The notes under the pieces were generated by a model that saw nothing but the letters and a program-made list of their open reading frames with translations, searched no databases and was not told the DNA's origin. Of a stretch of 64,000 bases of DNA, positions 1 to 64,000 are shown piece after piece (within the stretch, counting starts at the first letter, position 1; every line of letters starts with the position of its first letter). Source of the stretch: Sulfuritalea sp. GTDB taxonomy: Bacteria > Pseudomonadota > Gammaproteobacteria > Burkholderiales > Rhodocyclaceae. The DNA is taken from positions 2,428 to 66,427 of the forward strand of contig NZ_JASJPC010000018.1 of the NCBI RefSeq assembly GCF_031426875.1. The letters are read 5' to 3'. The position numbers and the translations under genes were made by a program.

Positions 1-62
1 TTCGCGCAGAGGGTTTCGAGCAGCGCGTTGCGCGGCGAGGATTTTGCGGGTGTGGAGGTCAT
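1..62 (-). CDS. 5' end of an unidentified CDS running off the window (MTSTPAKSSPRNALLETLCA...)
   Basis: ATG at 62-60 preceded by GGA/AGGT SD-like sequence on minus strand; frame open to window edge; too short to identify. Confidence 0.4.
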   Translation of the reverse strand, partial: MTSTPAKSSPRNALLETLCA

Positions 63-123
63 ACCTGGAGTCCGGTTGTCAGGCCGATGTGATGAGTTGA
101 ATGGAGCGTCGGTCGGGCCGGGC

Positions 124-444
124 TCAGTGGGGTTTGTCGGGCTTGTCGGGTTTGTCGCGTTTGTCGTGATGGTCGATTGCTTCGACGACGCGGATCGAAT
201 GGATGTCCTCGACCACGATGGCTTCGCCTTCGATGACATGGCCATCGGCCGGGCGTTGTTTCATGGTCTTGCGCAGTGCGCGGGTTTTCCACCAGAACCA
301 GCCGAGGCCGACGAGGCCCGCGACGGCAAGCACGGCAAGCACGGCAAGCAGCACCAAAGAAAACATGAAGCCGACGACGAGCAGGACCACGCCGGCCAAG
401 GCGGCGAGGATACGGGTCAGCAGGCTGGATTCTCCGGGTTGCAT
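124..444 (-). CDS. Hypothetical membrane protein
   Basis: Long hydrophobic N-terminal segment, WFWWKTR, then [10 protein letters not shown]; C-terminal DKP repeats; ATG at 444 chosen over TTG at 459. Confidence 0.7.
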
Positions 445-478
445 GGCGCTGTCAGGCAAACTTTATCATTGATGTCAT

Positions 479-1480
479 TTACGCTTTGCAGGCTGCCGCG
501 GCGATGTCGAGCGAGCGTAAGCGAAGATCCGGATCGAAGATATCGCATACCAGCATGAATTCGTCGGCGGCCGTTGCCTGCTTCAGCGCCGCCAGGCCGG
601 CGCGCACCGTCGACGGGCCGCCGATCACCGCGGCGGCGAGGAACTGGCCGATCGCGGCCCGTTCCTGCGGGTGCAAGGTCGCGATGAAATCCTTCACCGG
701 CGGCGGCAGGCAGCGCCGGTCGCCATGCAGTATGCCCAGCACGCGCTGATGGACGCTGCTGGCGAGGAAGTCGGCTTCGGCATCGGTGGCCGCGGCGATC
801 AGCGGCACGCCGATGATCACATAGGGTAGTGCGAGGCTGGCCGAGGGCCGGAACTCGCTGCGGTAGAGGGCGATGGCCTGGTGCAGCAGGCCCGGCGCGA
901 AATGCGAGGCGAAGGCGTAGGGCAGGCCGCGCTCGGCCGCCAGTTTTGCGGAAAACAGGCTGGAACCGAGCAGCCAGATCGGCACGTCGGTGCCGGCGCC
1001 GGGCATCGCGACGACGCTCTGGCCGGCTTGCGGGGCCGCCAGCAGTTGCTGCAGCTCGGCCACTTCGCGCGGGAAGTCGGCTTCGCTTTCGACCCGGTCG
1101 CGGCGCAGTGCGCGCATGGTGGTGCGGTCGGTGCCGGGGGCGCGGCCGAGGCCCAGGTCTATGCGATTCGGGTAGATTTCGGCCAGGGTGCCGAAGGCCT
1201 CGGCCACCACCAGCGGCGCATGGTTGGGCAGCATGACGCCGCCCGAGCCGACGCGCATGCGGCGGGTGCCGCCGGCGATGTAGCCGACCAGCACCGCGGT
1301 GGCGGAACTGGCGATGCCCGGCATGTTGTGATGCTCGGCCAGCCAGTAGCGCGTGAAGCCGAGCGACTCGGCATGCTGCGCGGTGCGCAGCGCGATCGCC
1401 AGCGCCTCTGCCACGCTGCCGCCCTCGCGCACGGCGACGAGGTCGAGCATGGACAGCCGGGTGTCCTCAAGAGTTGTCAT
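479..1480 (-). CDS. LLM-class flavin-dependent oxidoreductase (luciferase-like monooxygenase)
   Basis: [36 protein letters not shown] motifs; start MTTLEDTRL. Confidence 0.9.
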
Positions 1481-1542
1481 GGTTGGTCGATCGCGGGGCG
1501 ATGGGTCGCTTGCTGCAGGCCGGGAATTTACACCGGATCGGA

Positions 1543-2439
1543 TCAGGCCGGCAGGTCTTCGCGCGTGACCAGGAATACCTTGCCTTCGGCATCTTCGGTA
1601 TCCAGCCAGACTGCCGGCAGATCGGGAAAGGCCGCGGTGACCAGGTCCTGGTTGTGGCCGACTTCGACCGCCAGCACGCCGCGCGGATTCAGGTGCGCGC
1701 GCGCCTCGGCGAGGATGCGGCGCACGATGTCGAGCCCGTCCGGGCCGGCGGCCAGCGCCAGCGCGGGCTCGTGGCGGTACTCGGGCGGCAGCGCCGCCAT
1801 GGCCTCGGTCGTGACGTAGGGCGGATTGCTGAGGATCAGGTCGTAGCGCTTGCCCTTGACCGCCGCGAACAGGTCGGACTCGATGGCCTTGACGCGGTCT
1901 TCCAGATGGTAGTCGGCGATGTTGCGGCAGGCCACCACCAGGGCGTCCGCCGAAATGTCGATGGCATCGACGGCGGCATTGGGGAAGCTGTGGGCCATCA
2001 GGATCGCCAGGCAGCCGGAACCGGTGCACAAGTCGAGCGCGGATGCGACGCCTTCGGGATCGTCGATCCAGGGCGCAAAACCGCTTTCGAGCAGTTCGGC
2101 GAAGTAGGAACGCGGCACGATGACGCGCTGGTCGACGTAGAAGCGGAACTGTCCGAGCCAGGCTTCCTGCACCAGATAGGCGGTGGGCAGGCGGTGCACC
2201 ACGCGCCGCTGCAGGTTGTCGAGCAGGGCCAGGCGCTCGCTGCGCGTGAGGTGGGCGTCGAGCCAGGGTTCCAGCCTGTCGTGCGGCAGGTGCAGGGTGG
2301 CCAGCACCAGCCAGACCGCCTCGTCCCAGGCGTTGGTGGTGCCGTGGCCGTAGCACAGGCCGGTTTCGTTGAAGCGGCTGACCGCCCAGCGCAGCCAGTC
2401 GCGGATCGTGACCAGTTCGTCGGTGGCGCCGTCGATCAT
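1543..2439 (-). CDS. prmB: 50S ribosomal protein L3 N(5)-glutamine methyltransferase
   Basis: [38 protein letters not shown]; overlaps dapE stop. Confidence 0.95.
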
Positions 2440-3587
2440 TCGGACAGGAGGCCTTCGAAAGTGAGTTCGTAGATGCGCGCCAGCGGTTCGAGATCGGCCA
2501 CCGCGATGCGTTCGTCCACCTTGTGGATGCTGGCGTTGGTCGGGCCGAACTCGACCAGTTGCGGGCAGATGTCGGCGATGAAGCGGCCGTCGGAAGTGCC
2601 GCCGGTGGTCGATAGTTCGATGGCGCCGCCGGTCACGGCCGCCGCCGCCGCGCTCAAGGCGTCGCAGAGTTCGCCGCGCGGCGTCAGGAAGGGTTTGGCG
2701 CCCAGCGTCCAGGCGATCTCGTATTCGAGCCCGTGGCGGTCGAGCAGGGCATGCACGCGGGATTGCAGGCTGTCCACGGTGCTGGCCGTGGAAAAGCGGA
2801 AGTTGAACATGATCTCGAAACTGCCGGGCACGACATTGCCGGCGCCCGTGCCGGCGTGGGCGTTGGAAATCTGGAAGCTGGTGGGCGGGAAATAGTCGTT
2901 GCCGGCGTCCCAGGTAGTTGCCGCGAGTTCGGCCAGCGCCGGTGCGGCGAGATGCACCGGATTCTTCACCAGATGCGGATAGGCGACATGGCCCTGCACG
3001 CCCTTGACGCGCAGCGTGGCCGAGAGCGAGCCGCGGCGGCCGTTCTTCATGGTGTCGCCGAGGCGGTCGACGCAGGTCGGCTCGCCGACGATGCAGAAGT
3101 CGATGATTTCGTTGCGCGCCTTGAGCGCTTCGACCACGCGCACCGTGCCGTCGACCGCATCGCCTTCCTCGTCGGAGGTCAGCAACAGCGCCAGGGAGTT
3201 GGCGCTGACGCCACGGCGCGCAATCAGGCGTTCCATGGCGACGATGGCGGCGGCGATCGAGCTTTTCATGTCGGCCGCGCCGCGACCGTAGAGCCAGCCG
3301 TCGCGCACGGTCGGCTCGAAAGGCGGCGAGGTCCATTGTTCCAGCGGGCCGGTGGGCACCACGTCGGTGTGGCCGGCAAAGCAGATCAGGCGGCCGGCGG
3401 GTTTGCCACCGGGTTTGCCACCCGCGTCGCGCCGCGCCCAGAGGTTAGAGACGCCGCCGGCATCGATGCGTTCGATGTGAAAACCCAGCCGGATCAGCCA
3501 GGAGGCGATCAGGTCGAGGCAGCCGGCATCGTCGGGCGTCACCGACGGGCGCGCGATCAGCGCCCTGGCTTTTTCCAGGACCGGCAT
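2436..3587 (-). CDS. dapE: Succinyl-diaminopimelate desuccinylase
   Basis: [50 protein letters not shown]. Confidence 0.95.
3196..3218 (+). repeat. 23-bp motif copy inside dapE (antisense)
   Basis: GAGTTGGCGCTGACGCCACGGCG. Confidence 0.8.
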
Positions 3588-4777
3588 CAGGCGTCCATGT
3601 TCAGCTTGAAGTCGCTGAAGGATCCGGGCGCGACGGACTTGGTGTAATCGGGGGCCGCGGACGGGTCGGGCTGCGCCGCCGGGGCCGCGGCTGCAGCGGC
3701 GCCGGCCGCCGCCGGGGCTGCGGCGTTGTTGATCACCTGCTGCAGGTTGTTGGCCGAATCGGCGTTGTTCAGCGCTTCTTCGAGCGTGATGACGCCGGTG
3801 CTGTAGAGCGTGAACAGGCACTGCTCGAAGGTCTGGCTGCCGGGCACCATGGACTTTTCCATGGCGTCCTTGATTTCGCCGAGGTCGCCCTTTTCGATCA
3901 GTTCGGCGATGTAGCGCGAATTGAGCAGCACTTCGACGGCCGGCGCGCGGCCGCCGTCGGGCTTCTTCACCAGGCGCTGCGAGATCACGCATTTCAGCGT
4001 GACGCCGAGGTCGGAGAGCAGGGCCGGGCGGTTTTCCAGCGGATAGAAGCTGATGATGCGGCTCATCGCGTGGTAGCTGTTGTTGGCGTGCAGCGTGGCC
4101 ATGCACAGGTGGCCGGATTGGGCGTAGGCGATGGCCTGGCTCATGGTGTCCTTGTCGCGGATCTCGCCGATGAAAATGACGTCGGGCGCCTGGCGCAGCG
4201 CGTTCTTCAGCGCGATGTGGAAGGCCTTGGTGTCGGAGCCGACCTCGCGCTGATTGACGATGGATTTCTTGTTCTGGAAGATGAACTCGACCGGGTCTTC
4301 CAGCGTCAGGATGTGGCCCGACTTGCGCGCGTTGCGGTAGTCGATCATCGAGGTCAGGGTGGTCGACTTGCCCGAGCCGGTGGCGCCGACCATCAGGATC
4401 AGGCCGCGCTTTTCCATGATGACTTCCTTGAGCACTTCGGGCAGCTGGAGCGAGTCGAAATCCGGAATGTCGCCGGGGATGTAGCGCACCACGATGGCCG
4501 GCGAACCTTTCTGGCGGAAACAGGACAGACGGAAGTTGCCGGTGCCGGGCATGTTGTAGGCGCCGTTGAATTCCAGTTCCTCGAGAAACTCGTTCATCTG
4601 CTTCTCGGTCAGAACCTCGCCGAACAGCGTCATGATGGTCGCCGCATCCATGATCGTCTGGTTGATCGGCACCGAATTGCCGTTGATCTTGATGTGGATC
4701 GGCGAACCGACGGAGACGAACAGGTCCGAAGCCTTCTTCTCCGCCATCAACTGGAACAGTCTCTGCATCGTGCCCAT
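3587..4777 (-). CDS. pilU: PilT/PilU-family type IVa pilus ATPase (PilU-like)
   Basis: Walker [32 protein letters not shown], His-box TLHANN. Confidence 0.85.
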
Positions 4778-4804
4778 GCTGGTCTCCTCCGGGGATTGCC
4801 TGCG

Positions 4805-5623
4805 TCAGTCGCGCAGCAGTTCGTTGATGCCGGTCTTGGCCCGTGTCTGCGCATCGACCCGCTTGACGATGACGGCGCAATACAGGCTGTACTTGCCGTC
4901 GGCCGAGGGCAGGTTGCCGCTGACCACCACGGAGCCTTCCGGAATGCGGCCGTAGATCACTTCGCCGCTGGCGCGATCGTAGATCTTGGTGCTCTGGCCA
5001 ATATACACGCCCATCGAGATTACGCAGTTGTCCTCGACGATGACGCCTTCGACGACTTCCGAGCGGGCGCCGATGAAGCAGTTGTCGCCGATGATGGTCG
5101 GGTTGGCCTGCAGCGGTTCCAGCACGCCGCCGATGCCGACGCCGCCCGACAGATGCACGTTCTTGCCGATCTGCGCGCAGGAGCCGACGGTGGACCAGCC
5201 GTCGACCATGGTGCCTTCGCCGACATAGGCGCCGATGTTCACGAAGCTCGGCATCAGCACCACGTTCTTGCCGATGAAACTGCCGCGCCGCGCGATGGCG
5301 CCGGGCACGACGCGGAAGCCGCCGTTGGCGAAGTCGTGGGCCGCGTAGTTGCTGAACTTGTTCGGCACCTTGTCGTAATAGCGCATCGGGCCGGCTTCGG
5401 TCACGGCATTGTCTTCGAGGCGGAAGGAGAGCAGCACGGCCTTCTTGATCCACTGGTGGGTGGTCCATTGGCCGTCGATCTTTTCGGCGACGCGCAGGGA
5501 GCCTGAGTCGAGCTCGCCGATGACGTGGGCGACGGCGTCGCCGATGCGCGCCGGAGCGGCGCCGGGGCTCAGGCTGGCGCGGTCTTCCCACGCCTGTTCG
5601 ATGATTTGCTGAAGTTCGGTCAT
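4805..5623 (-). CDS. dapD: 2,3,4,5-tetrahydropyridine-2,6-dicarboxylate N-succinyltransferase
   Basis: [29 protein letters not shown] hexapeptide region, [10 protein letters not shown]. Confidence 0.97.
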
Positions 5624-5634
5624 GGCGGCTTCTT

Positions 5635-6840
5635 TCAGAGAGATAGACAAAAATCGTTGATGCGGCGCGCGGCTTCGAGGCATTCCTGGTGCGGTGCGAC
5701 CAGCGCGATGCGGATGAAGTCGGCGCCCGGATTGATGCCGTTCGCTTCGCGCGCGAGGTAGCTGCCCGGCAGCACCACGACGTTCTTCTGGCGCAGCAGT
5801 TCGCGGGCGAATTCGGTGTCGGCGATCGGAGTCCTGGCCCAGAGGTAGAAGCCGGCATCCGGCACGCGGCAATCCAGGTGGCGGGCGATCAGCGGCGTGA
5901 CTTCATGGAATTTTTCGGCATACATGCGGCGGTTGTCGCGCACGTGGGCCTCGTCGCCCCAGGCGGCGATGCTGGCGGCCTGGACCGCCGGGTTCATGGC
6001 GCCGCCGTGGTAAGTGCGATAGAGCAGGAACTGCTTGAGCACGGCGGCATCGCCGGCGACGAAGCCCGAGCGCAGTCCCGGCACGTTGGAACGCTTGGAA
6101 AGGCTGGAGAAGGCGACGAGGTTGCGGTAGTCGGCGCGGCCCAGTTGCGCGGCGGCGGTGAGGCTGCCCAGGGGCGGCCGGCTTTCGTCGAAATAGATTT
6201 CCGAGTAGCACTCGTCCGAGGCGATGACGAAGCCATGACGGTCGGACAGCTCGAACAGGGCTTTCCAGGCGGCCAGGTCCATCACCTTGCCGGTTGGGTT
6301 GGCCGGCGAACAGACATAGACCAGTTGCACCTCGCGCCAGGTGCTCTGCGGCAGCGAGGCCCAGTCCATGTCGAAATCATTGTGCGGCAAGGTGTTGAGG
6401 TAGATGGGCTCGGCGCCGGCGAGCAGCGCGGCGCCTTCGTAGATCTGGTAGAAGGGATTGGGGCAGACCACCTTGGCGCCGCCGTTGCCACGATGGCGGC
6501 TGCGGTCGATGACGGTCTGGGCGAAGGCAAACAACGCTTCGCGCGAGCCATTCACCGGCACCACCTGGGTCGCCGCATCGGGTGCCGGCACGCCGTAGCG
6601 GCGTGCGATCCAGCCGGCGATGGCCTGGCGCAGCGCCTCCGAACCCTGCGTAGTCGGATAGTTGGCGAGCCCGGCGAGGTTGTCCGCCAGCGCGCGCTGG
6701 ATGAAAGGCGGCGTCGGATGCTGCGGCTCGCCGATCGACAGCTTGATCTCGCCGAGAGTTGGCGCTGGCGACACGCCGGCAAACAGCTGGCGCAGCTTTT
6801 CGAAGGGATAGGGCTGCAGGCGGGCGAGATCGGGATTCAC
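5635..6840 (-). CDS. dapC: Succinyldiaminopimelate transaminase
   Basis: GTG start, [38 protein letters not shown] (PLP lysine); first gene of dap operon. Confidence 0.92.
6756..6778 (+). repeat. 23-bp motif copy inside dapC (antisense)
   Basis: GAGTTGGCGCTGGCGACACGCCG. Confidence 0.8.
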
Positions 6841-6972
6841 GGAGCGGCGCGGGAGGGACGGAAAGGACGGCATTATACGAGAGCCCATAGTCGGGCGACG
6901 GGCCGGGACGGCTGGTCGATGCCGGCAGATTTCCGGTACATTCGCATTTCTGCAGCGCCTGAGGAGACAAGC

Positions 6973-7644
6973 ATGGGACAGATGATCGAATTCAAGCGGC
7001 CGGACGGCAGCGTCTGCGGCGGCTACCTGGCCGGCGCCGGCCAGGGTCGCCCCGGGGTGGTGGTGATCCAGGAATGGTGGGGACTCAATGACCAGATCTG
7101 CGGCGTTGCCGACCGCTTCGCGCGTGCCGGTTACAACGCGCTGGCGCCCGACTTGTTCAAGGGCCGCGTCACCCAGGAGCCCGACGAGGCCAGCCACCTG
7201 ATGAGCGGCCTGGATTTTCCCGGCGCCACGCATCAGGACATCCGCGGTGCGGTGGACCATCTGCGCGGCATGGACGGCAACGCCAAGGTCGCCGTGATGG
7301 GCTTCTGCATGGGCGGCGCGCTGACCATCGCGGCGGCCGTGCATGTGCCGAATGTTTCGGCCGCCGTGTGCTTCTACGGCATCCCGCCCAAGGAATTCGC
7401 CGATGCGGCGGATATCCGCATTCCGTTCCAGGGGCATTTCGCCAGCAAGGACGACTGGTGCACCCCGGCCGCCGTCGGTGCGCTGGAGGCCGCGATGCGC
7501 GCCAGGGGCGCGATGCCGGACCTGTATCGCTACGAAGCCGACCATGCCTTCTTCAACGAGCGGCGCGGCGAGGTCTACGACGCGGCCTGCGCCAACCAGG
7601 CCTGGAGTCGCACGCTGGCCTTCCTGGCCGGGGCCCTGGGCTGA
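6973..7644 (+). CDS. Dienelactone hydrolase family protein
   Basis: IQEWWGL, GFCMGG nucleophile, YEADHAFFN; RBS GAGGAG. Confidence 0.9.
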   Translation: MGQMIEFKRPDGSVCGGYLAGAGQGRPGVVVIQEWWGLNDQICGVADRFARAGYNALAPDLFKGRVTQEPDEASHLMSGLDFPGATHQDIRGAVDHLRGMDGNAKVAVMGFCMGGALTIAAAVHVPNVSAAVCFYGIPPKEFADAADIRIPFQGHFASKDDWCTPAAVGALEAAMRARGAMPDLYRYEADHAFFNERRGEVYDAACANQAWSRTLAFLAGALG

Positions 7645-7647
7645 TCC

Positions 7648-8100
7648 ATGCCGACACCCGAACTGACACCCGCCGACTGGGTGAATATCAGCCTCACCGA
7701 GGCCTTGCTGGCGCGCGACGGTCCGCCGCTCTACGTCGCCGCCAAGCTCGGCTGCCTTGCCGCGGTGAAAGTGATGTGCGAGGCCGGCACCAACGTCGAG
7801 GTGCTCGGTCCGAACAAGCAGCGCCCGCTGCACGCGGCGGCGGCCGGCGGCCACGAGAGCATCGCGGCGACCCTGGTCAGCGCCGGCTGTGATGTCGATG
7901 CCCAGGACGAGGACGGCAACACGCCGCTGATCACGGCGATACTCAATGGTCATGCCGCGCCGGTCGAATTGCTGCTGGCGGTCGGCGCCGATATCGAGAT
8001 CGCGCGGCTCGACGGCCTCACCGCGATCCACATGGCGCAACTGCCGGGCACGCCGAAAGTCATCTACGAGTTGATCATGCTCGGCCAGGAGGAGATCTGA
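7648..8100 (+). CDS. Ankyrin-repeat protein
   Basis: PLHAAAAGGH, GNTPLITAILNGH, GLTAIHMA ankyrin consensus repeats. Confidence 0.85.
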   Translation: MPTPELTPADWVNISLTEALLARDGPPLYVAAKLGCLAAVKVMCEAGTNVEVLGPNKQRPLHAAAAGGHESIAATLVSAGCDVDAQDEDGNTPLITAILNGHAAPVELLLAVGADIEIARLDGLTAIHMAQLPGTPKVIYELIMLGQEEI

Positions 8101-8116
8101 AGCGCAAGGCTCCGGC

Positions 8117-8596
8117 ATGAAGCTCTACCTGGCGGGGCCGGACGTGTTCCGGCCTGACGCAGTGGCCTGGGCCGCGCAGGTGCGCGCGCTGTGCCGCGAG
8201 CAAGGTCACGAAGCCCTGGTGCCGCTGGACGAAGCGCGTGGCACGGCGCTCGACATCTATCGCAGCAACCTGCGGCAGATAGTCGCGGCTGATGCGGTGC
8301 TGGCCAACCTCAATCCGTTTCGCGGCGCCGAGCCGGATTCCGGCACCTGCGTCGAAATCGGCTATGCGCTGGCGCTGGGCAAGCCGGTGATCGGCTACCT
8401 GGATGCGCTGGTTCCGCTGCGCGAGCGGCTGCAGGCAGTTGGCGCGGACAGCGACTACCGCGATGCCGCCGGCTGGGCCGTGGAGAATTTCGGCCTGCCG
8501 CTCAACCTGATGCTGGCGGTGCCGGTGCAGTTGGTGCAGGGCGGGCTGGAAGCGGCGCTGGCGACGCTGCGCGAAACCGTGGAGCGCGAACCGTAG
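8117..8596 (+). CDS. Nucleoside 2-deoxyribosyltransferase family protein
   Basis: MKLYLAGPDVF, ADAVLANL.PFRG.EPDSGT.VEIGYA.ALGKP, ENFGLPLNLML. Confidence 0.88.
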   Translation: MKLYLAGPDVFRPDAVAWAAQVRALCREQGHEALVPLDEARGTALDIYRSNLRQIVAADAVLANLNPFRGAEPDSGTCVEIGYALALGKPVIGYLDALVPLRERLQAVGADSDYRDAAGWAVENFGLPLNLMLAVPVQLVQGGLEAALATLRETVEREP

Positions 8597-8658
8597 GGCG
8601 GGCTGTAGGGCGGGCTTCAGCCCGCCATCCACCCTTGGCCGACTGAAGTCGGCCCTAC
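8593..8658. repeat. GTAG-family REP doublet (REP-B) preceded by a partial 5' REP copy
   Basis: GTAGGGCGGGCT + GTAGGGCGGGCTTCAGCCCGCC (8605-8626) and inverted GGCCGACTGAAGTCGGCCCTAC (8637-8658). Confidence 0.85.
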
Positions 8659-8659
8659 A

Positions 8660-8726
8660 GCGATAAGCCGTTGTCGCGAGCAAGCTCGCTCCTGCATCCA
8701 TCGGTTTCAACATGTCTGCGTACTAG
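8660..8726. mobile_element. Right half of the CTAG-flanked MITE-like element
   Basis: Near-identical to the right half of 13913-14033; ends in CTAG overlapping the yaeQ stop. Confidence 0.7.
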
Positions 8727-9274
8727 CGGGTCTTCGGCGCCATGCGGATTTCCGGCACGATGCGGGTGTTTTCGCCATCGACGATCAGCCAGAGTTCGGC
8801 TTCCTGCAGCGTGCATTGCAGCTGCATGCCGCGCTCGGCCAGGGCCGCCAGCGCGCGGCTGTCCTCGGTCGAAAGATTGATCACCGTGAGCTTGTCCTGG
8901 CGTTGCAGGGCGGCCTGGTTCTGCTGCCACCACATATCGGCGACGCGCCCGCCGTAAGTCAGCACCACCACCTGCTGCGAGCGCCCGCAGGCACGGCGGA
9001 CGCGCTTTTCGTCGGGCAGGCCGACGTCGATCCAGAGTTCGATGGCGCCGGTCAGGTCCTTGCGCCACAAGTCGGGCTCGTCCTCGGACGACAGGCCCTT
9101 GCCGAAAACCAGCGCCGGATCGGCGTGCAGGGCGAAGGCCAGCACCCGCACCATCATCCTTTCGTCGGTTTCCGACGGATGGCGGGCGACGGTCAGCGTG
9201 TGGTTCTGGTAATAGTTGCGGTCGAGATCGGCGATCTGCAGTTCGACCTTGAAGATGGTGGATTTGAGGGCCAT
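8723..9274 (-). CDS. yaeQ: YaeQ family protein
   Basis: MALKSTIFK, LTVARHPSETDERMMVR, GLSSEDEPDLW, LWIDVGLPD. Confidence 0.93.
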   Translation of the reverse strand: MALKSTIFKVELQIADLDRNYYQNHTLTVARHPSETDERMMVRVLAFALHADPALVFGKGLSSEDEPDLWRKDLTGAIELWIDVGLPDEKRVRRACGRSQQVVVLTYGGRVADMWWQQNQAALQRQDKLTVINLSTEDSRALAALAERGMQLQCTLQEAELWLIVDGENTRIVPEIRMAPKTR

Positions 9275-9334
9275 GGCGCGCTGCTGAAACGGCGCCACAT
9301 TAAACTACAGAACGGTCGGCATGGAGGCAAGAAA

Positions 9335-10213
9335 ATGGTGGCACGCAGGGTAGCGGTGATCGGTGTTGCCAGCGGCTACGGCGCCGGCGATCCGGCTTGC
9401 CAGGACGGATCGGAGGTGATCCGCGCGCTGCGCTTCCTGTCCGATCTCGAAGCGGTCGACGCCGGGCTGTACTGGGACGAGCCGATCCGGCTGGCGCTGC
9501 CAGGTCCTGCCGACGCGCTGGATGCCGTGGAAAACATTGCCGGCCAGCTCGCGGATCGCGTCGGGCAACACCTGGAGCAGGGCGATTTCCCGCTGGTGAT
9601 CGGCGGCGACCATTCCTGCGCCATCGGCACCTGGTCGGGCGTCAAGCGCGCACTGGGCGCGTCGGCACGGCTCGGCCTGATCTGGATCGACGCCCACATG
9701 GACAGCCACACCATGGCGACCAGCGCGACCCGGCATATACACGGCATGCCGCTGGCCAGCCTGCTGGGCCAGGGCGATCCGCGCCTGAGCGGAGTGGCCG
9801 GCGCAGGCGCGAAGCTGTTGCCCGAAGATGTCTGCCTGATCGGCGTGCGCAGCTTCGAAGCGGAGGAGGTGATCCTGCTGCGGCAACTCGGCGTGCGCGT
9901 CTATTTCATGCACGAGGTGCGGCGTCGAGGCTTGTCCGAGGTGTTCGCCGAGGCCTTGTGCCGGGTCGCCGCGCACACCCGGGGCTATGGCATCAGCATC
10001 GATCTGGATGCGCTCGATCCGGCTGAGGGGCCGGGCGTCGGCACCCCGGTTCCCGGCGGCCTGCTGCGGGCCGACATGACCGATGCCCTGGCGCTGGCAC
10101 AGGGCGATGAGCGCTTGCTGGCAGTGGAAATCGTCGAATACAACCCCTATCGCGACGAGCACTTCGTCACCGCCCGCGCCATCCACGACCTGTGCCGGTC
10201 GCTGATCCCCTAG
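9335..10213 (+). CDS. Arginase (ureohydrolase family)
   Basis: GGDHS, WIDAHMD, HGMP, SIDLDALDP, EIVEYNP metal-binding motifs intact. Confidence 0.88.
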   Translation: MVARRVAVIGVASGYGAGDPACQDGSEVIRALRFLSDLEAVDAGLYWDEPIRLALPGPADALDAVENIAGQLADRVGQHLEQGDFPLVIGGDHSCAIGTWSGVKRALGASARLGLIWIDAHMDSHTMATSATRHIHGMPLASLLGQGDPRLSGVAGAGAKLLPEDVCLIGVRSFEAEEVILLRQLGVRVYFMHEVRRRGLSEVFAEALCRVAAHTRGYGISIDLDALDPAEGPGVGTPVPGGLLRADMTDALALAQGDERLLAVEIVEYNPYRDEHFVTARAIHDLCRSLIP

Positions 10214-10235
10214 CGGCGGCCGGCCGGGCCTGCCG

Positions 10236-10370
10236 CTACTTCTTGATCGGGGTCGGTATCGACGACTTGCCCTGGGCGCCGCCGAAAGGCAGTGCCGGCG
10301 TGGCGGGTTTGGTCTTGTCCTGCTTGGGCTTTTTCTGCTCGCGATTGCTGCGCATTTGTCCCTTGGCCAT
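10236..10370 (-). CDS. Small basic protein, 44 aa (MAKGQMRSNREQKKPKQDK...)
   Basis: Strong RBS CAGGAGAATCAA-ATG; N-terminus resembles a small Lys-rich proteobacterial hypothetical family as I recall it. Confidence 0.7.
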   Translation of the reverse strand: MAKGQMRSNREQKKPKQDKTKPATPALPFGGAQGKSSIPTPIKK

Positions 10371-10553
10371 TTGATTCTCCTGAAAGTATGAATAATGCAT
10401 TGCGTGGGGCCGGGTATGCAGTACCGACCGGGCGGAAGAATTGCCGGGCCGGTGATCTGCAATCCTGCGGTGGGGGCCGGCGGGCTGTTGTGGATGGTAC
10501 TCCCAAACGGCGCGGGCCGTAGCCGGCGCGGCCGTGAATATTCGCACACCGAT

Positions 10554-10582
10554 TTGACTTTGCGCGCGACGAGGCATACAGT
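10554..10582 (+). promoter_or_regulatory. Sigma70-type promoter
   Basis: TTGACT-17 nt-TACAGT. Confidence 0.65.
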
Positions 10583-10587
10583 GAATT

Positions 10588-10796
10588 TGCGTTCGACTTG
10601 AGGGCAGTTTCAGGAGGAATCTAGCGCTGAAAAAACGTCCGCGACCTACCGTTCCACCCTGTGATCAGGAGTCATCCAGGCTCCAGCCCTGATGGGCAGC
10701 GCCGATTTGTGCAACAGCTTGCGGGCGCATTACAAGTACAGCTAAAGAGGCAAGCAAAAGGTCCGTTCCGGTGAAATGCCGCAATGGGCCTTTTGC
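10588..10796 (+). ncRNA. Candidate small RNA or small-peptide transcript
   Basis: Lies between a consensus-like promoter and a terminator hairpin; no long ORF on the + strand. Confidence 0.4.
10754..10796. terminator. Bidirectional intrinsic terminator
   Basis: GCAAAAGGTCCGTT pairs with AATGGGCCTTTTGC; A-tract and T-tract flanks; just downstream of the selO stop. Confidence 0.7.
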
Positions 10797-10852
10797 CGTT
10801 TACCGGGATAAATTAGCGCGACAAATAAGCGCGACAGATTGCCACGACAAGT

Positions 10853-12490
10853 TCAGGAACTGCAGGACAGCGCCGAGCAGCCGGCCTTGTGCCGCGCCCA
10901 TTCGGGCCGGCGCGCGGCTAGGTCCGCATTCTCGGGCTGCTCGTCGTAGGGGCGTTGCAGCACCGCCAGCAGGCGCTCGATGACCGATGCATCGCCCTGT
11001 TCCAGCGCGTCGATCGCCAGCTGCGCCAGATAGTTGCGCGCGACGTATTTTGGGTTGCAGCGGTTCATCCGCGCCCGGCGCGCGGCGGGGTCCTGGCGGT
11101 CGCGGCGCACGCGGTCGACGTAGCGCTGCAGCCAGGGCAGCAGGTGGCGGCCGCTGTCGCCGTCTTCGACATAGAAGGCAGGCCGCAGCGGGGCGAGCAG
11201 TTCGTCGTCGGCCAATTCCGCCGCGGCCAGCCCGATCGGCACCTCGGCCAGCCGGCGATAGAACAGGGTCATGTCGGTCTCGACCGCGTGCAGCAAGTCG
11301 TCGAGTTCGGTCAGCAGCGTGGCGTCGTTCTCGTCGAGCGCCAGCAGGCCGAGCTTGTCGGCCATGATGCGGCGCGAGGCGGCGGCAAAGGTGCGGCCGT
11401 AGCCGGCGATGCCGGCTTCCAGATCCGTGACCGCGGGGATCAGCGGCGACAGGGCGGTGGCCAGGCGCAGCAGGTTCCACTGCGCGATTTCAGGCTGCCG
11501 GCCGTAGCAGTAGCGGCGGCCCTGCGCGTCGGTGGTGTTCGGCGTCCAGCCCAGGTCGTAGCCCTCCAGCCAGCCGTAAGGGCCGTAATCGATGGTGAGG
11601 CCGAGGATGGACATGTTGTCGGTATTCATCACGCCATGGACGAAGCCGACGCGCATCCATTCCGCCACCATCAGCGCGGTGCGGCGGCAGATTTCGTCGA
11701 ACCATTTTGCATACACCGCGGGCGAGGGCGGGCCGAGTTCGGGATGGTGGGTGGCGATCACGTAATCGGCGAGGCGCCGGAGTTCGTCCAGCTCTTCATG
11801 TGCGGCGAGGATTTCGAAGTTGCCGAAGCGCACGAAGGAGGAGGCGACGCGGCAGACCACGGCGCCCGGTTCGTCCTGCGCATTGCCGTCGTAGAACATG
11901 TCGCGCTCGACCGGCTCGCCGGTGGCGACCAGGGAGAGCGCCCGCGTCGTCGGCACGCCGAGATGATGCATGGCTTCGCTGCAGAGGAACTCGCGCAGCG
12001 AGGAGCGCAGCACCGCGCGACCGTCGGCGTGGCGCGAGTAGGGCGTGCGGCCGGCGCCCTTGAGCTGCAGTTCGCGGCGCTGGCCGTCGGCACCGATCAT
12101 CTCCACCAGCGTCAGCGCCCGGCCGTCGCCCAGCTGGCCGGCCCAGTGGCCGAACTGGTGGCCGCCATAGCGCGCCGCGTAAGGCTGCATTCCCGGCAAC
12201 ACGCGATTGCCGGCGAGCACCTCGGCCGCGGCGCCATCCGGCGCTTGCGGGCGCGCGATGCCGAGCAGGGCGCTGACGTCGTCGCTCCAGGCCAGCAGGC
12301 GCGGCGCCGCGACGGGGGTCGGGCTGACCCGGCTGTAGCAGGCCTTGCGCACCGGCCGCGGGACGTCCCGCGGCAAGGGGTCGGCAGGCAGCTCGCGGAC
12401 GAAGCTGTTGTCGAAACGGCTCGCCAGCAAGGGGTCGCAGAGGTCGAGCGGCGCGGCAACGCCGGGAAGATTGCGCAGGATGTCGTTCAT
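10853..12490 (-). CDS. selO: Protein adenylyltransferase SelO (YdiU family)
   Basis: YGGHQFG, GQLGDGRA, LQLKGAGRTPYSR, HGVMNTDN, IDYGPYG, C-terminal SCSS. Confidence 0.95.
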   Translation of the reverse strand: MNDILRNLPGVAAPLDLCDPLLASRFDNSFVRELPADPLPRDVPRPVRKACYSRVSPTPVAAPRLLAWSDDVSALLGIARPQAPDGAAAEVLAGNRVLPGMQPYAARYGGHQFGHWAGQLGDGRALTLVEMIGADGQRRELQLKGAGRTPYSRHADGRAVLRSSLREFLCSEAMHHLGVPTTRALSLVATGEPVERDMFYDGNAQDEPGAVVCRVASSFVRFGNFEILAAHEELDELRRLADYVIATHHPELGPPSPAVYAKWFDEICRRTALMVAEWMRVGFVHGVMNTDNMSILGLTIDYGPYGWLEGYDLGWTPNTTDAQGRRYCYGRQPEIAQWNLLRLATALSPLIPAVTDLEAGIAGYGRTFAAASRRIMADKLGLLALDENDATLLTELDDLLHAVETDMTLFYRRLAEVPIGLAAAELADDELLAPLRPAFYVEDGDSGRHLLPWLQRYVDRVRRDRQDPAARRARMNRCNPKYVARNYLAQLAIDALEQGDASVIERLLAVLQRPYDEQPENADLAARRPEWARHKAGCSALSCSS

Positions 12491-12515
12491 GGCAGGTGGG
12501 AGTGATGCCGGCAGG

Positions 12516-12598
12516 GAGTTGGCGCTGATGAAGCAACTGCGCTACAAGGCGGTCGAGCAAACTACGCTCTCCTCGCCGTAGCGGATGGCGATACGGCG
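12516..12598 (+). repeat. 83-bp long form of the 23-bp motif, copy 1
   Basis: 69/83 identical to 54560-54642 by manual alignment; ends match the two halves of the short motif. Confidence 0.8.
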
Positions 12599-12635
12599 TT
12601 TGTACCCGCGCCCCGGGCCAATATCAACCCTGAAG

Positions 12636-13208
12636 CTAGTGTGGCGTCAGCCGCGTGAAGTAGGCTTTGCTTTCCCGCTTGCGCCACTCCCATGGCGGAA
12701 ACGGTGCCACGTCCTGCCACAGGCCGATGCGCCGGGCGCGTGCATCGAACTCGGCGTACTCGTAATAGCCCTGTTCTTCCAGCGACTGCTCGCGGCGGAG
12801 TTCGCGATACCACCAGGCCAGCCCGGCCTCCAACTGCGCCAGCGCGGCGTCGCGCGTGCGGGCACAGCCTGGACAGTCGGGCGGCTGCACCATGACGCGC
12901 GCGACGATGCGCCCGTAGTCGTCTTCCTTGCGCCGTTCGACGCTGACCTTCCTGCCCAGCAACAGGTCTGCCAGATTCTTGCGCGACTCCCGGCCGAAGG
13001 CCTGTCTGGGTTCCGGCGCGTCGATGCCGGCGAGGCGGATCTTGTAGCGGGTTTTGCGGCTGTCCATCACGATGATGACGTCGCCCTCGGCAACCTCCAG
13101 CACCGTTGCCTGCAGGCTCTCGCAGCGGGCCGCGGGCGGGGTCAGCAGGCAGCCCAGGGCCAGGCAGCGGGCCAGACGGCGAAGACTTCCGGAGACGGGA
13201 AAATCCAT
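12636..13208 (-). CDS. Thermonuclease (SNase) family protein
   Basis: V.EGD.I, IRLAGIDAPE..QAFG, DDYGRIVA, LEAGLAW, AR..RIGLW; signal-peptide-like N-terminus. Confidence 0.88.
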   Translation of the reverse strand: MDFPVSGSLRRLARCLALGCLLTPPAARCESLQATVLEVAEGDVIIVMDSRKTRYKIRLAGIDAPEPRQAFGRESRKNLADLLLGRKVSVERRKEDDYGRIVARVMVQPPDCPGCARTRDAALAQLEAGLAWWYRELRREQSLEEQGYYEYAEFDARARRIGLWQDVAPFPPWEWRKRESKAYFTRLTPH

Positions 13209-13452
13209 GGTCGATGAATTCCCTCTTGGCGTTTGCGCGCAAAGGCGATCACCCATGCTACCAAACCCGGCCCGCCACTGCCGGTCCGCACCTTGCCACT
13301 GGCGGCGCGCACGGCCATTGGGCATAAAATGCGGATTAGACTGCGATTGAGCGCAGCACGATACCAAGCTGTTGGATATCCGGTCGCCATCCGCCGCGGC
13401 GCAATGCGGCGGCGGGCCGATCGGATCGATTCGGCGGAGGAGGATTAAACGC

Positions 13453-13890
13453 ATGAAGACCGTTCAATGGGGGTTGGACTATTACACCGGCTTGCCCGAG
13501 GTGGACCGGCAGCATCAGGAGTTGTTTGCCCTGATCAACCGGCTCAACGCCGCGAAATCGTGCTCGCCGGAAGCGCTCGACCAGGCGTTCGCCGAATTGC
13601 GCGACTACGTGCGCGAGCATTTCGGGCTGGAAGAGCAGTTGATGGCCGAGGCACAGATCGACGCCGAACATTACGCCCAGCACCGGGCCGCGCATGCGGG
13701 CTTCGTGGCGCGCCTGGATCAACTCTGGCAGGCCCGCGGCGAAGACAGCGAATGGGTGGCGGAGGAGATGCTGGCCTTCCTGACCAACTGGCTGGTGCAG
13801 CACATCCTGCTTACCGATCGCAAGATGGCGCTCGAAATCCATACCCGGATGGGCACCCAGGCGCCGCACAACATGTTCGAGCACTTCTGA
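13453..13890 (+). CDS. Bacteriohemerythrin
   Basis: G..EVD.QHQELF, HF..EE.LM, H...H, WLV.HI...D iron ligands; RBS GGAGGAGG. Confidence 0.9.
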   Translation: MKTVQWGLDYYTGLPEVDRQHQELFALINRLNAAKSCSPEALDQAFAELRDYVREHFGLEEQLMAEAQIDAEHYAQHRAAHAGFVARLDQLWQARGEDSEWVAEEMLAFLTNWLVQHILLTDRKMALEIHTRMGTQAPHNMFEHF

Positions 13891-13912
13891 CGCCGTTTCG
13901 CGGCCCGGCCGC

Positions 13913-14033
13913 CTAGTAGCCAGTCAACAAGGAAATGGCGCATTCCCTGTAGGAGCGAGCTTGCTCGCGATAAGCCGTTGTCGCGAGCAAGCTCGCTCCT
14001 ACATCCATCGGTTTCAACATGTCTGCGTACTAG
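13913..14033. mobile_element. CTAG-flanked MITE-like element carrying a REP-A doublet (GTAGGAGCGAGCTTGCTCGCGA inverted pair)
   Basis: CTAG at both ends; imperfect TIR-like ends; near-identical copy at 46339-46454. Confidence 0.75.
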
Positions 14034-15196
14034 GGCATGATCTCGACGTATTCGTAGACTTCGGCATCGACCAGGCGTTTGCGCAGGGGCAATGGCAGCC
14101 TGGCGAACCAGGCATGCGGGTCGTGCCTGTCGATCTCGCGGCCGATGAATCTCACCAGTTCGCAGATCGGTTCGACGACGTTGCGGCGATAGCGTTCGTC
14201 CTTCTTCACATAGCCCAGGTAGAGGTTCTTCATGCAGTTGCCGCGGCACCAGGGGAAGGCCTCGCAATTGTCGCAGGGCATTTCCGGGCTGGGCTGCAGC
14301 GGACTTTTCCGCAGCCAGTTGCCCTGGATCTCGCCCATCTGCATTTCCGGGGCATACATCATGTCGGGACAGGGAAATATCTTGCCGTCGGGCATGACGT
14401 TGATCAGGTGGGTCGAGACGCGGCATTGCGTCCGCCCGGCATACAGCTCCCGGCCGCGCGTCGGCAGCACCTTGTTGCGCACGATGCCCATCAGCGGCAC
14501 CAGCGGGTAGAGCGTCTCGCTGCTGGCGAAGAATTTGTCGATCAGGCGCACCAGCACCAGCTTGCGGCGGTCGACCGAATCGCCGGCATACATCTCGTCG
14601 GCAACGAACTGCCAGTACAGGTAGTCGATGGCTTCGACCGCGGTGGCCAGCTCGTCGAGTTCCTCGAAGCCGGTGTCGGGGTTGCCCCAGGTCACGCGCG
14701 CCGTGATGCTGCCGCCGACGCGCTGATGGACGTGGTTGAGGTTCTTGATCACCTGGCGCCAGATGCCGCGGCCGCGGTAGCCGTCGGTGATCTGCTCGCC
14801 GCCGTCGATCGATACCAGGATGTTGGAGAAGCGGCCCAGCATCCAGTCGGGCAGGTTGTCGAGCAGCGTGCCGTTGGTCTGCAACTGGTAGCGGAACTCG
14901 GGGAAGCGCCGCATCACGGCCTGCATCATGGGCAGGTTGAGCGTCGGCTCGCCGCCATAGAAGGTGACGTAGATTTCCTTGCCCTGCAAATGCCGCGCGA
15001 CGAAGGCCGCGAGCTGCTCGATGTCGTACTTGAGTTCGGTCTGCGAGCCCAGCATGTCGCCGACGCCCAGCGAACAATAGGTGCATTTGAGGTTGCACTT
15101 GAGCGTGGTCAGCAGTTGCAGTTCGACGCGGCCGCCGACGATGGGATCGGGGTCGGAAACGGGCTGGGGCGTGGGTGTGAGCTGGACGATGTTCAT
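14030..15196 (-). CDS. Radical SAM/SPASM-domain protein (resembles AF0577/TIGR04084-type)
   Basis: CxxxCxxC (CNLKCTYC), FYGGEP, QTNGTLL, C-terminal CxxCx5Cx3C (CDNCEAFPWCRGNC). Confidence 0.85.
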   Translation of the reverse strand: MNIVQLTPTPQPVSDPDPIVGGRVELQLLTTLKCNLKCTYCSLGVGDMLGSQTELKYDIEQLAAFVARHLQGKEIYVTFYGGEPTLNLPMMQAVMRRFPEFRYQLQTNGTLLDNLPDWMLGRFSNILVSIDGGEQITDGYRGRGIWRQVIKNLNHVHQRVGGSITARVTWGNPDTGFEELDELATAVEAIDYLYWQFVADEMYAGDSVDRRKLVLVRLIDKFFASSETLYPLVPLMGIVRNKVLPTRGRELYAGRTQCRVSTHLINVMPDGKIFPCPDMMYAPEMQMGEIQGNWLRKSPLQPSPEMPCDNCEAFPWCRGNCMKNLYLGYVKKDERYRRNVVEPICELVRFIGREIDRHDPHAWFARLPLPLRKRLVDAEVYEYVEIMP

Positions 15197-15336
15197 GATT
15201 CCGGTTCTTCTTGGGCAGTGGTGAATGTTTCAGGGCAGGGCGGACGCCCGCGGAGGCTGATGGTAGAGGCGGGCGCCGCGCCCGCATGTAGCGAACAACA
15301 GCCGGGAAACCTTGTTGTTCAAGGCTGGCGGCCGGT

Positions 15337-15669
15337 TCAATGCAAGGTCGGGTTCGACGCCACCAGGCGCAGGCCGACATTGACGATCAGCACATGCTGG
15401 CCGAGCATGACGACGCTGCCGCTGCGGCGGTTGTCCCCGGTGTCGCTGAAATCGAAGCCATAGACGCGGCGCAGCAGCAGGCGGCCGTCGTCGTCGCGGG
15501 CCAGCCTGAGGCTGGCGATGGCGACGGTGTCGTCGAGCAGTTGCAGGCCTTCGGCGGCACAGGCGGCTTTCGCCGCAGCGATGCCGATGCCGCGCACCTG
15601 GATGCTGTCGTACCAGAGCCAGGCCAGGGCAGCGAGGGCCGCCAGGCTGAGGATTTCAAATGTCGGCAT
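15337..15669 (-). CDS. DUF3301-like protein
   Basis: N-terminal TM, C...GLQLLDDTV, R.Y.FDFS.TG.NR..G.V.M.G. Confidence 0.75.
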   Translation of the reverse strand: MPTFEILSLAALAALAWLWYDSIQVRGIGIAAAKAACAAEGLQLLDDTVAIASLRLARDDDGRLLLRRVYGFDFSDTGDNRRSGSVVMLGQHVLIVNVGLRLVASNPTLH

Positions 15670-15718
15670 GATCGGGCTGGTGCATACGTCGTCTTCGCGT
15701 GGGTTCGTGGCAGTGCGG

Positions 15719-15741
15719 CGCCGTGGCGCCAGCGGCAACTT
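15719..15741 (-). repeat. 23-bp motif copy, intergenic
   Basis: rc AAGTTGCCGCTGGCGCCACGGCG. Confidence 0.75.
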
Positions 15742-15746
15742 TCCGG

Positions 15747-17180
15747 CTACTCGACCACCACGGTGCCCATCATGCCGCCGGCGGCATGGTCGAGGATATG
15801 GCAGTGGTACATCCATTCCCCCGGATTGTCGGCGACGAAGGCGACATCGACGGCCTGGCGCGGCGCCATGATCACGGTATCGCGCCATTCGCGGTGCGGC
15901 GTCGCGACGCCGTCGATGGCCAGCACGCGGAAAAAATGGCCATGCAGATGCATCGGGTGCGCGAAGTCGGTTTCGTTGATCATGTGCAGGATCACATGCT
16001 CGCCCTTGGCCAGATGCAGCAGCGGCTCGTGCATCAGCGCGTGCTCGTGCTGCGCGTTGTAGTTCATGGTCCAGGCCAGTCCCTGCTTGGCCATGATGTC
16101 CTGGATGCGCGCCGGCTTGCCGTCGACCATGCCGATCACCGGCGTGCCGCGCATGCCGCCCTGGAAGACGATGTAGTGGTCCGTGGCCTTGTCCAGGTTC
16201 GGCTCGGCGATGCGGTTCGGCGCCAGGGCGATCGGCGCCTTCAGCGGCGCGCTGCGCACCGCCGCCTGGCTCGAATAGGCCAGCGCGCCGAGCACGGTGG
16301 CGCCGGCCGGCGGGCGACCCAGGTCGCGCAGGGCGAAGCTCTGGCCGGGTTTTTCCATACAGTCGATGATCAGGTCGGCGCGCATGCCGGGCCCCAGCGG
16401 CAGGCCGTCGGCCGGGACGGGATGCGGTGTCACGCCCTGGCCGTCCCAGGCGATGATGCGCGCGGCATGGCCTTCGATGGCCAGGCGGAAAAACCGCGCC
16501 GAGGCGCCGTTGATCAGGCGCAGGCGCAGGCGTTCGCCGGCGCGCACCTCGATCTTGCGCTCGGCGCCGGCGACCAGGCCATTGACCAGCAACTGGCTGC
16601 CGAGCCGTCCCTGGTTGGCGATGTCGAGTATCCGGCCGTAATCCTCGACCTGCTGGCGCTGTTCGTCGAGCTTGATGTCGGAGAGCAGCCAGACCTCCTC
16701 GCGGTCCACCTGCGGCGGCCGCTCTTCCTCGACGATCAGCGCGCCGTACAGGCCGCGCGGCACCTGCTCGAAGCTGGACTGGTGCGGGTGGTACCAGTAG
16801 GTTCCGGAATCGCGCAGCTCGAAACGGTAGTCGAAGCGGCCGCCGACGGGGATGGGCAGTTGCGTCACGCTCGGCACGCCGTCCATGGCATTGGGCACGC
16901 GCACGCCATGCCAATGCACGGTGGTTTCCTGGGGCAGTTGATTGCTCAGCGCGAGATGGGCATGGTCGCCGCGGCGAAAGCGCAGCAAGGGGCCGGGAAA
17001 CTGTTTGTTGTAGCTCCAGACGCGGGTCTGGCCGGTGCCGTCCGGATCGAGCGCCACCTTGAATTCGGCCGCGATCAGCTCGATGCGGCGCTCGCTGCGC
17101 GGGGCCGCGCGCAGCGGCAGCGCCAGCGCGGCGCCGAGGGCGGCGGTGGTCTGGAGAAACTGGCGGCGGCGCAATGGCAT
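15747..17180 (-). CDS. Tat-exported multicopper oxidase (three-domain)
   Basis: RRRQFL Tat motif; HWHG, WYHPH, HPMHLHGH, HCHILDHAAGGMM copper ligands. Confidence 0.92.
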   Translation of the reverse strand: MPLRRRQFLQTTAALGAALALPLRAAPRSERRIELIAAEFKVALDPDGTGQTRVWSYNKQFPGPLLRFRRGDHAHLALSNQLPQETTVHWHGVRVPNAMDGVPSVTQLPIPVGGRFDYRFELRDSGTYWYHPHQSSFEQVPRGLYGALIVEEERPPQVDREEVWLLSDIKLDEQRQQVEDYGRILDIANQGRLGSQLLVNGLVAGAERKIEVRAGERLRLRLINGASARFFRLAIEGHAARIIAWDGQGVTPHPVPADGLPLGPGMRADLIIDCMEKPGQSFALRDLGRPPAGATVLGALAYSSQAAVRSAPLKAPIALAPNRIAEPNLDKATDHYIVFQGGMRGTPVIGMVDGKPARIQDIMAKQGLAWTMNYNAQHEHALMHEPLLHLAKGEHVILHMINETDFAHPMHLHGHFFRVLAIDGVATPHREWRDTVIMAPRQAVDVAFVADNPGEWMYHCHILDHAAGGMMGTVVVE

Positions 17181-17198
17181 CGGTGGTTCTCCTGGGGA

Positions 17199-17966
17199 TC
17201 AGGGCGCGGACTGCTGATAGAGGCGGGTCACCTGGTCGGCCAGTTCCAGCACGGCGTCGCCGCCTTCGGCCAGGATCAGCCGGAAGGATTCGGCGCCTTC
17301 GGTGGCCAGCGCCGTGCGCAGCCATTCCCATTGCAGCGCGAGGTTCTCGATTTCGCCGCGGGTCGCGGCACTGTTGTCGGCGCGTTGCTGCATGGCGGTC
17401 AGCGCACCGGAAAACTCGTTCTGCACCGATTCCATCTCGTCGCGCAGGCGGGCATTGTCGACGCCCCACTGGCGCAGCATGTAGGTCTTCACCAGGCGCT
17501 GCGAGAGCATGCGCTGGCGGCCGGCCAGATTGACCCAGCGGCTGACCGGTGCGCTGCTCTGGTCCTGCAGTGCGCGCGTCAGCCGTTCCGCCGCCATCAG
17601 CACGTCTTCGGCGCGGGCGTCGATCAGTTCGGCATCGGCCTGGCGGATCACGCCGAGCGCCGTCGTGCGCAGCGGCGACCAGGCGGCGCGCAGGCCGGCC
17701 AGCGCGGTGCGCGCCGGCGGGCTGGCCGCCACGGGATCGAGCGCCTTCAGGTTGTCCTCGAAGCGGCGGATGGCTTCATCGAGCTGGCGCTTGGACAGCG
17801 CCGGCTGCACGTTGAGGCCGATCTGGCACCAGGATTTGACGATGCGCTGCGACAGCATGCGCTGCTGGCCGGCAAGATTGATGGCATCGGCGTCGGTCGC
17901 CTGCGCCAGCTGCGCCGCGCAGCCCAGCGCCAGGATCAGCCAGAGACGGAGTAAGGCTTGCAACAT
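17199..17966 (-). CDS. Secreted protein with two PilJ/NarX-like sensor domains
   Basis: Signal peptide; AINLAGQQRMLSQR and VNLAGRQRMLSQR; no TM or output domain. Confidence 0.8.
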   Translation of the reverse strand: MLQALLRLWLILALGCAAQLAQATDADAINLAGQQRMLSQRIVKSWCQIGLNVQPALSKRQLDEAIRRFEDNLKALDPVAASPPARTALAGLRAAWSPLRTTALGVIRQADAELIDARAEDVLMAAERLTRALQDQSSAPVSRWVNLAGRQRMLSQRLVKTYMLRQWGVDNARLRDEMESVQNEFSGALTAMQQRADNSAATRGEIENLALQWEWLRTALATEGAESFRLILAEGGDAVLELADQVTRLYQQSAP

Positions 17967-17978
17967 TGTCTGCTTCTC

Positions 17979-18845
17979 CTAGAACGCCGGCACGCCCATC
18001 GCCTGCAATGCGCGATTGAGCTGGACAAAGGCCTTTTCCATGGCCGCCACGGCTTCCGTGTGATTGTTGGTGCGTGCCTGGCCGGCGGCTTCCTCCTTGA
18101 GGCGGCCGGCTTCCTGAACGAAGTCATCGACCATGCGGCGCTTGTCGCCTGCGGCGCGTCCCTCCGCGATCATCATGCCGACCAGGATTTCGTTGGACTG
18201 GAAGCGCTTCTGTTCATATACATACTCGTCGGCCGGCGAATTGAACTTGAGGGACATCGTCACCACCTCGCCGGCGCGCAGGCGCGAGATTTCCTCCACT
18301 TCGAGCTTGTAGGCTTCGGCCATCTTCCGGTTGGCGTCGCCCAATCGCCCGGCCGCGGCCAGCTTGCTCCCTTCGTCGGCCAGCGCATCGACGCGCTGCA
18401 GTGCCAACTGCGCGGCCGCGCTGACGGACGGCTTGTTGCCCAGATCGACCAGCGAGGCGCGGTAGGTCGCCACCTGCTCGCCCATGTCCTGCAGGCGCTG
18501 CTTCTGCACGCTGTCGGCAAGCCCCCCGGCATTGCGGCTATTGGCCCTGGAGACGTTGCGCAAGGCCTCGTCGAGCGCCTTTGCGGCGTCGGCGTGGCGT
18601 TGTGCCGTGAGCGCCTCCCGGGCTTCCTTGAGCAAGCCCCGGCTGCGTTCGATCAGCGCCGCCTTCTCGCCATCTCCGCTGGCGGCTGCTGCCTGCGCGG
18701 CCGGCGATGCGACCAGCATTTCGACCAGCTTGAGCTTCTGCTCCGCGAGCCGTCGCTGCTGATCCGGGTCGGGCGCCGTCTGCGCCGCGGCCGGCAGGGC
18801 CAGCAGGCAGGATGCCAGAATCAGTCCGCCGATCGATCGTCGCAT
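17979..18845 (-). CDS. Hypothetical secreted all-helical protein
   Basis: Signal peptide MRRSIGGLILASCLLALPAAA; Ala/Glu/Arg-rich helical composition; co-directional with neighbours. Confidence 0.7.
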   Translation of the reverse strand: MRRSIGGLILASCLLALPAAAQTAPDPDQQRRLAEQKLKLVEMLVASPAAQAAAASGDGEKAALIERSRGLLKEAREALTAQRHADAAKALDEALRNVSRANSRNAGGLADSVQKQRLQDMGEQVATYRASLVDLGNKPSVSAAAQLALQRVDALADEGSKLAAAGRLGDANRKMAEAYKLEVEEISRLRAGEVVTMSLKFNSPADEYVYEQKRFQSNEILVGMMIAEGRAAGDKRRMVDDFVQEAGRLKEEAAGQARTNNHTEAVAAMEKAFVQLNRALQAMGVPAF

Positions 18846-18915
18846 CACTTTCCTGTCTCTCCCCGTATCCCGATGGCTTCGTCGGCATTTTGCCAGCAAT
18901 TCGCCGCGCCACAGA

Positions 18916-18938
18916 AAGTTGGCGCTGGCGGCACGGCG
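18916..18938 (+). repeat. 23-bp motif copy, divergent intergenic
   Basis: AAGTTGGCGCTGGCGGCACGGCG. Confidence 0.8.
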
Positions 18939-18990
18939 AGGCGCTGGATGGGACCGCTTGTTGCGGCGAAACATCGGCTAAGCTCGGCCG

Positions 18991-19587
18991 ATGAGAATTC
19001 CCGCCGCCTTGATCCGCCTGCTGCTGGCCGCCGTGCTGCTCGCCGCCCTGGGCGCGGCCGCGGCGAGCCGTTTCAATGGCGTGGACATCGGCCATACGCG
19101 GAGTTACGCGCAGGACTTCCGCCTCACCGACCACGACGGGCGCCCACGCCGCCTGGCGGATTTTCGCGGCAAGGCCGTGGTGCTGTTCTTCGGCTACCTG
19201 CAATGCCCCAACTATTGCCCCCTGACGCTGCAGCGCATGGCGCAAACCATGCGCTTGCTGGGCGCGGATGCCACAAGGGTGCAGGTGCTGTTCGTCACCC
19301 TCGACCCGCAGCGCGATGTTCCGGCGGCGCTCAGGGAATACGTCACGGCTTTTGATCCGGCTTTCCTCGGTCTCTACGACACGCCCGCGGCCACTCCCGA
19401 GCTGGCGCTCGGCTTCCGCATCTATTACCGCAAGGTGGCAGGCGCCACGGCGAACAGCTATTACATCGACCATGCCGTGTTCAGCTATGCCTACGACCCG
19501 GGCGGCAGGCTGCGCCTGCTGCTGCGGGACACGCTCTCCGCCGCGGAGATCGCGGCCGACCTGCGCCGCCTGTTGCGGGAACCCTGA
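18991..19587 (+). CDS. SCO family copper chaperone
   Basis: FFGYLQCPNYCP (CxxxC), FVTLDPQRD, YYIDH. Confidence 0.9.
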   Translation: MRIPAALIRLLLAAVLLAALGAAAASRFNGVDIGHTRSYAQDFRLTDHDGRPRRLADFRGKAVVLFFGYLQCPNYCPLTLQRMAQTMRLLGADATRVQVLFVTLDPQRDVPAALREYVTAFDPAFLGLYDTPAATPELALGFRIYYRKVAGATANSYYIDHAVFSYAYDPGGRLRLLLRDTLSAAEIAADLRRLLREP

Positions 19588-19603
19588 GCGCGCCGGCGCC
19601 CGG

Positions 19604-19819
19604 CTACTTGTATTTGCCGAAAACGGTCTTTGCGTCCTGATGCGCGCGATCCAGGTTGCGCATCGATGGATCGTCGTCGTGCCCGACGAAGAAGTCGTCC
19701 GCCTGGGCGCGCATCACCATGCCGATCGCGGCTTCGTCGGCGACGGCATATTTCTCGGTGATCAGCGTGGTGACCTCGTCGAGGTATTCCTCGTAAGTCA
19801 TGTTCGTACTGCCGCTCAT
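19604..19819 (-). CDS. Small acidic hypothetical protein (71 aa)
   Basis: MTYEEYLDEVTTLITEKY...; ATGA overlap with upstream gene. Confidence 0.7.
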   Translation of the reverse strand: MSGSTNMTYEEYLDEVTTLITEKYAVADEAAIGMVMRAQADDFFVGHDDDPSMRNLDRAHQDAKTVFGKYK

Positions 19820-20175
19820 CGGGTGTTTCTTTCGCGCACGATCGGCGGCACATATTTGACCGAAAAGCGCCAGCCCTCCGGCGTATCGCGCAGCAACAGG
19901 GTCTTCGAGCTGGCACCGGGCTCGAAGACGGGTTCCGATCCCGGCAGTTCCACGGCGCCGATGCCCTTGATCACGCATGCGCCCGGGATCACCGTGAACA
20001 CCGATTCGGCCGCGACAATGGCGAAATGGCCTTCCTTCGATTCCGAACAGGTCAGCCCCCGCGGCACCGAATGCGGATCCTGACGCCAGGCATCGCGCAT
20101 GGCGTCGAGACCCCTGACCAAATCCGCCGTGACGGTGATCGCGAGAACCACTTCGCGAGACTTTGCATGACTCAT
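19816..20175 (-). CDS. Hypothetical protein (119 aa)
   Basis: RBS GAAGGA; typical codon usage; coupled to downstream ORF. Confidence 0.65.
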   Translation of the reverse strand: MSHAKSREVVLAITVTADLVRGLDAMRDAWRQDPHSVPRGLTCSESKEGHFAIVAAESVFTVIPGACVIKGIGAVELPGSEPVFEPGASSKTLLLRDTPEGWRFSVKYVPPIVRERNTR

Positions 20176-20196
20176 TGCGTGTTCCTTCTGGTGTCG

Positions 20197-20306
20197 GTAG
20201 GGCGGACTGTAGGGCGGATGTAGGGCGGATGTAGGGCGGATGTAGGGCGGATGTAGGGCGGACTTCAGTCCGCCATCGTATTCTGGCCGACTGAAGTCGG
20301 CCCTAC
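20197..20306. repeat. REP-B doublet preceded by five tandem 5' half-REP units
   Basis: GTAGGGCGGACT, 4x GTAGGGCGGAT, full REP 20253-20274, inverted REP 20285-20306. Confidence 0.88.
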
Positions 20307-20375
20307 AAGGGCATCCACCGCCTCGCCCGGCCGAAGCCGGCCCAAACTTGGCCGCAGCAATTGCGAAGCGGCGCG

Positions 20376-20831
20376 CTAAGTGACCAGATATTCGACCAGA
20401 ACACCCGAGGTCCGCCGCAGCCGGCGCGATAGCAGCCGTGCCAGGTAGAACATGAAGCGATAGGCGAGATAGGGGTGTTCCGTCGTCATCCGCTCGAGAC
20501 CTTCATGACTGAGGGTCAGCAGTTCGCAATCCGATTCCGCCACGCAGGTAGCCGAGCGCCGCTCCCGGTCGAGCAAGGCCATCTCGCCGATGATGCGGCC
20601 CTCTCTTTCGTAACAGAGCAGGCGGCCGGCATCGTCGCCACCCTTGCTGATGGCAATGCGCCCGCGCACGAGGATGAGCATGTAGCTGCCGGGATCGCCT
20701 TCATGAAAAATGACCTCGCCCTTGCTCGACCTCATGGACATCAAATGGGGGCTGATGGTTTCCAGTTCCCGATAGGAGAATTCCTTGAAGAACTCCAGGC
20801 CATCGAGCAGGTCGGCAATCCTGTTGGTCAT
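20376..20831 (-). CDS. Stand-alone cyclic-nucleotide-binding domain protein
   Basis: IFHEGDPG..M.ILV.G, IIGEMALLD..RRSAT. Confidence 0.88.
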   Translation of the reverse strand: MTNRIADLLDGLEFFKEFSYRELETISPHLMSMRSSKGEVIFHEGDPGSYMLILVRGRIAISKGGDDAGRLLCYEREGRIIGEMALLDRERRSATCVAESDCELLTLSHEGLERMTTEHPYLAYRFMFYLARLLSRRLRRTSGVLVEYLVT

Positions 20832-20893
20832 GATCGGCTAGCCTCGTTCAGGTGACGATGCCGGTATTGTACTTGGGACCGATCGGCGACTCG

Positions 20894-21136
20894 TTATCCC
20901 GCGGCCAGCAATCGTTCGGCATTCAGCCTGGCCTTGACGCGCGCCTGCTGTTCCGCCCGGTTGATGGTGGTGACGGTCTTGCCGAATTCATCGCGCTGGC
21001 TGCTGCTTTTCTTGGTGGCCTCGATCGACTTGATGCAGCGCCACCTCTTGCCGCCCTTGGTTTCGATCTGGCGCATTTCGGCACGGGGATGATGCCGGGT
21101 GCAGTGATAGCAGTAAATGGTCTCGGTAGAGGGCAT
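20894..21136 (-). CDS. Hypothetical protein with CxxC/His motif (80 aa)
   Basis: YCYHCTRHHP...WRCIKS; basic; plausible start. Confidence 0.65.
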   Translation of the reverse strand: MPSTETIYCYHCTRHHPRAEMRQIETKGGKRWRCIKSIEATKKSSSQRDEFGKTVTTINRAEQQARVKARLNAERLLAAG

Positions 21137-21216
21137 GGCAGAGTCTCGAATGTGAAGGTTTGAAAAAGTGACAATGTCGGGATATTGGCTAGCGCATAGA
21201 GGCCGTCGAATCGCGG

Positions 21217-21933
21217 TCAGCCGTGGCCATCGGGCGGCTTGCGCAGGATGTCGACGCGCAGCGGGTTGCGGAAATCGGCGCCGGTGGCCGTCAGATGCGT
21301 CTCGAATTTTCTGCGGACGGCAGCGTGCAGTTCCGGCGCGAGCCGGTGGTCGGTATGGGTGACCCGGATGACCCGTTCCTCGAACTGCGCGAAGCTGTCG
21401 AAGTGGCCCGGGGTGGCGAAGAAGCGCTGCCCGACGAGCATCAAGCGAGCGTCGTCGACGGCCCGGCGGACGGCGCCAAAGGCGGCTTCGCGAACCTCCT
21501 TCTCGTCGTGGAACAGGCGCAGGATTTCGTTGAATTCTCCGGCATACACCGGCTCGGAAATCCAGGCCAGGCCGCCCGGCTTCAGAACTCTGCGAATCTC
21601 GCTGAGCGCGCGATCCATCTTGCTGGTCGGCACATGGTGCAGCGACTTGAACATCATGACGATGTCGAACGAGCAATCTGCCGCCGGAATCTCCTCCGCG
21701 GCCCCCTGGCGAAAACTGACGTTCGGCAGGTCGGTAATGCGCAAGTTCAGGGCATGCTGTATCGCATCCACTTCCAGTGCCACGATGGCGGCGACCTTCT
21801 GCGCAATGGCGCGGGTCTTCTCGGCCTTGCCGCAACCGAGTTCAAGCACTTGCGCATGCTCCAGCGGCAGTTCGGCGGCGATCAGTTCGTACTCGTCGCA
21901 AAGCAGCTCGGCACTGGGGTCGGAAATTTTCAT
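21217..21933 (-). CDS. Class I SAM-dependent methyltransferase
   Basis: VLELGCG, ALEVD, FDIV.MFKSLHH, RVLKPGG. Confidence 0.88.
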   Translation of the reverse strand: MKISDPSAELLCDEYELIAAELPLEHAQVLELGCGKAEKTRAIAQKVAAIVALEVDAIQHALNLRITDLPNVSFRQGAAEEIPAADCSFDIVMMFKSLHHVPTSKMDRALSEIRRVLKPGGLAWISEPVYAGEFNEILRLFHDEKEVREAAFGAVRRAVDDARLMLVGQRFFATPGHFDSFAQFEERVIRVTHTDHRLAPELHAAVRRKFETHLTATGADFRNPLRVDILRKPPDGHG

Positions 21934-22013
21934 GGTTGAGCGTGTCAGGAAAAAGTTGGGAGAGCTTGGATAAGGGTTTGATGGAGGATGCTTCGGCGCA
22001 AACGCGCAGGAAA

Positions 22014-22036
22014 GAGTTGGCGCTGGCGCCACGGCG
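22014..22036 (+). repeat. 23-bp motif copy, intergenic
   Basis: GAGTTGGCGCTGGCGCCACGGCG. Confidence 0.8.
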
Positions 22037-22063
22037 GTCCTGCAACGATGCAGGCTTCGAACG

Positions 22064-22402
22064 CTAAGCCTTCTTCACGAACTCCGATTTCAGCTGCATC
22101 GCGCCGATGCCGTCGATCTTGCAGTCGATGTCGTGATCGCCTTCGACCAAGCGGATGTTCTTGACCTTGGTGCCGACCTTGACCACCGACGACGAGCCCT
22201 TGATCTTGAGATCCTTGATCACGGTCACGGTGTCGCCGTCCTGCAGCACGTTGCCGTTGGAGTCCTTGACGACGCGCTTCTCGTCGCCGCCGGCCGCAGC
22301 CAGCTTGGGCCATTCGTGGGCGCATTCCGGGCAGACGTAGTTCTCGCCGTCTTCGTAGGTGAATTCCGAACTGCATTGCGGACATTGGGGCAGGGTGCTC
22401 AT
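22064..22402 (-). CDS. Zinc-ribbon protein, YjdM/PhnA family
   Basis: [39 protein letters not shown]. Confidence 0.92.
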
Positions 22403-22440
22403 GGCTTGCTTCCTCTCTTCGCGAGCGTATCTCAGTAAAG

Positions 22441-22467
22441 CAAAAAGCCAACCCCGAGGGATTGGCT
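22441..22467 (-). terminator. Intrinsic terminator after tRNA-Asn
   Basis: Minus strand AGCCAATCCC-TC-GGGGTTGGCT followed by TTTTG. Confidence 0.75.
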
Positions 22468-22482
22468 AAGTGCTTGTATTTA

Positions 22483-22558
22483 TGGCTCCTCGACCTGGGC
22501 TCGAACCAGGGACCTACGGATTAACAGTCCGGCGCTCTACCAACTGAGCTATCGAGGA
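22483..22558 (-). tRNA. tRNA-Asn (GTT)
   Basis: TCCTCGATAGCTCAGTTGGTAGAGCGCCGGACTGTTAATCCGTAGGTCCCTGGTTCGAGCCCAGGTCGAGGAGCCA, 76 nt, cloverleaf, CCA end. Confidence 0.97.
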
Positions 22559-22575
22559 ACATTCAAGAGGCGCGG

Positions 22576-22604
22576 ATTATAGCCGCGCCCGTTTTTGCTC
22601 GCAA
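22576..22604 (-). promoter_or_regulatory. Sigma70 promoter of tRNA-Asn
   Basis: TTGCGA-17 nt-TATAAT followed by GC-rich discriminator. Confidence 0.75.
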
Positions 22605-22612
22605 TAGCTTTG

Positions 22613-23815
22613 TTACTTCTTCAGCACCGTGGCGATGGCCTTGGCGACGTAGTCGATGTTGCGCGTGTTGAGCGCGGCGACGCAGATGCGGCCGGTGCTG
22701 ACGGCGTAGATGCCGAATTCGGCGCGCAGCCTTTCGACCTGTTCGGCGGTCAGTCCGGTGTAGCTGAACATGCCGCGCTGCACCTTGATGAACTCGAAAC
22801 CGGTGGCGCCGGCCGCGCTGAGCTTGTCCACTAGACTGTTGCGCATGGTACGGATGCGCTCGCGCATGCCGGCCAGCTCGTCTTCCCATTGCTGGCGCAG
22901 TTCCGGGCTGGAGAGCACGGCAGCGACGACGGCGCCGCCATGGGTCGGCGGGTTGGAATAGTTGGTGCGGATCACGCGCTTGACCTGCGAGAGTACGCGC
23001 GCCGATTCGTCCTTGCCGGCGGTGACGATGGTCAGCGCGCCGACGCGCTCGCCGTAGAGCGAGAAGGACTTGCTGAAGCTGCTGGAAACCACGAACTGCA
23101 GGCCGGAGGCGGCGAACAGGTCGAGCGCGATGGCGTCGGGCTTGATGCCGTCGGCGAAGCCCTGATAAGCCATGTCGATGAAGGCGACCAGATCGCGCGC
23201 CTTGACTGCTTCGACCACTTCGGCCCACTGCGAGGCGCTCAGATCGGCGCCTGTGGGGTTGTGGCAGCAGGCGTGCAGCACGACGACGGACTTGGCCGGC
23301 ATCGCCGCCAGCGCGGCCTTCATGCCGGCAAAATCGACGCCGCGCGTGGCCGCGTCGTAGTAGGCGTAGTTTTCGACCGTGAAGCCGGCGGATTCGAACA
23401 GCGCGCGGTGGTTTTCCCAGCTCGGGTCGCTGATATAGACCTTGGCGTCGGGCAGCAGGCGCTTCAGGTAGTCGGCGCCGACCTTCAGCGCGCCGGTACC
23501 GCCGAGGCATTCGCAGGTGATGGCGCGGCCGGCGGCGAGCAGTGCGGAATCCTTGCCGAAGAGCAGGCCCTGCACCGCGTTGTTGTAAGCGGGAATGCCC
23601 TCGATCGGCTGGTAGCCGCGTGCCGGCTGGGTTTCCAGGCGGGCCTTCTCGGCGGTCTTGACCGCGGCCAGCAGCGGGATCTTGCCGTCGTCGCCGAAAT
23701 AGACGCCGACGCCGAGGTTCACCTTGTTCGGGTTGGTGTCGGCATTGAAGGCTTCGTTGAGGCCCAGGATGGGGTCGCGGGGGGCCATTTCGACGGCGGC
23801 GAAGATAGAACTCAT
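22613..23815 (-). CDS. tyrB: Aromatic amino acid/aspartate aminotransferase
   Basis: APRDPILGL, NLGVGVY, HACCHNPTG, DMAYQGF, SKSFSLYGERVG. Confidence 0.88.
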   Translation of the reverse strand: MSSIFAAVEMAPRDPILGLNEAFNADTNPNKVNLGVGVYFGDDGKIPLLAAVKTAEKARLETQPARGYQPIEGIPAYNNAVQGLLFGKDSALLAAGRAITCECLGGTGALKVGADYLKRLLPDAKVYISDPSWENHRALFESAGFTVENYAYYDAATRGVDFAGMKAALAAMPAKSVVVLHACCHNPTGADLSASQWAEVVEAVKARDLVAFIDMAYQGFADGIKPDAIALDLFAASGLQFVVSSSFSKSFSLYGERVGALTIVTAGKDESARVLSQVKRVIRTNYSNPPTHGGAVVAAVLSSPELRQQWEDELAGMRERIRTMRNSLVDKLSAAGATGFEFIKVQRGMFSYTGLTAEQVERLRAEFGIYAVSTGRICVAALNTRNIDYVAKAIATVLKK

Positions 23816-23842
23816 GAATGCTCCGGATGCGGGAAAATTGGA

Positions 23843-23865
23843 AAGTTGGCGCTGGCGCTACGGCG
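23843..23865 (+). repeat. 23-bp motif copy, tyrB/uvrB divergent intergenic
   Basis: AAGTTGGCGCTGGCGCTACGGCG. Confidence 0.8.
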
Positions 23866-23961
23866 AATTTCTGCTGCCGTGCGAAGCGCGCAATAATACC
23901 CGATCGGCGCAGCGCTTTCGATCAGGTTTTTCCCGGGTTTCCATAAGTAAATAAACAGGTT

Positions 23962-26033
<2,072 letters not shown>

Positions 26034-26034
<1 letters not shown>

Positions 26035-26504
26035 TGCTGCACAAGATACTGTTCGTCTGCACCGGCAATATCTGTCGTTCGCCGACCGCGGAAGGCGTGG
26101 CGCGCGGCCTGGCGGTAGAACAGGGTGTGGCGCAGCTGTTCGAATTCGATTCGGCCGGCACCCATGGCTACCATGTCGGCGAGCCGCCCGATCCGCGCAG
26201 CATCGCCGCGGCGCGGCGTCGCGGCTACGATCTGGCGTCTCTGCGCGCACGCCGTGTGACGGAGTTCGATTTCATTCGCTTCGACCGCGTGCTGGCAATG
26301 GGCCCCGACCATCTGGCAGCGTTGCTGCGCGCCTGTCCGCCGCAGCACCGGAACAAGCTGGGACTGATGCTCGATTTCAGCGAACGCTTCGACCTGACCG
26401 AGGTGCCCGATCCCTACTACGGCGGCGCCGAGGGCTTCGAGCATGTGCTCGACCTGGTGGAGGATGCGGCAAGCCAATTGATCCGCCAGTTCGCCGCCAG
26501 GTGA
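26034..26504 (+). CDS. Low-molecular-weight protein-tyrosine phosphatase
   Basis: VCTGNICRSPTAE, DPYYG; TGATG coupling to uvrB. Confidence 0.92.
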
Positions 26505-26510
26505 ACGCAA

Positions 26511-26536
26511 CAACGGGCGCCCGAGGGCGCCCGTTG
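26511..26536. terminator. Hairpin between convergent genes (probable terminator)
   Basis: CAACGGGCGCCC-GA-GGGCGCCCGTTG perfect inverted repeat; weak U-tract. Confidence 0.5.
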
Positions 26537-26546
26537 AACAGGCCTT

Positions 26547-26675
26547 GTAGGGCCGACTTCAGTCGGCCAGGGGCGGATGGCGTTGTAGGGCCGACTTCAG
26601 TCGGCCAGCGGTGGATGGCGGTGTAGGGCCGGTTTCAACCGGCCAGGGTGGATGGCGGACTGAAGTCCGCCCTAC
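26547..26675. repeat. BIME-like REP-B cluster: three direct REPs at 38-bp period plus one inverted REP
   Basis: GTAGGGCC(G)..CTTCAG..GGCC at 26547, 26585, 26623; inverted GGCGGACTGAAGTCCGCCCTAC 26654-26675. Confidence 0.85.
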
Positions 26676-26722
26676 AGCCCGCCCGGTCCGCCCTCCAGCC
26701 CACACCCCACCTTGAAAACGCC

Positions 26723-29518
26723 TCAGTCGTGCTTGGTTTCCACCAGTTGCAGCGGCTCGTTGGGGATCACCGGCGCCGCCTTCGGCTTGCGGCCAAGAGG
26801 CTGTGTCGGGGCGAAGGTGTTCGCGACCGGTGCCGCATGGCTGGTTTCGATCATCACCAGGCCGACCTGCTGCAGGGATTCCTTGACATCGACCGGGGCG
26901 GGCTGCGGTGCCGGCGGCACGATGATCGGATCGGCAGCCGCCACGGGCTCAGGGGCCGCCGCGGCTTGCGGTGCGGCTTCCACGATGGGCTGCGGCGCTG
27001 GCGCCACAGGTGCCGGCGCGGTGACAGGTGCCACCGGTGCGACAGGCTCCGCCACGACGGCAGCCACCGACATCTCGACTTCAGGCGCGGCAGGCGCCGC
27101 GGCTTCGGCCGGGACTTCGGCTGCAACAACTGGCGTCGCGACCTGCTCCTGGACTGCTGTGGGGACCGCTTCGGCTATCGGAGCCCTTACCGGCTCGATT
27201 GCTGCCGCAGGCATAGCCACGGCGATGCCGGCTTCGTCGGTGACGGGCGCGGTGGCCTGAACGGCAACGAATCCTTCAGCTGCGGCTTCCGTCGTGCTGC
27301 CTTCCTCGCTGCGCCCACGGCCACGACCGCGGCCGCGACTGCGGCGTCCGCTGCGGGCTTCGCCTTCCTGGCCGGCGCCTTCGTTGCCGGGAGTTGGCGC
27401 TGGCGACACGCCATTCTGGGCGGCCTCGCCACGCGGCGGACGCGGTTCGCGCGGCTCGCGTGGCGGACGCGGTTCGCGGACTTCCTTCGGCTCCCGGGCT
27501 TCCCTGGGTTCGCGGGCCTCCTTGGGTTCCCTCGGCTCGCGTGGCTCACGCGGCTCGCGCGGTTTGCGGTTGCCCGTTTCGCCTTGGGTCTCGTCGCGCT
27601 TGCCTTGCGGGCGCGGAGTCTGCTCGCCGCGTTCCTTGCGCTCGCCGCCTTCGCGGTTGTCGCGACCGTCGCGACGACCATTGCGATCGCGGCCGCCACG
27701 GCCACCTTCGCGATTGCCATCGCGATTGCGGTCGCGCGAGCCTTCACGGCGCGGCGGCCGGTCGGCCTTGGCTTCGGCAGGTGCCGGTGCCGCGGGCGTC
27801 GCGCCGCCGGTGAAGAAGGACACCAGCTTGCTGAAGAAACCGGCTTCGCGGGCCGCCACGGGCTGGGCGACGGGCGCAACGGCCTTCGGCTCGACGATCG
27901 GCGCCGGCTGGTCGGGCGTGATGCCCTTGACCGCGGCTTCGATCTTGACCGGCTTGGCTTCGGCGTTGGCCGAGGGCGGCTGATAGGCTTCCTCGATCGG
28001 CTTTTCCGCCATCTGGTAGCTGGCGAGGACGACGCCCTCGGCATTCAGCTGATCGTGGCGCAGGCGGACGATTTCATGGGCCGGCGTCTCCAGGTGGCGG
28101 TTGGGCACGATCACCAGATTGACGCGGTGGCGCATCTCGATGCGCGAGATGTCGACGCGCTTTTCGTTGAGCAGGAAGGTGGCGACATCCACCGGGACCT
28201 GGCAATGCAGGGCGCCGGTGTTTTCCTTCATCGATTCCTCTTCGAGGATGCGCAGGATGTGCAGCGCGGCCGATTCGGTGCTGCGGATGTGGCCGGTGCC
28301 GGTGCAGCGCGGGCAGGTGATGTAGCTGGTTTCGGCAAGCGCCGGACGCAGGCGCTGGCGCGACAGTTCGAGCAGGCCGAAGCGGCTGATCTTGCCGGTC
28401 TGGACCCGGGCGCGGTCGAAGTGCAGGGCGTCGCGCAGGCGGTTCTCGACTTCACGCTGGTTCTTGGTCGATTCCATGTCGATGAAGTCGATCACGATCA
28501 GGCCGCCGAGGTCGCGCAGGCGCAACTGGCGGGCGATTTCGTCGGCGGCTTCGCAGTTGGTGCGCAGCGCCGTTTCCTCGATGTCGCTGCCTTTGGTGGC
28601 GCGGCCCGAGTTGACGTCGACCGAGACCAGGGCTTCGGTATGGTCGATGACGATGGCGCCGCCCGAAGGCAGCGTGACCTGGCGCGAGTAGGCCGATTCG
28701 ATCTGATGTTCGATCTGGAAGCGCGAGAACAGCGGCACGTCGTCGTGGTAGCGCTTGACGCGATTCACGGTGCCCGGCATCACGTGCGCCATGAACTGCT
28801 GCGCCTGTTCGAAGATGTCGTCGGTGTCGATCAGGATCTCGCCGATTTCGGAGTGGAAGTAGTCGCGGATGGCGCGGATCACCAGGCTGGATTCCTGGTA
28901 GATCAGGAAGGCGCCGCTCTGGGCCTTGGCCGCGCCGTCGATGGCGGTCCACAGTTGCAGCAGGTAGTTCAAGTCCCACTGCAGTTCTTCGAGGCTGCGG
29001 CCGATGCCGGCGGTGCGGGCGATCAGGCTGGTGCCGCTGGGAACCACGAGCTGGTCCATGATTTCGCGCAATTCCTGGCGGTCGTCGCCCTCGACACGGC
29101 GCGAAACGCCGCCGCCACGGGGATTGTTCGGCATCAGCACCAGGTAGCGGCCGGCCAGCGAGACATAGGTGGTCAGCGCCGCGCCCTTGTTGCCGCGCTC
29201 GTCCTTTTCGACCTGGACGATGAGTTCCTGGCCGTTGCTGAGCACGTCCTGGATGCGCGCCTTGCCGGCGTCGACGCCGGGCTTGAAATAGGTGCGGGAA
29301 ATTTCCTTGAACGGCAGGAAGCCGTGACGTTCGGCGCCATAGTCCACGAAGGCGGCTTCGAGGCTGGGCTCGATGCGCGTGATGACGGCCTTGTAGATGT
29401 TGCTCTTGCGCTGCTCTTTGTTGGCTGATTCGATGTCGAGGTCAATCAGCTTCTGACCATCGACGATCGCGACGCGGAGTTCCTCAGCCTGCGTCGCATT
29501 GAAAAGCATGCGTTTCAT
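26723..29518 (-). CDS. rne: Ribonuclease E
   Basis: [18 protein letters not shown]1 domain, DVNSG, DFIDM, CPRCTG Zn-link, disordered Arg/Pro-rich CTD. Confidence 0.97.
27391..27413 (+). repeat. 23-bp motif copy inside rne (antisense)
   Basis: GAGTTGGCGCTGGCGACACGCCA. Confidence 0.8.
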
Positions 29519-29994
29519 GTGTGCTCCCGCGCGCATTCACTGCAGGAGGGCACGACAAGTCGCACACCGCGGGCGTCAGGATGCGGGCGGTGTGACTCGG
29601 GTTTGCGGTTGGTTTGGCAGTTTCATGGTGCCTAAGGTTTAGCGTGGCAAACGGGGTTGATGACTTGTCTTCGGTAAGGCGGGCGCTGACTAGCAGTCAG
29701 CGTCCGGCAATCTGTGCCCAAATCTGTGCGTGTGTAGCGCGCAATCTAGTAGTATCGCTCTTTCGGGCGAGCGAAACACCCTGAGGTCAGCTGGTCGCGT
29801 TACCGGTCGGAGTTGTGAGTTCCGGCGGTTGTTTCCTGTTGCTTTCGCGCCCTTGTCGCCGCTATGCACTTGATCGCTGACAAGCGACGCTGCACTGACG
29901 GCAACAACCCCCCGGGAGCCGTGCCACCGACGCCACTTCGGGCCGCCGGGCACACCGTCACGGGACGGCTAACCAAGCGAGCAGTATATTGCAA
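29519..29994. promoter_or_regulatory. rne/rluC divergent intergenic region, probable structured rne 5' leader
   Basis: ~475 bp with no credible ORF; hairpin GGGCGCTGACT-AGC-AGTCAGCGTCC at 29681-29705. Confidence 0.5.
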
Positions 29995-30957
29995 ATGAAG
30001 GACTTAAGCAAAGATTCGGTTACGTGGCTTGAGGTCGGCGAGGAGGCCGAAGGCCAGCGTATCGACAATTTTCTGCTGCGTATCGCCAAAGGCGTACCGA
30101 AGAGCCATATCTATCGCATCGTGCACAGCGGCGAAGTACGGGTGAACAAGGGCAGGGTGCCGGCGGAATACCGGCTCAAGATCGGCGACCGCTTGCGCGT
30201 GCCGCCCATGCGAACCGCCGAGCGGCCGTCGCAAGCCGCTGTTCCGGCACGCGATTTTGAAATTGCCTACGAGGATGAGGCGCTCATCGTGATCGACAAG
30301 CCGGCCGGCGTCGCGGTCCATGGCGGCAGCGGCGTGTCCTTCGGTGTGATCGAACAGCTGCGCCGGGCCCGGCCGCAGGCGAAGTTTCTCGAACTGGCCC
30401 ACCGGCTCGACCGCGACACTTCGGGCCTGCTGGTGGTGGCCAAGAAGCGCGCCGCGCTGACCAGGCTGCATGACATGTTCCGCGACGGTGCAATAGCCAA
30501 ACGCTATCTGGCCCTGGTCAAGGGGCGCTGGCGCAACGAACTGCAGCATGTGCGCCTGCCTTTGCTCAAGTATCTGACGGCCGAGGGCGAGCGGCGGGTC
30601 AGCGTGAATCCCGAGGGCAAGGCCGCGCATTCGATCATGCGGCTGGTCGCCCGCTGGGAGAACTTCAGTCTGGTCGAGGTCGAACTCAAGACCGGGCGTA
30701 CCCACCAGATCCGGGTGCACCTCGCGCATCTGGGCTTTCCGATCGCCGGCGACGACAAATACGGCGATTTTTCCCTGAACAAGACCTTGCAGAAAACCGG
30801 GCTCGGCCGCATGTTCCTGCATGCCGCCAAGTTGGCACTGCCGCATCCACTTTCGGGTGCGCCGGTGGAACTCGCAGCGCCCCTGCCGGACGAATTGCGC
30901 AGCTTCACCGAAAAACTCGACAAGAACGAAACCAGGACTTATGGCCAAACGTTTTGA
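29995..30957 (+). CDS. rluC: 23S rRNA pseudouridine synthase (RluA family)
   Basis: S4 domain QRIDNFL, HRLDRDTSG, GRTHQIRVH; divergent from rne. Confidence 0.92.
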   Translation: MKDLSKDSVTWLEVGEEAEGQRIDNFLLRIAKGVPKSHIYRIVHSGEVRVNKGRVPAEYRLKIGDRLRVPPMRTAERPSQAAVPARDFEIAYEDEALIVIDKPAGVAVHGGSGVSFGVIEQLRRARPQAKFLELAHRLDRDTSGLLVVAKKRAALTRLHDMFRDGAIAKRYLALVKGRWRNELQHVRLPLLKYLTAEGERRVSVNPEGKAAHSIMRLVARWENFSLVEVELKTGRTHQIRVHLAHLGFPIAGDDKYGDFSLNKTLQKTGLGRMFLHAAKLALPHPLSGAPVELAAPLPDELRSFTEKLDKNETRTYGQTF

Positions 30958-31597
30958 ACTGATCGTCTTCGACTGGGACGGTACCCTGATGGATTCCACC
31001 GGCGCCATCGTTGCCAGCATCCAGGCTGCGGCGCGGGATCTCGACATTCCTCCGCCCAGCGACGAACGCGCCAGCCACATCATCGGGCTGGGACTGATCG
31101 ACGCCTTGCGCCACGCCCTGCCGGATTTGCCGACGGAACGCTACCAGGCGGTCGCGGAGCGTTATCGGCATCACTATCTGGCGCAGGATCAGGATCTGCT
31201 GCTGTTCGATGGCGCAGTGGAGCTGATCGACGAACTGACCGCGGCAGGACACATGCTTGCGGTTGCCACGGGCAAGACGCGCAAGGGGCTGGATCGGGCT
31301 TTCGAGGTCAGCGGGCTGGGTCCGCGTTTCCAGGCCTCGCGCTGCGCCGACGAATGCCATTCGAAGCCGCATCCGCAGATGCTGGAGGAATTGATGGCCG
31401 AATTCGGCGTCGAGCCGGAGGCCACCCTGATGATCGGCGACACCACGCACGATCTGCTGATGGCGAGGAATGCGGGGGTTGCGGCGCTCGGCGTGGCCTA
31501 TGGTGCGCATCCGCGTGAAAGCCTGGAGGCGGAAACCCCACTTTACTGTGCGGCCAATGTGGCCGAACTGGCGGCGTGGCTGCGACAGCAGGCCTGA
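30941..31597 (+). CDS. HAD-IA family hydrolase (phosphoglycolate-phosphatase-like)
   Basis: FDWDGTLMDS, VATGK, KPHP, MIGDT. Confidence 0.9.
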   Translation: MAKRFELIVFDWDGTLMDSTGAIVASIQAAARDLDIPPPSDERASHIIGLGLIDALRHALPDLPTERYQAVAERYRHHYLAQDQDLLLFDGAVELIDELTAAGHMLAVATGKTRKGLDRAFEVSGLGPRFQASRCADECHSKPHPQMLEELMAEFGVEPEATLMIGDTTHDLLMARNAGVAALGVAYGAHPRESLEAETPLYCAANVAELAAWLRQQA

Positions 31598-31953
31598 ACC
31601 GGCGCCTGATCTGCGACAGCGATGCACTGGTCGACGGCGGCCATGGCCTGCGCTTCACGGTCGATCGATCGGGGATTGCGGAGCCGGCTTTCGCCGTGCG
31701 CTATCGCGGGCAGGTCCACGCATTTCTGAACCGTTGCGGCCATATTCCGGTCGAACTGGACTGGCAGCAAGGAGAGTTCTTCGATCATTCAGGCTTATAC
31801 TTGATTTGCGCCACGCATGGCGCGCTCTACGCCCCGGATTCCGGGCATTGCATGGGCGGACGCTGCAATGGCAAAGGGCTGGTCGCCTTGTCGGTGCTTG
31901 AGGACGGGGGGCAAATATTCTTGATTGAGGAAGGCAGGCAAAGTGTCGGATAG
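31576..31953 (+). CDS. Rieske [2Fe-2S] protein
   Basis: CGH...ICATHG...C Rieske ligand pattern. Confidence 0.85.
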   Translation: MAATAGLNRRLICDSDALVDGGHGLRFTVDRSGIAEPAFAVRYRGQVHAFLNRCGHIPVELDWQQGEFFDHSGLYLICATHGALYAPDSGHCMGGRCNGKGLVALSVLEDGGQIFLIEEGRQSVG

Positions 31954-32887
31954 CAATGATCAGCAGTGGGAACGCAAGGTGCTGGAAAAACTGGCCATGG
32001 AGGCGCTCGCCGAGCAGCGTCGCGGTCGCCGTTGGGGTATCTTTTTCAAATTGCTCGGCTTTGGCTACCTGGTGGTCATTCTTGGTCTGGCACTGGAATG
32101 GGGACAAACCGAGAAGTTCGCCGATGGCGCCAAGTTCACGGCACTGGTCGATCTGAACGGGGTCATCAAGGCCAAGGGCGATGCCAACGCCGAGAATATC
32201 ATCACCGCCCTGCAGGCGGCTTTCGACGACAAGCATACTGTCGGCGTGATCCTGCGCATCAACAGCCCGGGCGGCAGCCCGGTCCAGTCCGGGATCATCA
32301 ACGACGAAATGCGCCGCCTGCGTGCCGCGCATCCGGAGATTCCCCTGCATGTCGTGGTCGAGGACGTCTGCGCCTCAGGCGGCTACTACGTGGCGGCGGC
32401 GGCCGACAAGATCTTCGTGGACAAGGCCAGCATCGTCGGCTCGATCGGTGTGCTGATGGATGGCTTCGGTTTTACCGGCACCATGGAAAAGCTCGGTGTC
32501 GAGCGCCGCCTGCTGACCGCCGGCGAGAGCAAGGGTTTTCTCGATCCTTTCTCGCCGCAAAACGAAAGTCACAAGGATCATGCCAAGCAGATGCTGGGTG
32601 AAATTCACCAGCAGTTCATCGATGTGGTCAGAAAAGGCCGCGGCAAGCGCCTCAAGGAAACCCCCGAGATGTTCTCCGGCCTCATGTGGAGCGGCGCCAA
32701 GAGCATCGAACTCGGGCTGGCCGATGGTTACGGCACGGTCGACAGCGTTGCACGCGATGTGTTCAAGGCCAGCGAAATACGCGATTTCAGCGTCAAGCAG
32801 AACTTCGCCGAGAAATTCGCCAAGCAGTTCGGCGCCGACATGGCCGAGGGCATGGCGAACGTGATGACGCGCGTCACGTTACGCTGA
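31943..32887 (+). CDS. sppA: S49 family peptidase (SppA)
   Basis: N-terminal TM, RINSPGGSP, ASGGYY, GSIGV; GTG start. Confidence 0.88.
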   Translation: MSDSNDQQWERKVLEKLAMEALAEQRRGRRWGIFFKLLGFGYLVVILGLALEWGQTEKFADGAKFTALVDLNGVIKAKGDANAENIITALQAAFDDKHTVGVILRINSPGGSPVQSGIINDEMRRLRAAHPEIPLHVVVEDVCASGGYYVAAAADKIFVDKASIVGSIGVLMDGFGFTGTMEKLGVERRLLTAGESKGFLDPFSPQNESHKDHAKQMLGEIHQQFIDVVRKGRGKRLKETPEMFSGLMWSGAKSIELGLADGYGTVDSVARDVFKASEIRDFSVKQNFAEKFAKQFGADMAEGMANVMTRVTLR

Positions 32888-34958
32888 CGGCACTGACCCC
32901 CATGTCCTTCAACAGGCGTTCCTGGGCGCTCATGCGGGGGCGTTTGGTCGGCTTGATGCGGTATTCGCCGCTGCTGTCCATTTCCCAGGCCTGACAGTTG
33001 TCGGCCAGGTAGGGCTTGAGCCCTTCCTTGAGCACGCGCTGCTTGAGCTTGGGCTCCAGCACCGGAAAACAGATCTCGATGCGGCGAAAGAAATTTCGCT
33101 CCATCCAGTCGGCGCTGGACAGGTAGATATTCTGCTGGCCGCCAGCGTGGAAATAGAAAATCCGGTGATGTTCGAGGAAACGCCCGATCACCGAACGCAC
33201 ACGGATGTTCTCGGACAGGCCTTTGACGCCGGGACGCAGCGAACAGACGCCGCGCACGATCAGATCGACCTTGACGCCGGCCTGGCCGGCTTCGTACAGG
33301 GCCGTAATGATTTCCGGTTCAAGCAGGGAGTTCATCTTGGCGATGATGCGCGCCGACTTGCCGGCGCGGGCGGCCTCGATCTCGGCCTGAATCGCGCCCA
33401 GCATTTTCGAGTGGAGCGAGAAAGGGGCCTGCCACAAGTGCTTCAGTGCGCCGGCCTTGCCCAGGCCGGTTAGCTGCTTGAACACCTCATTGACATCCTC
33501 GCCGATTTCCGGATTGGACGTGAGCAGGCCGAAATCCGTGTAGAAGCGCGTGGTGCGCGGGTGGTAGTTGCCGGTGCCGAGATGGATGTAGCGGCGATAG
33601 CCGTGATCCTCGCGGCGCAAGACCATCAGCATCTTGGCGTGGGTCTTGTAGCCGACCACGCCGTACACCACATGGGCGCCGACTTCCTCCAGGCGGGCGG
33701 CGATCGACAGATTCGCCTCCTCGTCGAAACGCGCCATCAGCTCCACCACCACCGTCACTTCCTTGCCCTTTTCCGCGGCGCGCAGCAGATGCTCCATCAG
33801 CACCGAGTCGGTGCCGGTGCGATACACGGTCATCTTGATCGCCACCACCAGCGGGTCGTCCGCAGCCTGCTGCAGCAGCTGGATCACCGGGGTGAAGGAC
33901 TGGAACGGGTGATGCATCAGGATGTCATGCTTGCGGATGCTGGCGAAAATGTCGTAGCGCTTGGTCAGCACCTTGGGCAGGCCCGGCTGGAAGGGCGCAT
34001 ACATCAGGTCGGGGCGATCCACCCGGTCGGGTATAGACATCAGCCGCACCAGATTGACGATGCCCGGCACGCGATACAGGTCGCTGCGTTCCAGGCCGAA
34101 CTGCTGCAGCAGAAAGTCGGTCATGATCTCCGAACAGTTGTCGGCCACTTCGAGGCGCACCGCATCGCCGAAGTGACGCTGCGGCAGTTCGCCCTGCAAC
34201 GCGATGCGCAGGTTCTTGACTTCCTCGTCGTCGACGAACAGGTCGGAATTGCGCGTGACGCGAAACTGGTAGCAGCCGAGCACGTGCATGCCGGTGAACA
34301 ACTCATCGACATATTCATGGAGCACCGAGGAAAGGAACACAAAACCGTAATCGACGCCGCAAAGTTCCTTCGGCAGCCGGATTACCCGCGGCAAGGCTCG
34401 CGGCGCCTGGACGATGGCAGCGCCCGAACTGCGGCCGAAGGCGTCGGTGCCCTCCAGTTCGACGGCGAAGTTGAGGCTCTTGTTCAGCACGCGCGGGAAG
34501 GGATGCGAGGGATCGAGCCCGATCGGGGTCAGCACCGGCATGACTTCCTTGTGGAAGTAATCGCGGATCCAGGCGCGCTGTTCGTTGGTCCACAGGCTGC
34601 GGCGGAAAAACGCAATGCCTTCTTTTTCCAGCGCGGGAAGTATCTCGTCATTGAGCAGCGCGTACTGTTCGCCGATCAGTTGATGCGCCTGTTCCGTGAC
34701 GCGGCGGAAGACCTCGAGCGGGGGCATGCCGTCGGCGCCCGCGGCATGGCTGCCGAGCTTGAGCTGTTCCTTGAGGCCGGCGACGCGGATTTCGAAAAAT
34801 TCGTCGAGATTCGACGAGACGATGCACAGAAATCGCAGCCGCTCCAGCAGGGGCACCCGGTTGTCGGCCGCCTGGGCGATCACGCGTTGGTTGAAGGCGA
34901 GCAGGGACAGTTCGCGGTTGAGGAACTGCTCTGCGGGAAATCGACGCGGGGTCGGCAT
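32874..34958 (-). CDS. ppk1: Polyphosphate kinase 1
   Basis: NRELSLLAFN, SNLDEFFEIRVAGL, HHPF.SF, KTHAK, GRFLEH, SADWMERN. Confidence 0.97.
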   Translation of the reverse strand: MPTPRRFPAEQFLNRELSLLAFNQRVIAQAADNRVPLLERLRFLCIVSSNLDEFFEIRVAGLKEQLKLGSHAAGADGMPPLEVFRRVTEQAHQLIGEQYALLNDEILPALEKEGIAFFRRSLWTNEQRAWIRDYFHKEVMPVLTPIGLDPSHPFPRVLNKSLNFAVELEGTDAFGRSSGAAIVQAPRALPRVIRLPKELCGVDYGFVFLSSVLHEYVDELFTGMHVLGCYQFRVTRNSDLFVDDEEVKNLRIALQGELPQRHFGDAVRLEVADNCSEIMTDFLLQQFGLERSDLYRVPGIVNLVRLMSIPDRVDRPDLMYAPFQPGLPKVLTKRYDIFASIRKHDILMHHPFQSFTPVIQLLQQAADDPLVVAIKMTVYRTGTDSVLMEHLLRAAEKGKEVTVVVELMARFDEEANLSIAARLEEVGAHVVYGVVGYKTHAKMLMVLRREDHGYRRYIHLGTGNYHPRTTRFYTDFGLLTSNPEIGEDVNEVFKQLTGLGKAGALKHLWQAPFSLHSKMLGAIQAEIEAARAGKSARIIAKMNSLLEPEIITALYEAGQAGVKVDLIVRGVCSLRPGVKGLSENIRVRSVIGRFLEHHRIFYFHAGGQQNIYLSSADWMERNFFRRIEICFPVLEPKLKQRVLKEGLKPYLADNCQAWEMDSSGEYRIKPTKRPRMSAQERLLKDMGVSAVSVT

Positions 34959-35055
34959 GGGGGCTTCCGGATAATTCGAAGCGGATAATTATGTGTCAGT
35001 TTTGTGACCGCAGGATGACAGGAGCCAAACTTTTGGCGCGAGGTAGAATCGCGGC

Positions 35056-36540
35056 ATGGCCTACGAACTGATCGCCGCGGTGGATCTCGGCTCCAACAGC
35101 TTTCGGCTGCAAGTGGGGCGAGTCGTGGCCAGCCAGATTTATCCCCTCGATGGGCTCAAGGAGTCGGTTCGGCTCGCGGCGGGCCTGACGGCCGACAAGC
35201 GACTCGACACGACGTCCCAGCAGCGTGGCATCGAGGCGTTGTCGCGCTTCGCCGAGCGCCTGCGCGATTTCGCCCCGGGGGCCGTGCGCGCGGTGGCCAC
35301 CAACACCTTGCGGGTGGCGAAGAACGCCGAAGCTTTCCTGGAAAAGGCCGAGGCGGCGCTGGGATTCCCGATCGAGGTGATCGCCGGCCGCGAAGAGGCG
35401 CGCCTGATCTATCTCGGCGTTGCACACACCCTCGCCAATCCGAAGACGCGCCAACTGGTGGTCGATATCGGCGGCGGCTCGACCGAATTCATCATCGGCC
35501 AGAACATCGATCCGATCCGGCTGGAATCTCTTTACATGGGCTGCGTCGTCTTCAGCCTGCGGTTTTTTCCGGAAGGGCGGGTCGACAAGCGCTCCTTCAA
35601 GGAAGCTGAGCTCGCGGCGCGGCGCGAACTGCAGACCATCGTCCATGCCTTCCGCGAGACGGGGTGGGACGAAGCCATCGGTTCCTCGGGTACGGCCAAG
35701 GCGATTGTCGATCTGCTGGAAATGAACGGCTTTTCCGATCACGGCCTGACGCGCGACGGACTGGAGCTGCTGCGCGGCGAACTGCTGCGTGCCGGCGAGG
35801 TTTCGCGCCTGCGCCTGCAGGGCTTGCGGGCCGACCGGATGCCGGTGCTGCCCGGCGGGCTGGCGATCATGTCGGCCATCTTCAAGGAGTTCGGCCTGGA
35901 GCGCATGGCTTTTTCCGAGGGTGCGCTGCGGCTCGGCGTGCTCTACGACCAACTCGGCCGCTACCACCATGACGATTTGCGCGAAGCGACGGTGAATCGC
36001 TTCATGCAGCGCTACGAGGTGGACCGGCGGCAGGCGGCGCGGGTCGCGCATACCGCCGTCGATCTGCTCAACCAACTGGTTCCCGCGAGCCGGGAGGCCG
36101 GGCATCCCGATGCGCAATTCATGGTCTGGGCCGCCCGCCTGCATGAGGTGGGGATATCCGTGGCGCATTCGAGCTACCACAAGCACAGCGCCTATATCCT
36201 CGGCAATGCCGACATGCCGGGATTCTCCCGACGCGACCAGGCGCGCCTGTCGCGCCTGGTGCTGGCGCACCGCGGCAAGCTGGAGCGCGCCCAGCCCTTG
36301 CGCGGCGAGGCCTCGGAATGGACGCTGATCTTCTGCCTGCGCATCGCGGTGCTGCTGCATCGCTCGCGCGACGATCAACCGCTGCCGCGGCGCGCCGCGG
36401 GATTCACGCGCAACGGCTTCCAGCTGCGGCTCGGCGCCGAAGGGCTGAATGTCCTGCCGCTGACCTCGGCGGCCCTGGCCGACGAGGCGCAGCAATGGAC
36501 CGGGATCGGCGGCGAGCTGCGCATCGAGCGCGATCCCTGA
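35056..36540 (+). CDS. ppx: Exopolyphosphatase (Ppx/GppA)
   Basis: DLGSNSF, GREEARL, DIGGGSTE, GALRLG, LHEVG HD-like region. Confidence 0.95.
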   Translation: MAYELIAAVDLGSNSFRLQVGRVVASQIYPLDGLKESVRLAAGLTADKRLDTTSQQRGIEALSRFAERLRDFAPGAVRAVATNTLRVAKNAEAFLEKAEAALGFPIEVIAGREEARLIYLGVAHTLANPKTRQLVVDIGGGSTEFIIGQNIDPIRLESLYMGCVVFSLRFFPEGRVDKRSFKEAELAARRELQTIVHAFRETGWDEAIGSSGTAKAIVDLLEMNGFSDHGLTRDGLELLRGELLRAGEVSRLRLQGLRADRMPVLPGGLAIMSAIFKEFGLERMAFSEGALRLGVLYDQLGRYHHDDLREATVNRFMQRYEVDRRQAARVAHTAVDLLNQLVPASREAGHPDAQFMVWAARLHEVGISVAHSSYHKHSAYILGNADMPGFSRRDQARLSRLVLAHRGKLERAQPLRGEASEWTLIFCLRIAVLLHRSRDDQPLPRRAAGFTRNGFQLRLGAEGLNVLPLTSAALADEAQQWTGIGGELRIERDP

Positions 36541-36606
36541 TGTCGTCGGAATCAGGCGTGACTATAATCAAGGCTCCATCAACCTGCCAACGCAAGCATC
36601 TGACTG

Positions 36607-37725
36607 ATGTCCGTCGCGCGCATTGAAGTAATCGTTCGCGATGGCGAACGCGTTGTCAGGCTTTCCGGACGCTGGACGCTGGCGACGACTTCTTTGCGCG
36701 CAGTCGCTTTGTCGGCAGAGCTGGGCGCTGCCGCCGATCCCGACAGCAGTTGGGACTGCCTGGGCCTTGAGGCGATCGACAGCGCCGGCGCGATGATGCT
36801 GTGGCGCGCCTGGGGCCGCGCCTGGCCGCTGCTGCTGTTGATCAAGCCCGAACATCGGCGGGTGTTCGAACGCATCGACGCCGCCGATCAGGAGCCGCGG
36901 GCGGCCGAGGTACCGCTGTCGCCCCTGCATGGCGCGATGGTGGTCGGCACCGCGGTGATCGGCATCGGCCGCCATCTGGTGGACTTCGTGGCCCTGATCG
37001 GTCAGTTCGGACTGGACCTGGTGCATGTGCTGCGCAATCCCGCCGACCTGCCGCGCCGCGAGATTTCGGCCAACCTGTACAAGAGCGGGGTGCGCGCGAT
37101 GCCGGTCACGGCGCTGGTGGGCTTCCTGATCGGCGTGGTGCTTTCCTACCTGTCGGCCTTGCAGCTCAAGCAGTTCGGCGCCGACATCTTCATCGTCAAT
37201 ATCATCGGCCTCGGACTGGTGCGGGAACTCGGGCCGGTGCTGGTGGCGATTCTGGTGGCCGGGCGCTCCGGCTCGGCGATGACCGCGCAACTCGGCGTGA
37301 TGCGGGTCACCGAGGAAATCGATGCCCTGTCGACGATGGGCGTGCCGCGCGGGCAGCGCCTGATCTTTCCCAAGGTGGTGGCGCTGACCATCGCCATGCC
37401 CCTGCTGGTGCTGTGGAGCACCTCGATCGCGATGATCGGCGGCATGGTTTCGGCCCAGTTGCAACTCGATATCTCCTACGGCTTCTTCTTTCAGACCCTG
37501 CCGCGCGTCGTGCCGGCGGCCAATCTGTGGATCGGCCTGGCCAAGGGGGCGGTGTTCGGCATGTTCGTCGCCCTGGTGGCCTGCCACTTCGGCCTGCGCG
37601 TGCGTCCCAACACCGAGAGCCTGTCGGCCAACACGACGGCCTCGGTGGTGTCGGCGATCACCATCGTCATCATCATCGATGCCGCGTTTGCCATCGCCAC
37701 GCGCAGCATCGGACTGCCCGGCTGA
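36607..37725 (+). CDS. MlaE-family ABC permease with N-terminal STAS-like domain
   Basis: IDSAGA, RELGP...AGRSGSA.TAQLG.M...EEIDA. Confidence 0.9.
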   Translation: MSVARIEVIVRDGERVVRLSGRWTLATTSLRAVALSAELGAAADPDSSWDCLGLEAIDSAGAMMLWRAWGRAWPLLLLIKPEHRRVFERIDAADQEPRAAEVPLSPLHGAMVVGTAVIGIGRHLVDFVALIGQFGLDLVHVLRNPADLPRREISANLYKSGVRAMPVTALVGFLIGVVLSYLSALQLKQFGADIFIVNIIGLGLVRELGPVLVAILVAGRSGSAMTAQLGVMRVTEEIDALSTMGVPRGQRLIFPKVVALTIAMPLLVLWSTSIAMIGGMVSAQLQLDISYGFFFQTLPRVVPAANLWIGLAKGAVFGMFVALVACHFGLRVRPNTESLSANTTASVVSAITIVIIIDAAFAIATRSIGLPG

Positions 37726-37729
37726 GCCC

Positions 37730-38512
37730 ATGACCGCCCCGGTGATCCGCATTCGCGACTTGTCCACCCGCTTCGGCGAGGTCTGGATCCACCAGGGTCT
37801 GAACCTCGACATCGAGCGCGGCGAGCTGGTTTCGCTGGTGGGCGGTTCCGGCAGCGGCAAGACCACGCTGCTGCGCATGGTGGTCGGCTTGCTGCTGCCG
37901 ACCAAGGGCAGCATCGAACTCTTCGGCGAGCCGCTGTTCGGCGGCGGCGTGGCGCGCGAGCGAGCGCTGCGCCAGCGTTTCGGCGTGCTGTTCCAGCACG
38001 GGGCGCTGTTTTCAGCCTTCAACGTGTTCGACAATATCGCCTTTCCCCTGCGCGAACTGAAGCGCTACGACGAGGATGCGATTCACGACCTGGTCATGCT
38101 CAAGCTGTCGATGGTGGAACTGCTGCCGCGCCATGGCCGGCTGATGCCGTCCGAGCTTTCCGGCGGCATGGTCAAGCGCGTCGCGCTGGCGCGCGCTTTG
38201 GCGCTGGAACCCGAGCTGCTGCTGCTCGACGAGCCGACCGCCGGGCTCGACCCCGACCGCTCCGACAGTTTTGTGCGCCTGATCCGCATGCTCGGCGAAG
38301 AACTCGGGCTCACGGTCATGCTGGTCACGCACGACCTCGACACGCTGGCTGCGCTTTCCACGCGCGTTGCGGTACTCGGCGAGCAGCGCATCCTCGCCTA
38401 CGGCACGACGGACGAAATCATTCAAGTCGATCATCCCTTCATCCGCAACTTTTTCCTTTCCGAGCGCAGCGTGCGGGCCCTGCAGAATTCCGGGCTGGCG
38501 GCGCCACACTAA
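37730..38512 (+). CDS. MlaF-like ABC ATP-binding protein
   Basis: GGSGSGKT, LSGGMVKR, LLLDEPTAGLDP. Confidence 0.92.
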   Translation: MTAPVIRIRDLSTRFGEVWIHQGLNLDIERGELVSLVGGSGSGKTTLLRMVVGLLLPTKGSIELFGEPLFGGGVARERALRQRFGVLFQHGALFSAFNVFDNIAFPLRELKRYDEDAIHDLVMLKLSMVELLPRHGRLMPSELSGGMVKRVALARALALEPELLLLDEPTAGLDPDRSDSFVRLIRMLGEELGLTVMLVTHDLDTLAALSTRVAVLGEQRILAYGTTDEIIQVDHPFIRNFFLSERSVRALQNSGLAAPH

Positions 38513-38687
38513 CGCTCATGGCTTCGATGGACCACCCTGCAATATGAAATCTCGCACCTTCGATGGGCCCCAAGCTGGCAAATGGGCCCGCCCCTCCCAT
38601 CCTCCCCTCACGGGGAGGCTATTGATCGGCTCGCTGCGCTCGAACCTTACACAGCGCGCTTGGCGACGTATTTCACGTTAAAAGACC

Positions 38688-39635
38688 ATGGAAAATCGAT
38701 CTCACGCGCTGGCTGCCGGCATTTTCACCCTGCTGCTGGGCATTGCCTCGGCAATTGCCATCTGGTGGCTGGGGCAGAGCGACGAATCGACCACGACCTA
38801 CCTGCTGGAAACGCGGCGCAACGTGACCGGGCTCAACGTCCAGGCCCAGGTCCGCTATCGTGGCATTCGCGCCGGCAAGGTGGAGGCCATCGAGCCCGAC
38901 GAGGCGGACCCGCGCGTGATCCTGGTGCGCATCAATGTCGACAACCGCTTCAAGCTGACCCGCGGCAGCACGGCCTCGCTTGGCTATCAGGGGGTCACCG
39001 GCCTGGCCTATGTGCAGATCGAGGATGACGGATCGTCGATCGAGCCGCTGGTCGGGCCGGACGGCGCGGTGCCGCGCATTGCGCTGAAGCCGACCCTGTT
39101 CGAGACGCTGGGCGACAAGGCCGGCGACATCGTCGAGCAGATCAGCGTCGTATCGCTGCGCCTGGGCAAGCTGCTCGACGAGAAGAATGCGCAGAACCTC
39201 GCGCGCACGCTGGAGAATCTGGCCGAGGCTTCCGACGGCCTGCGCGAGATGCCGAAAATTCTCGCCGCAGTGCGCGAGGCGCTGTCGGAAAGCAATTTGC
39301 GCAGCCTGCGGCAGATCCTGGTGCATGTCGAAAAGACGGCGGGCGAGACGGCACCGCTGACGGCTGAAATGCGCGAGCTGGTGAAGTCGATGGGCGTCCT
39401 GTCGCAGCGCTTCGAGCAACTGGCAGCCGGTGCCGGAAACGAGCTGACGACCAACACCCTGCCGCGCGCCAACGCCCTGATGCAGGAACTGGCGACCAGT
39501 TCGCGGCAGCTTTCGCGCGTGCTCGACAGCCTCGAAAACAATCCGCAGATGCTGTTGTTCGGTCGCGGCAAGACAGGTTCCGGCCCCGGAGAAGCGGGCT
39601 TTTCCGCCCCGGCCAAACAGGGAGAGGTGCGATGA
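38688..39635 (+). CDS. MlaD/MCE family protein
   Basis: N-terminal TM, VTGL...VRYRGI..GKV, QGVTGLAYVQI, long helical C-terminus. Confidence 0.9.
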   Translation: MENRSHALAAGIFTLLLGIASAIAIWWLGQSDESTTTYLLETRRNVTGLNVQAQVRYRGIRAGKVEAIEPDEADPRVILVRINVDNRFKLTRGSTASLGYQGVTGLAYVQIEDDGSSIEPLVGPDGAVPRIALKPTLFETLGDKAGDIVEQISVVSLRLGKLLDEKNAQNLARTLENLAEASDGLREMPKILAAVREALSESNLRSLRQILVHVEKTAGETAPLTAEMRELVKSMGVLSQRFEQLAAGAGNELTTNTLPRANALMQELATSSRQLSRVLDSLENNPQMLLFGRGKTGSGPGEAGFSAPAKQGEVR

Positions 39636-40243
39636 GCAAGTGGCTGGCCATGATTCTTGCAGGAAGCCTGCTGGCGGCATGCGGCGGCAATGTGCGCACG
39701 GCCGAGCCGGTGCGATACGACTTCGGCAGTTCGGGCGCGTCGATCGCCGAGGCGGCTGCGCCGCTGCCGCTGGCGGCGATCGAGGTGCGGACGGCGTCGT
39801 GGCTCGCCGGTACGGCCATGCATTTCCGGCTCGCCTATGCCGAACCCCTGCGGCGCCAGAGCTATGGCGAGAGCCGCTGGGCGGCGCCGCCGGCCGAGCT
39901 GCTGGAGGTGTTCCTCAAGCGGCGCCTGGCGCTGACCCCGTCCGGTTCCAGCGGCACCGGCTGCCGTCTGCAACTGGTGCTGGACGAACTGGAGCAGCGC
40001 TTCGACGATCCGCAAAGAAGCCGTTTGGTGCTCGAAGCGCGTGCCGTGCTGACACCGCTGCACGGATCGGAGATACTCTCCCGGCGGGTGTTCCTCATCA
40101 CGCAGCCGGCGGCCACGGCCGATGCCGGCGCCGGTGCCGCCGCCGCGCGTGCGGCCGTACAGGCACTGGCGGCCGATCTTGGCAACTGGCTGGGGCAGCT
40201 GGCCCGCGAGAAACCGGCGATTGTCGAACGTTGTCGAAGCTAG
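39632..40243 (+). CDS. PqiC-like ABC auxiliary lipoprotein
   Basis: Lipobox LLAAC, RWAAPP.ELL; last gene of MCE operon. Confidence 0.82.
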   Translation: MSKWLAMILAGSLLAACGGNVRTAEPVRYDFGSSGASIAEAAAPLPLAAIEVRTASWLAGTAMHFRLAYAEPLRRQSYGESRWAAPPAELLEVFLKRRLALTPSGSSGTGCRLQLVLDELEQRFDDPQRSRLVLEARAVLTPLHGSEILSRRVFLITQPAATADAGAGAAAARAAVQALAADLGNWLGQLAREKPAIVERCRS

Positions 40244-40256
40244 AAAGGTGAATCCG

Positions 40257-41894
40257 ATGAGCAATCCCTACGCCGCCGGCCTGGAGAAGAATCCGGCCAA
40301 TTATGTGCCGCTGACGCCGCTGACCTTCATCGAACGTTCCGCCTACATCTATTCCGAGCGCGTGGCGAGCATCCACGGCGCGCGCCGCTACACCTGGGCC
40401 CAGGCCTACGAGCGCAGCCGGCGCCTGGCCTCGGCGCTGGCGGCGCAAGGAGTTGGCGCTGGCGACACGGTGGCGGCGATGCTCAACAACACGCCCGAGA
40501 TGTTCGAATGCCATTTCGGCGTGCCGATGTGCGGCGCCGTGCTGAATACCCTGAACACGCGCCTCGACGCCGAATCGATCGCCTTCATGCTCAACCACGG
40601 CGAGGCCAAGGTGCTGATCACCGACCGCGAGTATTCGACGATGGTCAGAAAGGCCCTGGCCGAACTGGGGCGCAGCATCCTCGTCGTCGATGTCGACGAT
40701 CCCGAATACACCGGCCCCGGCGAGCGCCTGGGCACGCTCGACTATGAGAGCTTCCTCGCCACCGGCAATCCCGCCTACGCCTGGAAGACGCCGGCCGACG
40801 AGTGGGAAGCGATCTCGCTCAACTACACCTCGGGCACCACCGGCAACCCCAAGGGCGTGGTCTATCACCACCGCGGCGCTTATCTCAACGCGCTGTCCAA
40901 CATCGTCTCCTGGGGCATGCCGCCGCAGTCGATCTACCTGTGGACCCTGCCGATGTTCCATTGCAACGGCTGGTGCTTCCCCTGGACCGTGGCGGCCAAT
41001 TCCGGCACCAATGTCTGCCTGCGCCGCGTCGATCCCAAGCTGATTCTCGATGCCATCCGCGAGCACAAGGTCAGCCATTATTGCGGCGCGCCGATCGTGC
41101 ATTCGATGCTGATCAGCGCCCCGGCGGCCTGGCGCGAGGGCATCGAGCACAAGGTTTCGGCGCTGGTCGCCGCCGCGCCGCCGCCGGCCGCGGTGATCGA
41201 AGGCATGAACACGATCGGCTTCAACATCACCCATGTCTATGGCCTCACCGAAACCTATGGCCCGGCCGCGGTCTGCGCCAAGCACGAGGAATGGCTGGAA
41301 CTGCCGCTCGACGAACAGGTGCGCCTGAACGGCCGCCAGGGCGTGCGCTACCACTGCCAGGAAGGCATCACGGTGATGGACCCGGAAACCATGCTGCCGG
41401 TGCCCTGGGACGACCAGACCATGGGCGAGATCATGTTCCGCGGCAACATCGTGATGAAGGGCTACCTGAAGAATCCGAAGGCCACCGAAGAGGCCTTCCG
41501 CGGCGGCTGGTATCACACCGGCGACCTGGCCGTGATGCAGCCCGACGGCTACGTCAAGATCAAGGACCGCAGCAAGGACGTAATCATTTCGGGCGGCGAG
41601 AACATCTCCTCGATCGAGGTCGAGGACACGCTGTATCGCCATCCGGCGGTGATGGGCGCCGCCGTGGTCGCCACCCCCGACGAGAAGTGGGGCGAGGTGC
41701 CCTGCGCCTTCATCGAACTGCGCGAAGGTTCGACCGTCACGGCCGAGGAACTGACCGAGTTCTGCCGCGAGCGCATGGCGCGCTTCAAGGTGCCGAAGAA
41801 GTTCATCTTCGAGGCGCTGCCCAAGACCTCGACCGGCAAGATCCAGAAGTACGTGCTGCGCGAGAAGGCCAAGTCGGCCGCCGCGATCGAATAA
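40257..41894 (+). CDS. Acyl-CoA synthetase (AMP-binding)
   Basis: YTSGTTGNPKG, YGLTE, HTGDLA, IISGGENISS, PKTSTGKIQK. Confidence 0.93.
   Translation: MSNPYAAGLEKNPANYVPLTPLTFIERSAYIYSERVASIHGARRYTWAQAYERSRRLASALAAQGVGAGDTVAAMLNNTPEMFECHFGVPMCGAVLNTLNTRLDAESIAFMLNHGEAKVLITDREYSTMVRKALAELGRSILVVDVDDPEYTGPGERLGTLDYESFLATGNPAYAWKTPADEWEAISLNYTSGTTGNPKGVVYHHRGAYLNALSNIVSWGMPPQSIYLWTLPMFHCNGWCFPWTVAANSGTNVCLRRVDPKLILDAIREHKVSHYCGAPIVHSMLISAPAAWREGIEHKVSALVAAAPPPAAVIEGMNTIGFNITHVYGLTETYGPAAVCAKHEEWLELPLDEQVRLNGRQGVRYHCQEGITVMDPETMLPVPWDDQTMGEIMFRGNIVMKGYLKNPKATEEAFRGGWYHTGDLAVMQPDGYVKIKDRSKDVIISGGENISSIEVEDTLYRHPAVMGAAVVATPDEKWGEVPCAFIELREGSTVTAEELTEFCRERMARFKVPKKFIFEALPKTSTGKIQKYVLREKAKSAAAIE
40450..40472 (+). 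repeat. 23-bp motif copy inside acyl-CoA synthetase (sense)
   Basis: GAGTTGGCGCTGGCGACACGGTG. Confidence 0.8.
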
Positions 41895-44309
41895 GTGATC
41901 TGGCTGCCGCGCCTGGGCGCCGCGCTGCTGGCGCTGTTCGTCACCGCCGTCGCGCTCGCCGTGATCTGGTGGCAGCGCGTGACGCCGGTCAGCGAAGGGC
42001 GGCTGGAGGTCGCCGGACTCGCGGGTGAAGTCAGCATCGAGCGCGACGACAACGGCATTCCGACGCTGCGCGGCGCCAGTCGCGATGCCGTGCTGTTCGG
42101 CCTCGGCTTCGTCCATGCGCAGGATCGCCTGTGGCAGCTCGAAACGCATCGCCGCATCGGCTCCGGGCGGCTGGCGGAAGCCTTCGGCCCGGCCGCGCTG
42201 GACAACGACAGGTTTCTGCGCGCCCTCGGCGTGCGGCATGCCGCGACCGCACAATGGGTCGCGCTGGGCGCCGACGCGCGCGCCGCGGTTCTGGCCTATA
42301 CCGCCGGCATCAACGCCTACATCGCCGATCATTTGCGCGCCCGTCCGCCGGAATTCCTGATCCTCGGCCTGCAGCCGGAACCCTGGACGCCGGAGGACAC
42401 GCTGGCCTGGGGCATCATGATGGCCTGGGATCTCGGCGCCAACTGGACCAATGAACTGCTGCGCATGCGCCTCGCCCTGAGCCTGCCGGTGGCGCGCATC
42501 GACCAGTTGTTGCCGCCCTATCCCGGCCAGAAGCCGCTGCCCGTGCGCGACTATGCGGCGCTGTATCGCGAGCTGAAACTCAGCGGCGATCTCGGCCAGC
42601 AGGCCCTGCTCGACGCACCCGAATCCGGCGTCGAAGGCGTCGGTTCGAACAACTGGGTGGTGGCCGGTTCGCGCAGTGCATCGGGCAAGCCACTGCTGGC
42701 CAACGATCCGCATCTCAAGCTGACGACGCCGGCCCTGTGGTATTTCGCGCGCCTCGAAGCGCCCGGCCTCAAGATGGCGGGCGCCACCATGCCCGGCCTG
42801 CCGCTGCTGGTGCTGGGCCAGAACGAACGCATCGCCTGGGGCTTCACCAACACCAATCCCGACGTCCAGGACGTCTACCTCGAACAGATCAAGCCCGACG
42901 ATGCGACGCGCTATCGCACGCCCGACGGCTGGGCAGCGTTCCAGTCCTACACCGAGACCATCCGCGTCAAGGGCGGGGCCGACGTCACCCTGGTCACGCG
43001 GGCGACACGCCACGGGCCGGTGATTTCGGATGCCGGCACGCCGGTCGTCGCCGGCCTCACGGGAAAGCCGGGCGGCCCGGGCTATGCCCTGGCCCTGCGC
43101 TGGACGGCGCTGGATGCCGATGCCGCCAGCATCGATGGCGGGCTGGCGATCGGCGCTGCCGGATCGGTGGCCGAGTTCGTCGCGGCGGCGGAGAAGTACA
43201 AGGCGCCGATGCAGAACATGGTGGTGGCGGACGTCGCCGGCAGCATCGGCTTCATCGCCGCCGGGCGCGTGCCGCTGCGCGGCGCCGACAACGATCTGCA
43301 AGGCCAGGCGCCGGCGCCGGGCTGGGAGGCGCGCTACGACTGGATCGGCTTCGTCGATCCGGGCCAGACGCCGCGCGAGATCGACCCGCCGCGCGGCTGG
43401 ATCGCCACCGCCAATCACCGTGTCGCCAGCGCCAACTATCCGCATTACATCACCAGCGAATGGGCCTTGCCCTACCGCCAGCAGCGTATCGAGACCCTGC
43501 TCGCAGCGCAGCCGAAACACGACAAAGAAAGCCTGCGCCGCATCCAGGCCGATGTCCTTTCACCAGCGGCGCAGCGCCTGCTGCCCTGGCTGAAGAAGGC
43601 GCAGCCGACGCATGCGCTGGGAGCGGCCGCGACGCAGCGCCTGGCCGGCTTCGAGGGCGAAATGCGCGCGCTCGACGTCGCGCCGACCATCTTCGCCGCC
43701 TGGGCGCGCGAGCTGACGCGCGCGGTGTTCGCCGACGAAATGGGCGGCGACGAGATGTATTTGCGCCAGGTCGGCCGCGCCGATTTCCGTGCCGCGCTGG
43801 AAGGCGTGCTTGACCGCGACGATGCCTGGTGGTGCGACGACAAATCGACGCCGGCCGCGGAAACCTGCGCCGCGCTGGTCAACCGTTCGCTCGACCGCGC
43901 CCTCGACGAGTTGCAGCAACGCCTGGGGCCGGACATGGCGCGCTGGCACTGGGGCGTGGTGCATCTGGCACGCGCCGAGCACCGGCCGTTCTCCAAGGTC
44001 AGGGCGCTGGCGCCGTGGTTCGAACTGCGCGTCGCCACCGGCGGCGACAACTACACGGTGAATGTCGGCCGCTATCACCTCAAAGGCGACGAACCCTATC
44101 TCAACGAGCATGCCGCCAGCCTGCGCGCCATCTATGACCTGGGCAACCCCACGAACTCCGGCGTGATGCATTCGAGCGGACAGTCCGGCCTGGTGCTCTC
44201 GCCCGATTTCAGGCGTCTGCTCGAACCCTGGCAGGCGGTGCGCGATCTGCCGCTGTGGGGCGGCGGCGGCAAGAAACTGGTGCTGCAGGGCCGCCCTGCG
44301 GCAAAATGA
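41895..44309 (+). CDS. Penicillin acylase family (Ntn hydrolase)
   Basis: GFVHAQDRLWQ, GSNNW nucleophile, ANDPHL, GQSG; GTG start right after upstream stop. Confidence 0.9.
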   Translation: MIWLPRLGAALLALFVTAVALAVIWWQRVTPVSEGRLEVAGLAGEVSIERDDNGIPTLRGASRDAVLFGLGFVHAQDRLWQLETHRRIGSGRLAEAFGPAALDNDRFLRALGVRHAATAQWVALGADARAAVLAYTAGINAYIADHLRARPPEFLILGLQPEPWTPEDTLAWGIMMAWDLGANWTNELLRMRLALSLPVARIDQLLPPYPGQKPLPVRDYAALYRELKLSGDLGQQALLDAPESGVEGVGSNNWVVAGSRSASGKPLLANDPHLKLTTPALWYFARLEAPGLKMAGATMPGLPLLVLGQNERIAWGFTNTNPDVQDVYLEQIKPDDATRYRTPDGWAAFQSYTETIRVKGGADVTLVTRATRHGPVISDAGTPVVAGLTGKPGGPGYALALRWTALDADAASIDGGLAIGAAGSVAEFVAAAEKYKAPMQNMVVADVAGSIGFIAAGRVPLRGADNDLQGQAPAPGWEARYDWIGFVDPGQTPREIDPPRGWIATANHRVASANYPHYITSEWALPYRQQRIETLLAAQPKHDKESLRRIQADVLSPAAQRLLPWLKKAQPTHALGAAATQRLAGFEGEMRALDVAPTIFAAWARELTRAVFADEMGGDEMYLRQVGRADFRAALEGVLDRDDAWWCDDKSTPAAETCAALVNRSLDRALDELQQRLGPDMARWHWGVVHLARAEHRPFSKVRALAPWFELRVATGGDNYTVNVGRYHLKGDEPYLNEHAASLRAIYDLGNPTNSGVMHSSGQSGLVLSPDFRRLLEPWQAVRDLPLWGGGGKKLVLQGRPAAK
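43416..43438 (-). repeat. 23-bp motif copy inside penicillin acylase (antisense)
   Basis: rc TAGTTGGCGCTGGCGACACGGTG. Confidence 0.8.
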
Positions 44310-44343
44310 ATCCTTTACCGAAGAACACCAAGGAGGCCGCACC

Positions 44344-45141
44344 ATGAATGCACCCGAACAATCCACATTGCCCATCCTGATGCGCGAAGACAAGGATGGC
44401 GTCGCGACCCTGACGCTGAACCGGCCGACCCAGTTCAACTCGCTGTCGGAGGAAATGCTGGCCGAGCTGCAGGCGGCGCTCGATGCCATCGCCAAGGACG
44501 TCTCGGTGCGCGCCGTGGTGATTGCCGGCGCCGGCAAGGCCTTCTGCGCCGGCCACGACCTCAAGCAGATGCGCGCCAATCACAGCAAGGCCTACATGCA
44601 GAAGCTGTTCAAGCAATGCGGCAAGGTCATGATGTCCATCACCGAAATGCCGCAGCCGGTGATCGCGCGCATCCACGGCATCGCCACGGCGGCAGGCTGC
44701 CAACTGGTGGCCATGTGCGATCTGGCGGTGGCCGCCGAAGGCGCGAAGTTCGCCGTATCCGGCATCAACGTCGGCCTCTTCTGCTCGACGCCCTCGGTCG
44801 CGCTGGGGCGCGCCATGGGCCGCAAGCAGGCCATGGAAATGCTGCTGACCGGGGATTTCATCGACGCCGCGGAGGCGCAGCGGCGCGGCCTGATCAACCG
44901 CGTGGTGCCGCTCGACCAGCTCGATGCCGAAGTGAAAAAGCTGACCGATTCGATCTGCGCCAAGTCGGCCGTGGCCGTCGGCATGGGCAAGCAGATGTTC
45001 TACAAGCAACTCGAAATGGGCCTCGACGGCGCCTACCAGCTCGCCTCGGAAACCATGGCCTGCAACATGATGGCCGACGACGCGGCGGAAGGCATCGACG
45101 CCTTCATGCAGAAACGCAAGCCGGAGTGGAAAGGCTGCTGA
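44344..45141 (+). CDS. Enoyl-CoA hydratase/isomerase family
   Basis: LTLNRP, FCAGHDLK, ATAAGCQLVA. Confidence 0.9.
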   Translation: MNAPEQSTLPILMREDKDGVATLTLNRPTQFNSLSEEMLAELQAALDAIAKDVSVRAVVIAGAGKAFCAGHDLKQMRANHSKAYMQKLFKQCGKVMMSITEMPQPVIARIHGIATAAGCQLVAMCDLAVAAEGAKFAVSGINVGLFCSTPSVALGRAMGRKQAMEMLLTGDFIDAAEAQRRGLINRVVPLDQLDAEVKKLTDSICAKSAVAVGMGKQMFYKQLEMGLDGAYQLASETMACNMMADDAAEGIDAFMQKRKPEWKGC

Positions 45142-45163
45142 TTTCCTGAGCGAAGCTCCACCC

Positions 45164-46342
45164 ATGGGCTTTGCTCCCTTTTCCATTTCCCGCCTGCCGC
45201 GGATCGAGTTCGGCCAGGGTTCCCTGGAACGCTTGCCCGACATCGCCGCCGGCTATGGCAAACGACTGCTGCTGGTCACCGGCGCACGCAGCTTTCTCGC
45301 CTCGGCCAATGCCGTGCGGCTGTTCGATGCCTTGCGCCAGCGCGGTTGCAGTTGGGAAATCGTCAAGATCACCGTCGAGCCGGCGCCGACTTTCATCGAC
45401 GCCACCGTCGCGGCGATGCGCGTCGAAGCATTCGACGCGGTGATCGGCATCGGCGGCGGCAGCGCGCTCGATGCGGCGAAAGCCATCGCCGCATTGCTGA
45501 AACCCGGCAATTCGGTGATGGATCACCTGGAAGGTGTCGGCCCCGAGCTGCCCTATGCCGGTCCGGCGACACCCTTCATTGCCGTTCCGACCACCGCCGG
45601 GACAGGCTCGGAAGCCACCAGGAACGCGGTGCTGTCGATCGAAGGGCGATTCAAGAAATCCTTCCGCGACGAAAAGCTGGTGGCCGAATGGGCCATCGTC
45701 GATCCCGAACTGATCTCCGGTTGTCCACCGCAGCTGGTCGCCGCCGATGGCATGGATGCCTTCACGCAGTTGCTCGAATCCTTCGTATCGACGCGCAGCA
45801 ATCCGATGACCGATGCGCTGGCGCGTTCCGGCATCATGGCCGTCAAGGACGGGCTGCTGTCGCTGTATGCGGCGCAGTCCGCAGCGGCGCGCGAGAAGAT
45901 GGCTTACGCATCGCTGCTGTCGGGCATCTGCCTGGCGCAGACCGGCCTCGGTTCGGTGCATGGCCTTGCTGCGCCGCTCGGCGCCTTCTTCCCCATTCCC
46001 CACGGCGCCGCCTGTGGCACGCTGGTGGCAACGGCGACGGCCGCCAACATCGAGGCGCTGGAAAGGCGCGAACCCGACAATCCTGCGCTGCCGAAATACG
46101 CCGAGATAGGCCGTCGTTTCGCCATGCAGAAAGGCTTGAACGGGCGCGACGCGCGCAGCTTCCTCGTCAGCACCTTGCGGCAGTGGGAGCAGACGCTGGC
46201 CTTGCCCCGTCTGTCGCATTGGCGTGTCGCCAGCGCCGACTTTCCGCGCATCGTGGCGAATTGCCGCGGCAGCAGCATGAAGACCAACCCGATCGTGCTC
46301 ACCGACGAGGAGCTTGTCGGGGTGCTGGCAGCTAGGCTCTAG
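45164..46342 (+). CDS. Iron-containing alcohol dehydrogenase
   Basis: GGGSALD, PTTAGTGSE, DAFTQ, H..A, HG.AC. Confidence 0.9.
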   Translation: MGFAPFSISRLPRIEFGQGSLERLPDIAAGYGKRLLLVTGARSFLASANAVRLFDALRQRGCSWEIVKITVEPAPTFIDATVAAMRVEAFDAVIGIGGGSALDAAKAIAALLKPGNSVMDHLEGVGPELPYAGPATPFIAVPTTAGTGSEATRNAVLSIEGRFKKSFRDEKLVAEWAIVDPELISGCPPQLVAADGMDAFTQLLESFVSTRSNPMTDALARSGIMAVKDGLLSLYAAQSAAAREKMAYASLLSGICLAQTGLGSVHGLAAPLGAFFPIPHGAACGTLVATATAANIEALERREPDNPALPKYAEIGRRFAMQKGLNGRDARSFLVSTLRQWEQTLALPRLSHWRVASADFPRIVANCRGSSMKTNPIVLTDEELVGVLAARL

Positions 46343-46454
46343 TAGTCAGTCGACAAGGAAAAGGCGCATTCCCTGTAGGAGCGAGCTTGCTCGCGATAAG
46401 CCGTTGTCGCGAGCAAGCTCGCTCCTACATCCATCGGTTTCAACAGGCTGCTAG
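46339..46454. mobile_element. CTAG-flanked MITE-like element carrying a REP-A doublet, copy 3
   Basis: CTAG..TAGTCAGTCGACA left end versus CAGCCTGTTGAAA right end (rc); left CTAG contains the ADH stop codon. Confidence 0.75.
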
Positions 46455-46469
46455 GCGCCACGCTGCGAA

Positions 46470-47996
<1,527 letters not shown>

Positions 47997-48054
47997 CGGC
48001 GGTTTCTCCGGAGGACTGGTTTCGCTTGACGGGGAAAGTTCGCGGCCCGATCTG

Positions 48055-48819
48055 TCAGTCTGCCACCAGGCAGGTCACGCCCGCATCGGACATCAAGGCC
48101 GGGAAGGGACTGGGTGGAGTCGCGTCGGTGTACAGGATGTCGACCTGATTCAAACGTGCCACCTCGACCATCGCGGGACGATTGAACTTGCTGCAGTCGG
48201 CTGCCAGCCATACTTCGCGCGACTGCTGGATGATGGTCTGCGCAACTTTCACCTCCCGGTAGTCGAAATCGCGCAGGCTGCCGTCGGCCTCGATGCCTGA
48301 GATGCCGATCAGTCCGATATCGGCCTTGAACTGGCGGATGAAGTCGACCGTGGCTTCGCCAACTATGCCGCGGTCGCGCGAACGCACGACGCCGCCGGTG
48401 ACGATGACTTCGCAGTCGGTGTTGTCGGAGAGGATGGCGGCGACGTTCAGGTTGTTGGTGATCACGCGCAAGCCCTTGTGGCGCAACAGTTCGCGCGCGA
48501 TGGCTTCGGTCGTGGTGCCGATGTTGATGATCAGCGAACAACCGTCCGGAACCGCCTTGGCGACTGCACGTGCGATGCGCTGCTTGGCTGCTTCGTTTAG
48601 CAGTTGGCGCTGCCGGTAGGCGATGTTCTCGGTGGTCGAACTCGGCTCCCGCACTCCTCCGTGAAAACGCGCCAGCAGGCCGGCATCCGACAGGAGTTTC
48701 ACGTCGCGCCGCACGGTTTGCAGGGTCACGCCGAACAAAGCCGCCAATTCTTCAACCGATACGGAACCGCGCGCTTGAACCTGTTCCAGCAACTTGAGTT
48801 GTCTCGGGTTGGGGGTCAT
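48055..48819 (-). CDS. glpR: DeoR-family glycerol-3-phosphate regulon repressor
   Basis: [20 protein letters not shown], DeoR C-terminal domain; divergent from glpD. Confidence 0.9.
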
Positions 48820-49026
48820 GCCTGGGGCTCGAAAAGGGAAACGCCGTAAGAATAATCAAACTGCTTACGAAACACAACACAACAATTAGCTCATATTGGA
48901 ACTTGCAATTTGTTTAAAACTTATGTAAAAAGAACATAAACGCGCTATAACGAACTTTAGCGAAGATAATCCAAAACGCCCTCCCGGTTGTACCGGGATG
49001 CGGCGCGCATCGAACGAGGAGACCGC
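48820..49026. promoter_or_regulatory. AT-rich glpR/glpD divergent promoter region with probable GlpR operators
   Basis: Sharp AT enrichment, repeated CGAA/GAAC half-sites; exact operators not resolved. Confidence 0.5.
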
Positions 49027-50628
49027 ATGGCCGAGCCCCACCCCGGTGGTCAGGTGAGCAGCATTGACGCTTCCAATGCGCAATCCTGCGACGTACTTGT
49101 GGTTGGCGGCGGCATCAACGGTGTCGGCATTGCGCGCGACCTGGCCGGCCGCGGCATGCGGGTGATACTGGCCGAGCAAGACGATTTGGGCGCCCATACA
49201 TCGTCATCCTCGACCAAGCTGATCCACGGCGGCTTGCGCTATCTGGAGTACTACGAGTTTTCGCTGGTGCGCAAGTCGTTGCTGGAACGCGAAGTGCTGC
49301 TCAGAAGTGCGCCGCACATCATTCGGCCACTGCGCTTCGTCATGCCGCACGACCCGTCGATGCGGCCGGCCTGGATGATCCGGCTGGGTCTTTTTCTCTA
49401 TGACCACCTGGCGCGGCGCGAAGTGCTGCCCGGTTCCGCCGGGGTGGACCTGCGCACCGATCCACTCGGCGCGCCGTTGCAGGAGCGATACACGCGCGGC
49501 TTTGTGTATTCCGACGGATGGGTGGACGATGCGCGTCTGGTGGTCCTCAATGCGCTGGACGCGCAAGCCCGCGGTGCGCAGATTATCACCCGCACCCGCT
49601 GCGCCGCCGCGCAGCGCAACGGGCAGGAGTGGATGGCCACCCTGCAGTCGCCGGGGGATCCCGAACGCACGATCTGCGCCCGAGCGCTGGTCAATGCCGC
49701 CGGGCCGTGGGCGGAATCATTTCTGCTCGACGCAGCCAAAGCCGCCCACGGCGAAGCGCTGGTGACCAAAACCCTGCGGCTGGTCAAAGGCAGCCACATC
49801 GTCGTACCGCGCTGCTTCGAGCACGACCACGCCTACATTTTCCAGAACCCGGACCGGCGCATTATTTTCGCCATCCCGTATGAAGAGCAATTCACGCTGA
49901 TCGGAACCACCGAAGTAGAGCTTCATGGCGATCCAGGGGACACCAGCATCGGCGACGACGAAGTGGCTTATCTTTGCCGGCAGGTGAGCCGCTATTTCAC
50001 CCGTCCGGTGAAGCCAAGCGACGTGGTATGGAGCTATGCCGGCGTGCGTCCACTGCTCGACGATGCGTCGGGCGACCTCTCGGCCGTCACTCGCGACTAC
50101 ATGTTGGAGAGCAACACCGAGGCAGCACCGCTGTTGAGCGTGTGGGGCGGCAAGATCACCACTTTCCGCAAGCTGGCCGAGGAAGCCGCCGACGAGATAG
50201 GACGCATGCTCGGAGAGCCTGCATCGCGCAAGGCGTGGACCAAGGGAGCCAGTCTGCCCGGCGGCGACCTCCGCGACTGGATCGGCGCGCTGCGCCGGCC
50301 CGATACCGACTTCGAGCGCTTTGTCATTGCGGTGCGGGCGCGCTATCCCTGGCTCGACGCGTCACTGGCGCGGCGTTTTGCGCGTGCCTACGGCAGCCGC
50401 ATCGACCGCGTGCTGATTGACGCCGGCTGCCGCACCGATCTTGGCGAGGAAGTGGCTCCCGGTCTGTTCGAGGCGGAACTACGCTACCTGCGGCGCGAGG
50501 AGTGGGCGTGCACGGCCGAGGACGTGCTGTGGCGCCGCACTCGGCTGGGCCTGCACTTGACCGAAGCCGAGCGTCAAAGAGTCGCGGATTGGATGAATGC
50601 GGTGGATGAACGGAGAAAGGCCGCCTGA
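49027..50628 (+). CDS. glpD: Aerobic glycerol-3-phosphate dehydrogenase
   Basis: GGGINGVG, TSSSSTKLIHGGLRYLE, GVRPL, GGKITT. Confidence 0.95.
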   Translation: MAEPHPGGQVSSIDASNAQSCDVLVVGGGINGVGIARDLAGRGMRVILAEQDDLGAHTSSSSTKLIHGGLRYLEYYEFSLVRKSLLEREVLLRSAPHIIRPLRFVMPHDPSMRPAWMIRLGLFLYDHLARREVLPGSAGVDLRTDPLGAPLQERYTRGFVYSDGWVDDARLVVLNALDAQARGAQIITRTRCAAAQRNGQEWMATLQSPGDPERTICARALVNAAGPWAESFLLDAAKAAHGEALVTKTLRLVKGSHIVVPRCFEHDHAYIFQNPDRRIIFAIPYEEQFTLIGTTEVELHGDPGDTSIGDDEVAYLCRQVSRYFTRPVKPSDVVWSYAGVRPLLDDASGDLSAVTRDYMLESNTEAAPLLSVWGGKITTFRKLAEEAADEIGRMLGEPASRKAWTKGASLPGGDLRDWIGALRRPDTDFERFVIAVRARYPWLDASLARRFARAYGSRIDRVLIDAGCRTDLGEEVAPGLFEAELRYLRREEWACTAEDVLWRRTRLGLHLTEAERQRVADWMNAVDERRKAA

Positions 50629-50674
50629 TGAAGTGCAGATTTCGGAGCAACTTGGGATTCCGGAGAAAATTCCG

Positions 50675-51760
<1,086 letters not shown>

Positions 51761-51761
51761 G

Positions 51762-52834
51762 ATGGCGCGCATCGATCTCGATCTGGCCCATGCCTATGGG
51801 CCCAATCCGAAGCAGGATTCCGACTACGCGCTGCTGCCGCTGAAAATGAGCTTCGCCGATGGCGGCGCCTATGCCTTGCTCGGGCCGTCGGGCTGCGGCA
51901 AGACGACCATGCTCAACATCATGTCGGGCCTGCTGATGCCGTCCACCGGCAGCGTCAGGTTCGACGATCGCGACGTGACGCGCCTCAGTCCCCAGGAACG
52001 CAACATCGCGCAGGTGTTCCAGTTCCCGGTGATCTACGACACCATGAGCGTGGCCGACAACCTGGCCTTTCCCTTGCGCAATCGCAAAATGCCGGAAGAC
52101 CAGGTCAGGAAACGCGTCGGCGAAATCGCCGAGATGCTGGAGTTGAGCGGCCAGCTCGACCAGCGCGCCGCGGATCTCGCGGCCGACGCCAAGCAGAAGA
52201 TATCGCTCGGTCGCGGCCTGGTGCGACCCGATGTGTCGGCGGTGCTGTTCGACGAACCATTGACCGTGATCGATCCGCATCTGAAATGGCAGTTGCGGCG
52301 CAAGCTGAAGCAGATTCATCACGAGCTGAAGCTGACTCTGATCTACGTCACCCACGATCAGGTGGAGGCGCTGACCTTCGCCGACCAGGTGATGGTGATG
52401 ACACGCGGCCGGGCAGTGCAGGTGGGCAGCGCCGATGCCTTGTTCGAGCGGCCGCAGCACACTTTCGTCGGCCACTTCATCGGCTCGCCGGGAATGAACT
52501 TTCTGCCGGCGCGCGTGCAGGGGCGAACGCTGGAGGTCGCAGGCCGCGTGCTGCCTTTGTCGTCCGAGCTCGCCTTGTCCGAGGGCGAGTACAAGCTTGG
52601 CATCCGCCCGGAATATGTCGCGCTGGCGTCGGCGGATGCCCCGGGAGCACTGCCGGCGACGGCGACGCAGGTGCTCGACATCGGCACTCATGCGCTGTTG
52701 ACCGCCCAATGCGGCGAGTGGGCCCTCAAGGCGCGATTGAACCCGGAAGCCACGCTGCCGCGGCTGGGCGAGACCGTCTGGCTGCAGGTGCTGGGCACCC
52801 ATGCCTGTTTCTATCAGAACGAGGAGCTCGTGCC

Positions 52835-52838
<4 letters not shown>
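51762..52838 (+). CDS. Glycerol ABC transporter ATP-binding subunit 2
   Basis: GPSGCGKT, LFDEPL, YVTHDQ; signature degenerate (LAADAKQK). Confidence 0.88.
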
Positions 52839-54533
<1,695 letters not shown>

Positions 54534-54559
54534 TGCGCGAGGTGTCCAGATGTCTCGCC

Positions 54560-54642
54560 AAGTCGGCGCTGATGAAGCCCCTGCGCAGCAGGGCGGTCGG
54601 GCAAAGAACGCTCTCCTCGCCGCTGCGGATGGCGGCACGGCG
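54560..54642 (+). repeat. 83-bp long form of the 23-bp motif, copy 2
   Basis: 69/83 identical to 12516-12598. Confidence 0.8.
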
Positions 54643-54683
54643 CAGCGGGCCGTATATGCGATTCAAATTGCGGGAGCGGAAGC

Positions 54684-54992
54684 ATGCTTGACTGGATGGT
54701 ATGGACTACGCCGGTGGCGGTGTTTTTCAGCTGCATTGCATTGATGCTGGCAGGGATGACCATATGGGAAATCAAGTCGCCGACGACGCTGCGCAAGGGT
54801 TTCCTGCCGATCGCCACGACGCGCGGCGATCGGCTGTTCATCGGACTGCTCGGCGCCGCATACATAAACCTGGCGTTCGTCGGGCTGTCGGGAAAATTCG
54901 CGGAGTGGCTGCAGCTTGAACAGGATCCGAGTGTCTGGATCAGTTTTGCAATTTCGATAGCGGCACTGGTGCTGGTAATGAGGAAGGGCTGA
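54684..54992 (+). CDS. DUF2160 small integral membrane protein (GlpU-like)
   Basis: WMVWT.P.A.FF, RKGFLPI.TTRGDRLFIGLL. Confidence 0.85.
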   Translation: MLDWMVWTTPVAVFFSCIALMLAGMTIWEIKSPTTLRKGFLPIATTRGDRLFIGLLGAAYINLAFVGLSGKFAEWLQLEQDPSVWISFAISIAALVLVMRKG

Positions 54993-55081
54993 AGCGCTTC
55001 TTGGAATCCGGCCCGAAGCTTTCCCGGGGCCGTGGTGACCAACACTACACACGGGGAGGCCTATGCACGAGGAGATGAACA

Positions 55082-56812
<1,731 letters not shown>

Positions 56813-56835
56813 TCCGGGTTTTCGGCTACCAGGTT

Positions 56836-56876
56836 TGGCCGCGCGTGTGCCGAGTGCCGCGCGCGGCCATTTATTT
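56836..56876 (+). terminator. Intrinsic terminator of glycerol operon
   Basis: TGGCCGCGCG/CGCGCGGCCA stem followed by TTTATTT. Confidence 0.65.
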
Positions 56877-56917
56877 GCATATCCCCAACGAAATGGGGAT
56901 ACTCGAAACTTTAGGCC

Positions 56918-59725
<2,808 letters not shown>

Positions 59726-59837
59726 GCGTCGCCGCCGGGCCGCCCCAAGGCGGCGCAGCAAGAAACATGGAGCCGCGTCAGCGGCGAACCAGCGTCATCC
59801 CCTGCCTTGGGCAGGGGAATGGGAGGAGGATCGTTCG

Positions 59838-61127
59838 ATGAGTCGGAGCGTTCTTGCCGAAGGCGTCAAGCCGCGCGAGGTCTGGGCCTGGGCCATGTAC
59901 GACTTCGCCAACTCGGCCTACACGACGACCGTGGTGACGGCGATCTTCAACGCCTATTTCGTCGCCGTAGTGGCCGGCGGCGCGGCCTGGGCGACGCTGG
60001 CCTGGACCACCACGCAGGCCATCGCCAGCATCGCCATCATGCTCACCGCGGCCAGTGTCGGCGCCTGGGCCGATCGCCATGGCAACAAGAAGAAATTGCT
60101 GGCCATCACCACCGTCGGTTGCGTCGCGGCTACCGCGTTGCTGTACTGGGTCGGTCCCGGCGACGTGGTGCTGGCCATGTGCCTGGTGGCGATCGCCAGC
60201 TTCTTTTTCGGCAGCGGCGAAAACATCATCGCCGCCTTCCTGCCGGAGCTGGCCGGCGACGAGGATCTGGGCAAGGTTTCCGGCTGGGGCTGGAGCTGGG
60301 GTTATCTGGGGGGCATGAGCTGTCTCGGTCTTTGTCTGGCCTGGATCGTCGCCGCCAAGGGGCGCGGCGAGGGCGCCGAAAGCTTCGTCCCCGCGGCCAT
60401 GCTGATCACCGCCGTGTTCTTCGCCGTGGCGTCAGCGCCAACTTTCCTGCTCCTGCGCGAACGCGTGGCGGCGCGGCCGGTGGCGGCGGCCGGCGCCGAA
60501 TTCGCGGCGCTGGCGCAGCGGCTGCGGCGCACCCTGCACGAGGTGCGGCGCTTTCCCGACATGGCGCGTTTCCTGGTCTGCCTGCTGTGCTACCAATCGG
60601 GAGTCTTCGCCGCCATCGCGCTGGCCGCCATCTACGCGCAGGAAGCGATCGGCTTCACCGCGGAGGACAACATCAAGCTGTTCTTCGTGGTGAATGGCAC
60701 GGCGGCGGTCGGCGCCTTCGCCTTCGGTTACGTGCAGGACCGGCTCGGCCATGTGCGCACCATCGCCCTGACCCTGGCCGGCTGGCTGCTGATGACGGCG
60801 ATTGCCCTGGGTTCGGATAGCCGCGGGCAGTTCTGGGTGGCGGCCAACATCGCCGGCCTCTGTCTCGGTTCCAGCCAGTCCGCCTCGCGGGCGCTGGTGG
60901 GCTTCTTCGCGCCTGTGCAGCGGCGCGCCGAATTCTTCGGGCTCTGGGGCCTGGCCATGAAGCTCGCGGCCATCGCCGGGCCGATGACCTACGGCCTGAC
61001 GACCTGGCTGTCGGGCGGCAACCACCGCCTGGCGCTGGGGATCACCGGGCTGTATTTCGTCGGCGGACTGCTGCTGCTGATCGGCATCGATGCCAGGCGC
61101 GGCCGCGCCGCCGCGCTGGCAGACTGA
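59838..61127 (+). CDS. MFS transporter (UMF1-like)
   Basis: WAMYDFANSAY, about 12 hydrophobic segments, QSASRAL, EFFGLW. Confidence 0.88.
   Translation: MSRSVLAEGVKPREVWAWAMYDFANSAYTTTVVTAIFNAYFVAVVAGGAAWATLAWTTTQAIASIAIMLTAASVGAWADRHGNKKKLLAITTVGCVAATALLYWVGPGDVVLAMCLVAIASFFFGSGENIIAAFLPELAGDEDLGKVSGWGWSWGYLGGMSCLGLCLAWIVAAKGRGEGAESFVPAAMLITAVFFAVASAPTFLLLRERVAARPVAAAGAEFAALAQRLRRTLHEVRRFPDMARFLVCLLCYQSGVFAAIALAAIYAQEAIGFTAEDNIKLFFVVNGTAAVGAFAFGYVQDRLGHVRTIALTLAGWLLMTAIALGSDSRGQFWVAANIAGLCLGSSQSASRALVGFFAPVQRRAEFFGLWGLAMKLAAIAGPMTYGLTTWLSGGNHRLALGITGLYFVGGLLLLIGIDARRGRAAALAD
60422..60444 (-). repeat. 23-bp motif copy inside MFS gene (antisense)
   Basis: rc AAGTTGGCGCTGACGCCACGGCG. Confidence 0.8.
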
Positions 61128-61137
61128 AGGCCCGGCG

Positions 61138-61455
61138 TCAGCGGCAGGCGGCAGCCACCCGGCGCATCTTCTCCAGCACCTGCAAAGCTGCCTCCATGCT
61201 GGCGACGACGATCCTGGCCTCGTGGCCGCTGCCCAAACTTCCGGCGCCGTAGAAGATCCTCACCTCGGTCTGGGTCGCCTCGACATACTGCACGATGCCG
61301 AGGTTGATCCAGCGTCGCTTGCCGCTCTCATCGAGCGGAACTTCAAACAGGCAGAACGCGGTCGATCCCGGTATCACTGGCTGGGCGCCGGCCGCGGGAA
61401 TTTCCGCCCCGACGGCGACAAGGCAAGCCAGAGTCGCCAGGCAACCGCGCTTCAT
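61138..61455 (-). CDS. Hypothetical secreted protein
   Basis: Signal-peptide-like start MKRGCLATLACLVAVG; Cys near each end of the mature region; start uncertain. Confidence 0.6.
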   Translation of the reverse strand: MKRGCLATLACLVAVGAEIPAAGAQPVIPGSTAFCLFEVPLDESGKRRWINLGIVQYVEATQTEVRIFYGAGSLGSGHEARIVVASMEAALQVLEKMRRVAAACR

Positions 61456-61560
61456 GGCATGAGCAGCCGAGCGGTGCCGCTCCGCGCGCTTTCGCGGGGG
61501 TGTTTCACGCTGCGCATCGATGACGGTTCGACACTGCTTCTGCACCAGGCCCTCCATCAA

Positions 61561-64000
61561 TCAATTTGCCTCCCTGCCACGGATCAGACTGCGCAGTCCG
61601 GCAATCAGTTCATCGCGCTGGCGATGCAGTTCCCCGATCCGCGCCTGCGCCTCGGCTACCCGTCCCTGACTGTACAAGTTAACCAGTTCGTGTCCCAGCA
61701 CATGCACGCACTCATGCGCGGCGATCACCGGCGGGAAACCCGGGCGATCGCCGAAACGCGCCTTGCTGTCGGTGTCCAGCCAGCGCCCAAAGCGGCATTG
61801 ATGCGGGTCCAGGGACAAGGGCGCATCCTGCTCGCCGGACAGAAACAGTTCCATGTTGCGCACCCAGTGCCGATGCTCGACCTCGGCAAATATCACGGCC
61901 AGATCGTCGCGATGCACGCTGCCGTTCGACCAGGCCTTCCAGGCGGCATCCGGGTGCCAGCTGAGCATCCAGCCGGGCAATTCGGCTGCCGGCATGGGTC
62001 GGGCAATGCCATAGCCCTGCGCCAGTTCGCAACCCAGCGTCAGCAGCAGTTCGCCGTGCGCGACGGTTTCCACGCCTTCGGCGATGATCTGACGGCGAAA
62101 CGCCGTGGCCAGTCCGATGATGCCTTCGACGATGGCCAGGTCATCCGGGTCGTCGCGCATGGTGCGCACGAAGCTCTGGTCTATCTTGAGCACATCCGCC
62201 GGCAGGCGCTTGAGATACGTGAGCGACGAATAGCCGGTGCCGAAGTCGTCCAGCGCAAAGCGCACGCCGATCGCGCGGCAGGCGTGCATGATCGCCGAAA
62301 CCTTGACCACGTCTTCCAGTGCATTGGTTTCCAGCACTTCCAGTTCCAGGCTGGCGGGCGGAACGTCGGGGTGGGTCGCGAGCAGTTCGGCAAGGCGCGA
62401 GACGAAATCGCCCTGCTGCAACTGGCGCGCACCGACATTCACGCTCAGCGGAATATCCAGCCCGGCGGCGCGCCACTGCGACATCTGCGCCAGGGCCGTG
62501 TCGATGACCCATTCGCCCAGTTCCTCGCTGACGGGATGGTTCTCCGTGATCGGCAGGAAGGCGGCCGGCGGCAACAAGCCGCGTTCGGGGTGCTGCCATC
62601 GGATCAGGGCTTCCGCACCGATCACCGCGCCGCTCTTCATATTCACCTTGGGCTGGTAATGCAGCACGAACTGGCGGTGGGCGAGGGCGTGGCGGATGTT
62701 TTCGATGCTCTCGCGCTGGCTCCTTACCGCCGCGTCCTGCACCAGGTCGAACAGGTGGTAACGGTTTTTCCCGGCCTGCTTGGCCTGGTACATCGCCTGG
62801 TCGGCATGGCGCAGCAACTGGTCGGCATCCGAGTCGTCCTGCGGATAGAGCGTCACTCCGATGCTGGCGGAAACGCGCAAAACCAGATTGCCTACGGTCG
62901 CCGGCGCGGCGGCGGCCAGCAGGAGGCGGGCCAGCACCGGTTCGCAGTCGCTGGCCTGCTCCAGATCGACCAGTACGGCGACGAACTCGTCGCCGCCCAG
63001 ACGCCCCAGGGTATCGCCTTCGCGCAAGGCGCCTTTCATGCGTTGCGCAACGGCGATCAGCAGCTCGTCGCCGACTTCATGGCCATACTGGTCATTCACC
63101 GGCTTGAAGCCATCCAGATCGAGATAGACCACGGCCAGCGACTGGTCGCGCCGCTGGCTCTGGGCCATCGCAAGCTGCAGGCGATCGGCCAGCAGCACGC
63201 GGTTGGGCAGGCCGGTGAGCGCATCGTAATGGGCGATATGTTCGAGCTGCCGCTGGTGTTCCTTGAGCGCCGTGATATCGGTGAACAAGGCGACATAGTT
63301 CTGGGTATTCCCGGCAGCGTCGCGCACGGCGCTGATGGTGAGCATCTCGGCATAAATCTGGCCATTCTTGCGGCGATTCCAGATTTCGCCGTACCAGTGC
63401 CCGTTGGCGATCAGCTCGCGCCACATCGTGGCATAGAACTCGGCTTCGTGCCGTCCGGATTTCAGCATGCGCGGATTGCGCCCCAGCACCTCCTCGCGGC
63501 CGTAGCCGGTGATGTCGGTGAAGGTGGCATTGATTTCGAGGATCGCGCCGGTGGCATCGGTGATGGTGATGCCCTCGCGGGCGTGGGTGAATACGCTGGC
63601 GGCAAGCTGCAGCTTTTCCTCCGCCTGCTTGCGTTCGGTGATGTCCATGACGAAGGCCAGAATGCATTGCTCGCCGTTCATGTCGACGCTTTCGGCCGAG
63701 ATGCTGACCCACTGAAGCTCTCCGTTCCTGTGGCGCCAGGTGGTTTCCCGGTTAACCACCCGGCCGTCGCGCAGCAGCGCCGCGGCCCATGGTCGGCGCG
63801 CTTCCGCGTCGGGCCAGAGGCCCACTTCGAGCGAGGTGCGCCCGATCAGTTCCTCGCGCTTCCAACCGAAGTCGCGCTCGTAGTTGCGGTTGACGTCGAT
63901 GAAGCGCCCATCGCTTACGCGGGCGATGGAAACCATCAGCGGACTGGAGTGAAATGCCTTGGAAAAGCGCTCTTCGGATTGGAGCAGCGTCGCCTCGGCC
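61561..64000 (-). CDS. PAS-PAS-GGDEF-EAL-CZB signalling protein (5' end outside window)
   Basis: PAS/PAC repeats, DLDGFK, GGDEF, EAL, DDFGTGYS, C-terminal H..W/C.FG.W/H..VH. Confidence 0.92.
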   Translation of the reverse strand, partial: AEATLLQSEERFSKAFHSSPLMVSIARVSDGRFIDVNRNYERDFGWKREELIGRTSLEVGLWPDAEARRPWAAALLRDGRVVNRETTWRHRNGELQWVSISAESVDMNGEQCILAFVMDITERKQAEEKLQLAASVFTHAREGITITDATGAILEINATFTDITGYGREEVLGRNPRMLKSGRHEAEFYATMWRELIANGHWYGEIWNRRKNGQIYAEMLTISAVRDAAGNTQNYVALFTDITALKEHQRQLEHIAHYDALTGLPNRVLLADRLQLAMAQSQRRDQSLAVVYLDLDGFKPVNDQYGHEVGDELLIAVAQRMKGALREGDTLGRLGGDEFVAVLVDLEQASDCEPVLARLLLAAAAPATVGNLVLRVSASIGVTLYPQDDSDADQLLRHADQAMYQAKQAGKNRYHLFDLVQDAAVRSQRESIENIRHALAHRQFVLHYQPKVNMKSGAVIGAEALIRWQHPERGLLPPAAFLPITENHPVSEELGEWVIDTALAQMSQWRAAGLDIPLSVNVGARQLQQGDFVSRLAELLATHPDVPPASLELEVLETNALEDVVKVSAIMHACRAIGVRFALDDFGTGYSSLTYLKRLPADVLKIDQSFVRTMRDDPDDLAIVEGIIGLATAFRRQIIAEGVETVAHGELLLTLGCELAQGYGIARPMPAAELPGWMLSWHPDAAWKAWSNGSVHRDDLAVIFAEVEHRHWVRNMELFLSGEQDAPLSLDPHQCRFGRWLDTDSKARFGDRPGFPPVIAAHECVHVLGHELVNLYSQGRVAEAQARIGELHRQRDELIAGLRSLIRGREAN

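Follow-up and report, generated by a model that had tools for sequence, protein, structure and literature searches.

The Sulfuritalea genome (G000) that is the source of the window, a stretch of 64 kb of DNA analyzed here, contains an oriented, non-palindromic word of 25 nt, cRARAGTYGGCGCTGRCGNYACGGCG, in an estimated 800–900 copies, or approximately one per 5.5 kb. Our tentative reading is that this word serves as a "self-DNA" tag, specific to the Sulfuritalea clade within the Rhodocyclaceae and kept by molecular drive. A literature search for the word itself and for uptake sequences in Rhodocyclaceae retrieved nothing on either.

Copies in the analyzed window

A preliminary description of the window had listed ten short copies of a 23-bp consensus and two long forms. 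All ten were recovered at the positions and on the strands given there, with 0–2 mismatches to that consensus, and an eleventh, more degenerate copy was added (Table 1). This total of 11 short copies and two long forms compares with a chance expectation of 0.02 matches, and none of 100 shuffles of the window reached 11 copies. The copies at 40450 and 43416 indeed share an identical 22-mer, and both long forms proved to be real, each representing the word interrupted by a conserved 60-nt insert. The earlier assignments of copies to dapE, dapC, rne, an acyl-CoA ligase, an acylase, and an MFS gene stood on recheck, and the genic copies fell into four frame and orientation classes, as expected from the description of copies in different frames and orientations. 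An Rfam search of the window gave a tRNA as the sole match, and the long form had no Rfam match.

Table 1. Copies of the word in the 64-kb window.
Feature	Position	Strand	Context
Short word	3196..3218	+	Antisense in dapE (DapE, M20 peptidase); encodes RRGVSANS
Short word	6756..6778	+	Antisense, near 5' end of DapC-like aminotransferase gene
Long form A	12516..12598	+	Intergenic; 60-nt hairpin module splits word after GCGCTG
Short word	15719..15741	-	5' edge of DUF3301 gene
Short word	18916..18938	+	Intergenic, divergent genes on either side
Short word	22014..22036	+	Intergenic, ~30 nt beyond stop of gene 22064-22402(-)
Short word	23843..23865	+	Intergenic, 28 nt upstream of start of gene 22613-23815(-)
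Short word	27391..27413	+	Antisense in rne, C-terminal region of RNase E
Short word	40450..40472	+	Sense in AMP-binding ligase gene; encodes GVGAGDTV
Short word	43416..43438	-	Antisense in penicillin-amidase-family gene; encodes HRVASANY
Degenerate copy, 3 mismatches, AGTC form	46220..46242	-	Antisense in Fe-ADH gene
Long form A, second copy	54560..54642	+	Intergenic
Short word	60422..60444	-	Antisense in MFS/Atg22-like transporter gene

The peptide segments encoded by three genic copies were aligned with those of distant homologues. The dapE copy aligned without gaps to KHPNHQGS of Neisseria DapE (4ppz), the ligase copy to GVGVGDRV of 1ult, and the acylase copy to 7eby; residues were replaced in all three, no indel occurred, and protein length remained the same. 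The word is thus shown to arise through base substitutions in sequence that was already there, at places where the protein or spacer can tolerate it. Because indels against homologues were lacking, the earlier suggestion of mini-mobile-element remnants is unsupported for the short word, although it touches on real hairpin inserts (see below). It is accordingly highly improbable that the copies are insertions of a MITE, an IS end, or another miniature transposable element, or that they are integron attC sites. The word does resemble these in being a sharply bounded, dispersed repeat, and its clusters adjoin integrases in some genomes, but no length was added, terminal inverted repeats and target duplications were absent next to random flanks, and 60% of the copies are located inside conserved genes. 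The MITE/IS-remnant reading is thus refuted for the short word. The attC reading of the clusters was rejected as well, since the adjoining integrases are P4-type island integrases and not IntI, and copies are dispersed in core genes.

Genome-wide occurrence and placement

The sequence logo of the word reached 2 nt further 5' than the 23-bp consensus and had a sharp boundary with random flanks; around 20 positions were near-invariant, each being at least 84% conserved. Across the genome, 216 exact matches and 795 matches with up to three mismatches were identified, the latter evenly over all large contigs, whereas the reversed word gave 0–1 matches at the same threshold. The over-representation anticipated from the window is therefore genome-wide, and confinement of the motif to this window, which would have spoken against a genomic signal, does not apply. 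Counts at 0/1/2/3/4 mismatches amounted to 251/287/197/91/66 for the word and to 0/0/0/1/6 for the reversed control. At five or more mismatches almost no reservoir of intermediates was found, which makes it hard to picture how copies could have been gained step by step through mutation and bias.

In total, 477 copies (60%) were located in coding sequences, where they exhibited a strong frame bias, and 306 in intergenic regions, corresponding to a 3-fold intergenic enrichment (p = 2e-78). Intergenic copies mostly lay directly downstream of stop codons, and gene tails were favored. Inverted pairs at terminators, proposed earlier as a feature to look for, were nearly absent, with one close inverted pair in the whole G000 genome and one seen in G002. 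Copies were spaced more evenly than a Poisson process predicts (14 gaps of <400 nt vs 49 expected). The word was scarce in stretches of atypical composition (low GC3) and in phage records, though some copies occurred in the latter. Interpretation of the motif-free stretches as purely foreign islands is true in part only: clusters for flagellar glycosylation and polysaccharides were among them, and so was the infB-pnp core region.

No replichore polarity was observed, either by GC skew in G000, where the strand of the copies was related to the sign of the skew with an odds ratio of 0.99, or along the complete chromosome of G002, where plus and minus copies interleave. A Chi- or KOPS-like polar sequence that guides RecBCD/AddAB or FtsK would share with the word its high copy number, its orientation, and its presence in coding DNA. 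Signals of this kind have a length of 5–8 nt as opposed to 25 nt, and the missing polarity refutes this reading, to which we attach almost no probability.

Hairpin modules within the word

Approximately 5–8% of the word copies contained a REP-like hairpin module that splits the word at a fixed point. These modules (A, B, and C/D) combine with the word as mosaic units and have loops of the GCGAAGC type, which are typical of stable single-stranded DNA hairpins. Long form A was present in about 25 copies genome-wide, with compensatory changes in the stem (TAC/GTA vs AGC/GCT). In one hairpin family, around 30 of the 43 copies were located inside a word, and modules were found in either orientation. 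The length added in composite forms was a multiple of 3 nt.

A single orthologous site may hold the short word in one species and a composite form in a second one. The rne site at 27391 contained a 39-nt B module in three species (G002, G011, and G056). The position orthologous to 6756 was occupied by the word in 27 genomes of the genus, two of which had a 21-nt insert after AGT. The segment around 23843 was missing from one clade, and G011 carried a composite D form at this site. The dapE copy at 3196 was kept throughout the genus; it is canonical in G000, and the nearest kin, 97% identical, had 12 additional nt within the word and unchanged flanks. More generally, genomes of 95–97% identity showed abrupt differences limited to the word itself. 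The word is a preferred site for the gain and loss of short REP-like hairpin modules.

One RAYT gene of G000 (RAYT-1) had an inverted pair of word copies on its flanks, and another lay between classic GTAG REPs. In the word-rich genera g36 (three genomes), g18, g41, and g28, searches found no RAYT homologues, which were common in word-poor genera; on the basis of this distribution, RAYT was rejected as the writer of the word.

These observations bear on a second reading, in which the word is recognized by a site-specific DNA enzyme (nuclease, nickase, recombinase, or HUH-type). Such an enzyme would restore copies to consensus through short templated patches and insert or excise the modules, and the word would form the core of a selfish repeat system with a mosaic, BIME-like structure. 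This reading would account for modules placed at fixed points in either orientation and largely inside words in one family, for their GCGAAGC-type loops, for orthologous sites alternating between short and composite forms, for the 12-nt difference in dapE between untouched flanks, for the predominance of perfect copies over intermediates, and for the inverted word pair around RAYT-1. Yet the short word forms no hairpin and enters genes without indels, RAYT homologues, common in word-poor genera, were not detected in the word-rich genera named above, no enzyme that co-occurs with the word came to light, and recombination of conspecific alleles could also yield abrupt local changes. We therefore regard the enzyme-site reading as rather unlikely, while giving it some weight.

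Distribution, dialects, and conservation in relatives

The word was present in all 40 Sulfuritalea genomes searched. Among 151 Rhodocyclaceae genomes, 21 were word-rich; they represent about 12–13 genera forming roughly one clade, and nearly all of them rank among the genomes most closely related to G000, in agreement with a single origin. The word-poor genera g47, g50, g40, and g92 are sisters of word-rich ones, and G140 is word-rich although its congeners G067 and G195 are word-poor. No word was found in 16 other families of the order. In word-poor genera, the word was found in clusters beside P4-type integrases; these clusters lie in imported islands.

The survey of related genomes suggested in the preliminary description hence revealed a lineage-restricted word, and this word has dialects (AGTT, AGTC, AGTCGAC, and AGTCAGC), with AGTT in the source genome and AGTC in most others. 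The T/C difference is concerted, hundreds of orthologous copies having AGTT in the species group of the source and AGTC elsewhere. This would be explained if the specificity of the reader of the word had shifted. Orthologous sites were kept near-perfect between species of the genus. At two sites that are free to vary the word was more conserved than its flanks, an excess that was absent in dapE and dapC; the interspecies conservation at 23843 was 0.91 for the word vs 0.74–0.80 for the flanks.

Such long-term upkeep above freely varying flanks could also be expected if the word were the binding site of an abundant chromosomal protein (nucleoid-organizing or loop-anchoring), maintained by weak selection per site, with a spacing that reflects chromosome architecture and no DNA transfer. 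The more even than random spacing, the use of both orientations without replichore bias, some copies in phage records, and the lack of ComEA (see below) are consistent with this, and a long word would suit a multi-domain protein or complex. On the other hand, selection would need to hold around 20 positions at each of approximately 900 sites, no candidate protein was found, and drive accounts equally well for the concerted change of dialect and for the scarcity of the word in DNA that looks foreign. Known nucleoid sites (matS, SBS, NBS, and parS) are short palindromes in tens of copies. The protein-site reading appears doubtful to us.

Competence genes and possible readers of the word

Genes for type IV pili, two ComP_DUS-type pilins, ComEC, DprA, and PilT were present in G000; those for the two pilins are located at C36:2994-3410 and C30:40339-40797. 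Of the competence functions to be expected for an uptake signal, ComEA went undetected in G000: Pfam, NCBIfam, and tblastn searches matched only helix-hairpin-helix regions in Tex, UvrC, and RuvA. ComEA scored above cut-off in 1 of the 21 word-rich and in 52 of the 130 word-poor genomes of the family. Word-poor members of the clade lack ComEA, too, so that a single loss at the level of the clade appears to underlie this pattern. ComP_DUS pilins were detected in 141 of 151 family genomes and were discarded as a marker discriminating word-rich genomes.

All genomic predictions that the preliminary description made for a DUS/USS-type uptake signal were examined, and this initial proposal was borne out in part. 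Over-representation, lack of polarity, lineage dialects, origin by substitution, and the presence of ComP_DUS-type pilins, ComEC, and DprA agree with it; the missing ComEA, the approximately 20 near-invariant positions, and the near absence of inverted pairs do not. In the self-DNA tag reading that we tentatively prefer, fragments with a good word copy would pass preferentially between cells and then recombine into the chromosome. The preference might be exerted during uptake or during some other transfer step that selects by sequence, with the two minor pilins of the ComP_DUS type as candidate readers. Given the lack of ComEA, DNA may be taking a route other than canonical transformation. It is conceivable, though we consider it improbable, that the word is read outside ComEA-dependent transformation by a new transfer step, for example in packaging or nicking of chromosomal DNA, or is rewritten to consensus by a dedicated enzyme; it would then be a bacterial genome-wide drive element of an undescribed type.

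If true, a third uptake-signal system would widen the phenomenon to environmental sulfur-oxidizing and denitrifying Rhodocyclaceae, to a word of double length, and to a clade without ComEA, and the molecular-drive model could be tested anew on it. A cultured type strain, probably of the same species as G002, exists for the genus and makes the uptake question directly testable. Whatever its reader, the word shapes protein sequences, with the same peptides appearing in unrelated enzymes. It is also a hot spot of small in-frame insertions, a mark of imported islands in other genera, and a precise taxonomic tag for binning metagenomes.

Comparison with known systems

To our knowledge, uptake signals are established in two bacterial families only. 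The DUS of Neisseriaceae is the 12-mer ATGCCGTCTGAA with its dialects and is read by the minor pilin ComP; the USS of Pasteurellaceae has a 9-nt core, AAGTGCGGT, with flanking segments. The molecular-drive model considered here is the one put forward for both. Like DUS and USS, the word occurs in hundreds of evenly spaced copies on both strands without polarity, in genes with favored frames and no indels, and enriched near gene ends; it has lineage-specific dialects, is sparse in foreign DNA, and is borne by a genome with ComP_DUS-type pilins, ComEC, and DprA. It differs in its 25 nt with around 20 near-invariant positions as compared with 9–12, being twice the length of any known uptake signal, and in its density of about one per 5.5 kb vs approximately one per 1 kb. 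Further differences are the hairpin inserts hosted by its copies, the lack of a recognizable ComEA in its clade, and, with respect to DUS, the almost complete lack of inverted terminator pairs.

The hairpin modules resemble the REP/BIME elements of enterobacteria and pseudomonads, for which RAYT are Y1 HUH transposases, in being REP-like and in forming mosaic units, here with the word. Unlike REP/BIME, the word itself is not palindromic, is mostly located inside genes, and is kept in genomes without detected RAYT. Finally, the word recalls the palindromic elements of Rickettsia (RPE), which are inserted in-frame in genes: peptide segments of unrelated proteins are dictated by a repeat at the DNA level, and the length added in the composite forms is a multiple of 3 nt. 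RPE are insertions of 100–150 nt that lengthen proteins, whereas the short word swaps residues at constant length.

Copy number and sequence of the word

Scanning of the window with the 23-nt consensus of the preliminary description at ≤3 mismatches yielded 11 sites versus 0.02 expected by chance, and no shuffled window approached this number. All ten short copies described there were recovered at their positions, and a more degenerate eleventh copy was located at 46220 (minus strand). The two long forms (12516 and 54560) proved to be the word split by a conserved insert of 60 nt that follows GCGCTG, and the gene identities assigned at the window copies were borne out. Across the entire assembly, which totals 4.84 Mb in 75 contigs and holds the window at C18:2428–66427, the consensus matched exactly at 216 sites and with ≤3 mismatches at 795, spread evenly across all large contigs; the over-representation is not limited to the window. 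The logo of these copies showed that the word begins two bases 5' of the version first described (c-R-A-R-AGT-Y-GGCGCTG-R-CG-N-Y-ACGGCG), with no conservation in the flanking sequence. For this 25-nt pattern, 251, 287, 197, 91, and 66 copies were counted at zero to four mismatches versus 0, 0, 0, 1, and 6 for the reversed word, and at ≥6 mismatches there was no excess over controls. Thus, the copies peak sharply at near-perfect matches.

Taxonomic distribution and dialects

Contigs matching the word came from Sulfuritalea and unclassified Rhodocyclales MAGs. Every Sulfuritalea genome searched contained tens to hundreds of copies, and none were found in sixteen other families of the order. Among 151 Rhodocyclaceae genomes (completeness ≥90%), 21 from 12–13 genera were word-rich, with 70–900 copies at ≤3 mismatches versus 5–25 for the control. 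Nearly all of these belong to the ~25 closest relatives of the Sulfuritalea genome studied, as judged by the identity of a conserved 690-aa protein, with a few word-poor genera interspersed and a sole distant word-rich outlier (G140). Such clustering fits a word that arose once, was then inherited, and was lost in some lineages.

Position 5 is T in 84% of the copies in this genome, and C in 98 of 98 and 50 of 51 copies among the matches listed for the congeners G002 and G013, respectively; in other genera the form is AGTCGAC or AGTCAGC. Throughout the genus, the word occupies orthologous sites in dapE, dapC, an intergenic spacer, and rne, its dialect position being T in this genome and the closest relatives and C in the remainder, indicating that the dialect change was concerted across many old sites. 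A literature search retrieved no paper containing the word or linking uptake sequences to Rhodocyclaceae.

Placement, strand, and spacing

Gene calls were obtained with a codon-usage model trained on the genome (4214 genes, 87.7% coding). The word lies within genes in 477 cases, between genes in 306, and across a gene edge in 12, corresponding to an approximately three-fold intergenic enrichment. Intergenic copies prefer gene tails, with 28.5% in convergent spacers (15.3% expected) at a median distance of 30–40 nt from the stop codon. The six frame/orientation classes of in-gene copies are strongly uneven (226, 118, 70, 47, 14, and 2).

Word strand did not depend on whether local GC skew was positive or negative (odds ratio 0.99), and no replichore polarity was observed. 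Strands alternate along contigs, and in the one-contig chromosome of G002 plus and minus copies are interleaved across 2.9 Mb. Adjacent copies avoid one another, with 14 gaps <400 nt (49 expected) and 54 gaps <1 kb (117 expected). Taken together, these strand and spacing results rule out a polar signal of the Chi/KOPS type. Enrichment as inverted pairs at terminators, also raised in the preliminary description, was not seen, as just one close inverted pair occurs in the genome; this pair and one in G002 were the only terminator-like word pairs seen (see table).

Origin of copies and hairpin modules

Word-encoded peptides aligned without gaps to distant homologues of solved structure in DapE (RRGVSANS to KHPNHQGS), the acyl-CoA ligase (GVGAGDTV to GVGVGDRV), and the acylase (HRVASANY to ENNIPPDH). 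The short word therefore overwrites existing codons and is not inserted, which argues against the mini mobile element considered earlier. The call for the dapC region fuses two reading frames; since its aminotransferase-family match is limited to residues 432–794, the start of the true DapC-like gene is probably close to 6850, with the copy at 6756 near its 5' end.

Conservation among species was 0.91 in the word versus 0.74–0.80 in the flanks at the spacer site and 0.85 versus 0.77 in the RNase E tail, with no excess in dapE and dapC, which are under tight constraint; in this comparison of four sites, the excess appears where flanks are free to vary.

In approximately 5–8% of the copies, short hairpin modules interrupt the word at fixed points: A (60 nt, after GCGCTG, ~25 copies, mostly intergenic), B (27–45 nt, after AGTT), and C/D (39 nt, either orientation). 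Their stems covary, and their loops are of the GCGAAGC type; ~30 of 43 C/D hairpins lie within a word, the remainder being free-standing. One orthologous site can hold a short word in one species and a composite in another, as at rne (composite in G002, G011, and G056) and at the 23843 spacer (composite in G011). Between genomes with 95–97% identical flanks, differences can be limited to the word: in dapE, the word is canonical in this genome and contains 12 extra bases in the nearest kin, both flanks being identical. The word thus also acts as a hot spot at which small segments are gained and lost; inside genes, their lengths are multiples of three.

RAYT genes, repeats, and islands

Four Y1 transposase genes are present in the genome. 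The RAYT gene on C37 is bracketed by an inverted pair of words, a minus-strand C1 composite ~150 nt upstream and a plus-strand short copy ~150 nt downstream, resembling REP pairs around RAYTs. The GTAG REPs mentioned in the preliminary description probably stem from the C72 locus. No RAYT homologue was found in several of the word-rich genera, and such genes are common in word-poor genera; RAYTs therefore cannot maintain the word, and may move the hairpin modules. A dispersed repeat of ~170–175 nt (≥14 copies in the genome studied, 77–90% identity) also occurs in another genus.

The longest word-free stretches (20–33 kb) had a GC3 of 0.73–0.77 versus 0.82 overall; among them are clusters for flagellar and glycosylation functions and for polysaccharide, but also the infB-pnp region. 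Long phage records holding the word contain 2–5 copies per 42–75 kb, three to four times sparser than in the host. In word-poor genera, the few copies are clustered beside P4-type integrases and hence lie in islands. A 3.6-kb block shows 84–85% identity across three genera versus ~73% in its surroundings, and could represent either an island common to them or a gene of very high conservation.

Coordinates of features in the window, in the genome studied (G000), in the congener G002, and in records (L) from other genera; C, contig
Feature	Location	Strand	Remarks
PilT/PilU-family type IV pilus retraction ATPase gene	window 3587–4777	−	directly upstream of dapE
Fused gene call, dapC region	window 5635–8040	−	
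tRNA gene	window 22486–22558	−	only Rfam match in window
~170–175-nt repeat	window 38511–38688		occupies spacer between gene ending 38512 and gene starting 38688
~170–175-nt repeat	G000 C9:84906–85076		at least 12 other places
~170–175-nt repeat	L137:5476–5650		another genus
3.6-kb shared block	L138:13885–17472; L141:3383–6937; G000 C9:81303–84903		word copy just past block in L138 and L141
ruvA	G000 C4:36852–37451		word-encoded RVGAGDTA in linker preceding C-terminal domain
RAYT gene	G000 C37:3890–5100		between inverted word pair
RAYT (Y1 transposase) gene	G000 C72:13500–14300		tandem GTAGGGCGGA-type REP hairpins on both sides
Head-to-head inverted word pair	G000 C27:47016–47073		5–6 nt spacer; rare
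Head-to-head inverted word pair	G002 C1:2869149–2869197		5–6 nt spacer; rare
Inverted repeat, word-poor genus (G132)	L135:4076–5035		~150-nt arms, 99% complementary, word at end of each; flank 500-nt segment with DprA-like fragment; adjoins P4-type integrase and UPF0175/DUF3368 toxin-antitoxin pair

Competence genes and mechanism

Of the competence functions expected for an uptake-type signal, the pilins, ComEC, and DprA were present and ComEA was not found. The genome encodes two minor pilins with a ComP_DUS domain as well as PilT/PilU, PilY1, PilW, and FimT-like proteins. ComP_DUS pilins fail as a discriminating marker, being carried by 141 of the 151 family genomes. For ComEA, Pfam HHH_3 and NCBIfam TIGR00426 matched the Tex protein only, and tblastn with two family ComEA queries added just helix-hairpin-helix segments within UvrC and RuvA; the canonical uptake pathway is accordingly incomplete. 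TIGR00426 scored above cut-off in 52 of 130 word-poor versus 1 of 21 word-rich family genomes (Fisher p 0.001). As ComEA is likewise missing from word-poor members of the same clade, its absence probably reflects a single clade-level loss not tied to the word.

Readings as a polar signal, a MITE, or an attC site are excluded. A molecular drive linked to DNA transfer is tentatively our leading explanation, at less than even confidence; with ComEA missing and the word unusually long, transfer may follow a route other than canonical transformation. Its main rivals, both of which we regard as unlikely, are a site-specific enzyme system that would rewrite word copies and shift the hairpin modules and, marginally behind it, a chromosomal binding site held by selection. 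Overall, the evidence shows a DNA tag that is old, specific to this lineage, and actively maintained, and that bears the same population-genomic signature as the DUS and USS.

Follow-up and report, generated by a model that had tools for sequence, protein, structure and literature searches.

A recently active 60-nt mobile element that splits an abundant short motif in Sulfuritalea sp.

The 64,000-nt stretch of Sulfuritalea sp. DNA analysed here (the window) contains two 83-bp stretches in which a short, abundant motif is interrupted by 60 nt. This insert is mobile DNA that has been active recently, and it results from insertion rather than representing a form whose excision leaves a scar. The explanation that we favour, and consider very probable, is that the 60 nt constitute a non-autonomous mobile hairpin element, integrating at the centre of a motif that was already in place. 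Comparison of copies and of orthologous sites establishes the insertion, its target and orientation, the structure of the element and its recent activity.

With regard to the layout, the initial annotation had correctly described window 12516-12598 (copy A) and 54560-54642 (copy B) as two stretches of 83 bp that agree at 69 positions; their flanks, compared over 40 bp on each side, show no relation (12/40 and 9/40 identical). In both, a left motif half, RAGTYGGCGC, is followed by the 60 nt (TGATGAAGC...GCGGA) and by a right half, TGGCGRYACGGCG, and taking the 60 nt out restores the short motif exactly, as had been noticed. Copy A is located between the gene of an SNase homologue and selO, both on the minus strand, and is antisense to the two of them, and copy B stands in sense orientation between an ABC permease gene and a DUF2160 gene. 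The TG found at both junctions, initially read as a possible 2-bp target duplication, is indeed present in the motif, but sites outside the motif share the T alone: nested copies read GCTC^TCC, and tRNA sites GCTC^TAC, ^TTC or ^TGC. That TG recurs in the motif is hence a coincidence, and these sites refute a 2-bp duplication. In the same way, an insert starting and ending with ATG is one of three equivalent placements of an ambiguous boundary, but it marks no conserved ORF. The frame of copy A runs from ATG to TAG after 17 codons, and copy B has no stop there. A protein-coding mini-ORF was rejected, since the in-frame TAG of TA-type copies is lacking in CT-type copies, and the variation is compensatory in the stems.

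Table 1. Positions in the window of the two element copies, their motif halves and the uninterrupted motif copies.
Feature	Position	Strand	Remark
Left half of short motif (GAGTTGGCGC), copy A	12516..12525	+	contiguous with right half in four sister species and G044
60-nt element, copy A, TA-type stem	12526..12585	+	exactly absent in G039, G001, G038, G041, G044 and run X5 contig
Compound hairpin, copy A: CGCTAC / AA bulge / GGCG / GAGC-N7-GCTC inner / CGCC / GTAGCG	12540..12583	+	covariation, 60 copies
Right half of short motif (TGGCGATACGGCG), copy A	12586..12598	+	
Left half of short motif (AAGTCGGCGC), copy B	54560..54569	+	
60-nt element, copy B, CT-type stem	54570..54629	+	
Compound hairpin, copy B (CGCAGC...GCTGCG)	54584..54627	+	
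Right half of short motif (TGGCGGCACGGCG), copy B	54630..54642	+	
Short motif, uninterrupted, potential target	3196..3218	+	orthologous in other species
Short motif, uninterrupted, in gene	6756..6778	+	orthologous in G039, G014, G002, G011
Short motif, uninterrupted	15719..15741	-	
Short motif, uninterrupted	18916..18938	+	
Short motif, uninterrupted	22014..22036	+	
Short motif, uninterrupted	23843..23865	+	
Short motif, uninterrupted, in gene	27391..27413	+	
Short motif, uninterrupted, in acyl-CoA ligase gene (GVGAGDTV)	40450..40472	+	synonymous GTC>GTT, GCC>GCT
Short motif, uninterrupted, in gene	43416..43438	-	
Short motif, uninterrupted	46220..46242	-	
Short motif, uninterrupted, in gene	60422..60444	-	

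Orthologous loci turned out to be polymorphic for the long and the short form, three filled sites having empty counterparts with an intact motif in sister species. At the site of copy A, exactly the 60 nt are missing from the four closest species (G039, G001, G038 and G041; flanks approximately 92-97% identical), which carry the intact short motif, and the motif is likewise intact in the distant G044, at approximately 73% local identity. Furthermore, a contig from an independent metagenome (run X5) passes directly from 12525 to 12586, leaving out the 60 nt, and its right flank differs at 1 of 265 bases. The site of the copy at C43:9239 is empty, with the motif intact, in G001, G041 and G038, and so is that of a 120-nt nested dimer at C43:20273 in G001 and G039. 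From these three filled sites opposite empty ones it follows that the mobile unit measures 60 or 120 nt, and not 83. For a further copy, at C43:40017, the right flank has no counterpart in the relatives searched.

The copy at C43:9239 lies inside the gene of a 644-aa AMP-binding enzyme (Pfam PF00501, E 1e-47, one continuous match), where it is in frame, adds 20 residues without a stop and leaves the gene intact; the sister species read ...EKVGAGDTA... at this site. As read from the sequence, five out of six frames are open across the element, which is unremarkable at 65% G+C. For the locus of copy B, no orthologue was present among 40 genomes of the genus. The closest homologue of its operon, in another genus and approximately 90% identical, has a 38-nt spacer without the motif, versus a spacer of 150 nt in the genome studied (G000), which includes motif and element; no other observation would allow the motif to have come in with the insert. 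The ABC transporter operon around copy B (window 53694-56812; permease, permease, DUF2160 and solute-binding protein) has a lower G+C of 0.61 and looks horizontally acquired, though with motif and element in its expanded spacer.

When the genome (a 4.84-Mb assembly) was searched by BLAST with the insert alone, 23 loci were found, so the family is not limited to the two copies of the window. Twenty of them are flanked by both motif halves, all in one relative orientation and three as nested dimers, and the other three lie outside the motif, at C^TGA sites; for subfamily A, 20 of 21 loci are in the motif. Additional copies occur in MAGs labelled Rugosibacter, Sulfurisoma, Sulfurimicrobium, Sideroxydans and Propionivibrio. 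A cross-genus sample, drawn on the conserved 5' 21-mer and blind to flanks, yielded 29 subfamily-A copies in the motif, 16 nested in the loop of another copy and two elsewhere, the orientation being the same at 49 of 49 motif-flanked loci (20 in G000 and 29 in this sample). The proposal of a mini-element targeting the motif is thus borne out by empty orthologous sites, nesting, single orientation and occurrence in several genera.

All left junctions read C^T, within GGCGC^TGG in the motif and ACGCTC^TCC in the loop of the element itself, and the right junction reads A^T. As GCKC^T is commonest at the centre of the 22-26-nt motif (..GGCGC^TGGCG..), almost every copy splits a motif, and as the loop holds GCTC^T, copies nest. 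In nested copies, whose stem types match, the order is outer-L, inner-L, inner-R, outer-R, an arrangement predicted by loop insertion and not by tandem duplication. Many loci carry the nested 120-nt dimer, which may itself be a unit of spread. Sister subfamilies have the same ends and a different inner hairpin; their sites, NNNC^T(GA), often coincide exactly with a gene stop codon and are found at orthologous gene ends in several species. Internally deleted remnants (18 nt at C8:157783 of G000, and 20-nt end-junction units in C44) and head-to-tail triple arrays (L119) were also detected.

Of note, sister-subfamily elements form a composite pile-up at C44:41349-41570 and on the minus strand of C8, around 236050, in G000. 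There, one element, TGATGAGACCCC...GCTGTGGA, has entered another after GCCCC^TGCG, and the pile-up continues with tandem 20-nt units, in which the 3' end is joined to the 5' end (C44:41526-41565); the gene upstream of C44:41349 takes its stop codon from the first TGA of the element. Another locus, L109:900-5600, from a MAG labelled Pseudomonadota bacterium (JBDRPN010000044.1), is an array of more than 22 tRNA genes, five of which, including those for Ile-GAU, Arg-ACG and Val-UAC, are interrupted between D-loop and D-stem by a 59-60-nt sister-subfamily element. All five insertions are antisense to the tRNA, at sites G(C/T)GCTC^T.

The structure of the element was modelled as a 14-pair, three-segment hairpin on an alignment of 60 distinct copies. 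In this alignment, 97% of cells are paired and 10 of the 14 pairs show changes on both sides; none of 500 shuffles matched the observed pairing values, and the signal collapses when the partners are slid. The TA/AG and TA/CT differences between copies A and B, for which the initial annotation had proposed a covariation test, are compensatory in the stem. The 14-nt 5' tail (TGATGAAGCCCCTG) is nearly invariant and unpaired, the 3' tail amounts to 2 nt (GA), and these two termini are the best conserved parts across the superfamily. Minimum free energies did not differ significantly from those of shuffles, as RNA or as DNA and on either strand, and the hairpin is accordingly derived from covariation only. 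Two known classes were compared and set aside: the integron attC, both of whose R''/R' cores, RYYYAAC ... GTTRRRY, are absent from the consensus, and a DDE-type MITE, given a 14-nt 5' tail with no inverted partner at the 3' end and the refuted 2-bp duplication.

The uninterrupted motif has the consensus CRAR-AGTTGGCGCTGGCG-NN-ACGGCG. Allowing up to 3 mismatches, 11 copies are present in the window against 0.01 expected by chance, and 685 in the 4.84-Mb assembly, an excess of about 30:1 over the long form. About half of the copies lie in long high-GC3 ORFs, where all six frames are used with a bias to mild peptides; motif orientation is unbiased with respect to GC skew. Orthologous motif sites are found across species, down to approximately 73% local identity, with a 'dialect' that differs by species (AGTT versus AGTC), and 20 kb of synteny revealed no differences in the presence of the motif. 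In the acyl-CoA ligase gene, the motif was born by the synonymous changes GTC>GTT and GCC>GCT on a conserved GVGAGDTV, with no indels. Within the family, it is abundant in several other genera, and rare or absent elsewhere. Three genomes (G053, G155 and G071) are motif-rich, with 243, 159 and 62 copies, yet gave no match to the long form. A reading of the motif as a 5-bp hairpin was discarded, as its pairs do not covary and include a fixed T.G. Tight clusters of perfect motif copies were noticed in motif-poor genomes (G138:C7:868023-868749; G159:C1:1461265-1502264; G063:C1:82967-98126, the last also holding the long form), as expected of islands imported from motif-rich lineages. The motif is older and wider than the element, which exploits it and does not explain its birth. 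Because the element depends on the motif and not the reverse, the origin of the motif has to be sought elsewhere, in an uptake-type drive or an enzyme-site system.

These data bear on two accounts in which the relation of insert and motif is a different one. The initial annotation had also considered the long form as a parent whose precise excision leaves the short motif as a scar, and had seen in either of its readings a birth mechanism for the motif; in a variant, the 83-bp unit moves along with its motif arms. This account is already largely refuted, and we give it hardly any credence. It would agree with the exact regeneration of the motif on removal of the 60 nt and with the short, motif-free spacer in the homologue of the copy B operon, but it is contradicted by the 685 short copies against 23 long loci, by the three filled sites that face empty sites with an intact motif, by the orthology of motif sites with constant presence across the synteny, and by the synonymous origin of the motif in genes. 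The motif-rich genomes that gave no long-form match speak against it and against the insert as an explanation of the birth of the motif, and a second, unrelated hairpin family at the same motif centre (see below) is equally at odds with it. Alternatively, the insert might spread among motifs by homologous recombination or gene conversion through their identical 11-14-bp arms, with no dedicated transposition. Hundreds of motif copies with identical short arms would offer the substrate, and nearly all subfamily-A loci do lie in the motif; we nevertheless judge this very improbable, because the element is also found at sites, its own loop among them, that have no more than GCKC^T in common with the motif, because sister subfamilies sit at tRNA D-arms and gene stops, and because the arms are far shorter than those usual for RecA, whose homology requirement is far above 11-14 bp.

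As to how the element moves, the features described above give the following picture. The element comprises a single-stranded 14-nt 5' tail, the three-segment hairpin kept by compensatory changes and the GA 3' tail; it integrates seamlessly between C and T, at GCKC^T in the case of subfamily A, in one orientation and with at most one base duplicated. A strand-specific nuclease-ligase acting on folded single-stranded DNA would move it in trans. The best candidate for this enzyme is an HUH/Y1 (RAYT or IS200-like) transposase, an assignment that we regard as quite possible and put forward tentatively. TnpA_REP is a nuclease of single-stranded DNA that cuts at CT next to a hairpin and is capable of strand transfer (PMC3479197, PMC3333891, PMC8266576). 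Four Y1 genes are present in G000, namely one classical RAYT and three RAYT-like genes, and the short motif is found at most 250 nt downstream, in the same orientation, of 12 of the 28 RAYT-like genes in the genus, far above its background density. Against a Y1 mover, the ends of the element are unlike those of the RAYT-like units and unlike the classical REPs of G000, and a search at E<=1e-40 finds no RAYT-like gene in 15 of the 41 genomes of the genus, of which at least three carry the element (G005, G013 and G043). The gene is also common in genera free of the element, and its phyletic association with the latter is unspecific. The orientation of the element agrees with the local GC skew for 17 copies and disagrees for 11, in a draft assembly of weak skew. 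A longer version with a recombinase or transposase, another possibility raised initially, was not found in G000; the pairing of 5' and 3' ends there, in which the 3' pattern is noisy, revealed no autonomous form.

The RAYT-like Y1 genes code for approximately 245 aa (L221-L250; C30:12829-13557, C37:4104-4577 and C56:3470-4192 in G000), in IS-like units bounded by CCAAAGGGGTCAG...CTGACCCCTTTGG, which are multi-copy in some genomes. The classical RAYT gene, at C72:13778-14026 of G000, has arrays of GTAGGGCCGACTTCAGTCGGCC REPs on both flanks, and the two together are a separate, conventional REP system in the same genome.

Two further explanations have to be weighed against transposition of folded single-stranded DNA by a Y1-type enzyme. 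One is site-specific recombination of a small circular intermediate, whose joined ends (..GCTGCGGA-TGATGAAGCCCCTG..) would be the donor and share a T(G) core with the target, catalysed for instance by an IS110-like bridge-RNA enzyme or by a tyrosine or serine recombinase. We consider it unlikely, though worth keeping in view: the best-conserved termini would become contiguous in the circle, TG (motif) or TGA (stop-codon sites) at both junctions resembles a crossover core, insertion is orientation-specific, and a circular intermediate accounts for the triple head-to-tail arrays and the tandem 20-nt units made of junctions only no less well than a Y1 enzyme does. However, nested and tRNA sites share a single base, which fits a 2-bp core poorly, a double-strand site-specific recombination does not require a strongly selected hairpin, and no IS110-family transposase (PF01548) was found in G000, which is a draft MAG; an IS91 transposase (PF04986) was not found there either, in a search whose control was uninformative. 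According to the other explanation, the 60 nt act mainly as a structured RNA with a function, be it in stabilising 3' UTRs, as a small RNA or as a ribozyme, and the copies reflect selection for this role instead of mobility. The strong covariation of the hairpin, the many copies lying 12-60 nt past a stop codon in sense orientation, and the subfamily B copies kept at orthologous gene ends in several species, where they provide the TGA stop, are in line with it, and the 5' CUGAUGA recalls a hammerhead core or a C box. But a hammerhead ribozyme was rejected, with no conserved GAAA and no three-way junction in what is a single rod-like hairpin, and so was a C/D-box k-turn, with no terminal stem when checked by hand against the alignment; Rfam returned no match to the element at gathering or permissive thresholds (E up to 10). 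Moreover, copies stand in either orientation to their host genes, copy A and all five tRNA insertions being antisense, and A.C mismatches outnumber G.U on the given strand of the 60-copy alignment, which does not favour RNA on that strand. Empty/filled polymorphism would be left unexplained as well, and we find this account improbable, although an RNA role may exist as a secondary effect of a mobile element.

The motif centre is also occupied by a second, unrelated hairpin insert ('family 2'), TGCCGGCCCGCGAAGCGGAATCCCCGGCAGACAGAGTC, located between ..AGTTGGCGCT and CGNNACGGCG. G000 has 23 copies of it (e.g. C7:14915 and C6:14446), some with a nested inverted copy; one is on the contig of the window but outside the latter (C18:145068). 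Sister species carry the plain motif (AGTTGGCGCTGACGACACGGCG) at the C7 locus, and the family-2 insert thus corresponds to 38 nt replacing 2 nt of the motif. Conceivably, though in our view this is rather unlikely, a lineage-specific single-strand nuclease-ligase would recognise and nick the motif, this enzyme-site pair would be parasitised by at least two unrelated, ultra-small hairpin elements (the 60-mer and the 38-nt family 2) homing to one central position, and the motif, the adjoining RAYT-like genes and the inserts would make up one undescribed system; the 60-mer would then be among the smallest site-specific mobile DNAs known. Beside a family-2 copy, a stretch of approximately 170 nt (L253:266-440; C6:14215-14389 in G000) recurs with 77-85% identity at several unrelated loci in G001, G002, G038 and G039, and is probably another interspersed repeat.

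The interest of the case lies in a documented, very recent and highly site-specific mobility of a 60-nt element devoid of coding capacity, accompanied by clear-cut alleles with and without the insert, by self-nesting, by an insertion in frame within a gene and by others in tRNA genes. The mobility of the element and the origin of the motif are now separate questions. For the former, the exact C^T junctions and the invariant 14-nt tail provide direct handles for tracing the mobilising enzyme, which, if it proved to be a programmable single-strand nuclease-ligase, might interest the builders of DNA-insertion tools.

Among known systems, the motif invites comparison with the DNA uptake sequences DUS/USS, which it resembles by its hundreds of copies on both strands, in and between genes (PMC2817400, PMC3630211), by frames biased to harmless peptides, by species 'dialects' and by a patchy taxonomic distribution. 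It is, however, twice as long as known uptake sequences; its features would fit an uptake-sequence reading, which we offer as a lead only. With regard to the element, REPs and REPINs are short hairpin repeats thought to be moved in trans by the Y1 HUH enzyme TnpA_REP, or RAYT (PMC3479197, PMC3333891, PMC8266576, PMC3116915). The element may resemble them in its hairpin under selection and in left junctions at C^T, the dinucleotide at which TnpA_REP cuts single-stranded DNA beside a hairpin. In contrast to REPs, the element has no GTAG guide 5' of its stem (..CCCCTG stands there, and GTAG is found only within the 3' stem of the TA-type) and flanks no RAYT gene, the C72 RAYT having GTAGGGCCGACTTCAGTCGGCC repeats and the RAYT-like genes other ends; it has only about 23 copies per genome, nests directly instead of forming inverted doublets, and also occurs inside genes.

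The PATEs, palindrome-associated mini-elements derived from IS200/IS605, share with the element a seamless, single-orientation insertion next to a short specific target, free of duplication, and hairpins as recognition structure; here, the filled sites are longer than the empty ones by exactly 60 or 120 nt, in one orientation and at GCKC^T. The element differs from them in having one compound hairpin instead of separate left and right end hairpins, and in an unusually small size of 60 nt. No parental IS with matching ends was found in G000, the ends of the Y1 units being unrelated, and no replication-strand bias was detected at the weak skew of the draft assembly. The terminal inverted repeats and target duplications of DDE-type MITEs are absent from it. 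The use of a high-copy genomic repeat as landing pad is shared with IS1397, ISKpn1 and ISPpu9/10, insertion sequences that target REP sequences (PMC1525189, PMC12288879), but these are full-length, encode their own transposase and have palindromic targets, whereas the element is non-coding and its target non-palindromic. Rickettsia palindromic elements are small palindromic selfish DNA present in frame within protein genes without breaking them (PMC10969869), in the manner of the 60-nt copy that extends the intact AMP-binding enzyme; they are unrelated in sequence, measure 100-150 bp and do not home to one motif. Set beside these systems, the element is a small non-autonomous hairpin mobile DNA that stands out because it is 60 nt long, homes to an abundant non-palindromic motif, nests in its own copies and is tolerated in genes.
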